The position numbers and the translations under genes were made by a program. Positions 1 through 44,127 of a DNA stretch of 44,127 nucleotides are shown here, one piece after another (the first letter of the stretch is position 1; every line of letters begins with the position of its first letter). This DNA comes from Rhodobacterales bacterium (GTDB lineage Bacteria > Pseudomonadota > Alphaproteobacteria > Rhodobacterales > Rhodobacteraceae): contig JAATGA010000295.1 in the NCBI GenBank assembly GCA_015654855.1, positions 1 to 44,127 of the forward strand, given 5' to 3'. Below the pieces are notes generated by a model. The model saw only the letters and a program-made list of their open reading frames with translations. It was not told the DNA's origin and ran no database searches.

Positions 1-501
1 GCCAGGCGAATGAACAGTGGCCCGCGCAAAGGCCACACGCTGCTTTTCTCCGCCTGAAAGCGCGCCGGCCGGAAGCCGGGCCAGATGCGGCAGGCCCAGA
101 ACCTCCAGCCGTTCTATGGCAAGGCTAAGCGCGGCCCGCGCCGGCATTCCGTCCAGGCGCAACGGCATGGCGATATTGGCGGCGGCCGTCAGGTGATCGA
201 TCAGCGCATAGTCCTGAAACACGAAACCCAGTTTGCGCCGCCGCAACCGCGCCCGGGCCGCATCCGCCACCCGGGCCGGGTCGACGCCGAACAGCCGGAC
301 CTGGCCCGAATCCGGGCGGCGGAAGCCGCTGATCAGTTCCAGCAGCGTGGTCTTGCCCGAACCGCTTTCGCCAAGGATGCAAAGCCGCTCGCCCGGGGCG
401 AGGCAAAGGTCCGCCGCATCGAGGATCCGGCGGCCCGCCGGTCCGCCATGCTGCACGCCGACACGATCCAGCCGCAGAGGAGTGTCCTCTGCCTCACTCA
501 T
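1..501 (-). CDS. ABC transporter ATP-binding protein, MacB/LolD-like nucleotide-binding domain (N-terminal part only; gene runs off the left edge)
   Basis: My own minus-strand translation gives MSEAEDTPLRLDRVGVQHGG...GERLCILGESGSGKTTLLE (Walker A), FVFQDYALIDHLTA and LSGGEKQRVAFARA (ABC signature). The ATG at 499-501 lies 2 nt downstream of the stop (494-496) of the preceding ORF. It is absent from the ORF track because no stop falls inside the window. Confidence 0.85.
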   Translation of the reverse strand, partial: MSEAEDTPLRLDRVGVQHGGPAGRRILDAADLCLAPGERLCILGESGSGKTTLLELISGFRRPDSGQVRLFGVDPARVADAARARLRRRKLGFVFQDYALIDHLTAAANIAMPLRLDGMPARAALSLAIERLEVLGLPHLARLPAGALSGGEKQRVAFARATVHSPG

Positions 502-1741
502 CAGGCGCCGATCCGGCCGCGGGTGTGCACAAAAGCCGCAGACTGGCCCGCATGTGATCGGCGGCCAGGGCGGCACGGCGGCGCGCAATCTTGTCCTGGC
601 GCCCGGCAAGGCGGGCGGCGCAGTCGGTGCCGAAAGGCGGGCGCGGGGCAAAGCGAAGCATTTCCACTTCGGCCTCGGCGATGGCGAGGCGGATCCTGGC
701 ATGGGCAAGCAGGAAGGCGGCCCGGCTTTCATCGGCGGCGATCAGGGCGTTGGCTACCGCGATCCGCGCATTCAGCACCTGACGGTCGCCCCGGCCCTGA
801 TCGACCAGCGGCACCATCAGATTGAGCAGCAACTCCAGTTGCGCCGAATTTTGCCTGCCAAGCTGATTGGGCACGATTCCCGACAGGGCCAGCCATCTTT
901 CGATCCGGGCCGCCGCAAGTCCGCTGAGGGCAATCGCCTGCAAGGCATCATTGCGCGCACGCAAGGCAGAGCCCGCATAGCATTGCGCCGCCTCTCCGAC
1001 CTCCGGAAACTCTGGCGCAAGATCCGCGATCCCCGGGCGCGGCTCCACCTCCGCGCCGCCGGCGCTGTGCGACAGATTCGTCCAGGTTTCCCGGTTCAGC
1101 GCCTTGCGCCCTGCATAAAGTGCCCGGAGCCGGCCAAGTTCGGCCTCTTTGTCGGCAAGCGCCGCGCCCGCGACAGCCCCGTCGGTGAAATCGGCGCGCA
1201 TCTGTTCCAAAAGGCAACTCTCGGCCTCAAGCCGTAGCGCGTCCAGTTCCAGATCCAGTTCCGTGCCAAGCGTGGCGGCCAGCTGGTCCAGCAGATCCTT
1301 TTCCGCCTGCTGCCGGGCCAGTGCACTTTCCTGGACGACGAGCCGGGCAAATTCCTCGGGCGATTTGCGAAACAGCACATAGAGCGCACGCACGAAATCC
1401 CATTCGAGGACGAAGGCATGGTTACGGCCCAGCAGTTCCAGCGCCGCCGGATCGCTGCGCAGACGCAGTGTCCCCTGCATCAGCAGGCTCAGGCGGGGCA
1501 TCGCACCTCGGCGCAACTGGTCGAGTTCCAGCCACATCGCGGCCTCGCGCAGGCGGGCCTGCCGGAAGCCCGGCCCGAAGCGACGCGCGTGCCGGGCAAA
1601 GGGTATGGTTTCGTCATCTTGCGGGCGGGAGATATCCTGGCTGACCTGATCGACCAGCGCCCTGGCACGGTCATAGTCCGGGGCGTGGCAGGCCGCGCCC
1701 AGCAGAAGTGCCAGCGAAAGGACAAGGCCCGGTGGTTTCAT
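494..1741 (-). CDS. TolC-like outer membrane efflux lipoprotein (putative)
   Basis: 415-aa ORF with good GC3 bias. It has a signal peptide with a lipobox-like LLLGAAC, followed by long helical Ala/Leu/Arg/Glu-rich repeats typical of OMF proteins. It sits between an HlyD-like gene (ATGA overlap at 1738-1741) and an ABC ATPase. Confidence 0.55.
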   Translation of the reverse strand: MKPPGLVLSLALLLGAACHAPDYDRARALVDQVSQDISRPQDDETIPFARHARRFGPGFRQARLREAAMWLELDQLRRGAMPRLSLLMQGTLRLRSDPAALELLGRNHAFVLEWDFVRALYVLFRKSPEEFARLVVQESALARQQAEKDLLDQLAATLGTELDLELDALRLEAESCLLEQMRADFTDGAVAGAALADKEAELGRLRALYAGRKALNRETWTNLSHSAGGAEVEPRPGIADLAPEFPEVGEAAQCYAGSALRARNDALQAIALSGLAAARIERWLALSGIVPNQLGRQNSAQLELLLNLMVPLVDQGRGDRQVLNARIAVANALIAADESRAAFLLAHARIRLAIAEAEVEMLRFAPRPPFGTDCAARLAGRQDKIARRRAALAADHMRASLRLLCTPAAGSAPDE

Positions 1742-2757
1742 GGCGCCTCATCCCCGGCAGGCGAGAAGACGCAGCTGGCCGGCTGGGGTTCGGTTTCGCG
1801 CCCGGCGGGGTCGAACCGAATTTCGATCTCATGGGTGCTGCCATCGGGAAGCGCGTTGCGCAGCGCCCGGACGCGCTCGATCCGTCCTTTCAGTTCAGAG
1901 CCATCGGGCGACAGTCTTGCCGTGACCTGCCTGTCGGTGAAAAGCGGCAGATCCCGTGCATGAAGCGGGATCCGCGCGATGAAGAGACAGGGCCTCGCGA
2001 TACTCGCAAGATGATCGCCGCGCCGGATACCGGTGAGACCGCCGGTCGCGAGCGCGGGGGCGATATAGCTGATCACACCGGCTTCGTCGCTGCGCATGAG
2101 CAGCGCATCGCGCGCAGTCTCAAGCGCCTCTCTTTCGGCGGCCAGCATGGCCCGCTCCAGCCGCAACTCGGCCAGCCGCATCGCATGATCCGCGTGCAGA
2201 AGCGTCGCGGCATGGCCGGTCTGATCGGCGGCGCCGCGCAGTTCGGCGAGCTGATCTCCCGCCTGCTCCAGCGTCAGGCGATAAATACGCCCCTCCCGAT
2301 GCCGGGCGGCGAGCAGGCTTTCGTTCTGTTCCGCGCGTTCGAGACGGCGCCCGATGGCACGCGCCTCGGCCGCGAGCCGGGCTTCGGCATCGCGGAAGCT
2401 GGCACCGGCCAGCGCCTCGCGATTCAGCAAGCTTTCCTCGCGCAGACCGAGAATCGAGAGGCGGGCGGCCTCGTCCTCTTCGCGATAGCGCAGCAAGACC
2501 GTGCCGACCTCGACAGAGGCCAGTTCGGTCAGATCCGTGCGCCCCAGACCATCGCGCAGAGCGATCACCGCAGCCTCTGAGGCCCAGATCAGAAAGCAGG
2601 TTCTGTAGGCATCGCGCAGCGCGGCGGCGGCCGGTTCCTCGGCTGGCGGAGCCGGGCGCGCAGCAGCCTCCGCCCGTTCGCCCGGCCGTATCGTCAGGAC
2701 GGCGGCCGCAGCCACACAGATCATGGCAACGGCGCCAATCAACAGGGATCCCCGCAT
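1738..2757 (-). CDS. HlyD-family membrane fusion (periplasmic adaptor) protein
   Basis: 339 aa with an N-terminal TM helix (LLIGAVAMICVAAAAVLTI), a long central coiled-coil (REALETARDALL..., AELRLERAMLAAE) and a C-terminal beta-rich region. It overlaps the downstream OMF gene by 4 nt. Confidence 0.65.
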   Translation of the reverse strand: MRGSLLIGAVAMICVAAAAVLTIRPGERAEAAARPAPPAEEPAAAALRDAYRTCFLIWASEAAVIALRDGLGRTDLTELASVEVGTVLLRYREEDEAARLSILGLREESLLNREALAGASFRDAEARLAAEARAIGRRLERAEQNESLLAARHREGRIYRLTLEQAGDQLAELRGAADQTGHAATLLHADHAMRLAELRLERAMLAAEREALETARDALLMRSDEAGVISYIAPALATGGLTGIRRGDHLASIARPCLFIARIPLHARDLPLFTDRQVTARLSPDGSELKGRIERVRALRNALPDGSTHEIEIRFDPAGRETEPQPASCVFSPAGDEAP

Positions 2758-2771
2758 CCCGGGACCAGAGA

Positions 2772-3116
2772 TCAGGGCGTGCAGCCGATCTGCTGGACCA
2801 TGCTGCGCGCAAGGCTCGCGGCACTGGCATGGTTTTGATAAAGCTGTTCCAGCACGCTGGCCGAGGCGCCGGCCCGGGCGTTCTGAACATAGACCTCATA
2901 ATAGGATTCCGAGGCCTGACAGCTGGTGCGGGTCTGCACGTTGGCGCAGTTGGCCGGGCAGGTATAGGCGCGCTGGAGGACAGCCGCACTCCCGCCGCCA
3001 CCGCTGCCGCTGCCGCCGGAGCTCCAGTCGGCATCGGTCGAGGTGTCGCCGGATTCGTAGCAGCCGGCCAGAATGATCGCCGTGCTCAGCGTGGCTGCGA
3101 TTTTCATCAAACGCAT
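2772..3116 (-). CDS. small secreted Cys-rich lipoprotein, unknown family
   Basis: 114 aa. MRLMKIAATLSTAIILAGC is a signal peptide with a LAGC lipobox, followed by a Gly/Ser linker (SSGGSGSGGGGS) and a ~70-aa domain with 4 Cys. Codon bias is good. It ends 14 nt upstream of the HlyD-like gene, so it is the first gene of the export operon. Confidence 0.6.
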   Translation of the reverse strand: MRLMKIAATLSTAIILAGCYESGDTSTDADWSSGGSGSGGGGSAAVLQRAYTCPANCANVQTRTSCQASESYYEVYVQNARAGASASVLEQLYQNHASAASLARSMVQQIGCTP

Positions 3117-3358
3117 CGAGAAAGTTCCCTGTAACGGGCCCGCCGGTCTGATGGCGCGAAAGCACCGTAAAACCGGACAAGGGCATGGCTGTCACGTCAG
3201 CGATAGTCTCTGACCGGGGGCCGGGAACCACCCAAACGGGTGAAAAATCTGCCATCTCAGGCAAAAGAGACGCGGCCGCAAGGACCCTCACCCGTTCAGG
3301 TGAAGCCTGGTGGCGCCGTTATTGCCAGACTTAGCCGATACGAAACGGAGCCTGGGTC

Positions 3359-4441
3359 TCAATCATGGTGAAACATGTCCCCGGCCAGTCCCGTGGCAAT
3401 CCGCACGAGATGGGCCTGTCCTTCGGCGCCCGTCTTGGAAAAGACCGCCTTGAGCTGGCTGCGCACGGTTTCAACCGACAGGCCCGCCGCCCGCGCGATC
3501 CCGGCAGGGCGCTGGCCATCGAGAATGGCCGCCGCGACCCGGGCCTCGGCCCGGGTAAGGCCGAAGCGTTTCGCAAGCTCTGCCGCATCCCATGCCCGAC
3601 GCGCGAAGATCACCGCTACCATGCTGCCGCTGAAGAAGGCCGAGGCTTCGCCATTGCCGAGAGGCAGAAGCGTGACCTCGATTCCGGCGCGGATCATGGT
3701 GACGGGGCACAGCCCGGCGCCACCGGTCAGCATCCGCTGAAACGCGTCTTGCAGATCGGAATCGCGAAACCGCAGCACCTGCCCCGGCCCAAGCCCCGCC
3801 AGCCCGCCGCCGTCGAGAATATCCGTAGCGCCGGGGCTGGCATAAGCCACCTTGCCAACCACATCGGTGAGCGCCACCGCCATTCCTGCCCGCTCGCCCA
3901 GATGGGCCGAAAGTTCCGAGCCGAGGCCGCCCAACCGGTGGCGACGGTAGAAATCCGAAGCCCGGCGCAGATGCGGCGCCAGCCGGGTGAGAAGACCGGC
4001 GCGGACAAGATTGCGCTCTTCGTTCGTGTCGCCGCTGAGGGTGGACATCAGCAGGAAGCGGCCATCGTGGCCTTCGATGGTGACGCCCACGCCGGTTTCC
4101 AGATCGTAGCGGTTCAGGAAGTCGTTGTAGTATTCGGTCCGGCGAAACCGATCGCGCGCGACGATCTGCTCGCCCAGGATCGCCGTTCCGATCGGCGTCC
4201 GGCCGACTTGCCACATCCAGGGATTCAGCGGGCCGAAATGGCTGAGATAATCGCGCTGCGCGGCCTCGGGAATGCCGGTCTGCAACGTGATCGCGCCTTT
4301 GCCGCTCGGGGCATCGTGAAAGAACAGCGTCGCGCATTCCACATCCGCCAGCAGGGCGAAACGGTCCACGAAATCCTGCCAGCCCGTCTCGCCCAGCAAT
4401 GCCGCATAGAGGACCGGCACCAGTTCTGCCGACGTATCCAT
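3359..4441 (-). CDS. LuxR-family helix-turn-helix transcriptional regulator
   Basis: The C-terminus LTRAEARVAAAILDGQRPAGIARAAGLSVETVRSQLKAVFSKTGAEGQAHLV is a LuxR/FixJ-type HTH. The N-terminal ~280 aa form a sensor-like domain. I chose the ATG at 4441 (MDTSAELVPV...) over the TTG at 4480 because an AGGA lies upstream. Confidence 0.8.
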   Translation of the reverse strand: MDTSAELVPVLYAALLGETGWQDFVDRFALLADVECATLFFHDAPSGKGAITLQTGIPEAAQRDYLSHFGPLNPWMWQVGRTPIGTAILGEQIVARDRFRRTEYYNDFLNRYDLETGVGVTIEGHDGRFLLMSTLSGDTNEERNLVRAGLLTRLAPHLRRASDFYRRHRLGGLGSELSAHLGERAGMAVALTDVVGKVAYASPGATDILDGGGLAGLGPGQVLRFRDSDLQDAFQRMLTGGAGLCPVTMIRAGIEVTLLPLGNGEASAFFSGSMVAVIFARRAWDAAELAKRFGLTRAEARVAAAILDGQRPAGIARAAGLSVETVRSQLKAVFSKTGAEGQAHLVRIATGLAGDMFHHD

Positions 4442-4509
4442 TTCAGGAGCGTTCCTGCTTCTTCCCACGTTGGACAGCAATCTTCTGCTAAAAAATCAAG
4501 AAAGGAAAT

Positions 4510-4908
4510 ATGATGCGATATTCGTTCCTTGGCCTGGCCCTCGTGCTGATGGCCGCTGCCGGCTGCGTCGATATGGAGGGGGATGGCCGGCTGACCCATT
4601 CCGATCACCGGCTGACGGCAGGAGAAAAGGCCGGGATCGAGGCGGGGATGGCCAGCTATCTGAAAGGGCCGGTGCAGTTGAGTGGCCTTCGCGCCGCCTA
4701 CAACCTGAGCGACGGCAGCGTGCCGGTCTGCGGCTATGTTGCAATAATGAAGGACGGCCGCCCGACGACACCAGCCCTGTTTGCCGGCACGCTCACCTCG
4801 CCTGCCGGCCGAACGTTCATGCCTTATCGGGCGCCCGGTGCCGGCCAGGACCCGCAACGCACCGCAACAGTGCGCGCCTTCTGTCAGAGCCACCATATCG
4901 TGATCTGA
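4510..4908 (+). CDS. hypothetical lipoprotein
   Basis: 132 aa. MMRYSFLGLALVLMAAAGC is a lipoprotein signal peptide. AAGGAAAT RBS lies upstream. GC3 is high throughout. Confidence 0.65.
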   Translation: MMRYSFLGLALVLMAAAGCVDMEGDGRLTHSDHRLTAGEKAGIEAGMASYLKGPVQLSGLRAAYNLSDGSVPVCGYVAIMKDGRPTTPALFAGTLTSPAGRTFMPYRAPGAGQDPQRTATVRAFCQSHHIVI

Positions 4909-5020
4909 CAGGGTCCGGGCTGTCGGGTGCGTGCGGGGCGGATGCCTGGAACGAGGCACCCGGGCGTGCCGTCGCTGCGCACCGCTGTCAGACTGCTTTC
5001 CGCCATTGGTTCTATGTGCT

Positions 5021-5230
5021 TCAACCGCCAGACTTCCGCTCCGCAGCCTCTCGGGCGGCGCGGATTTCGTCGACGCTCTGCGTCGGTAGCGCAACTGTGC
5101 GGCCACATTGATAGCAGGCAGCCGCCAACACACCCTCGACTGACCCGACTCCGTCACTGAAGGGGGGATTGCGATAGGCGAGGGTCGTCGTCACCTGTGT
5201 GCCGCAACCCCGACATATCGCCCCCTCCAT
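5021..5230 (-). CDS. small zinc-ribbon protein (CxxC...CxxC, YgiT/MqsA-N-like), hypothetical
   Basis: 69 aa with CRGC near the N-terminus and CYQC about 34 residues later. GC3 is lower than in neighbouring genes and no clear RBS is present, so coding status is uncertain. Confidence 0.35.
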   Translation of the reverse strand: MEGAICRGCGTQVTTTLAYRNPPFSDGVGSVEGVLAAACYQCGRTVALPTQSVDEIRAAREAAERKSGG

Positions 5231-5431
5231 AGGTTTTCAGGATGTTTTCCTCTGATCTGTCGATCTCCGGCTTCGCCGTGATCGGCCAGGTGGATGCCTG
5301 GCAGCGTAGCATCGCCGCCCGATCCGGTATCGTTCAATGCAAGGCTCGCATCGTTTCCAGATCGACAGCACGTTGCAGCATGCGGATGGCGGCCCGCAGG
5401 CTCGGGCGATGTTCGCGCGGCGAGGGATGCG

Positions 5432-6100
5432 TCAACGCCTCGGCGATCGCTTCGATGGCCACATGGGCAGGGCGCACCTTGCGCCTCCGAGACGGACGAA
5501 GCCCGTTAAATCCTCGAGGGTCAGCTCACGAAGACGGATCGGCGGGCAGCGGCTCGGAAGTGGCTCGGCAACAACCGATAGTTGTTCGAGGTCGGCACCC
5601 GGATCCACCCAGCCCATATCGAACTTCACCTCATAGAACGGACAGATCCATGCGCTGGCGCGGGTCGGCTCGAGCAGCGAAAACAAGGATTCCGCCAGGT
5701 TGAAGGATTGCCCCTTGGTCGAGATCGCACGCCCGACCTTTTCCACTTCGTAGACAACGACAACAGGATTGCCGACGCGATGTTGCCGGATCGTGTTGAT
5801 CAGTCGCCCAGGCACCGAGTTCCCCCAAGCACGCTGGCTGCCGACCAAGCAAAAGGGGGCGTTCTCGGTGATCGCCTCAAGCACCATAGCGGGCACCGAA
5901 AGCAGGGCGCGGAGGTGGCGTGCCCAATGACTCTTGCCGATGCCGGGAGGGGCGTCGAGCAGGATCGGAGGTAAGGCGAAAACCCGGCGCTCCACGCGCC
6001 GCGTTTCGACTTCGACGATGCGGTGCTCGGCGATGGCATCCGCCTGTGGAACCGGCTGATCGGCAGCGCGCTGGCGACCTGAAAGCGGCCAGATCGACAT
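5432..6100 (-). CDS. Lon-type AAA+ ATPase module, degenerate and possibly frameshifted (a tail may continue to 5334 in another frame)
   Basis: Walker A LLDAPPGIGKSHWA is present. The sequence is colinear with the Lon AAA module as I recall it (GSxR..G..PGRLI....VGNPvvvv.E.EK...LLEP). The Walker B Asp is replaced (VVVVYEVEK). The ORF stops at 5432, but a coding-like 63-codon frame (…RKVRPAHVAIEAIAEALTHPSPREHRPSLRAAIRMLQRAVDLETMRALH*) is open from 5525 to 5337 (stop at 5334-5336), overlapping it. Confidence 0.5.
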   Translation of the reverse strand: MSIWPLSGRQRAADQPVPQADAIAEHRIVEVETRRVERRVFALPPILLDAPPGIGKSHWARHLRALLSVPAMVLEAITENAPFCLVGSQRAWGNSVPGRLINTIRQHRVGNPVVVVYEVEKVGRAISTKGQSFNLAESLFSLLEPTRASAWICPFYEVKFDMGWVDPGADLEQLSVVAEPLPSRCPPIRLRELTLEDLTGFVRLGGARCALPMWPSKRSPRR

Positions 6101-6465
6101 CGACGGCGGTCGGCCGCCAGGCGGGTCAGGGTGCTGTCCCAAGGATCCCCTCCGCACTGCCCGAACGACACCGGATGCGCAAACACCGCATGAACGCCGG
6201 TTATGGATAACCGGTCGGCTGACCCCGCCCGACAGGCGACCCCCAGCTGCGCCGTTTTCAGTTCCCCGCCTGCCGACAACCGGCTTGACAGATCACTCGT
6301 TTGAAATAAATATCATAACTGTGATTAATTACATTCAGCTTGGAATGGTCGCCTTGGATCGGCGCCTTGGGTGTCGGTCAAAAACCCTGCCGGATAGCGG
6401 AAGAGGAGCCGCTGATCGTCAGGCCAGCAAAGTCTCCGGCGACGGGCCGGAAGAGGGAGGAATAT

Positions 6466-7440
6466 ATGAGAAAGTTCACGCGCCTTTGCGCGGCGGCCGC
6501 CTTTGCCGCAGCATCCGTATCAGCTCCGTTCGCCGCACAGGCGCAGCAGGAACTGCCGAAACTCAAGGACGAATATCGCTTCGTGATGATTCCGGTCCTG
6601 GCTCAGGCCTGGTTCGACATCGTTCATGATGCGGCGGCGAAATCGGCCGACAATCTGTCGCAACAGCTGGGCACCAGGATCGTCATCGACTATCAGGCCC
6701 CCGCCTCGGCCGACCTCGTCGAGCAGAACACCCTGCTGGAACGCGCCATCGCCACCAATCCCGACGGCATCGCCATCGACGCCATTGATGTGAACGCCAG
6801 CATGCCGATCATCAATGAGGCGCGCGAGCGCGGCATCCCGATCGTGCTGTTCGTCTCGACCGCGCCGCAAGGCTCGCAGCTCACCTATATCTCCAACGAT
6901 TTCAAGGTACAGGGCCGCATCCTGGGGGAGGAACTGATCAAGCGCATGGGCGAGACCGGCAAGGTCGCGATCATGCACGGCGTGCCGACGAACTCGGCCC
7001 ATGCCGACCGCTACGATGCGCTGGTCGAGCTGTTCGGCACCTATCCGGGGATCGAGGTGGTCGATACCGCCTATGACATGGACGATGTGCAGAAGGCGCA
7101 GACCGAGGCCTCGCGCATTCTTGCCGCCCATCCCGACCTGAACGCCATCGCGGTGGTGGATGCGGCCGGTCCCGTCGGCGTGGGCCTTGCCCTGCGCGAG
7201 GCGAACCGCGTCGGCGAGGTGAAATACGTCGGCATCGACGACGTGCCCCAGTTGCAGGAGCTGATGCGGGACGGCGTGCTCGACCTGTCGATCGCTACCC
7301 GGCCGCGGATGATCGGCCAATGGACGACGATCACCCTGCTGCTGCAGAACCTCGGCGTCACCACGCCCAGCCGGATCGACACCGGCATCGGCTACATGAC
7401 CCCCGATCTGGTCAAGAACGGCAATATCGACGGCTTCTGA
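6466..7440 (+). CDS. sugar ABC transporter substrate-binding protein (periplasmic binding protein type I, LsrB/RbsB-like)
   Basis: MRKFTRLCAAAAFAAASVSAPFAAQAQ is a signal peptide. GGGAGG RBS lies 6 nt upstream of the ATG at 6466. It is the first gene of a transporter operon. Confidence 0.85.
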   Translation: MRKFTRLCAAAAFAAASVSAPFAAQAQQELPKLKDEYRFVMIPVLAQAWFDIVHDAAAKSADNLSQQLGTRIVIDYQAPASADLVEQNTLLERAIATNPDGIAIDAIDVNASMPIINEARERGIPIVLFVSTAPQGSQLTYISNDFKVQGRILGEELIKRMGETGKVAIMHGVPTNSAHADRYDALVELFGTYPGIEVVDTAYDMDDVQKAQTEASRILAAHPDLNAIAVVDAAGPVGVGLALREANRVGEVKYVGIDDVPQLQELMRDGVLDLSIATRPRMIGQWTTITLLLQNLGVTTPSRIDTGIGYMTPDLVKNGNIDGF

Positions 7441-7599
7441 TACCTGCCGCCCGACGCGATGGTCCCGGGCGGCGGCGCATGGCCGCCGCCCGGGACCAGC
7501 CGAGCCAATTCCTGTGAACGAACCCTGCTCCGCCCCCGGCGACAGCCGGCTGCGATGCGCCGGCGCGCGGATGATGCCCGGGGAAGGATGGAGATTGCC

Positions 7600-9162
7600 A
7601 TGACGCTGCTGCGAGCCGAAAACCTGACGAAATCCTATCCCGGCGTGGTCGCGCTGAAGGACGTGTCGATCGCCGTCGAACCCGGCCATGTGCATTGCAT
7701 CGTGGGCGAGAACGGCGCGGGCAAGAGCACGCTGGTCAAGACACTGACCGGCCTTGTCACCCCCGACAGCGGACGGCTGATCGTCTGCGACGAGGATACG
7801 ACCGGCCGCGCCTCATCCGCCATCGCCTATGTGCCGCAGGAGCTGAACCTCTTCGACAACATGACGGTGGCCGAGAACATCTTTTTGCCCGCGGGCGCTG
7901 GCGGCGGGCGGTCGCGCTTCTTCGACCCGCGCCGTTGCAACGCGGCCGCCCTGCCGGTGATGCAGCGGCTGCGCATGTCCTGCCAGCCCGGCGATCTGGC
8001 CCGCGACATCACCGTGGCAGAACGCCAGTTGTTGCAGATCGCCCGGGCGCTGGCGGTCGATGATTTCAAGGTGCTGATCCTCGACGAGCCCACGGCCGCG
8101 CTGACCCGGCCCGAGATCGGGCGCCTCTTCGCCGTGATCGGCGAGCTGACCGCACAGGGCCGTTCCGTCATCTTCATCACCCATCGTCTCGACGAGGTGC
8201 TGCATCTGCACAGCGCCATCACCGTGCTGCGCAACGGCGAGGTCGTGGGCCATGTCGACAAGACCAGCAACGAGATCATCGACGAGGCCTGGATCGTGCG
8301 CGCCATGACCGGCAAGGGCATCGACCTCGGACATCTCTGGCGCCCGCGCCAGCCGCGCGGCGAGCGGCTGATGGAAGTGCGCGGCCTGTCGGGCAAGGGC
8401 TTCCGCGACATAAGCTTCGATCTGCACGAGGGCGAGGTTCTGGGCTTTGCCGGCCTTGTCGGCGCCGGCCGGTCCGAGATCGCGCAGACCATCTTCGGCT
8501 TCCTGCGCGGCGGCTCGGGCGAGGTGCGCTATCGCGGCCAGCCCTGGCGGCTCGGAGATCCGCGCCGCGCCATCGCCAACGGCGTCATCTATCTGTCGGA
8601 AGAGCGCAAAAGCCACGGCATCTTCGCCAATCTGCCCGTGCGCGAGAATGTCGGCATCGGCCTTCTGCACCGCCTGTCGAAGGGCGGGATCGTCTCGCCC
8701 GCCCGCGAAAGGGCGACCACGCTGCAAATCGTCGCCGACTACAACGTCAGGACCGCCTCGACCGAAACCAGGATCCGCAACCTCAGCGGCGGCAACCAGC
8801 AAAAGATCCTGATCGGCCGCGGCCTGATGGCGGGTCCCCGGATCATGTTCCTCGACGAGCCGACGCGCGGCATCGACGTTGGTGCCAAGGCCGACGTCTA
8901 TGCCCTGATCCGGCGGATCGCCGAAGAGGAACGGATGGGCATCGTGCTGATTTCCTCCGAGATGGAGGAGATCCTGCGCTGCTGCAACCGGGTGGTCGCG
9001 CTCTATGACGGCTCGGTCAGCGCCGAGATCGGCGAGGACGAGCTGGACATGGCCACCGTGCTGGCCGCGATCATGGATGCGGGGCCGGCCAGGGGGGACA
9101 AGCGTGGCGCCACCGGGCGACCGCAGGACGACATCGCCGCGGCGCGGGGGCTGGCGGTCTGA
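7600..9162 (+). CDS. sugar ABC transporter ATP-binding protein (two fused NBDs, CUT2 type)
   Basis: GENGAGKST Walker A is in NBD1, with LDEPTAAL and LSGGNQQK...FLDEPTRGID in NBD2. Start taken at MTLLRAENLTKSYPGV with GGAG 6 nt upstream. Confidence 0.9.
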   Translation: MTLLRAENLTKSYPGVVALKDVSIAVEPGHVHCIVGENGAGKSTLVKTLTGLVTPDSGRLIVCDEDTTGRASSAIAYVPQELNLFDNMTVAENIFLPAGAGGGRSRFFDPRRCNAAALPVMQRLRMSCQPGDLARDITVAERQLLQIARALAVDDFKVLILDEPTAALTRPEIGRLFAVIGELTAQGRSVIFITHRLDEVLHLHSAITVLRNGEVVGHVDKTSNEIIDEAWIVRAMTGKGIDLGHLWRPRQPRGERLMEVRGLSGKGFRDISFDLHEGEVLGFAGLVGAGRSEIAQTIFGFLRGGSGEVRYRGQPWRLGDPRRAIANGVIYLSEERKSHGIFANLPVRENVGIGLLHRLSKGGIVSPARERATTLQIVADYNVRTASTETRIRNLSGGNQQKILIGRGLMAGPRIMFLDEPTRGIDVGAKADVYALIRRIAEEERMGIVLISSEMEEILRCCNRVVALYDGSVSAEIGEDELDMATVLAAIMDAGPARGDKRGATGRPQDDIAAARGLAV

Positions 9163-9209
9163 GGACCGCGCCTCGGGAACGCCCGGCAAAAGCAAGGGAG
9201 AGGAACATC

Positions 9210-10193
9210 ATGCAGCAGATAGCGATCGCCCCGGGCGCCGCACCACGCCGGAAACTCCGCCTCGGCGGGCAGATGATCGGGATCATCGGCGCCTTCCTGG
9301 TGCTGATCGGCATTTCCGCTCTGGTCTCGCCACAGTTCATCAGCAGCTACAACCTGACAATCATGTCGCGCGACCTGGCCTTCATCGGCATCGTGGCGAC
9401 GGCGCAGGGACTGTTGCTTCTGCTGGGCGACATCGACGTGTCGATCGGCGCCATCGCCGGTCTGGCCGGCATCGTCTGCGCCAAGATGATCGTCGACATG
9501 GGCGCCGATCCGGCGCTGGCCATCCCGGCGGCGATCCTGGTCGCCGCGGCGGCGGGGGCGCTGAACGGGCTGATCATCACCTTGCTGAACCTGAATTCGC
9601 TGGTCGTCACCATCGGTATGCTGTCGGTCTATTCCGGGCTGAACCTGCTGATCACCCAGGGGCGCACCATCGTGAACCTGCCGAAGCATGTGACCTTCCT
9701 CGGCAGCGGCCAGGCGTTCGGCCTGCCGGTCACGCTGTGGGTGATGTTGGCGATGTTCCTGGTCGTGCTGTTCGTCACCGCGCGCACCGTCTTCGGCCGC
9801 CAGCTCTACGCCGTCGGCAACAGCCGCGAGGCCGCGCGCATCGTCGGCATCTCGGAGGTTCGGGTTCGCGTCACCGCCTTTGCCATCGCCGGCGGGCTGG
9901 CGGGCGTTGCGGGAATCCTGCTGTGCTTCCGGCTGATGTCGGCACAGGCGACGCTGGGGCAATCCTGGCTTCTGCCCTCGATTGCCGCGCCGGTGATCGG
10001 CGGAATCGCGACGACCGGCGGGATCGGCACCATCTGGGGCGCGCTGATCGGCGCGGCCATCATGGTGGTGATCGGCAACATCATCGTCCTCGGCGGCGTC
10101 GGCATCTACCTGCAACAGATCGTGACCGGCCTGATCGTCGTCATCGCCGTGGCCCTCGACGCCATCATGCGCCGCTTCTCGGCCGGCAACTGA
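9210..10193 (+). CDS. ABC transporter permease (RbsC/LsrC-like, CUT2)
   Basis: 327 aa, strongly hydrophobic multi-pass protein. GGGAGAGG RBS upstream. It follows the ATPase gene. Confidence 0.9.
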   Translation: MQQIAIAPGAAPRRKLRLGGQMIGIIGAFLVLIGISALVSPQFISSYNLTIMSRDLAFIGIVATAQGLLLLLGDIDVSIGAIAGLAGIVCAKMIVDMGADPALAIPAAILVAAAAGALNGLIITLLNLNSLVVTIGMLSVYSGLNLLITQGRTIVNLPKHVTFLGSGQAFGLPVTLWVMLAMFLVVLFVTARTVFGRQLYAVGNSREAARIVGISEVRVRVTAFAIAGGLAGVAGILLCFRLMSAQATLGQSWLLPSIAAPVIGGIATTGGIGTIWGALIGAAIMVVIGNIIVLGGVGIYLQQIVTGLIVVIAVALDAIMRRFSAGN

Positions 10194-10221
10194 ACACAGC
10201 ATCTTCAAGGGAGGAAAGAGG

Positions 10222-10707
10222 ATGAGCCAACCCGCAACCATCTCGCAGATCGGCCTGGTCGTGCGCGACCTGGAAAAGACCATGCGGAAATACACCGAGC
10301 TGTTCGGCTGGGGTCCGTGGAACGTCTACGAACACAAGGGACCGACGCTGCACGACACCCATCTGCACGGCAAGTCCGAGGATTATTCCATGCTCTGCGC
10401 CGAGGTGATGGTCGGCCCGATCTGTTTCGAGCTGATCCAGCCGCTGACCGGCAGGAATATCTACAGCGAATGGCTGGAAGAACATGGCGAAGGCTTTCAC
10501 CACCTGGCGATGATGCAGCATGGCGCGGCGGAATCGGATGCCTTCAGAAAGAAGCTGCTCGATGCCGGCGGCAAGATGATGATGGGCGGCCGCATCGGCG
10601 AGACCATCGAGTTCTACTATGTCGACACTCAGCCGCAGCTTGGCGTGATCGTCGAATCCGGCACCGGCCATGCCATCGACCTGAAGCCGATCCGCACCTA
10701 TCCGTGA
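10222..10707 (+). CDS. VOC (glyoxalase/bleomycin resistance/dioxygenase) family protein
   Basis: 161 aa. The pattern ISQIGLVVRDLEKTMRKYTELFGWGPW...GEGFHHLAMM is typical of VOC-fold proteins. GGGAGGAAAGAGG RBS upstream. Confidence 0.8.
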   Translation: MSQPATISQIGLVVRDLEKTMRKYTELFGWGPWNVYEHKGPTLHDTHLHGKSEDYSMLCAEVMVGPICFELIQPLTGRNIYSEWLEEHGEGFHHLAMMQHGAAESDAFRKKLLDAGGKMMMGGRIGETIEFYYVDTQPQLGVIVESGTGHAIDLKPIRTYP

Positions 10708-10712
10708 CCCAT

Positions 10713-10750
10713 GCTCCCGGCGGGGCACGACAGACCGCGCCGCCGGGAGC
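10713..10750 (+). terminator. GC-rich hairpin after the VOC gene (possible attenuator or terminator)
   Basis: Perfect 11-bp inverted repeat GCTCCCGGCGG ... CCGCCGGGAGC with a 16-nt loop, followed by CCCTTTC. No real U-run. Confidence 0.3.
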
Positions 10751-10862
10751 CCCTTTCGACCAACCGCCCCCCTGCCCGACGCCCGCGACAGCGCGCGACC
10801 GCCGCCCCGAAGGGGCGTCCGCGGTCCGGCCGTGGCCGGCCCCATGAAGGAGAATACGCCCG

Positions 10863-11906
10863 ATGGAAACCCTGAAGATCGCGATTGTCGGCGACCGGTT
10901 CCTGCGTGCGGATGTCTTTGAGACAGCCGTTCGTGCCGAGATCGACCGCCCGCTGGAGGTCGTCAAGACCGATCTGGACTGGCCCGATGTGCCCTTCCAC
11001 GGCGGCAACGGCCCTGCGGGGGCCGAGATCAAGGAATACAGCGGCGCCCCCGACGATATCGGCAGCCTGCTGAAGAATGCCGATGCGCTGATCACCCATC
11101 TGGCGCCGGTGACCGCCGGTCTGCTGGCCGGCAGCCCGAAGCTGCGCTTCGTCGGCGTCTCGCGCGGGGGGCCGACCAATGTGAACATGGCCGCCGCCCA
11201 AGAGCGCGGCGTGACCGTCTGCAACGTGCCCGGCCGCAATGCCGCCGCCGTCGCCGAATTCACCATCGGCCAGATCCTGGCCACCGTGCGGCGGATCACC
11301 ATCGGCCATTCGGGGCTGGAACGCGGCGTGTGGCGCGGCGACCTTTACCGCTATGACCGGACGGGCGACGAGCTTTGCGACCTGACCGTCGGCATCCTCG
11401 GCTACAGCCATGTCGGCCAGCGGGTGGTGCGGCTGCTGAAACCCTTCGGCTGCCGGATTCTGATCTGCGATCCCTATGCGCGGCTGACCGTCGCCGATGC
11501 GGTCTAGGGCGTGGAGCAAGTCGATCTGGACGATCTGTGCGCGCGGTCCGACGTGCTCAGCCTGCACGCTCGCGTGACGCCCGAGACGCGGGGCATGTTC
11601 GACGCCGCACGGATCGCGAAGATGAAGCCCGGCGCGGTGCTGATCAACAATGCCCGCGGCGAGCTTGTCGACCAGGGCGCGCTGGTCGCGGCGCTGACCT
11701 CCGGCCATCTGGGCGGTGCGGCGCTCGACACCTTCGCCACCGAGCCGCCGGCGCAGGACGACCCGATCCTGACCCTGCCGAACGTGACGCTGACCCCGCA
11801 TATCGCGGGTGCCTCGCGCCAGGTGGTCAGCTACGCTGCGACGATGATCGCGCGCGATCTGGGGCGCTTCCTGCGCGGGACACCGCTGAGGAACCCCTGC
11901 ACCTGA
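10863..11906 (+). pseudogene. D-isomer-specific 2-hydroxyacid dehydrogenase (PGDH-like) interrupted by one in-frame TAG at 11505-11507
   Basis: Track ORFs 10863-11507 and 11511-11906 are in the same frame, separated only by TAG and GGC. The joined product (…ICDPYARLTVADAV*GVEQVDLDDLCARSDVLSLHARVTPETRGMF…NNARGELVD…TPHIAGAS) is a normal full-length family member with the NAD-binding GxGxxG (GILGYSHVG) and a catalytic His region. Confidence 0.8.
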
Positions 11907-12046
11907 CGGCGACCGTCGCCCGCCCGGGAGGGGGCGGGCGATCCGTGCAAACAAATCGACAGGGCAAGGGGCGGCGGCGCGCAGCCGCCCCGACCGGGCG
12001 TCGTGGAGGACGCCGGCCCCGACCGGGGCCAGATGGGGAGGAGACC

Positions 12047-13654
12047 ATGAGACAGACGGCAAGAGCCGCCGGCAGCTATGTCATGGCGCTGGATGCCGGC
12101 ACCGGCAGCGGGCGGGCGATCATCTATGATCTGACCGGCGCCATCGCCGGGCTGGGGCAAGAGGAATGGAGCCATCCGGCGGTGCCCGGCGCGCCGGGTG
12201 GCCTCGATTTCGACACCGCGGCCAACGGCCCGCTGCTCGACCGGGTGATCGCCGAGGCCTTGCGCCAGGCGGGGCTGCAACCCGGCGACATCGCCGCCGT
12301 CGCCTGCACCGCGATGCGCGAAGGCTTCGTGCTTTATGACGAGGACGACCGCGAGATCTGGGCCTGCCCCAATGTCGACTCGCGTGCCCGTTGCGAGGCC
12401 GAGGAACTGACCGAGAGCGGGGCCGCCGATCGCATCTTCGCCATTGCCGGCGACTGGGTCTCGATCACCGCGCCGGCGCGGGTCCTGTGGATCCGCCGCC
12501 ATTTGCCCGAGGTCTGGGCGCGCACCCGGCGCTTTGCACTGCTGGCGGACTGGATGGCGACCCGGCTGACCGGAGTCCATGCGACGGAGCCGAGCGGCGG
12601 CTCTTCCTCGGCCCTGTTCGACCTCGCCCGCCGCGACTGGTCGGACGAGTTGCTGGCGCTTGTCGGCCTTGACCGGTCGATCATGGCGCCGGTGCGCGAA
12701 AGCGGCACGAGGCTGGGCGAAATCTCCCCCGCCGCCGCCGCGCGCTGCGGCCTGGCCGCGGGAACGCCGGTCTTCGCCGGCGGGGCCGACACGCAGCTCG
12801 CACTCCTCGGCCTTGGCCGGCGGGCGGGGGATGCGACGCTGGTCGGCGGCAGCTTCTGGCAGATGACGGTGCTGACCGACCGGCCGCTGATCGACCCCGA
12901 TTGCGGCCCGCGCACCCTGTGCCATGTGCGACCCGACGAATGGATGACGGAAGGCATCGGCTTTCTGACCGGCTTCAGCCTGCGCTGGCTGCGCGACACC
13001 TTCTTCGAGCCGCTGCGCCAGGCCTTCGGCGCCGAAGGGTCGAGTTTCACGCTGATCGAAACCATGGCAGCCGCCGCCCCTCCGGGTGCGGGGGGCGTGA
13101 TCGCCACCGTCTCCCATCCGATGCAGTCCGACGCGTGGGAGCATCCGCCGCTCGGCCTGCACGGCTTTGACATCAACAACCCCGCCGCCGGCCTCGGCTG
13201 TGCGGCGCGGGCGGTGATGGAAACCGGCGCCTTCCTCGCCCGCGCCCATCTCGACCGGCTGGAACGGCTGTCGGGGCGGCGCTACGAGACGATCCGGTTC
13301 ACCGGCGGCTCTGCCCGGGGCGATACCTGGCCGCAGATCGTGGCCGATGTGCTGGGCCGCCCGGTGGAAATCCCGACGGTCAAGGAAACCTCTGCCCTCG
13401 GCTGCGCCATGCTGGCGGCAGCGGGGGCCGGGCTTTACCCGACGCTCGACGCCGCGGTCGCGGCAATGAGCAGCCCCATCGAGCGTCGCATCACCCCTTC
13501 GGCCGAGCGTCACGCCGCCTATGCCGAAATCGAAAGGCGCTGGCGCGCAGTCAGCCGCCACGCTTCCATCATGGCCGGAGAGCACTTGCTCGCGCCCCTG
13601 TGGCAACCGGCCGGAGCCAGGAAAGGAAAACACGATGCACTCACGCTGGGATGA
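12047..13654 (+). CDS. FGGY-family carbohydrate kinase, LsrK (autoinducer-2 kinase)-like
   Basis: YVMALDAGTGSGRAIIYDLTGAIAGLGQEEWSHPAVPGAPGGLDFD closely parallels the E. coli LsrK N-terminus as I recall it (YLMALDAGTGSIRAVIFDL...AEWRHLAVPDVPGSMEFD). Later FGGY motifs are also present (GGADTQLALLG, TGFSLRWLRD, FTGGSARG, KETSALGCA). ATG at 12047 with GGGGAGGAG RBS. The Arg-rich upstream extension of the track ORF is rejected. Confidence 0.85.
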   Translation: MRQTARAAGSYVMALDAGTGSGRAIIYDLTGAIAGLGQEEWSHPAVPGAPGGLDFDTAANGPLLDRVIAEALRQAGLQPGDIAAVACTAMREGFVLYDEDDREIWACPNVDSRARCEAEELTESGAADRIFAIAGDWVSITAPARVLWIRRHLPEVWARTRRFALLADWMATRLTGVHATEPSGGSSSALFDLARRDWSDELLALVGLDRSIMAPVRESGTRLGEISPAAAARCGLAAGTPVFAGGADTQLALLGLGRRAGDATLVGGSFWQMTVLTDRPLIDPDCGPRTLCHVRPDEWMTEGIGFLTGFSLRWLRDTFFEPLRQAFGAEGSSFTLIETMAAAAPPGAGGVIATVSHPMQSDAWEHPPLGLHGFDINNPAAGLGCAARAVMETGAFLARAHLDRLERLSGRRYETIRFTGGSARGDTWPQIVADVLGRPVEIPTVKETSALGCAMLAAAGAGLYPTLDAAVAAMSSPIERRITPSAERHAAYAEIERRWRAVSRHASIMAGEHLLAPLWQPAGARKGKHDALTLG

Positions 13655-14900
13655 CGCGGAAGCCGCGCGGATCGAGGCTGCGGCCGGCGAGGATCCGGCC
13701 GATCGCGCGCTGGCGCTGCGGGTCTATACCTCGCGGCTTATCGGGCAGGAACCGGACCTCGTGCTGCATGGCGGCGGCAATACCTCGGTCAAGGTCGCGC
13801 GCCGCAATGGCGCGGGCGAACTGGCCCCGGTGATCCATGTCAAGGGATCTGGCTGGGATCTGGCGACGATCGAGGCGCCGGGTCTGCCTGGCATGTGGCT
13901 CGACCCACTGCTGGCCGCGCGCAACATTCCAGACATGAGCGACGAGGAAATGGTTCGTTTTCTGCGCGCCGAGATGCTGGACCAAACCGGCCCCACGCCC
14001 TCGGTCGAAGCCCTGATGCACGCTTTCCTGCCGCAAGAAGTGGTCGACCACACCCATTCGGCGGCCGCTCTCGCGCTGGCGAACCAGCCCGATGCGGCCG
14101 GTATCGCGCGGGCGATCTATGGCGACCGGTTGTGCGTGGTGCCTTACGTCATGCCGGGCTTCGCCTTGTCACATGCGGCCGACGGCATCTTCGCGGCCGA
14201 GGGCGAGGGGACCGAGGGCATGTTCCTGGTCAACCACGGCCTCTTCAGCTTTGCCGGGGATGCCCGCACCTCCTACGAAAACATCCTGCGTTTCACCAAT
14301 GAATGCGAGGCGTTCCTCGCCGACAACGGCGCCCCCCTGACCGGACCCGAGGGCGATGCGCGGGTGTCGTGGACGCCGCCGGAAGTCGTGGCGCTGGCCG
14401 AGGCGCTCGGCGCCCACGCACCGTTCCGCGAAAACCTCGCGGTCGATCTGCGCTCCAGCCCCGCCATCGACCGTTATCTCGCCCTACCCGATCTGGCGGA
14501 GATCTCGGCCCGCGGCACGGTGACGCCCGACCATGTGATCCGCATCAAGCCACGCCTGGTGATCGGCGCCAAGGGCTTCGCCCGGGGCGACTGGGACCGT
14601 GCGCTCGCCGCCTATGCCGACTGGTATCAGGCCTATTTCACCCGCAACGCGGCCCGGGCGACAGAGCCCAAGACCATGCTCGACCCGATGCCCCGCGTGG
14701 CGCTGATTCCGGGTCTTGGCATCGCAGGCTTCGGCCGCAACGCCAGGGAGGCCGCCATCGCCGCCGACCTGGCCGAGCAGAGCGCGCGGGTGATCTGGAG
14801 TGCCGAGCGGTTTGGCCGCTTCACCCCGCTGGCAGAAGCCGACCTGTTCGACATGGAATACTGGTCGCTGGAGCAGGCGAAACTGCGCGCCGCCGGGTAG
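13635..14900 (+). CDS. class II aldolase/adducin-domain protein (equivalent to the N-terminal half of bifunctional rhamnulose-1-P aldolase/SDR proteins)
   Basis: MHSRWDDAEAARIEAA...ALRVYTSRLIGQEPDLVLHGGGNTSVKV matches the YuxG/RhaD-type N-terminus. It ends at ...MEYWSLEQAKLRAAG, about where the SDR domain begins in fused homologues. AGGAAAGGAAAA RBS upstream. It overlaps the kinase gene by 20 nt. Confidence 0.8.
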   Translation: MHSRWDDAEAARIEAAAGEDPADRALALRVYTSRLIGQEPDLVLHGGGNTSVKVARRNGAGELAPVIHVKGSGWDLATIEAPGLPGMWLDPLLAARNIPDMSDEEMVRFLRAEMLDQTGPTPSVEALMHAFLPQEVVDHTHSAAALALANQPDAAGIARAIYGDRLCVVPYVMPGFALSHAADGIFAAEGEGTEGMFLVNHGLFSFAGDARTSYENILRFTNECEAFLADNGAPLTGPEGDARVSWTPPEVVALAEALGAHAPFRENLAVDLRSSPAIDRYLALPDLAEISARGTVTPDHVIRIKPRLVIGAKGFARGDWDRALAAYADWYQAYFTRNAARATEPKTMLDPMPRVALIPGLGIAGFGRNAREAAIAADLAEQSARVIWSAERFGRFTPLAEADLFDMEYWSLEQAKLRAAG

Positions 14901-14937
14901 ATCCCGGCGATGTCGGCCTGTTCGCGACCGACGGGCG

Positions 14938-14970
14938 GCCCCTGCCCTGTCGGTGCGACACGGCAGGGGC
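14938..14970 (+). terminator. strong GC hairpin downstream of the aldolase gene
   Basis: GCCCCTGCCCTGTCG-GTG-CGACACGGCAGGGGC forms a 15-bp stem with one mismatch and a 3-nt loop, 38 nt after the TAG stop. No U-run. Confidence 0.45.
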
Positions 14971-14999
14971 AGGACAAGCCTGGCACGACCGAACATGGT

Positions 15000-15022
15000 G
15001 AGCGATCTTTCCGGGATCGCTC
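15000..15022 (+). terminator. second hairpin (GAGCGATC-TTTCCGG-GATCGCTC) followed by TTCT
   Basis: Perfect 8-bp stem with a 7-nt loop and a short T-rich tail. Confidence 0.4.
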
Positions 15023-15302
15023 TTCTGCGAGCCTGGGCGCGGGGCAACCCCCCCGGTTTCGGGCCGTATAAGTTTCGGGGTTCACAGCATGTCCGGCCAA
15101 CCCGTCGCCGCGGGTTGCGACACTCCCCTGCCCGGCGAAAGAACGGCGCCGGGGCCGGGCGGAACCCGCGGACGCGGCGACCTCGAACGCCGCATGGTCC
15201 GCGTGGAAACTTGCGGCCTGTCGCCGCTTTCCCTATGCAGAAAGGGAGGCCTGCTCTGTAACGGAGACATGCTGTCTTTCATTTGCCTGCGAGTTCACAC
15301 CC

Positions 15303-16259
15303 ATGTCGCGCAAACCCGATGCCCAGGATCTCATCAACGAGATCGCCTGGATGCATTATATCGGCGGTTTGAGCCAGGCCGATATTGCCGAGCGGCGTGG
15401 CATCAGCCGGATGAAGGTGCATCGCCTGGTCCAGGCGGCGCATGACAAGGGTATCGTCCGCTTCTTCGTCGATCGGGTCAGCCCGAGCTGCATCAAACTC
15501 GAAAATGAGTTGATGAAGCGCTATGGCCTGTCCAGCTGCACGGTTGCGCCGGATTCGGGTTTGCCTGAAACGATGGAAGGCGCGATGCCGGTGGTCGCCG
15601 CCGCCGGGGCCGCATTTTTGCATGGTCGTCTGGAGCCGACCGAGCCCGCGGTCTTTGGTATCGGCTCCGGTCGGACGATGGCGGAGGTGGTCCGCCACTT
15701 GCCGACGTTACGCCGCAGCAAGGCCGAATTCGTTTCTGCCACCGGAGATTTCGCCGCATTGAGTTCCGCCAATCCCTTCGAGGTCATCAACATCCTGATA
15801 GAACGCACCGGGGGCAGCGGCTACGCGCTGACCGCACCGCTGGTCGTTGATACCGAAGAGGATCGCAACCTCTTCCTGCGCCAGCGCAGCATCCGTTCCG
15901 CGCTGGCCAAACTCGGGACGGCATCAATGATCATGGGGGGAATCGGTCATATCGGAGACGGGTCGTTTCTGCACTCCTTTGCCCTTCTGGACGACGGGGA
16001 GATGGCGGAGCTGGCACAATGCGGTGCGACTGCGGATCTGCTGGGCAACCTTCTGGATGAAGCCGGCCGGCCCATCGACACAGCGATCTCGCGCCGGATG
16101 ATTGCGCTCGACCTGCAATTGATGGAGTCGCGCGAGGTAGTGGCGGTAGCGGCGGGAACCGAGAAATGCCGGGCGGTGCGCAGCGTGCTGCGCTCGGGCT
16201 TCCTGAACGGGTTGATCACCACCCAGGCGCTTGCCGAAATGGTGCTCGCTGAAACCTGA
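15303..16259 (+). CDS. SorC/DeoR-type sugar-binding transcriptional regulator (LsrR/EryD-like)
   Basis: N-terminal HTH EIAWMHYIGGLSQADIAERRGISRMKVHRLVQAAHDKGIVRF, followed by a ~250-aa sugar-phosphate-binding domain. Architecture and length (318 aa) match the SorC family. Confidence 0.85.
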   Translation: MSRKPDAQDLINEIAWMHYIGGLSQADIAERRGISRMKVHRLVQAAHDKGIVRFFVDRVSPSCIKLENELMKRYGLSSCTVAPDSGLPETMEGAMPVVAAAGAAFLHGRLEPTEPAVFGIGSGRTMAEVVRHLPTLRRSKAEFVSATGDFAALSSANPFEVINILIERTGGSGYALTAPLVVDTEEDRNLFLRQRSIRSALAKLGTASMIMGGIGHIGDGSFLHSFALLDDGEMAELAQCGATADLLGNLLDEAGRPIDTAISRRMIALDLQLMESREVVAVAAGTEKCRAVRSVLRSGFLNGLITTQALAEMVLAET

Positions 16260-16411
16260 GGGGCCGGCATGTTGACGCCGAACATATGGAGGAGACGCGT
16301 GGCGGCCGCGAAAGATGCCTCGGCAGATCGCGGGTTTGCCCCCTGCCGCAGATGCGTATCCTGCACCCCGACATCGGCGCGGACCTCCGGCAGTGCCATG
16401 CCTTCAAGTGT

Positions 16412-17368
16412 TCAGCCCCTGATCAGGTGCCGGTCGTCCGCGCGACTGCCGGGGCGCAGGCGGCCGGCCTCGGCCACGACCTCGGCCAGCACCGAGATCG
16501 CCAGCGTGCGGGCATCGCGCGCGCCGGGCAGCAGGCCGGTTGGCCCTTTCATCGCGGCGATCCGGTCCGCCGGAATACCCAGGCGGACCAGCGCCTCGTC
16601 GCGGCGGGCGCGGGTGCGCCGGCTGCCCTGGGCGCCGATGTAGAAAGCCTCGCTCCCCGCCGCGTGCGCGAGGATCGCGGGCTCCCATTCGTGATCGTGA
16701 AAGAACAGGGTCACGGCGGTATAGCGGTCAAGGGCCACTTCGCCCAAAGCTCCGGGCCGAAGCAGGCGGTGCCGCGCGATCCGTTCCGACCGGGCCACAT
16801 CAAGTGTTTCGTCATCGGGTGAATGCAAAGCCGTCGCATAACCGGCCGAGGCGGTGAGTTCGGCGAAGGTCACCGCCTCGGGCCCTTTGCCGAAAACCTG
16901 AAAGGTGATGTCGGGCACCAGCTTCAGCCCCAGCAGCGCATCGCTGTCCGCCCCGACCCGCAAGCCCCGATCGGAAACCGACAGAAGCGCCTCGCGCCGG
17001 TCGCTTCGTGCCCGTGCGAGCGCGTCCAGAACCTCCGCCCCCGGCGCGGGCAGAATCGTCACATCCAGCGCCCCGCCGCAGGGCAGGCGGATGTCGAAGA
17101 ACGGCGAACCCGCGCCATAACGGATGGAACGTCCGCGCCCCAGGGCCAGGCACTCCATCGCATGAAACGCGATGTCGCGCTCGACACAGCCCGAAGACAG
17201 CGAGCCTGCCACCACCCGCCCGTCGCGGATCCACATCGCGGCCCCGACAGGGCGATAGGCCGGCCCTTCCGTCCCGGTCAGGATGGCGAGCGCGCTGTTC
17301 TTCGGATCTTCGATCCCCGGGGCGACCGGAAAATCCGCGAAGGTGATGCAGGCGCTGCGCGGTTCCAT
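16412..17368 (-). CDS. XdhC/CoxI-family molybdenum hydroxylase accessory protein
   Basis: 318 aa. The LTGTEGPAYRPVGAAMWI...GSLSGGCVE-like motif (SLSSGCVERD) and a C-terminal Rossmann-like part are present. It lies immediately downstream of the Mo subunit gene. Confidence 0.8.
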   Translation of the reverse strand: MEPRSACITFADFPVAPGIEDPKNSALAILTGTEGPAYRPVGAAMWIRDGRVVAGSLSSGCVERDIAFHAMECLALGRGRSIRYGAGSPFFDIRLPCGGALDVTILPAPGAEVLDALARARSDRREALLSVSDRGLRVGADSDALLGLKLVPDITFQVFGKGPEAVTFAELTASAGYATALHSPDDETLDVARSERIARHRLLRPGALGEVALDRYTAVTLFFHDHEWEPAILAHAAGSEAFYIGAQGSRRTRARRDEALVRLGIPADRIAAMKGPTGLLPGARDARTLAISVLAEVVAEAGRLRPGSRADDRHLIRG

Positions 17369-17375
17369 GGCGGGA

Positions 17376-19736
17376 TCAGCGCAGGATATTGTCGGACCAG
17401 CGCCGGCTGATATGCGGATGGTCGAGCACCGGCTCGATCCCGCAGGTCAGCGCCAGCACCTTCGGCGCCGTCAGCGGCAGTTGCTGCACCCTTTTGCCGG
17501 TGGCGTTGGCGATGGCGCAGGCCATGGTCGCGCCGCCGTTCATGATCGCGACCTCGGCGATGCCCTTGGTCCCCATCGGCCCGCAGGAGGGCGCGCCCTC
17601 GTAGAGGTCGATTTCGACCTTCACCGCATCCTGGGCGAGCGGCATGTGATAGGTCTCGAACCCGGTCTGTTCGATACCGCCATCGGCGCCGATCGTCACC
17701 GCCTCGTGGATGCCGTAACCGATGCCCTGGATCACCGCGCCCTGGATCTGGCCACGCACGGCGCGCGGGTTGATCGCCCGGCCCACATCCTGCACCACGC
17801 GATAGGCCAGCACCTCGGTTTCCCCGGTGTCGGGGTCGACGGCAACCTCGGCCTCATGCACGATGAAGACCGGCAGGTCCATCGCATCGAAGAAATGCCC
17901 CGCCGCACAGCCAGGCATGGCCTTGGCGCTTTGCGGTGCCGTAAACGCGCCGGAACCGGAGATCGGCCCTTTGGTCTGTTCGGCGCGGGCGATCACCGTC
18001 TCGATGGTCGTCCCCGATCCCGGCCGGTCCCGGATCTCGACCCGGCCGTTTCGCAGGACCAGATCGGCGGGCGGGGTCTGCAACAGCTCGGATGCGGTAT
18101 CGAGGAGCTTGTCTCGCACCACCTCGCAGGCGGCTGTGGCGGCGGCGCCCATGGAAACGACCGTGCGCCCTCCGCCGGTGCCCATATCATAGCCCGCCGC
18201 ATCGGTATCGGCGCCCTTCACGATCACCTTCGACGGATGGATGCCGAGGTTCGCCGCCACGATCTGCGGCACGCCCTGCGTGATCGAGCCCGATCCGATC
18301 TCGACGCTCGCGGTGATCAGCGTGACCGAGCCGTCGGCATTCAGGTTGATCGTCGCCGAGGACGGCCCGACGAAGATGTTCCAGGTGCCGACCGTTGTGG
18401 CGAGGCCGTAAAGCCTGTCGCCCGCGCGGTGTTCCCGGGTGCCGGTGCGTTCCCGCAGCGCCTCCATCCGGTCGAGCATCGGCCCCAGGACATCGCCCTC
18501 GAAGATCTGCCCGGTGGTGCCGGGATCGCCATCCGACAGCACGTTCAGCTTGCGGAAAGCCATCGGATCCATGCCGATCTTTTCGCAGATCTCATCGGTG
18601 TGCCGTTCCAGCGCGAAGGAATTGTAGGCGCCGTTGCAGGACCGGAACGCCCCGTTCGGTGGCGTGTTGGTATAGACCACGCGGCTCGACATCCGCACCG
18701 ACTCCAGCCGGTAGCCTGCGCCGAGCGTATGGGCCGTCATGGTCGACAGGAATATCTGCTCGCCGCCATAGGCCCCGGCATCCATCAGCACCACGGCCTC
18801 GCGCCCGGCGATCTTGCCTTCGGGCGTGATGGCCGAGCGGATCCAGATATCGGCGTTTTCCCGGCAAAGGCAGGTCTGCGTCTCTTCCTCGCGCGAGTTG
18901 ACGAGCGAGACGGTCCGCCCGGTCTTTTTCGCAAGGATCGCGGCCATGGGTTCGATCGAGGCGTCGAACTTCAGCCCAAAGGCCCCGCCGACCGGCGGCA
19001 CGGTCACGCGCACCTGCGAGGCATGGACCCCCATCACCCGTGCCGTCACGGCGCGAACCGTCCATGGCACCTGGGTCGAGGTGATCACATGGAACCGCCC
19101 GTCCTCGTAAGAGGCCACGGCCCCGCGCGGTTCAAAGGGAAAATGGCTCTGGCGGCCGACGCGGAAGCAGCTTTCGACCACGCTGACATCGGGGCGGGCG
19201 AAGGCTGCGTCGACATCGCCGCGCACGACCTTCCCCTCCCAGGCGATATTGCCGCCGCGCGCCACGCCGTCGACGATGCATTCGTAGCTTTTCCAGTCGG
19301 GGTGCAGCAGCGGCGCGCCGGGGGCCAGCGCCTCGGCCATGGTCAGGCAGGCGGGCATTTCCTCGGTCTCGACCACGACGACGGCGGCGGCGGCGCGGGC
19401 CTGTTCCAGCGTATCGGCGGCGATGGCGCAGATCGGCTCGCCAGGATAGCGGATCCGGTCGCGCACGAAAAGCGGCTGGTCCATGACACCCACGCCGTGA
19501 AGCTGCGGCGCGTCGGCGGCGGTGGCGATGCCACGGACGCCGCGCATCCTTGCCGCTGCCGAAGTGTCGATGCGCAGCACTTTGGCCGCGCCGCTCCCGG
19601 CCCGGACCACGACGGCCCGCAGCACGTCGGAACCGGCCATGTCGACCATGAACCGGGTGCGCCCGGTCACCTTGTCGCGTGCATCGCGGCGCGGCATGTC
19701 CATCACGGCAGTGCGGGGATCGACCTTCATATTCAT
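17376..19736 (-). CDS. xanthine dehydrogenase family protein, molybdopterin-binding (large) subunit
   Basis: 786 aa. The N-terminus RRDARDKVTGRTRF is typical of aldehyde oxidase/XDH a/b-hammerhead proteins. It overlaps the 2Fe-2S subunit gene by 4 nt. Confidence 0.9.
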   Translation of the reverse strand: MNMKVDPRTAVMDMPRRDARDKVTGRTRFMVDMAGSDVLRAVVVRAGSGAAKVLRIDTSAAARMRGVRGIATAADAPQLHGVGVMDQPLFVRDRIRYPGEPICAIAADTLEQARAAAAVVVVETEEMPACLTMAEALAPGAPLLHPDWKSYECIVDGVARGGNIAWEGKVVRGDVDAAFARPDVSVVESCFRVGRQSHFPFEPRGAVASYEDGRFHVITSTQVPWTVRAVTARVMGVHASQVRVTVPPVGGAFGLKFDASIEPMAAILAKKTGRTVSLVNSREEETQTCLCRENADIWIRSAITPEGKIAGREAVVLMDAGAYGGEQIFLSTMTAHTLGAGYRLESVRMSSRVVYTNTPPNGAFRSCNGAYNSFALERHTDEICEKIGMDPMAFRKLNVLSDGDPGTTGQIFEGDVLGPMLDRMEALRERTGTREHRAGDRLYGLATTVGTWNIFVGPSSATINLNADGSVTLITASVEIGSGSITQGVPQIVAANLGIHPSKVIVKGADTDAAGYDMGTGGGRTVVSMGAAATAACEVVRDKLLDTASELLQTPPADLVLRNGRVEIRDRPGSGTTIETVIARAEQTKGPISGSGAFTAPQSAKAMPGCAAGHFFDAMDLPVFIVHEAEVAVDPDTGETEVLAYRVVQDVGRAINPRAVRGQIQGAVIQGIGYGIHEAVTIGADGGIEQTGFETYHMPLAQDAVKVEIDLYEGAPSCGPMGTKGIAEVAIMNGGATMACAIANATGKRVQQLPLTAPKVLALTCGIEPVLDHPHISRRWSDNILR

Positions 19737-20218
19737 CGGGAAACGGCCTCCGCCGCCGGGGTTTCGGTTTCACGGATCGACATCACCGCGTCGATGATCC
19801 GTTCGTATCCGGTGCAGCGACACATATTGCCCGACAACGCCTCCTTTATCCCGGACCGGGTCGGAGCCGCGTTGCGCCGCAGGAAATCGGTCAGGGTGAT
19901 GACCATTCCCGGAAAGCACATGCCGCACTGAACGACATCATGTTCCAGAAAGGCGCGCTGGACGGGGTTCAGTTCTTCGGGCGGGGCGATCCCTTCGATG
20001 GTGACGATCTCTGCCCCTTCCAGCATCCCGATCGGGCGCTGGCACGATGGCACCGGCTCGCCGCCGACCATCACGGTGCAGGCCCCGCAGAAGCCCGCGC
20101 GGCAAACGCTTTTGGTCCCGGTCATCCGGCAGCCGTCGCGCAGAACGTCCAGCAGCGGCGTGCGCGGATCGCCCGCGAAATCGCGCCATTCGCCGTTCAG
20201 GGTGAATTCCACGGCCAT
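19733..20218 (-). CDS. (2Fe-2S)-binding small subunit of molybdenum hydroxylase
   Basis: 161 aa with the CRAGFCGAC and CGMCFPG...CRCTGY cysteine motifs. Confidence 0.9.
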   Translation of the reverse strand: MAVEFTLNGEWRDFAGDPRTPLLDVLRDGCRMTGTKSVCRAGFCGACTVMVGGEPVPSCQRPIGMLEGAEIVTIEGIAPPEELNPVQRAFLEHDVVQCGMCFPGMVITLTDFLRRNAAPTRSGIKEALSGNMCRCTGYERIIDAVMSIRETETPAAEAVSR

Positions 20219-20221
20219 GCC

Positions 20222-21088
20222 TCAGCCCTCCCTGCGGATCTGTTCAAAGGCCCGCCGCACCAGCACCGGCAGAACCTGAAGCCGATACCAGCCCGGCGCA
20301 TCGAGGGCCGAGACCGGCGTGAAATCAGCCGAAAACTCTGTCGCCAGCGCAGCCATCCCTGCGGGGTCCGGGGCCTGGCCGCGCGCGCGATCCTCGAAAC
20401 CCGCCCAACGTTTCGCATCCGCCTCGACCGCGCCGACGGCGAGGCGCAGATCGGCGATCCGGCCTTCCGCATCGGTCGCCATGGAAAGGCTGGCGATGGA
20501 AACGGGATAGTCGCGCGCGGGCGTCCGCGCATGGGCGGTGCGGAAACCGCTGCGGCCGAAGCGGACGGCAACGACCAGGAAAGGACCCGCCGCCCGGCGC
20601 ATCGCCATGAATTCCGTCATGTCGATGTTCCGCCGGCCTTCGGGGGTTGCCACCTCGACACGCGCGTCGAGGCACATCAGCGCCGGGATCAGATCGGCCG
20701 CGACAAAGCCCACCGCACAAAGATTGCCGCCGAGCGTCGCCAGTCTGCGGATACCCGGATTGGCCGAGGCGCCTGCCGCCACAGCCAACGCGCGCAGATC
20801 CGCCGCCTCGGGCAGGGCGCGGGCGATGCGGTCATGGCTTTCCATGGCGCCGATCCGGCCGGACAGGGCGCCGATTTCGACGCCGCGCAATTCGGCGATC
20901 CGGTTCAGCGCAACAAGACGGGCGGGCACCGGCTCGCCCCTGGTCGGGCCGCGCATGATCCAGGTGGCCCCGGCGATGGCGCGGGTGTCCGGCCCGCCGC
21001 CGGCGAGCAGTTCCAGCGCCTCATCGACCGTTTCGGGTGAGGTCAGGGGGGAAATCCCGGACTTGCGAGCGGTGCCCCAGGTCATCAT
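20222..21088 (-). CDS. FAD-binding (medium, CoxM/XdhB-like) subunit of molybdenum hydroxylase
   Basis: 288 aa. SPETVDEALELLA...AIAGATWIMR plus a later GGNL motif. ACAGGAGAC RBS upstream. First gene of the operon. Confidence 0.85.
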   Translation of the reverse strand: MMTWGTARKSGISPLTSPETVDEALELLAGGGPDTRAIAGATWIMRGPTRGEPVPARLVALNRIAELRGVEIGALSGRIGAMESHDRIARALPEAADLRALAVAAGASANPGIRRLATLGGNLCAVGFVAADLIPALMCLDARVEVATPEGRRNIDMTEFMAMRRAAGPFLVVAVRFGRSGFRTAHARTPARDYPVSIASLSMATDAEGRIADLRLAVGAVEADAKRWAGFEDRARGQAPDPAGMAALATEFSADFTPVSALDAPGWYRLQVLPVLVRRAFEQIRREG

Positions 21089-21355
21089 GCGCGCGCGTCT
21101 CCTGTAGGTTCAGACGAGGAGTTTGTGGCCGGATGGGGCGCAGGTCATGGCGATACGCGCCCAAATTCTTGTGCGGATGCGTCCATGACTGTGCAAACGG
21201 GCGTGATCTGCCCTGCAAACCATCATCGAGCCGGGCGCGAGGGTCCGAACACCGGCGATTGAATGGACAAAGACCGGCCCTTCGGGCGATTCTCGGCCAA
21301 CAGGCCGCCGAATCCCTGCGATCCTGCCCGGCCCAGGCCTGAGGGGGCTTTACCC

Positions 21356-22309
21356 ATGATCTCTGCTGCGCAACGACGGTGGACGGCGAACGGAACGGAC
21401 GAATGGCAAAGAGCGGTCTCGGCCGCTTATTTCGCGCTGGACATCGAAAGCCGGGATCGGGGCGCCTTTCGGGGCGATCTGGATATCTGGCGTTTTGGTC
21501 CCATCGACATCACGCTGATCCGCTGCGACAGCGTGCTTTATCGCCGCGCCCCCCGCCATCTGCGCGAAGAGAAGGACAGCTCGCTGCTGATCTCGGTCCC
21601 TTCGCGATCCGAGATCAACTTTCGCCAGTTCTCGCGCGAGGCGAAGTGCGGTCCAGGTGGGTTCGTGGTCGAACGCAGCGACGCGCCCTATGAATTCGCG
21701 CAGATGGCGGGCGATGTGCAATGGGTGGTCAAGGTGCCGACCGAAAGCCTGACGGCGCGGATCGGCGATCTGCAACGCTTCGTCGCGCTGAGCATCGACG
21801 CCCGGCAGGGTATCGCCTCCTATTTCCTGTCCAGCCTGCACAACGCGACCCGGCATATGGACGACCTGGATCGGGCGGGGCGTGACGGTGTAGGCCAGCA
21901 CCTGCTGGAAATGCTGAGCCTTGCGCTGCGCCAGGACGACCGGGTGCTCGCCAGCGACGGCAGCGTCGCGCGGACCGCGCATCTGCAACGCGCTCAGGAG
22001 TTCATCCGCGCCAATCTGAAAGCCGCAGATCTGTCGCCTCAGCGGGTCGCCGAGGCCTGCGGTCTGTCGCTGCGCTATCTGCAACGGTTGTTCGCCGGGG
22101 CGGATGAAACCGTCAGCGGCCATATCCGCGCCCTTCGGCTCGCCCGCTGCCAGGAAGATCTGCGCAATCCCGGGGTGCGCGACAGCGTGGCGCATATCGC
22201 CTATCGCTGGGGCTTTGCCGATCAGGCGCAGTTTGCCCGGCATTATCGCAGCCACTACGGCTGTTCGCCGCGCGAAACCCGTCGTCAGGCGCGGGCGGAA
22301 CGGGCCTGA
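21356..22309 (+). CDS. AraC-family transcriptional regulator
   Basis: C-terminal double HTH (PQRVAEACGLSLRYLQRLF ... IAYRWGFADQAQFARHYRSHYGCSPRE). ATG at 21356 with GAGGGGG RBS. Divergent from the Mo-hydroxylase operon. Confidence 0.8.
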   Translation: MISAAQRRWTANGTDEWQRAVSAAYFALDIESRDRGAFRGDLDIWRFGPIDITLIRCDSVLYRRAPRHLREEKDSSLLISVPSRSEINFRQFSREAKCGPGGFVVERSDAPYEFAQMAGDVQWVVKVPTESLTARIGDLQRFVALSIDARQGIASYFLSSLHNATRHMDDLDRAGRDGVGQHLLEMLSLALRQDDRVLASDGSVARTAHLQRAQEFIRANLKAADLSPQRVAEACGLSLRYLQRLFAGADETVSGHIRALRLARCQEDLRNPGVRDSVAHIAYRWGFADQAQFARHYRSHYGCSPRETRRQARAERA

Positions 22310-22319
22310 GAAAAAGAAA

Positions 22320-22342
22320 GCCCCGCCTTTCAGGGGCGGGGC
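22320..22342 (-). terminator. rho-independent terminator for the long minus-strand operon
   Basis: GCCCCGCC-TTTCAGG-GGCGGGGC is a perfect 8-bp GC stem. On the minus strand it is followed by TTTCTTTTTC. It lies between convergent genes (stops at 22309 and 22370). Confidence 0.65.
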
Positions 22343-22369
22343 AAGGCGCAGGGTGAAAGTCCGGGACCG

Positions 22370-22753
22370 TCAGCCGCCGTCCCCGACCCGCAGCAGCCGG
22401 TAGATTTTCGACGCGATGCGCCAGCCGTCGGCGGTGCGGATCAAGGTCAGGAAGTCGCAGAAGAACCGGGGCTGGACTGCGCTGTTCAGCGTGACGACCG
22501 CAAGGTCCGGGCCGTTCAGGTCGATCGACAAAAGCTCTCCGAACACCGGATGGCCTGCCGCTTCGGGCGACGGGCGGCCGGCCACGACTTCAAGATAGGC
22601 GGGCAGGGTCATATGGGCGTAATCGCCTTCGCCTTTCGCCTGGATAAGATCGCATTCCGGCAGGAAGATCCGGCCGATTTCCGCCACATCGCCGGCATGC
22701 AGCGCGGCGAAATAGCGGTCGACAAGGCGGGTTATGTCGCGGATGTTGTCCAT
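22370..22753 (-). CDS. NTF2-like (SnoaL/DUF4440-type) family protein
   Basis: MDNIRDITRLVDRYFAALHAGDVAEIGRIF...DGWRIASKIY is the typical NTF2-fold pattern. ATG at 22753 with AAGGGGGG RBS is preferred over the GTG at 22771. Confidence 0.7.
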   Translation of the reverse strand: MDNIRDITRLVDRYFAALHAGDVAEIGRIFLPECDLIQAKGEGDYAHMTLPAYLEVVAGRPSPEAAGHPVFGELLSIDLNGPDLAVVTLNSAVQPRFFCDFLTLIRTADGWRIASKIYRLLRVGDGG

Positions 22754-22767
22754 GGCGGGCCCCCTTG

Positions 22768-23481
22768 TCACGCAAGCGCGGTTTGCAGCGCCCGCGCCGC
22801 CCCGATTGCGCCGGGCGTATCGGAATGCACGCAGATGACATCGAAGCGCATCGGAAAATCGGTGCCGTCGACAGAGGCCACGACGCCTTCTTCCATTGCG
22901 CGTTTGCAGCGCGCGATCACACCCTCGGCCGTGACCTTCGGCGGCTGGCGCATGATGATCAGGCTGCCGTCGTCGCGATAGGGCAGATCGGCGTAAAGCT
23001 CGGCCACGAAGCCCACGCCGCGCGCCGTACAGATCGTTTCGTGCAGGGTGTTCGCCATACCGAAGACCGGAACGCCGAAGATCCCGGCGACATCGGCTAT
23101 GGCATGGGTGGTCTCCTCGTCCCAGGTCGCGACGCCGTAAAGCGCGCCATGCGGCTTAATGTGGTTCAGCGGCATTCCGTGCAGGTCGAGGAACCCCTTC
23201 AGCGCCGCAACCTGGTAGATCAGCAGGTCGCGCAACTCTTCGCGGGCGATCTTCATCTCGCGCCGGCCCCAGCCTTGCGCATCGGGAAAGGACGGATGGG
23301 CGCCGACGCGCACGCCGTTCGCTTTCGCCAGTTCCACCGTGCGGTTCATCACCGACGCATCGCCGGCATGGAAACCGCAGGCGACATTGGCGATCTGGAT
23401 ATGCTTCATCATCTCTGCATCGTCGCAGACCTGGTAGATGGCGAAGCCTTCGCCCATATCGCAGTTGATCTCGGGTTTCAT
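22768..23481 (-). CDS. pxpA: LamB/YcsF family protein (5-oxoprolinase subunit A-like), copy 1
   Basis: INCDMGEGFA ... ANVACGFHAGD ... GAHPSFPD ... IKPHGALY ... ICVHSDTPGA are the hallmark PxpA/LamB motifs. Confidence 0.9.
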   Translation of the reverse strand: MKPEINCDMGEGFAIYQVCDDAEMMKHIQIANVACGFHAGDASVMNRTVELAKANGVRVGAHPSFPDAQGWGRREMKIAREELRDLLIYQVAALKGFLDLHGMPLNHIKPHGALYGVATWDEETTHAIADVAGIFGVPVFGMANTLHETICTARGVGFVAELYADLPYRDDGSLIIMRQPPKVTAEGVIARCKRAMEEGVVASVDGTDFPMRFDVICVHSDTPGAIGAARALQTALA

Positions 23482-23541
23482 CGTATTGTCCTGACAGGAA
23501 AATTTCTGATCTGCGGGCGCATTGCGCCCGCAGGCGAAGCC

Positions 23542-24549
23542 TTAGCCGCGAACGATCAGGCGATAGCGCAACTGGTCGAAGATCACCGCCAGCACCAGAA
23601 GGATGCCGATCAGCACCATCTGCATATACGAGCTGATCTGGGCGAGGTTCATGCCGTTCTGCATCAGGATGATAAAGAACGCCCCCAGCATGACGTTTTC
23701 CACCCGGCCGATCCCGCCGCGCAGCGAGACGCCCGCGATGACGCAGGCGGCGATCGATTCCATTGCGATCGTGCCGCCCAGGTTCGCCTCGCCGCTTTCG
23801 ACGCGGGCGGTCAGCAGAAGGCCGGTCAGTGCCGCGAAAAGCGCACAGATCGCATAGACGAGGATCAGAACCTGTCGGGTGTTGATCGCGGACAGATGCG
23901 CGGCCTTGATATTGCCACCTACCGCATAGACACCCGCGCCGGCGCGGGTGCGCGCCATGAACAGCCACATGCCGACAATGGCGATCAGGGCGATCACCAC
24001 CGGAACGGGTGTGCCCAGGATGCGGCCGAAGCCGAAGGTGTCGGCAAAGGCGAAGGGCAGCCCGGAAACCGGCACGCCGCCGGTCAGGAACAGCGCAAGA
24101 CCCGTGCCGACAGACGACACGCCAAGCGTCATGATGAAGGGTGAAACTTCGAAAACCGCGACGCCGATACCGTTGATTGCCCCGACGATCAGCGCGACGC
24201 CAAAGCCCGCAAGCGCCCCCAGCAGGATCACCAGCCAGACCGCATCGGGAAAGACCGACGAGGCCCAGACCATGACCAGCGCCGAAATGACCGAGGACAG
24301 CGCGATCACCGTGCCGACGGACAGGTCAAACCCGCCCGAGATCAGCACGAGCATCTGCCCCAGCGAGACCAGCACCAGATAGACCGACTGCCGCGCCACG
24401 TTCATCAGGTTCTGCAACGACAGAAAGTTCGGCGACAGCATGGCAAAGACCACCACCGAGATCAGCAGGAAAAACGGCAGAACGCCAAGCTTCACAAAAA
24501 GGCGCACCGCAATCGACAGCACACCGGGGAGGGGTTTTGCCTCAGTCAT
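23542..24549 (-). CDS. ABC transporter permease (CUT2, RbsC-like)
   Basis: 335-aa polytopic membrane protein. ATGA overlap with the upstream ATPase gene. Confidence 0.9.
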   Translation of the reverse strand: MTEAKPLPGVLSIAVRLFVKLGVLPFFLLISVVVFAMLSPNFLSLQNLMNVARQSVYLVLVSLGQMLVLISGGFDLSVGTVIALSSVISALVMVWASSVFPDAVWLVILLGALAGFGVALIVGAINGIGVAVFEVSPFIMTLGVSSVGTGLALFLTGGVPVSGLPFAFADTFGFGRILGTPVPVVIALIAIVGMWLFMARTRAGAGVYAVGGNIKAAHLSAINTRQVLILVYAICALFAALTGLLLTARVESGEANLGGTIAMESIAACVIAGVSLRGGIGRVENVMLGAFFIILMQNGMNLAQISSYMQMVLIGILLVLAVIFDQLRYRLIVRG

Positions 24550-26066
24550 GCGAGGGCTCCTTGGGGTTCGGGTTGAGGTTGCGCGCGGTCGAAGAAATTG
24601 CGCAGGATCGTGTCCTCGGTCAGTTCCTCGCGCGTCAGCTCGGCGGTGATCCGGCCGTTGGCCAGCACGATGCCGCGATGGGCGAGGTTCATCACCTCGT
24701 GCAGGTCGGAGGAGATCAGGATCACCGCCTTGCCCTTCAGGGCCAACTCGGCGATCAGCTTATACAGCGCCGCGCGCGTGCCCATATCGACGCCCACCGA
24801 CGGTTCGTCGAAGATATAAAGATCGGCGTCATGGCCAAAGGCCTTGCCGAACAGCACCTTCTGCTGGTTGCCGCCCGACAGCTTTGCAACCGGACGGCTG
24901 CGATAGGATTCGGGCAGTTCGACATGGCCGAAGATCCGGGCCGCGCGTTCGCGCAGGCGGCGCAGGTTCAGAAGCGGGCCGCCTTCGAGCATCAGATCCA
25001 TGCGCAGGTTTTCGAACGGCCGTTCGGCCAGGATCAGCCCCTCATGCTTGCGGTCGGGCGACAGATACCAGGCGCCGGCCTTCACCATGGCGCGGGTCGG
25101 GGCGCCGGTCATATCCTGGCCCTTAAACCGCACCTTTCCGGCGCGCAGGGGGGCAAGCCCCATGATCGCCCGGAACAGCCGCGATTTGCCGGAACCGACA
25201 AGGCCCGCGACTCCCAGGATCTCGCCCCGTCGCACGGTGACGGATGCGCCGTGAACGCCGGGGGCTTCGATCCCCCCGGCCTCCAGCAGGATCTCACCAG
25301 GATTATGGGGGATGTCGGGATAGATGTTGCGGATCTCACGCCCGGCCATCATGTCGACCAGCCGCTCTTCGGTCATACCGGCCATGGCCTCGGTGCCGAT
25401 TTTCGTCCCGTCGCGCAGGACTGTGACGCGCTCCGCAATGCGGGAAAATTCATGGACGCGGTGCGAGATATAGATGATGCCCACGCCTTCGGATTTCAGC
25501 CGGGCGATCACGGCGAAAAGCTGATCGACCTCGCGGTCGGTCAGCGAGGCGGTAGGTTCGTCAAGGATCAGAACCGACAGGCCGCCACCCTGGACGGCCT
25601 TGGCGATCTCGACCATCTGCTGCTGCGCGCGCGACAGGCGGGCAACAACCGTATCGGGCGCAATGGCGAAGCCAAGTTCCGACAGGACGGCGCGCGCGCG
25701 GCGGCGCATCTCGCCCGGTGACAGAAAGGGGCCGGGGCCGGGTTCGCGGCCAAGGAACATGTTCTGCGCGACCGTCATGGTCGGGATCAGCGAAAATTCC
25801 TGAAAGACGGTATAGATGCCGCGTTCTTGCGCATCGGCGACAGAGGTCAGGCTGACGCCTTCACCGTTCATGATGATCTCACCCGAGGTCGGGGTGTTTG
25901 CTCCGGCAAGCAGCGAGATCATGGTCGATTTGCCCGCGCCGTTTTCGCCGAACAGCACATGGAGCTCGCCCGCGTGCAGATCGAAATCCACGGCGTTCAG
26001 CGCGAGCACGCCCGGCCAGGCCTTGGTCAGCCCCCGGGTCACAAGAAGGGGATGGGGTGTCGTCAC
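24546..26066 (-). CDS. sugar ABC transporter ATP-binding protein (two fused NBDs)
   Basis: GENGAGKST, LILDEPTASL, LSGGNQQK and IFDEPSVGVD motifs. Start set at the GTG at 26066 (VTTPHPLLVTRGL...) with GGAG 8 nt upstream. The track start at 26111 is also GTG but has no RBS. Confidence 0.85.
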   Translation of the reverse strand: MTTPHPLLVTRGLTKAWPGVLALNAVDFDLHAGELHVLFGENGAGKSTMISLLAGANTPTSGEIIMNGEGVSLTSVADAQERGIYTVFQEFSLIPTMTVAQNMFLGREPGPGPFLSPGEMRRRARAVLSELGFAIAPDTVVARLSRAQQQMVEIAKAVQGGGLSVLILDEPTASLTDREVDQLFAVIARLKSEGVGIIYISHRVHEFSRIAERVTVLRDGTKIGTEAMAGMTEERLVDMMAGREIRNIYPDIPHNPGEILLEAGGIEAPGVHGASVTVRRGEILGVAGLVGSGKSRLFRAIMGLAPLRAGKVRFKGQDMTGAPTRAMVKAGAWYLSPDRKHEGLILAERPFENLRMDLMLEGGPLLNLRRLRERAARIFGHVELPESYRSRPVAKLSGGNQQKVLFGKAFGHDADLYIFDEPSVGVDMGTRAALYKLIAELALKGKAVILISSDLHEVMNLAHRGIVLANGRITAELTREELTEDTILRNFFDRAQPQPEPQGALA

Positions 26067-26132
26067 GGGCGATGCTCCGGCGTTCGGGGTGCGCCCCTGC
26101 CGGGGGCGCACCGTTGCTCAGATCGCTAAGGC

Positions 26133-27200
26133 TCAGTTCACCGAGAAGACCGGCTGGAAGCTGTCCGGCGGCAGAACCGCATCGCGCGAGGTTTCGCCGA
26201 TATTGTCCTTGGTGATGACGAAGATCTTCGGCCCGACATGTTTGACGTAGGGTTTGCCTTCGAGGATGCGCACCGCCTGGTCGACCGCGATCCGGCCCTG
26301 GATGACCATGGAATCCGCCGGGGCCGCCTCGATAAAGCCGCGCTCGATCCCGGTGTAGACGCCCGGGGTCAGGTAGAAGGCCAGAACGCCCACGCTGTCG
26401 GTCAGACCGCGTTCACGCAGCAGGCCCGTCGAGGCCTCGGCCGTCACGGCGGTGCCGGCGATGTATTTGACCTCGGGGTTCGAGGCCAGAACGTCCTCGA
26501 CCAGCTTCAGCTGCGCTTCCTTGCCCGTGTCACCGTAGCGGGGTTCCAGCACTTTGACGGCCGAGCCTTTGACGGCCTCCATGAAGCCGGTGTTCGCGGC
26601 TTCGACCCAGCCGGCGCCGGCCGGGCCGGGGAACCAGCCGACGGTGACCTCTTCGGTCCCGGCGGGGTGTTTCGCGGCCAGGTATTTGCCGGTCTCGTTG
26701 CCCATGGTCCAGAACGATACCAGCGATTTCGCGGCGAGATCGGGCGAGGACATGCCGTTGATCACGTCGACGACGGGGATGCTCTTCGACGCCAGATCCT
26801 TCACCAGCGAGTTCAGACCGTCATAGGAAATCGCGCCGATCACCACGGCCTGCGCGCCACCGGCGACGCAATCCTCGATCTGGCTGATCTGGCTGGGCAG
26901 TTCGGTATAGCCGCCGGCATCCAGCACGTTCAGCTTCACACCCAGGCGTTTGGCCTCTTCGGTGACGCCATAGTCGACGCCCAGCCAGTAGGCGTCCTTC
27001 AGATGCGGGAAGGAAACGCAGACGTTCCAGGCCATCTCGGCCTTGGGCAGCGCCTCATAGGTCACCGGCGACGGCTTGCCGTCCGGCGAAAAGGCAGGGG
27101 TGATTTCCTCGGCCGGGTAGGGGAACCATTCGTCGGCCATGGCGGGCGCGGCGATCAGCGTGCTGCCCAGCAGGGCAAGGGCGATACGGGCATGTTTCAT
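26133..27200 (-). CDS. sugar ABC transporter substrate-binding protein
   Basis: Signal peptide MKHARIALALLGSTLIAAPAMA, followed by a type I periplasmic binding fold pattern. Confidence 0.9.
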   Translation of the reverse strand: MKHARIALALLGSTLIAAPAMADEWFPYPAEEITPAFSPDGKPSPVTYEALPKAEMAWNVCVSFPHLKDAYWLGVDYGVTEEAKRLGVKLNVLDAGGYTELPSQISQIEDCVAGGAQAVVIGAISYDGLNSLVKDLASKSIPVVDVINGMSSPDLAAKSLVSFWTMGNETGKYLAAKHPAGTEEVTVGWFPGPAGAGWVEAANTGFMEAVKGSAVKVLEPRYGDTGKEAQLKLVEDVLASNPEVKYIAGTAVTAEASTGLLRERGLTDSVGVLAFYLTPGVYTGIERGFIEAAPADSMVIQGRIAVDQAVRILEGKPYVKHVGPKIFVITKDNIGETSRDAVLPPDSFQPVFSVN

Positions 27201-27263
27201 CGTTCAGAGACCTCTCTGTTGGGATAGGGCGACGGATTGCGGATTGTCCGCTTGTTGTTGGGA

Positions 27264-28235
27264 TCAGCCCAGGCTTGCGCGGATGCGGGCCAGTCGATCC
27301 TTGCGTTCGGCGCGCACTTTCAGCGCCTCGTCCATGGTGACGTTGACGAAACGCACCTTGGTATTCGGTTGCAGTTGCCCGATCAGGTCCATATCGGCCG
27401 AGATCACCGCGCCGAGGGTGAAATACCCCCCGCCGGAAACCGCGTCGCGGTGAAGCACGATGGGCTCCTGCCCGCCGGGCACCTGGATCGAGCCGTAGGA
27501 ATAGCAGCCGTCGACGATGTTCGACGGGTCCGATCCCGCGCCGAACGGCTGTTCGCGCGGCACGAATTCCATCGGATGGCCGCCGCGGAAGCGATAGCCC
27601 ATCCGGTCGGCCTCGGGTGCCACGGTCCATTCGTCGGCAAAGAACCGTTCCTGGCAGGCCTCGGTCAGGCGATGCCAGTAAAGCCCGGTCAGCACGCGCA
27701 GTTCCACCGGCTTTGGCAGGCTGGCCAGCAGCGCCTTGTCCAGCGCGCGTTCGACAAGGGCGCCGGACGGTTTGCCGACAGGCACCACGTCGCCCGCCTT
27801 GACCGCCCGCCCCTCGAACCCGCCAAGCGCGCCGATCGGATAGGTCGACCGGCTGCCAAGCGCTGCGGGCGTGTCGATGCCGCCCGCAAAGGCGATATAG
27901 GCCCGCGCGCCGGATTTCAGGAAGCCGAAGCTGAGCGTCTGCCCCGCCTTCACCAGGAAGGATGTCCAGACCTCGCGCGGCGCGCCATCGACCTTGACCG
28001 GCATATCGGCCCCGGCCACCGCGACCAGCGTATCGGCGTCGAATTTCAGTTCCGGCGCCATAAAGGTGGTTTCCAGCCCCGCCGCCCCCTCGTCATTGCC
28101 GACGAGCATATTGGCGATGCGGAAGGCTGCACGGTCCATTGCGCCGCCTTCGGGAATGCCGAGGTGGAAATATCCGGGGCGGCCAAGGTCCTGAATCGTG
28201 GTGGACAGGCCGGGCTTGATGACCTCAAACGCCAT
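27264..28235 (-). CDS. biotin-dependent carboxyltransferase family protein (allophanate hydrolase subunit 2 / PxpC / KipA-like)
   Basis: MAFEVIKPGLSTTIQDLGRPGYFHLGIPEGGAMD is the canonical AHS2 N-terminus. 323 aa. Confidence 0.85.
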   Translation of the reverse strand: MAFEVIKPGLSTTIQDLGRPGYFHLGIPEGGAMDRAAFRIANMLVGNDEGAAGLETTFMAPELKFDADTLVAVAGADMPVKVDGAPREVWTSFLVKAGQTLSFGFLKSGARAYIAFAGGIDTPAALGSRSTYPIGALGGFEGRAVKAGDVVPVGKPSGALVERALDKALLASLPKPVELRVLTGLYWHRLTEACQERFFADEWTVAPEADRMGYRFRGGHPMEFVPREQPFGAGSDPSNIVDGCYSYGSIQVPGGQEPIVLHRDAVSGGGYFTLGAVISADMDLIGQLQPNTKVRFVNVTMDEALKVRAERKDRLARIRASLG

Positions 28236-29100
28236 TGAGGGCCTCCATCAGTTTCGCGTTGCTGCCTGCGACATCGGCGTTGAATTCGGTCAGATCGAAA
28301 GTCACCGGCGCGATGCGCGGCGCCCATGTGCCAGCCTTGATGCCGGCCTCGATCCGGTCGAACTCCGCCCGGTCGACGGGCTTCCACTTCACGATGTCGC
28401 CGGGGTTGAAGAAGACCATGAAGTCCCTGAGGTAGGACACGCTCTGGGTCGGGTCATAGATGGTGACCGGGGTGATCCCGAACATCTGATAGCCGCCCGC
28501 GCCCCGCACCGAATAGATGCAGCCGAACGCGCCGCCGTGGCCGATGGTATGTTTCGGCGTATCGGTGCGCGGCCGCAGGTATTTCGGCACCTCGATCTGC
28601 CGCTCGCGTTCGACGAGCTGATAGAGGAACGGCAGGCCCGCGACGAAGCCCACCATCGAGACGAACCAGGGGTTCGAGTGATAGGCCTCGATAAAGGCCG
28701 CCACGCTGTCATAGCCGTTGATGCGCGCCGCATAGTCGAGGTCGGATCCCGACGGGTCCTGATGCCGCTCGCGGAACCGCATCAGCGTTTCATGTGTCCA
28801 GGGGTCCTGGAAATAGACCGGGATCTCGATGATCCGCGTGTCGATGCGCTTCTCGCCCGCCTCGGCCTTGTGTTCCAGATCTTTGATCCGGGCCATGATC
28901 TCGTCGGGCGCAATCACATCGGGGTCGAAGCGCACCTCGAACGAGGCGTTCGAGGGACAGATCTCGGTCACGCAGGGGATCTTCGCCTCTGCCACCGCAT
29001 TGCGCAGCGACAGCGCGACGAAAAAGGCGTCGAGCGACATTTCCTCGTCGATCTCGACATAGACATGTTCGTCGCCGCCGAAGGAATACCTTGTTTTCAC
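28225..29100 (-). CDS. allophanate hydrolase subunit 1 / PxpB / KipI-like carboxyltransferase subunit
   Basis: KTRYSFGGDEHVYVEI...EICPSNASFEVRFDP... matches the AHS1 pattern. GTG at 29100 with AGGAGA RBS 6 nt upstream. Overlaps the AHS2 gene by 11 nt. Confidence 0.8.
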   Translation of the reverse strand: MKTRYSFGGDEHVYVEIDEEMSLDAFFVALSLRNAVAEAKIPCVTEICPSNASFEVRFDPDVIAPDEIMARIKDLEHKAEAGEKRIDTRIIEIPVYFQDPWTHETLMRFRERHQDPSGSDLDYAARINGYDSVAAFIEAYHSNPWFVSMVGFVAGLPFLYQLVERERQIEVPKYLRPRTDTPKHTIGHGGAFGCIYSVRGAGGYQMFGITPVTIYDPTQSVSYLRDFMVFFNPGDIVKWKPVDRAEFDRIEAGIKAGTWAPRIAPVTFDLTEFNADVAGSNAKLMEALNGV

Positions 29101-29110
29101 GGGCTTTCTC

Positions 29111-30475
29111 CTATGCTGCGCGGGGTTTGAGGTTGCCGGCCGCGAGCCAGGGCTCCAGCCATTGGGTATGGAAATCACCCGCCGCGACGCCCGGATCGGC
29201 GGCCAGCGCCAGATGCAGCGGGATCGTGGTCTTCAGCCCGGCGATCTCGATCCCTTTCAGCGTTTCGGCCATCAGCGCGATGGCCCCGGCGCGGGTCGGC
29301 GCATGGACGATCAGCTTGCCCAGAAGCGAGTCGTAGAAGGGCGGGATCTGATAGCCTTCGTAAAGAAAGTGGTCGAAGCGCACGCCCTCGGGGATCTTCA
29401 GGCCCGCGACCTTGCCCGGGAAGGGCAGGAACTGCATGAACGGATCCTCGGCGTTCAGCCGCACCTCGATGGCGTGGCCGGTGCAGGTGATCCGGTCCTG
29501 CGTGACCGGCAGAGGTTCGCCCCCCGCGATGCGCAGCATCAGCGCCACCAGGTCGAGGCCGGTGATCATCTCGGTGACCGGATGTTCCACCTGGATGCGG
29601 GTGTTCATCTCGATGAAGAAGAAATCGTCGGCAGCGGCATCGTAAAGGTATTCGATCGTGCCTGCGCCGCGATAGTTCACGGCCTTTGCCAGCGCGACGG
29701 CGCTGTCGCAAAGCGCCTTGCGCGTCGCCTCGGGCAGACCGAAAGCCGGGGCTTCTTCCCAGACCTTCTGGCGGCGGCGTTGCAGCGAGCATTCGCGTTC
29801 AAAGCAATGGACCGCAGCCCCGGTGCCGTCGCCGAGGATCTGCACCTCGATATGGCGGGGATTGCGGATCACCCGTTCCAGATAAAGCCCGCCGTCACCA
29901 AAGGCGGCCTCGGCCTCGGCCCGCGCCTGGGGGGCCAGACGGGCGAGGTCTTCGGGCGTCTCGGCGATGCGGATACCGCGCCCGCCACCGCCGGCGGCGG
30001 CCTTGATCATCACCGGATAGCCGATGGCTTCAGCAATCGCGACGGCCTCGGCCGCGACGATCCGCCCGTCGGAGCCGGGAACGGTCGGCACGCCGGCGGC
30101 TTTGGCCGCGACCTTGGCCGCAACTTTGTCGCCCATCCGCTCGATCGTTTCGGGCGTGGGACCGACGAAGATCAGCCCCGCCTCTTCGACCGCACGGGCA
30201 AAGCCGGCATTCTCGGCCAGAAAGCCGTATCCGGGATGCACCGCATCCGCGCCCGAGGCTTTGGCGGCCGCAACCACCGCTTCGATGTTCAGATAGGATT
30301 TTGCCGCCTGGGCCGGGCCGACACAGATCGCCTCATCCGCCAGCCGGACGGCCAGCATATCGGCATCGGCCTCGGAATGCGCCTGGACCGTGCGGATCCC
30401 CAGCGACTGCGCCGCGCGGATGATGCGCACGGCGATCTCCCCCCGGTTGGCGATGAAAAGCTTCTGGATCGCCAT
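29111..30475 (-). CDS. accC: biotin carboxylase (AccC-like) subunit
   Basis: MAIQKLFIANRGEIAVRIIRAAQSLGI, GYPVMIKAAAGGGGRGI and EMNTRIQVEHPVTE are present. 454 aa from the ATG at 30475. Confidence 0.9.
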   Translation of the reverse strand: MAIQKLFIANRGEIAVRIIRAAQSLGIRTVQAHSEADADMLAVRLADEAICVGPAQAAKSYLNIEAVVAAAKASGADAVHPGYGFLAENAGFARAVEEAGLIFVGPTPETIERMGDKVAAKVAAKAAGVPTVPGSDGRIVAAEAVAIAEAIGYPVMIKAAAGGGGRGIRIAETPEDLARLAPQARAEAEAAFGDGGLYLERVIRNPRHIEVQILGDGTGAAVHCFERECSLQRRRQKVWEEAPAFGLPEATRKALCDSAVALAKAVNYRGAGTIEYLYDAAADDFFFIEMNTRIQVEHPVTEMITGLDLVALMLRIAGGEPLPVTQDRITCTGHAIEVRLNAEDPFMQFLPFPGKVAGLKIPEGVRFDHFLYEGYQIPPFYDSLLGKLIVHAPTRAGAIALMAETLKGIEIAGLKTTIPLHLALAADPGVAAGDFHTQWLEPWLAAGNLKPRAA

Positions 30476-30479
30476 GGCG

Positions 30480-30713
30480 TCAGGCCAGCGTCGCAAGCGT
30501 TTCGCCCGCCATGACCGGCCCGGCATCCTCGGCAGCATAGGCGGCGAAGGTGCCCGCCTCTTCCGCCTGGACCTCGATGAAGGTCTTCATCACCTCGATC
30601 AGGCCGATGGTGTCGCCGACCGCGACCGCATCGCCTGCCGCCCTGAAGGGTGCGGCGTCGGGCGAGGGCTTGTGATAGAAGGTGCCGGGAAGGGGCGAAA
30701 GAATATCTGTCAT
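30480..30713 (-). CDS. biotin carboxyl carrier protein (short biotinyl-domain protein)
   Basis: 77 aa with GLIEVMKTFIEV (E-x-M-K biotinylation motif). It ends 4 nt before the biotin carboxylase start. Confidence 0.85.
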   Translation of the reverse strand: MTDILSPLPGTFYHKPSPDAAPFRAAGDAVAVGDTIGLIEVMKTFIEVQAEEAGTFAAYAAEDAGPVMAGETLATLA

Positions 30714-30729
30714 GGCTCTCTCCTGTCGG

Positions 30730-31509
30730 TCAGTTTTTGCCGATCACCATGGCCGCGGGGGCGATGGTGATCCCATTGTTCAAAAGGATCTTGCGGATAG
30801 CGCGGCCGATGGCCAGCGCGCCGGGGGTGTCGGAATGAAAGCAGATCGAGTCGAAACCGACCGCGACATCCTTGCCGGTAACGCTTTCGACCCGGCCTTC
30901 GAGGCAGGCACGCAGGCATTTCTCGGCCAGCTTTTCCGGCGAGGGCGGCGCGGCGCGGCGGGTGAAGACGATGGATCCGCTGTCGTCATAGTCGCGGTCG
31001 GCATAGAACTCGCGCACCACGGGCTGGCCCAGACGACGCGCGACGGCATAGGTCTCCGACACATCCATGCAGAAGATCGCCACGTCGGGCGATGTGCGGC
31101 GCAGCGTCTCGACCAGATGCAGCGACAGGTTCTCGTTCCGCGCGGCCTCCATATACAGCGCGCCATGCGGTTTGACATGCTGAAGCGGCACGCCATGCAG
31201 CCGGCCGAACTCGCGCAGCGCGCCGACCTGGTAGAGGATATCGCTGACCAGCTCGTCGGCCGAGGCGTCGATGCGGCGCCGGCCGAAGCCGATCAGGTCG
31301 CGATAGCCGGGATGCGCGCCCAGGCCGACCGAATGTTCCCGGCACAGTTTCGCGATGCGATTCATCTGCATCGGATCGCCGGCGTGAAATCCGGTCGCGA
31401 CATTGGCCGAGGAGATGATTTCCATCAACTCGTCCTCGGGCGCCTCGGCGATCGACCAATGGCCGAAGCCTTCTCCGAGATCGCAGTTCAGATCTATCGC
31501 CTTCGGCAT
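30730..31509 (-). CDS. pxpA: LamB/YcsF family protein (PxpA-like), copy 2 (divergent paralogue)
   Basis: [43 protein letters not shown] and [13 protein letters not shown] at 31509. First gene of the operon. Confidence 0.9.
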
Positions 31510-31709
31510 TCGCGGGTCCGGTTCTGTTCTTGTGCACGCAGAGTTCCGCAGGACCGGCGTCATGTAAAATTTAAATACAGCGTCGACAACTTTCAGAAAA
31601 TCAGATACCGATGCCGCGCGCGGCCAGGGCTAAACCACCGTGTTTCTTGTGATTGCAGCAAGTTTCGGCAAATGCCGAACCAAGGAAGACAAGAATCCTG
31701 AACTATGGT

Positions 31710-31724
31710 ATCTGAAAATCAGAT
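31710..31724. promoter_or_regulatory. LysR-type T-N11-A dyad ATCTGA-AAA-TCAGAT, 6 nt upstream of the LysR start codon
   Basis: Perfect 6-3-6 palindrome. The core GAAAATCAGAT recurs as a direct copy at 31596-31606, and TCAGATACC (31601-31609) / GGTATCTGA (31707-31715) form a distant inverted pair in the same divergent intergenic region. Confidence 0.5.
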
Positions 31725-31730
31725 GGAAAG

Positions 31731-32627
31731 ATGAATTTCAGGCAACTTAAATACTTCGTCGCCACGGCCGAAACCGGCCAGGTCAGCCGCGCCGCGAGCG
31801 AGTTGTCGATCTCGCAATCGGCGGTGACGACCGCGATTCGGGACCTCGAAGCGGAACTCGACGTCGAGCTTTTCACCCGCACCCCCCACGGGATGGAGAT
31901 GACCCAGCCCGGGCGCGAGTTGCTGGCGCTGGCCTACGAGATCCTGACCAAGATGGACGAGGCGGTGAACATCCGCGAAAGGGGCAGCGGTGTGGTCGGG
32001 CGGATCGTCATCGCCACGACCTATACGGTGATCGGCTACTTCCTGCCCGCACATCTGGCGCGGATTGCGCGACTGCATCACAACCTCGACATCCAGATTC
32101 ACGAGATGAACCGCGAAAGCGTCGAAGAGGGGCTGCTCGCCAACCGCTTTGACCTGGCGGTGGTGCTGACCTCGAACGTCAGCGACCCGGCCATCGACAC
32201 CGAGACCCTTTTGCGGTCGCGGCGGCGGCTGTGGCTGCCGCACGGACACCCGTTCGCGCTGCGCCGTCGGGTCGACCTGGCCGACATCACTCAGGAAAAC
32301 TATGTGATGCTGACCGTGGACGAGGCGGCGAACACGACGATGAAATACTGGACCTTCGGCCCGGTCCAGCCCAAGGTCACGCTGCGCACCTCGTCGATCG
32401 AGGCGGTGCGCTCGATGGTGGCGAATGGCCAGGGGATCACCGTCCTGTCGGATATGGTCTATCGCCCCTGGTCGCTGGAGGGCAAACGCATCGTCACGGT
32501 CGAGACGGAACAGCCCGTCCCGTCCATGGATGTGGGGCTCGCCTGGCGGCGTGGCGCCGAACTGTCGCCGCAGGCGATGGCGCTGTTCACCTATTTCCGC
32601 CAGACCTTCGATACGATCGCACTTTAG
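31731..32627 (+). CDS. LysR-family transcriptional regulator
   Basis: MNFRQLKYFVATAETGQVSRAASELSISQSAVTTAIRDLE is the canonical LysR HTH. 298 aa. Divergent from the carboxylase operon. Confidence 0.9.
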   Translation: MNFRQLKYFVATAETGQVSRAASELSISQSAVTTAIRDLEAELDVELFTRTPHGMEMTQPGRELLALAYEILTKMDEAVNIRERGSGVVGRIVIATTYTVIGYFLPAHLARIARLHHNLDIQIHEMNRESVEEGLLANRFDLAVVLTSNVSDPAIDTETLLRSRRRLWLPHGHPFALRRRVDLADITQENYVMLTVDEAANTTMKYWTFGPVQPKVTLRTSSIEAVRSMVANGQGITVLSDMVYRPWSLEGKRIVTVETEQPVPSMDVGLAWRRGAELSPQAMALFTYFRQTFDTIAL

Positions 32628-32733
32628 CGGGCATTGGCTACCCTACCGGTGCCTCCTGCCGGCCCGTCCTGGCGCATCGCTGTCTTCGAGAGGCGCTTAC
32701 ACGATCAGGGCCGCCGGCACGACCTGGGTGAGG

Positions 32734-33759
32734 TTATGTTTCCGGCCCATGCGCGCCGGGCAACCCCTTCGCCCGGCGCAATTGCGACACGTTGATCTGC
32801 AACACCCGGCGCAGACTGCGCGACAGATGCGGCGCATCGGTGAAGCCGGTGGCCCAGGCGATCTCGCTCAGCGAGCCATGGCTTTGAACCAGCAGGCGCG
32901 CGGCTTCGCGCAAGCGGATCTGCAACCAGAGACCCTTGGCGGTTTCGGCCGTCTCGGCTTCGCATATCCGATCAAGCTGGCGCCGCGACAGGCCCAGCCG
33001 GGCAGCGAGGCTGTCCACGGGTGTCGGTTTGGCGATGTTTGCCGTCATCAGCCCGATCGCCCTTTGCAACAACGGATTGTGCAACCGGCCAAAGGCCGAG
33101 GCGACCGGTGGCGGTGTCTCGGGCGCCCGCCTCCCGCTCAGACCCATCGTTGTGCAAGCCTGGCGGGCGGCCTGCTCGCCCTTGTGACGCTGAAGCAGGA
33201 ATGCGGCAAGATCCGCCGTGACCGTGCCTTCGAGCGAGGTGATACGCTTGCGGTCTTCGAGGAAAATCCGATCCGGCCGAAAGCCGACCTGCGGGAACTG
33301 CTCTTGCAGCACCGCGCATTCGGTCGGCGTCGCGCAGGCCGCGTATCCGTCCAGCAGTTTGAATCGCGCCAGCGTCGCGACCCCTTTGTCCCCGACCCCG
33401 ACAAGCGTGACGCCCAGCCTGTCGGCAGAGCGCAGATACCGGCTGACAGTGTTCGACCAGCGCCAGAGACGTGCGCTCAGACTGCCCATCACGACGATAT
33501 AGTCGAAAGCTTCCGGCCAGAGCAGCGCATCATGGGCAGCAATCTCCAGCCCGCCCATGGCAAGCGCCGGCTGGCCGGTGGGGGACATGATCGACAGCCG
33601 GTCCCGCCGATCATCCCCGTCGAACTTTTCAGGCAGATTCAACGTATCGCGAAGGCAGCCGAAGGCAGAGATCTGAAAATGGTCGAGCAAGAGGATGCCA
33701 ACCGCCAGCCGCGCGGAATCTGGTTGCAGCAGGACGGAATCAGACGGCGACATTTGCAC
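32734..33759 (-). CDS. GlxA-family transcriptional regulator (DJ-1/PfpI-like domain plus AraC HTH)
   Basis: N-terminal VGILLLDHFQISAF (DJ-1-like). C-terminal LAARLGLSRRQLDRIC ... IAWATGFTDAPHLSRSLRR (AraC HTH). Confidence 0.85.
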   Translation of the reverse strand: MQMSPSDSVLLQPDSARLAVGILLLDHFQISAFGCLRDTLNLPEKFDGDDRRDRLSIMSPTGQPALAMGGLEIAAHDALLWPEAFDYIVVMGSLSARLWRWSNTVSRYLRSADRLGVTLVGVGDKGVATLARFKLLDGYAACATPTECAVLQEQFPQVGFRPDRIFLEDRKRITSLEGTVTADLAAFLLQRHKGEQAARQACTTMGLSGRRAPETPPPVASAFGRLHNPLLQRAIGLMTANIAKPTPVDSLAARLGLSRRQLDRICEAETAETAKGLWLQIRLREAARLLVQSHGSLSEIAWATGFTDAPHLSRSLRRVLQINVSQLRRAKGLPGAHGPET

Positions 33760-33889
33760 GTTGGGCGGGCAGAACAGGAATGGTTGGGTAAAAATCTACA
33801 TCACTATGTCCTGTTCATACAATGAATATGCTTCGGGCGAGCCCTAGAATGGGTGGCACAAGAAAACGCCACCAACAGGAACGGATCGC

Positions 33890-35239
33890 ATGATGACTTA
33901 CAAAGGCGGGCTTCTGCCCCTCATCATTGCCACGACGACGGCGCTTGCCAGTCCGGGCTTTGGCAAGGACATCGACTGGAAGCAGGCCAGCGGCACCGAG
34001 ATCAACGTGCTGCTGATCTCTCACCAGTTTGTCGACGCCCTGCGCCCGCTTTTGCCGCAATTCGAGGAGAAGACCGGAATCCGCGTCAACCTCGAGGTTC
34101 TGGCGGAACAGGCCGGGAACGAGAAAATCCTGGCCGACCTCTCCTCGCGCGCGGGGCTGGTCGATGTCTTCATGACCTCGCCCCTCAACAACTGGCAGTA
34201 TGCGACTGCGGGCTGGATCGAACCGCTTGACCCCTATCTGGCGGATTCCTCGAAGACGGATGCCGAAACCTACAAGCTTGATGATTTCTTTCCGGGCGTG
34301 CTGTCATCCAACCGCTGGACACGCGAACCGCTCAAGGGCATCGGCGAGGGAGATCTCTGGGCTTTGCCCATCAACACCGAGACCTACATGCTGGCCTATC
34401 GGCCTGGCGTCTTCGCCGAACTCGGCCTGACCGCGCCGAAAACCTATGCGGAACTGCTTGGCATGGCTGACAAGCTGGACAAAGGGTCGGCCCAATACGG
34501 CATGATCACCCGTTTCGACACCTATTGGGATCTGCCTTTCCTGACATTCGGGACGATGCTGCAATCCTACGGCGTCGAGATGCTGGATAAAGACGGCGCA
34601 CTTGGAATTTGTTCGGATGCCTCGGTGCAGGCCACGGACGATTTCGTCACGCTGGTGAAGACCGCCTCGCCCGCCGGCGCCGGTGCCTTCACCTGGTATG
34701 AGGCGCTGCAAGGCTTTTCGTCCGGCCAGTATGCGCTGTCGTTCAACGAGGGCGATCTTTTTGCGCCGGTCTACGAGGATCCCGAGCAATCGGCCATCTC
34801 CGACGATGTCGCCTATGCGCCGACACCGCTTGGCCCGACCGGCGAGCGCAAGGCGGGTGCCTGGATCTGGGCCCTGTCGATGAACGCGGCCTCCGGCAAG
34901 AAGGATGCCTCCTGGCTGTTCCTCGAATGGGCAACCCTGCCGGAAACCATGATCGCGACCCATCTCGCGGGCAATATGAACCCCGTGCGCGCTTCGGCCT
35001 GGGCTGATCCGAAGGTTGCGGCCATGGTGGACAGCTGGGGATCGGAACCCGGCCAATACCGCAAAACCGTCGAGACGATGGAGGAAGTGGCCGCCGTGCG
35101 CTTTCCGCCCCACCCCGAGCTGACCCGCGCGCTTGACCGCTGGGCTTCCGCCGTTCAGGAGGTCTACTTCAAGGGAACCGATACCCGCAGCGCTCTTTGC
35201 GCCGCGCAAGACGACATCAAAGGTATGCTTGGTCTTTGA
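33890..35239 (+). CDS. ABC transporter substrate-binding protein (family 1, CUT1 sugar type)
   Basis: 449 aa with a signal peptide (LLPLIIATTTALASPGFG). Size and pattern fit extracellular solute-binding family 1. It heads the transporter operon. Confidence 0.9.
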   Translation: MMTYKGGLLPLIIATTTALASPGFGKDIDWKQASGTEINVLLISHQFVDALRPLLPQFEEKTGIRVNLEVLAEQAGNEKILADLSSRAGLVDVFMTSPLNNWQYATAGWIEPLDPYLADSSKTDAETYKLDDFFPGVLSSNRWTREPLKGIGEGDLWALPINTETYMLAYRPGVFAELGLTAPKTYAELLGMADKLDKGSAQYGMITRFDTYWDLPFLTFGTMLQSYGVEMLDKDGALGICSDASVQATDDFVTLVKTASPAGAGAFTWYEALQGFSSGQYALSFNEGDLFAPVYEDPEQSAISDDVAYAPTPLGPTGERKAGAWIWALSMNAASGKKDASWLFLEWATLPETMIATHLAGNMNPVRASAWADPKVAAMVDSWGSEPGQYRKTVETMEEVAAVRFPPHPELTRALDRWASAVQEVYFKGTDTRSALCAAQDDIKGMLGL

Positions 35240-35331
35240 TAAGGGCCGGGAACGCCCGCTGGCCTCGCCGTCAGGTCCGCGGGTGTTCTCCGGGCGCCTC
35301 CGCCGATCCTTCACCGACAGGAGTTGCCGTC

Positions 35332-36216
35332 GTGCACCCGAATAGCCGTGGCGCGGGCTCTTCCCGTATCGCTTATTACCTGATGTTTCTGCCGGCGTTG
35401 CTGATGCTGATTGCGGTCATGGTGCCCTTTGCCCAAGGCATCTACACCGCGATGACCGACCGCAAACTCTATGTCGAAACCTCCGGTTTCATCGGTATCG
35501 GCAATCTTACGATGCTCTTCGGCCAATCTGCGTTCATCGACGCTCTCTGGCGGACGCTGCTCTACGCGGTCGCCGTTATCGTGGTGCAGATCCCGCTGGG
35601 GCTTGGCGTGGCGCTGCTTCTGAACGCGAACAGCCGCCTGCAACCGATCTTACGCGGCACGCTCGTGCTGCCGCTGCTGATCCCGCCGGTGGTGGCGTGG
35701 CTTATGTGGAAGACGCTCATGCAGCCACAGGCCGGGCTTCTGAACTGGCTTCTGGGAACGCTCGGGCTGCCCGCGCTCGGCTGGCTTTCCCATATAGATA
35801 CGGCGCTCATGTCGGTGCTGCTGATCGACACCTGGGTCTTCACCCCGTTTGCTGCGCTGATCCTTCTGGCGGGGCTTCAGGCCATGCCGACCGACCAGCT
35901 GGAGGCTGCGAAAGTCGACGGCGCCTCGCGCTGGCTGGTATTCCGGGCGATCGAGTTGCCCTGGCTTGTACCTTTCCTTCTGCTGGTGGCGCTTTTCCGC
36001 GTCAGCGACAGCCTCAAGAGCTTCGAGCTCTTCTATGCGACCACGCGCGGCGGACCGATGGATGCGACCACCACCCTTCATGTCGCCGCCTATGAAGAGG
36101 CGTTCCGCTGGTCGAACGTCGGCCGCGCCATGGCCATCGTCTTCGTGCTGTGGCTGATTTCCTATGTCGCCGCCATGATCCTGACCGGGTTGTGGCGCCG
36201 CCGGTCGAGGGGCTGA
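35332..36216 (+). CDS. carbohydrate ABC transporter permease (MalF/UgpA-like)
   Basis: GTG at 35332 with ACAGGAG RBS. It has the EAA-loop region LEAAKVDGASRWLVFRAIELP. Confidence 0.85.
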   Translation: MHPNSRGAGSSRIAYYLMFLPALLMLIAVMVPFAQGIYTAMTDRKLYVETSGFIGIGNLTMLFGQSAFIDALWRTLLYAVAVIVVQIPLGLGVALLLNANSRLQPILRGTLVLPLLIPPVVAWLMWKTLMQPQAGLLNWLLGTLGLPALGWLSHIDTALMSVLLIDTWVFTPFAALILLAGLQAMPTDQLEAAKVDGASRWLVFRAIELPWLVPFLLLVALFRVSDSLKSFELFYATTRGGPMDATTTLHVAAYEEAFRWSNVGRAMAIVFVLWLISYVAAMILTGLWRRRSRG

Positions 36217-36219
36217 CCC

Positions 36220-37059
36220 ATGACGAAAAACCTGATCCCCCGCATGTTGCGTCTTGGGGCACAGCTTCTGTTCCTTGCCTTCTTCGTCGCCCCGATCCTC
36301 TGGATCCTGATGATGTAGTTCAAGGAGTTCCGCGACATCATCGCCTGGCCGCCGAAGTTCATCTTCAGGCCGACACTCGACAATTACCGCGCAATTCTGG
36401 TCGGCGACCGCCCCGGCCACTGGCCTGATTTCGTGCGCTTCATGTTGAACTCGATCATCGTATCGGGTTGTGCCGTGACGCTTTCGGTGATCCTGGGGGT
36501 GCCGGCAGCCTGGGCGCTGGCGCGCGGCGCGATTCCAGGTCGCGATCATATCGCCTTTACCTTCCTGTCGTTCCGCTTCGCGCCCGAGCTGATGGTCATC
36601 CTGCCGCTTTTTATGATCTACATGAAGATCGGGCTCTATGACACTTACATCGGCCTGATCCTGGCCCATCAGCTTATCTGTCTGCCCATGGTGATCTGGA
36701 TCATGATGTCCTTCTTCAAGGACATCCCCGCCGAGATCGAAGAGGCGGCACGGGTCGACGGAGCTTCGGTCTGGCTGACGCTTCGCGCGGTGATCCTGCC
36801 CATCGCGCTGCCGGGCATCGCATCGGCGACCATCATCGCCTTCATCTTCAGCTGGAACAATCTGATTTTCGGCCTGATCCTTTCGGGCGGCGCGACCCGC
36901 CCCGTGACTATGGGAATCCTGCAATCCATGACTTTCGACCAGATCAAATGGGGGCTTATGGCGGCCTCGGCCGTGATCGCGGCAGTGCCGGGCATGTTGG
37001 GCGCCATCTTTCTTCAGCGATACATCACGCGCGGCCTGACGATGGGAGCGGTCAAATGA
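36220..37059 (+). pseudogene. carbohydrate ABC transporter permease (MalG/UgpE-like) interrupted by one in-frame TAG at 36316-36318
   Basis: ATG at 36220 gives MTKNLIPRMLRLGAQLLFLAFFVAPILWILMM*FKEFRDIIAWPPKF... The same frame continues into track ORF 36433-37059, which carries the EAA loop EEAARVDGASVWLTLRAVILP. The TAG sits where this family usually has the Ser of an N-terminal SFK motif. Confidence 0.8.
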
Positions 37060-37997
37060 GCGAGCTCGACCTCCTTTCCGTCGGCTCGTGGACGATCTTC
37101 GATTATATTCTGCGCGCCTCGCATTACCCCGACGAGGGTGAGACCGTGCCGCTCGATATGCCGTCAAAGCTGATCCACACGAAATTCTTCGGGGATTGCT
37201 CGGCCAATCTGGGGGCTGCCGCGGCCTCGCTTGGCGTCAAGGTCGGGCTTGGCATGGTGGTGGGCGACGACTTCAACACCTCGGGCTATCGTGCGCATCT
37301 TCTGGAACTTGGCGTTGACCTTTCCGGGGTGGATGTCCGCGCGGGCGAGGATTCGGGCTACAGCTACAACGTTTCGGATCCGAAAGGCCGCAGCGTCTGC
37401 TATTCGCACCTGGGCATCGCCGCCGACCAGTCGTCCTGGGAGCCGCCGATCACCCAGATCGAACGCGCCCGGGCCGTCGCGGTCAGCGAGAAATTCTGCG
37501 GCTATACGCTTGAAACGCTGCGCCACGCGCGCCGCCGCGGCAAACTGACGGCAATTAACGGCATGGTCGGCACCGCGAACGAGCTTGCGCCGGACTTTCT
37601 GGCCGCCGCCGACATGCTTTTCATCAGCGAAAGCGAGGCCCAGGCCCTGATGCGCCTGCTGGACATGCGTTCGCTTGGTGAATTGCAGGCTGCCGGGCCG
37701 CAGACCATCGTTATGACGCAAGGCGCGCGCGGCAGCCGCTGGCTGACCCCGGAAGGGGAGTTCTTCTGCAATGCGGTGCCCGCCTCGGTGGTCTGCGACA
37801 GCACCGGCGCGGGGGATTCCTTTGCCGGAGCGGCCATCGCGATGATACTGAAGGGTCACAAGTTGCGGGACGCCGCCGAATATGCCGCCACCATGGCCAG
37901 TTTCGTGGTCGAGAAATGGGGCTGCCAGACAAATCTGGTCGGACTGGAACGCATCGAGACCCGGCGCCGGATCTTCTTCGAATACGAGGACAAGTGA
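37056..37997 (+). CDS. PfkB-family carbohydrate kinase
   Basis: MSELDLLSVGSWTIFDYIL... with the C-terminal DSTGAGDSFAGA motif. ATGA overlap with the permease stop. Confidence 0.85.
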   Translation: MSELDLLSVGSWTIFDYILRASHYPDEGETVPLDMPSKLIHTKFFGDCSANLGAAAASLGVKVGLGMVVGDDFNTSGYRAHLLELGVDLSGVDVRAGEDSGYSYNVSDPKGRSVCYSHLGIAADQSSWEPPITQIERARAVAVSEKFCGYTLETLRHARRRGKLTAINGMVGTANELAPDFLAAADMLFISESEAQALMRLLDMRSLGELQAAGPQTIVMTQGARGSRWLTPEGEFFCNAVPASVVCDSTGAGDSFAGAAIAMILKGHKLRDAAEYAATMASFVVEKWGCQTNLVGLERIETRRRIFFEYEDK

Positions 37998-38821
37998 TGC
38001 GGATTATCGACACACATATCCACTATGGGACCGATCGCAATGTGGCGGCCCATACCTGCTGCCCCAGGCTGATCGCAGGCGATCCCGACAGCGTGATCGA
38101 CTTTCTCGACGAACAGGGGGCTTCGCATGGGGTGCTTTTCCCCCATGACCGCGTGATGAGTCCGCCCTGGGATGCCGATTACGACAAGGCCAACATGCAG
38201 GTGGGCGAGGCGGCCCTGCGCCATCCCGGCCGGATCGCCGGACTTGCGCGCATCAACCCCGCATTCGGCGCCGGACATACCCGCGACCTGATCGACAAAT
38301 ATGTCGGCGAATGGGGGTGCCGGGGCCTGAAGCTGGTGGCGGGCTACGATTTCTACCGCCCGAACGATCTGCGCGTCACCGCGCCCATGTGGGAAAAATG
38401 CGAGGAACACGGGCTGACGGTGCTCTTCCATTCGGGCGATGCGCCGCGCGATCTGCCATATTTGCAGGCGCAGGCCGCCAAGGCCTTTCCGGGGGTAAAA
38501 TTCGTGCTTGCCCATATCGGTATGCATTCCTTCCTGTGGGAAGCGATCCTTGCCTGCCAGGAATATCCGAACATCACCGTCGACATGTCGCAGGCGGCCG
38601 CTTTCGACATCAAGACCTTCATCGCCAATGTCGGCGCGGACCGTCTGACCTACGGATCGGACGCGCCCTATGTCAGTCCGCGTGTCGAGCAGGAAAAGCT
38701 GCGCGTGATCGACCTTTCACCCGAGGATCGGGAAAAGGTGTTCTGGAAGAACGCCGCCCGCATCTGGGGCTTTGACGAAACCATCGCGGCCGGTGCTGCG
38801 GCAGAAGGAACGAACCAATGA
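37997..38821 (+). CDS. amidohydrolase family protein (Amidohydro_2 TIM-barrel metal hydrolase/decarboxylase type)
   Basis: MRIIDTHIHYG (HxH metal motif), later HSGD and AHIG. TGATG overlap with the kinase stop. Confidence 0.85.
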   Translation: MRIIDTHIHYGTDRNVAAHTCCPRLIAGDPDSVIDFLDEQGASHGVLFPHDRVMSPPWDADYDKANMQVGEAALRHPGRIAGLARINPAFGAGHTRDLIDKYVGEWGCRGLKLVAGYDFYRPNDLRVTAPMWEKCEEHGLTVLFHSGDAPRDLPYLQAQAAKAFPGVKFVLAHIGMHSFLWEAILACQEYPNITVDMSQAAAFDIKTFIANVGADRLTYGSDAPYVSPRVEQEKLRVIDLSPEDREKVFWKNAARIWGFDETIAAGAAAEGTNQ

Positions 38822-39633
38822 CCAACCGCCTTTCGCAGCTTTTCCCGGTCAGAAAGCCGATCATCGGCATGGTCCATGCGCTGGCGACCCCCGGCGCCCC
38901 CATGGCCGGATATGACAGCGTGGATGCCGTCTACGATCACGGCCTCGCCGAGGCCCGGCGCCTGAAGGATGGCGGGATCGACGGCATCCTGATCGAAAAC
39001 GCGGGCGATGTTCCCTTTTTGCGCCCCGAGCAGATCGGCTTTGAAACGGTCACGGTGATGGCCGTTCTCGGACGGATGATCGTGCAGGAAACCGGGTTGC
39101 CGGTGGGTTTCAACATCGTGGCGAACGCCGCGCTTGCGTCGCTGGCCTGCGCCAGGGCTTCGGGCGCCAGCTTCGTGCGCGTGAACCAGTGGGCGAATGC
39201 CTATGTGGCGAATGAAGGCCTGATGAACGGCGTGGCTGCGGATGCCCTGCGCTATCGCGCCAGGATCGGCGGCACTGACATTGCCGTTCTGGCCGATGTG
39301 CATGTCAAACACGGCTCGCACGCGATCGTCGGCGACCGCCCGGTTGCCGAACAGGCACGCGATGTTTCGTTCTTTCAGGCGGACATCGCCATCGCGACCG
39401 GCCTGCGCACCGGTCACCCCGCCTCGCTTGAGGAAATCGAAGAGGTGAAATCGGGGGGCGGGCTGCCGACGATTGTCGGCTCCGGGCTCTCTGCCGACAA
39501 TGCGCGCGAGATCCTTTCCGCCGCGGATGGCGCGATCGTGGGCGTCAGTCTGAAACCCGGCGGCACGATGTGGGGTCCGACCGATCCCGACCGGGTGGCA
39601 CGTCTGATGGACGTGGTTGCGGGGCTGCGCTGA
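38818..39633 (+). CDS. BtpA/SgcQ-family TIM-barrel protein
   Basis: KPIIGMVHALATPGAP...GGIDGILIENAGDVPF...VRVNQ...ADVHVKHG...GSGL fits the BtpA family pattern. ATGA overlap with the preceding gene. Confidence 0.75.
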   Translation: MTNRLSQLFPVRKPIIGMVHALATPGAPMAGYDSVDAVYDHGLAEARRLKDGGIDGILIENAGDVPFLRPEQIGFETVTVMAVLGRMIVQETGLPVGFNIVANAALASLACARASGASFVRVNQWANAYVANEGLMNGVAADALRYRARIGGTDIAVLADVHVKHGSHAIVGDRPVAEQARDVSFFQADIAIATGLRTGHPASLEEIEEVKSGGGLPTIVGSGLSADNAREILSAADGAIVGVSLKPGGTMWGPTDPDRVARLMDVVAGLR

Positions 39634-39634
39634 A

Positions 39635-40693
39635 ATGGCCGATGTCGAAATCAGGAACGTCACCAAGCGATGGGGCGCGACGACAGGGATCGCCGACCTG
39701 TCGCTGAAGATTGACGAGGGGGAGTTCGTGGTACTGCTCGGCCCCTCGGGCTGCGGCAAGACCAGGACCATGCGCATGGTCGCCAGGCTGGAGTTTCCAA
39801 GCGAAGGCAGTATCAGCATCGGCGGGCGCGATGTCACCCTGTCCGAGCCGGGCGAGCGCGATGTGGCGATGGTGTTCCAGAGCTATGCGCTCTATCCGCA
39901 GATGACCGTCTACGAGAACATCCGCTTCCCTCTTCGCGCGCGCGGGGTGCGCAAGGCCGAGCAGAGCGAACTCGTTCGCCGTGCGGCCCGGATGGTGGAG
40001 CTCGACACCTATCTGGACCGCAAGCCCGCCGCGCTGTCTGGCGGGCAGCGCCAGAGGGTCGCACTGGCACGGGCAATCGTGCGCTCTCCCCAGGTTTTCC
40101 TGATGGATGAGCCGCTCTCGAACCTGGACGCGCGGCTGCGGGGCAATATGCGCGCCCAGATCAAGGCCTTGCATGAAAAGCTGGGCACCACCACGATCTA
40201 TGTGACGCATGATCAGCTTGAGGCTATGACGCTGGCCGATCGTGTGGTGGTGATGAACCGCGGCCGGATCGAACAGATCGGCACCCCGCGCGAGGTCTAT
40301 GATCGGCCCGCATCCGCCTTTGTCGCAGGCTTTATGGGTTCGCCGGCAATGAACCTGATCCGTGGGGAAATCCGCGCGCAACGCTTTGTGGCGCCTGGCG
40401 CGGACCTGCCGGTTCCGGGCTTCGACGATACGGCGCAGGTTCTTCTGGGGATTCGCCCGGAAGATCTGATCGCGCGGGAAGGCGGCGCGATCACCGGCGA
40501 GGCGATCAATGTCGAGATGGTGGGCGACGCGCTTTTCGTCACGCTTTCGGTCGGCGGGCAGAATGTGATCGCTCGTCTGAACCGCGATGCAGACCTCGCC
40601 CCGCACAGCAGACTGAGCCTTGCGCCAACGGGCGCCTTGCATGTTTTCGATGAAGCCAGCGGCCAGGTCATCGGTCGCGGTCAGGCCATATAA
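39635..40693 (+). CDS. ABC transporter ATP-binding protein (MalK/UgpC type, with C-terminal regulatory/TOBE-like domain)
   Basis: GPSGCGKTR, LSGGQRQRVALARA, FLMDEPLSNLD and YVTHDQ motifs. 352 aa. Confidence 0.9.
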   Translation: MADVEIRNVTKRWGATTGIADLSLKIDEGEFVVLLGPSGCGKTRTMRMVARLEFPSEGSISIGGRDVTLSEPGERDVAMVFQSYALYPQMTVYENIRFPLRARGVRKAEQSELVRRAARMVELDTYLDRKPAALSGGQRQRVALARAIVRSPQVFLMDEPLSNLDARLRGNMRAQIKALHEKLGTTTIYVTHDQLEAMTLADRVVVMNRGRIEQIGTPREVYDRPASAFVAGFMGSPAMNLIRGEIRAQRFVAPGADLPVPGFDDTAQVLLGIRPEDLIAREGGAITGEAINVEMVGDALFVTLSVGGQNVIARLNRDADLAPHSRLSLAPTGALHVFDEASGQVIGRGQAI

Positions 40694-40976
40694 GGGCGCT
40701 CGAAGGCGAAGACGCGCGGTCCGGGAGATCGTAAACGACCTGAGTTTTGCCGCGAGAGCCGATCCTGCCCGGTCCGGTATCGCGATCCCCCGGAGACGGG
40801 AACCCGTGGACCATCGCGATGGTTCGCGGCGTTGTCCCTCTGCCCATGCCCTGCCGGCGCATCCCTGACGATCGCATACGGACCTGTATCGCATACAGTG
40901 ATATATGGCTCAAACATATCAATATGCGCATTATTCTCTTATATTAACCACAAGATGGGCAAATTCATATATCTGA

Positions 40977-41013
40977 TACTAATCCTGATAAGATGCAGTT
41001 ATCAGGATTAGTA
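40977..41013. repeat. perfect 15-bp inverted repeat (TACTAATCCTGATAA - 7 nt - TTATCAGGATTAGTA) inside an AT-rich island
   Basis: Read directly from the sequence. It lies between convergent genes (stops at 40693 and 41228), in the only strongly AT-rich stretch apart from the region upstream of parA. Confidence 0.8.
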
Positions 41014-41227
41014 AGAAATACAGACCCTATACCAATCCTCCGCCGAAAAACTCGCCCGCAGCAGACGCTTTTCACCCCCAAAACCTCTTGGGAGAGCATC
41101 TCCCGCACCCGGCAGATACAAATCGAATGAAACAAGGACCCGCCCGCCCGGCCCGTGAGGTCGCCGGCGGTGTGTCTCCCGCACCCGCGACGCGGCCCGG
41201 GGAAGAGTCGCTCCCGATCCGCGCGCC

Positions 41228-42307
41228 TCAGCCCGGCCGGTCGAGCAACCGTTGCAGCTCTGCGATCAGCGTGTCGATCAGATCCCGGCCCACGGGGCGA
41301 TGCCCGCCGATGCGGATCATCCAGCCCCTGGCATCCTCTTGCGCCTGGAGGGTGAAGCCGCTCGACAGCGCGCGCTGCGGCCCCTCCGCCCGCTTCGGGC
41401 GACCGCCCTTGCGGGGATCCGGCGCCGGCGCCTCAAGACCCGCCAGCAGGCCGGCGATCAGCGCCGCCTCCTCCCCCGGCCCCTCCGGCGCAGCCTCGGC
41501 CAGCCCCTCGCGCAGGCCCGCCTCTGCCCCGTCGCGCAGGGCCTGGGCCAGGCGCAGCCCGTCCTTTTCACGGATCAGATCTGGGAATTTCAGCATATCC
41601 CCCAACTCTTCGAAGATCAGAGCGAAGGACCGGATCTTCTACCGTTTCGCCTTGGAGGCCACCGGGAACAGGGCGTCCACCGCCGCCTCGACGTTTGCGA
41701 AAGCCCCTTGCTGTGCCGCGATCACCGCGATCCGCCCGCGTTCGTAGTGGCTCAGCCCCGCGCGGATCTCGTTCTCCTCGACCATGGCGGCGAAGGAGCC
41801 TCCCATGGCCTCTGGTTCGCGCAGCACCGCCTTGATCCGCGCGTGCCGGTCCTCGCCGGTCAGGGCGTGCAGCGCCCGCACCGCCATCAGCCGGCGATAG
41901 CCCGACAGAAGCCCGTAGCGCGCCCCCTCCCCTGCCCGCTCGAACACCTCGACCGGCAGCCGCAACCCGTTGCGCGCGATCGAGGCCTTCAATTCCTCCA
42001 TCTCTTCGGCGTCGATCACCACCCGGTCGCGGACCAGGGCGTCAGCGTCGATCTCGGCGAGGTCGAGGTCCAGCATGACGAGGCCCCTGCCCTTCGCCGC
42101 CCGAAAGCTTTCGGCCTCGGCCCGGTCGCGCGCGGCCCCGGCGCGCACATCGGCGCTGCGCGGATCGAAGCCCGCCGCCGCCTCTGCCGCAACCTGGGCG
42201 ATGGGGACCGACGCGGCGCGCGGCAGCGCCGGGGCCTGGCCGAATTCGGCCTCCATCCGTTGCAGATCCTCGGTCGAGGGGATTTCCAGATTGCGCCGTT
42301 TCGCCAT
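41228..42307 (-). pseudogene. parB: ParB/RepB-type partition protein interrupted by one in-frame TAG at 41639-41641
   Basis: Track ORFs 41639-42307 (ParB N-terminal/HTH part: LPVEVFERAGEGARYGLLSGYRRLMA, EENEIRAGLSHYERG) and 41228-41605 are in the same frame. My own translation across the junction gives ...FPVASKAKR*KIRSFALIFEELGDMLKFPDLIREKDGLRLAQAL..., with no other stop and high GC3 on both sides. The total of 347 codons is a typical ParB length. Confidence 0.8.
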
Positions 42308-42311
42308 TGTC

Positions 42312-43724
42312 TCAGCCCTCCGCTGTGCCGTCTTTCGCCGCCTTCGCCAGTTGCTGGTCGCGCCACCAGGTGCCGAGGATCACCTCTTTCACCTCAGCCC
42401 AGGTGCGGTCGAAGGTCTCGCGTCCGCGCACATAGGTGTCGCGGTTGAAATCGCGGTAATCGGTCTCGTAGATGCCCGAAACCATCTCGCCCGCCTGGCC
42501 GACCATCACCGTCATCTCCTGGCGGTAGGTGGTCATGAAATCGCCGAAATAGGCCTGGATCACATTGCCCAGATCGGCCTGCTGGCCGGGGTCGAACCGG
42601 GTGACGAGCGCCCGCACCGCATCCCATTCGAACCGCATTTCCGGCAGACCATCAGCGCGGCGGACCCGGTTTTCGCCCTCTTCAATCGAGGCGAAGGTCG
42701 AATAGATCATGTCGAAGAACCGGCCCGTCGAGTCGAATTCCAGAAAGGACGCCCCCAGTGGCACCAGCAGAATATCGGCGGCGGCCAGGGCGTTGATCGT
42801 CAGATAGCCAAGCGCCGGCGGCGTATCGAGCAGGATGATGTCGTAGTCGTTCATCAGCCCCCCCTCGTCCAGCGCATGGGTCAGCGCGTCCCACAAGGCC
42901 CAGCTTCTGAGCTGCATCCGCCAGACCGGCACCTGAAACTCGGCCCAATAGAGGTTCAGTTGCGCCCCGATCAGGTCGATGTTCGGCCAATGGGTCTTTT
43001 GCACCAGGTTTCGCGGCGAAACCTTCAACGCTTCGGCCAGGGTTTCGTCGAAGGGGAAAGGCGCCTGCCCCGCCGCCTCTCTCACACGGTTTTCTTCCTG
43101 AAGCTTTAACGCATAGTCCCGCGCCAGCAGCGGAAAGACCGTCTGCCATTCATCCTCGACCTTGCCGCCCATGATCGAGGTCATCGAACCCTGGGAATCA
43201 AGGTCGATCACCAGCACGCGATACCCGTCGAGCGCCGCCGACATCGCCAGATGCGCCGCGGTCGAGGTCTTGCCGACCCCGCCCTTGAAATTCGCGACCG
43301 CGACCACCTTGGCCGGCAGCCCTTCGGGCCGCCAGGCCCGGTATTCGCGGCCCTTCGCACCCTCGCTGGCGAAATGGTCGCGAAGCGCGAGCACCTCTTC
43401 CAGCGTGAACCATTTGGAGCCCGCCTCCCCCTCCCCCTGCGGCAGGTCGGGGTTCAGGCGCAGGACACGGCGTAGATGCGCGGGGTTCACGGGGATCAGA
43501 TATTTGCAGATCTCCCATGTGGAGAATTTGCGCAGACGCTTTTTGCCATCGGGCGCATAACCCCGGCGGGCCAGATCGTCGCGCCCCCGCGCCGCGAAGG
43601 CGGCGGCCTTGGCAAAACGCGCGGTGTCGATCGGCGCGGACAGCTTGCCAGCCGCCTGCGCCGGGTCGATATTGAAATAAGGGGGCAGGTCGGCCTTGCC
43701 AGGGAAGCCCGGTTTCTGTGCCAT
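42312..43724 (-). CDS. parA: ParA/RepA-type partition ATPase with N-terminal HTH extension
   Basis: Deviant Walker A VANFKGGVGKTSTAAHLA, VIDLDSQGS and IILLDTPPALGY. The ~130-aa N-terminal extension (KFSTWEICKYL...) resembles plasmid RepA-type ParA. It ends 4 nt before parB. Confidence 0.9.
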   Translation of the reverse strand: MAQKPGFPGKADLPPYFNIDPAQAAGKLSAPIDTARFAKAAAFAARGRDDLARRGYAPDGKKRLRKFSTWEICKYLIPVNPAHLRRVLRLNPDLPQGEGEAGSKWFTLEEVLALRDHFASEGAKGREYRAWRPEGLPAKVVAVANFKGGVGKTSTAAHLAMSAALDGYRVLVIDLDSQGSMTSIMGGKVEDEWQTVFPLLARDYALKLQEENRVREAAGQAPFPFDETLAEALKVSPRNLVQKTHWPNIDLIGAQLNLYWAEFQVPVWRMQLRSWALWDALTHALDEGGLMNDYDIILLDTPPALGYLTINALAAADILLVPLGASFLEFDSTGRFFDMIYSTFASIEEGENRVRRADGLPEMRFEWDAVRALVTRFDPGQQADLGNVIQAYFGDFMTTYRQEMTVMVGQAGEMVSGIYETDYRDFNRDTYVRGRETFDRTWAEVKEVILGTWWRDQQLAKAAKDGTAEG

Positions 43725-43920
43725 GGTTCTGCTACATGTCCGCTGTTCGGGGTGATGTTCGCGATACTATGGCACATGCCGGGGCGGATGTGAATCAGGG
43801 TGGCCCTCTGCCTTGAAACAAGATCGGAAAACCTTCCGCAAGGCATGTTGTTTAGGATTTTTATGGATATTTGGAATCTTTGCCTTCGGATTTTTATTTT
43901 GTATCAGTATGTTACTAGCC

Positions 43921-44010
43921 GAAAGGCACCTGCGGACAGGTCGAAAGGTGCCCGATTCCGGGATGAAGGGTCGCCGATTCCGGTGGATGAGGCACCGATT
44001 CGCGGGAAAG
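43921..44010. repeat. four imperfect tandem ~22-bp direct repeats (iteron-like)
   Basis: Units start at 43921, 43943, 43965 and 43989: GAAAGGCACCtgcggacaggtc / GAAAGGTGCCCGATTCCGGgat / GAAGGGTCGCCGATTCCGGtggat / GAGGCACCGATTCGCGGgaaag. An inverted partial copy CCGGAAT lies at 44012-44018. The repeats follow an AT-rich tract (43850-43915) carrying GGATTTTTA twice. Confidence 0.55.
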
Positions 44011-44127
44011 CCCGGAATTTTCAATGGACTCGAGTCGCTTGCGAGGTCAGGTCCGGCAGCCGGGGCAGGCGCGTCCCGGAAACGGATACCTTTCCCAAGG
44101 CGTCCCCGACCTCAGGCACCCGTCCAC

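Follow-up and report, generated by a model that had tools for sequence, protein, structure and literature searches.

Three in-frame TAG codons on an accessory Paracoccaceae contig point to recently broken genes or consensus errors rather than an altered genetic code

Introduction

Known examples of TAG reassignment or suppression are pyrrolysine decoding, TAG-recoded phages and laboratory amber suppressors. Mutators that lack mutY or mutM have a spectrum dominated by G:C>T:A, and a classic artefact of oxidation in sequencing libraries is likewise G>T. Here we analysed a window (the whole stretch of DNA under study, 44,127 nucleotides) from an accessory, plasmid-like, GC-rich contig whose source is a member of the Paracoccaceae resembling Gemmobacter/Pseudogemmobacter; a megablast search of PLSDB with its dehydrogenase region found no close plasmid, the sole match spanning 127 bases at 79.5% identity. 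A preliminary description of the window had reported a single internal TAG in each of three genes, the coordinates of which we confirm, and in each case the frame runs on to a normal full-length end:

11505..11507, forward strand: premature TAG in a 2-hydroxyacid dehydrogenase gene (10863-11906), codon 215 of 347
36316..36318, forward strand: premature TAG in a MalG-like ABC permease gene (36220-37059), codon 33 of 279
41639..41641, reverse strand: premature TAG in parB (41228-42307), codon 223 of 359, motif SKAKR[S]KIRSF

These stops resemble nonsense pseudogenes of the ordinary kind, or loss-of-function alleles that segregate, in bacterial accessory replicons in being one-base stops in conserved domains, with an intact allele in a near-identical relative, an otherwise undecayed gene and older remnants nearby; they differ in that three fall within 44 kb without a new frameshift and one lies in the replicon's own parB. 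The resemblance to 8-oxoguanine-type mutagenesis (MutM/MutY/MutT), or to an oxidative library artefact, is that G:C>T:A accounts for each of the stops and for two radical missense changes; the contrast is that this class makes up only about one third of the differences from the relative. What they share with TAG reassignment and suppression systems is an in-frame TAG within genes whose frame continues. They are unlike those systems in that only three TAGs occur in 12,638 codons, at the positions of two amino acids and absent from close relatives, in a window where TAG is a normal terminator and no tRNA-CUA is encoded.

The interrupted genes

The closest comparator is the public run SRR10968246, six Logan contigs of which match 28.4 kb (28,381 bases) of the window at 99.96% identity. 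One of these contigs (L002, window positions 8857-13934) has a single mismatch to the window in 5,078 bases, namely the stop base of the dehydrogenase gene. The ancestral codon is GAG (Glu), altered by G>T at 11505, and an intact 347-amino-acid allele (P0122) carries Glu at the stop site. Homologues have Asp or Glu in this column and none of 26 has a stop. The TAG falls within the NAD-binding domain (residues 136-315), upstream of the invariant residues R237 and H313, and truncates the product, a sugar-acid dehydrogenase.

A second contig (L001, window positions 30468-39129), with 4 differing bases in 8,662, reads TCG at the permease site and has an intact 279-amino-acid product called from it. 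The ancestral codon is TCG (Ser) and the change is C>A at 36317, in agreement with the earlier guess that the site was the Ser of an SFK motif. This TAG lies ahead of the entire BPD_transp_1 domain (residues 107-273). An intact allele differing by one base is therefore present in a close relative for both the dehydrogenase and the permease, and these two stops are demonstrably private to the window's lineage or record.

In parB the stop occupies a column in which every one of 28 aligned homologues has Ser. Among 80 related genome loci the motif was found in 67, all of which have Ser at the site (67/67), encoded by TCG (25), TCC (22), TCA (10), AGC (6), TCT (3) or AGT (1). TCG alone among the Ser codons is one step from TAG, and the ancestral codon was probably TCG, converted by a coding-strand C>A. 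We found no near-identical parB in the searched collections, and pattern scans for the exact flanks over the parB TAG gave zero matches in genome contigs or metagenome contigs. Exact-product look-ups for the ParB fragment, ParA, BtpA-like and ABC ATPase proteins returned none, and the 90% clusters of the same four proteins had no near-identical Logan member. The nearest ParB proteins in species-representative genomes (Gemmobacter megaterium, a Paracoccaceae MAG and Falsigemmobacter) are 72-74% identical. The stability of the replicon should suffer from a truncated ParB that it carries itself, and if the lesion is real, unstable inheritance of the replicon is predicted, or a second partition system elsewhere.

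Alignment with orthologues, as the preliminary description had proposed, places Glu (in an Asp/Glu column), Ser and Ser at the three TAGs, and at each site the stop lies in or ahead of a conserved domain or motif, with loss of essential parts. The truncated products would be expected to be non-functional. The unchanged GC3 reported past each TAG is confirmed (0.85/0.89 around the dehydrogenase stop, 0.81 on the 3' side of the permease stop and 0.86/0.85 around the parB stop). Its reading, together with the family-typical sequence, as a sign of function does not stand: where the relative covers the gene (dehydrogenase and permease), the sequence downstream is base-identical to it, which leaves no time for decay, and its preservation is not evidence of function. 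An intact frame 3' of a stop shows only that the change is recent.

TAG as a terminator and as a chance outcome

TAG remains a true terminator in this window, as had been claimed. The 36 coding sequences (CDS) end in TGA (30), TAG (3) or TAA (3). The LysR gene ends in TAG at 32627, identically in the relative (L001), and the aldolase gene ends in TAG at 14900, an end shared by another contig of the relative (L007), with no in-frame back-up stop for the following 57 codons. L007 opens with 31 bases that have no match in the window and are taken as an assembly-graph tip. The biotin carboxylase gene, with profile coverage of positions 3-450 of 467, ends in TAG at 29111, and TAGGAGAAAG...GTG, the ribosome-binding site and start of the next gene, follows immediately on the 3' side. 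The two hairpins described after the aldolase gene can be seen by eye, but a consensus terminator scan scored no canonical T-tailed terminator there.

From the codon usage of the window, one-step nonsense changes are expected to yield TAG in 58% of cases, TAA in 27% and TGA in 15%; within the G:C>T:A class, TAG accounts for 52% of nonsense changes. The chance that three of three stops are TAG is therefore P ~0.2, and the TAG-only pattern is no more than chance expectation because the GC-rich codon usage makes GAG, CAG, TCG and AAG, each one step from this stop, abundant. A scan of the 36 curated CDS (12,638 codons) found no internal stop beyond the three TAGs, bearing out the statement that the other genes are free of TGA and TAA interruptions.

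Comparison with a near-identical relative

Over the 28,381 matched bases the window differs from the SRR10968246 contigs by 12 substitutions (5 synonymous, mainly transitions, 5 missense and 2 nonsense) and 0 indels. The absence of indels in 28 kb, together with end-to-end coverage of the other annotated genes by Pfam and NCBIfam profiles, argues for an assembly of good quality. The mix of effect classes is close to neutral expectation and appears to show that the window and the SRR10968246 metagenome contigs are truly separate lineages that have diverged by near-neutral change; the 12 differences look as if they had escaped the filter of selection. At 10 of the 12 the window carries the GC>AT state relative to the other sequence (P ~0.01), a bias that is expected of derived private mutations set against a population consensus. 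By class, six are G:C>A:T and four are G:C>T:A (5/13 with parB). The nonsense share, 2/12 against ~3% expected, is mildly high, with a P of ~0.04 that is uncorrected for the choice of this window on account of its stops. Two private missense changes of the G:C>T:A class are the most radical of the set:

2283, reverse strand: D159Y (GAT>TAT) in a 339-amino-acid gene (1738-2757)
35698, forward strand: G123W (GGG>TGG), G>T, in a MalF-like permease gene (35332-36216)

Asp159 is invariant in three known homologues and lies within a conserved block. The position of G123W is occupied by small or aliphatic residues in solved homologues (Ser, Ser, Ile), hence is not invariant, and this change says little.

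Origin of the stops

The explanation that we lean towards, with real reservations, is that each TAG arose separately, and very recently, by a G:C>T:A substitution, and that the three are real loss-of-function alleles under weak or no selection rather than readable codons. One base would have changed in each case, GAG>TAG in the dehydrogenase, TCG>TAG in the permease and, as inferred, TCG>TAG in parB, cutting short three products (sugar-acid dehydrogenase, ABC permease, ParB) of an accessory contig that already carried older remnants. Nonsense decay was among the explanations offered in the preliminary description and remains viable, given the 58% share of TAG and the sense codons in the relative at two sites; so does the consensus or assembly error that it also offered, since an independent assembly has sense codons at the same two sites. 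We infer that the stops are real rather than consensus errors. Certain observations count against this preference for recent mutation. The five G:C>T:A changes, with parB included, are all damaging and two are at invariant residues; nonsense changes exceed their ~3% expectation; the TAG alleles were seen in no other assembly of the searched collections; and one of the truncated proteins is ParB.

Consensus, assembly or DNA-damage errors are a possible though more doubtful origin, in which the true codons would be GAG, TCG and TCG and the changes would be due to oxidation of guanine (G>T) and deamination of cytosine (C>T), with low coverage of the data. Such errors would account for TAG-bearing fragments that are confined to this record while a separately assembled, near-identical sequence reads as sense at two of the sites, and for the biological awkwardness of a broken parB. 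All of the GC>AT differences belong to the G:C>A:T or G:C>T:A class in the window, both of them damage classes, and the changes affect invariant residues as if unfiltered by selection; very recent real mutations, however, predict the same spectrum and the same absence of filtering, so that neither discriminates between the two. The lack of indels over 28.4 kb and the five synonymous differences suggest divergence between strains rather than noise. Random G:C>T:A change yields a stop ~5% of the time, and the nonsense excess is therefore explained no better by error than by mutation.

A special case of real mutation, which we regard as unlikely, is an oxidative-damage mutator lineage (a defect in MutY, MutM or MutT) or strong oxidative stress, with a genome-wide rise in G:C>T:A that would generate amber stops in number. 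D159Y and G123W, the two most radical missense changes, belong to this class together with the three stops, and it makes up 4/12 of the differences, or 5/13 with parB; these are small numbers, and with 6/12 being ordinary G:C>A:T transitions G:C>T:A does not appear dominant. Repair genes are not found within the window.

It is more improbable still that each knock-out was favoured, for instance because transport or catabolism was costly and its loss of benefit, or because plasmid copy number or partition was altered. Two of the stops do fall within sugar uptake or catabolic clusters and the nonsense share is above neutral expectation (2/12, P ~0.04), but the excess is small and uncorrected for the way the window was picked, no pathway is common to the three genes and no parallel disruptions were observed in other lineages.

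Least credible is the option that the preliminary description, which made no choice among its three, had stressed as notable: that a suppressor tRNA-CUA or weak RF1 keeps the dehydrogenase, permease and ParB full length and lets TAG-disrupted genes persist on the replicon. It has in its favour only that all of the stops are TAG and that the frames run on intact. Against it, three of three TAGs are expected by chance, the residues replaced are Glu and Ser rather than one amino acid, neither the relative (99.96% identical) nor any orthologue has the TAGs, TAG closes three genes (that of the aldolase with its 57 codons free of a back-up stop), no tRNA gene lies within the window, the base after the stop varies by site (G, T, A), and recency accounts for the intact downstream sequence wherever a close comparator is available, as it is for two of the genes.

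Related candidates were also rejected. Reassigned TAG would recur in many genes, be lost as a terminator and stand for one amino acid; here there are three internal TAGs in 36 CDS, three genes with TAG as their terminator (shared with the relative in two cases), and Glu, Ser and Ser at the internal sites. Programmed read-through is contradicted by the lack of a stop in 26 dehydrogenases, in 28 ParB proteins and 67 parB loci, and in the L001 permease allele. A shared sequence or methylation motif (GANTC, GATC, CTAG or the base after the stop) is not apparent by eye, the contexts GGTC[T]AGGG, ATGT[A]GTTC and CGGT[A]GAAG being different.

We put the stops down to genes broken recently in an ordinary way, or to consensus errors, and not to an altered genetic code. 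The case carries little biological weight, and serves as a worked example that, where a genome is GC-rich, interruption by TAG only does not in itself point to recoding. In practice, pseudogene annotation is appropriate for the three genes, or else a re-check of their bases against the reads.

Older decay on the contig

The possible frameshift in an AAA+ remnant that had been pointed out earlier is real:

5334..5980, reverse strand: older pseudogene, remnant of an AAA-family ATPase gene detected by tblastn

With a 370-amino-acid AAA ATPase of Paracoccus yeei as the query, the match to the remnant passes from frame -3 into frame -2 at ~5459-5468, and the first 154 residues of the query do not align to it. 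Decay on this contig is therefore not confined to TAG stops. The aldolase spans only positions 1-428 of bifunctional aldolase/SDR models of ~685 positions, and this partial coverage is likewise counted as older decay.

Premature TAG codons and their probable ancestral states

Three genes of the contig are interrupted by an in-frame stop, each exactly where the preliminary description placed it:

11505-11507: premature TAG, codon 215 of a 347-codon D-2-hydroxyacid dehydrogenase
36316-36318: premature TAG, codon 33 of a 279-codon MalG-like ABC permease
41639-41641, minus strand: premature TAG, codon 223 of a 359-codon ParB

Past each TAG the frame continues to a normal gene end with third-position GC unchanged and, as had also been claimed, no other internal stop occurs among 36 coding sequences curated from open reading frames, third-position GC, Pfam and NCBIfam matches and gene calls on related contigs. 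Genuine terminators in this set comprise 30 TGA, three TAG and three TAA. For both dehydrogenase fragments and the ParB fragment, this contig is the sole source on record. If real, the stops would cost the dehydrogenase half of its NAD domain and with it the invariant Arg237 and His313, and would end the permease ahead of its entire transmembrane domain. ParB would keep its N-terminal ParB domain and lose the C-terminal 137 residues, from the invariant SKAKRSKIRSF motif on, so impaired partition is predicted unless another system compensates.

Six near-identical Logan-assembled contigs from public run SRR10968246 align to 28,381 bases of the window at 99.96% identity, with 12 substitutions and no indels. 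One of these, L002 (5,078 bases), departs from the window sequence at position 11505 only, where its codon is GAG (Glu), and its dehydrogenase is intact (347 aa); another, L001 (8,662 bases), reads TCG (Ser) where the window's permease gene is interrupted, and encodes an intact 279-aa product. At these two sites, the ones with a comparator, only the window carries the change. No near-identical parB was found in the collections searched; the parB TAG falls on a serine that is invariant across 28 aligned homologues and, in a scan of 80 related genome loci, present in 67 of the 67 with the motif SK[AGS]KRxKIRSF. TCG is the commonest codon for this serine (25/67 loci) and the sole serine codon one step from TAG. 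Given these codons, the dehydrogenase and permease stops are single G:C>T:A transversions, and so is the parB stop as judged from homologue serine codons. This mutational class is associated with 8-oxoguanine.

That all three stops are TAG carries no meaning. When all possible single-base substitutions are counted for each codon of the window's genes, 2.5% create a stop, of which 58% are TAG, 27% TAA and 15% TGA, bearing out the earlier point that TAG is the stop most easily reached in a GC-rich genome. For G:C>T:A changes only, 5.3% yield a stop, which is TAG in 52% of cases. Its precursors GAG, CAG, TCG and AAG are abundant in the window, and the probability of three TAGs in three stops is about 0.14-0.20.

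Substitution spectrum

Differences between the near-identical relative and the window, given as relative > window
G:C>A:T, 6: 1989 (R257C), 14557 (P308L), 15708 (syn), 15737 (syn), 20783 (syn), 35398 (syn)
G:C>T:A, 4: 2283 (D159Y), 11505 (E215*), 35698 (G123W), 36317 (S33*)
G:C>C:G, 1: 33955 (syn)
A:T>G:C, 1: 20776 (T105A)

Ten of the 12 differences are GC>AT in the window, a 10:1 excess over AT>GC (P about 0.01 against symmetry) which indicates that nearly all derived states lie on the window's side. Their effects (five synonymous, five missense, two nonsense) are close to the expectation for unselected mutation; D159Y alters an invariant Asp of a conserved block and G123W a non-invariant position. 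The nonsense share is somewhat above expectation (P about 0.04), a value not to be taken at face value since the window had been flagged because of these stops.

Older lesions

5334-6292, minus strand: AAA-family ATPase remnant, frameshift at about 5459-5468
13635-14900, plus strand: "class II aldolase", 421 aa, ending in TAG

The frameshift suspected in the ATPase remnant is real. A 370-aa Paracoccus yeei plasmid AAA ATPase can be aligned in frame -3 as far as 5468 and in frame -2 over 5459-5334, its first 154 residues having no alignable counterpart in the window. The remnant is locally scrambled around 5540-5620 and its Walker-B-like stretch reads VVVYEVEK versus MIVDEIEK in the homologue. 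In Paracoccus plasmids the intact gene adjoins metallophosphoesterase and DUF6634 genes, both absent from the window. The "aldolase" covers only positions 1-428 of the approximately 685-position bifunctional aldolase/short-chain-dehydrogenase models and ends just past the EYWSLEQAKL boundary, and no dehydrogenase remnant is seen within 400 bases after it; the gene represents a stand-alone half or else an old truncation. Its end is common to the relative (contig L007, SRR10968246_728950). Bases 1-31 of L007 mismatch the window where L002 matches, probably reflecting an assembly-graph tip or a strain junction in the metagenome.

Origin of the stops

Private mutations of a single clone or lineage, compared here with a population consensus, may have accumulated on a weakly selected accessory replicon and given rise to the three stops, and we give this reading slightly better than even chances. 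Consensus errors from damaged DNA (oxidised G, deaminated C) in low-coverage data are a realistic but less probable source, for which the main argument is that a broken ParB is biologically awkward. The pattern of 12 differences fits mutation and damage equally well, and the two are inseparable in the present data because both are blind to selection and AT-directed. We lean towards real mutation because the synonymous transitions mark window and relative as truly different lineages, because 28 kb contain no indel, and because older lesions were already on the contig. The case is one of familiar nonsense pseudogenes or draft-assembly substitution errors.

That the host naturally carries an amber suppressor, the one reading of note if true, is very improbable, as every testable defining feature of recoding or suppression fails: internal TAGs are rare (3 in 12,638 codons), replace two different amino acids, are followed by varying bases (G, T, A) and are missing from all orthologues and the near-identical relative, while three genes are terminated by TAG and no tRNA was found within the window. 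The preliminary description rightly took TAG for a real terminator, two of these ends being common to the relative and the third directly followed by the next gene's ribosome-binding site. Its argument for function from family-typical sequence and codon bias past the TAGs does not hold, since in the two genes covered the downstream sequence is identical to the relative base for base, which shows only that the stops are recent and decay has not yet begun. Pyrrolysine decoding, TAG-recoded phages and programmed read-through differ in mode of action from the window's TAGs.

Replicon identity and gene content

The window corresponds to an entire 44,127-base contig of an NCBI record. With parA-parB at its right end and a cargo of sugar and organic-acid genes, it is suggestive of a plasmid or chromid fragment. 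ParA, ParB and a TorT-like protein point to a position close to Gemmobacter, Falsigemmobacter and Pseudogemmobacter (Paracoccaceae); megablast of the dehydrogenase region returned no close PLSDB match. The contig ends show no overlap hinting at circularity. Its right end lies 400 bases upstream of parA (43725-44127) and its left end inside a gene, so the replicase gene and origin, expected beside parAB in Rhodobacterales plasmids, would lie beyond the record. Other gene content includes:

28-2757, minus strand: three co-directional genes (partial, 415-aa and 339-aa products) with no Pfam match
16412-21088, minus strand: xanthine-dehydrogenase/CO-dehydrogenase-family molybdoenzyme cluster (FAD-binding, 2Fe-2S and molybdopterin subunits, XdhC)
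22370-22753: lumazine-binding-like small protein
within 22768-23481 and 27264-31509, minus strand: two LamB/YcsF (PxpA-like) genes

The molybdoenzyme cluster adjoins an AraC-type regulator and the lumazine-binding-like protein. One LamB/YcsF gene clusters with CT_A_B and CT_C_D carboxyltransferase-domain proteins, biotin carboxylase and biotin carrier protein, with a divergent LysR regulator alongside, and this cluster looks like biotin-dependent lactam or oxoproline-type catabolism. Among 5.8 billion proteins, just three are homologous to the 339-aa product; the one from Pseudogemmobacter humi carries the annotation HlyD-family periplasmic adaptor.
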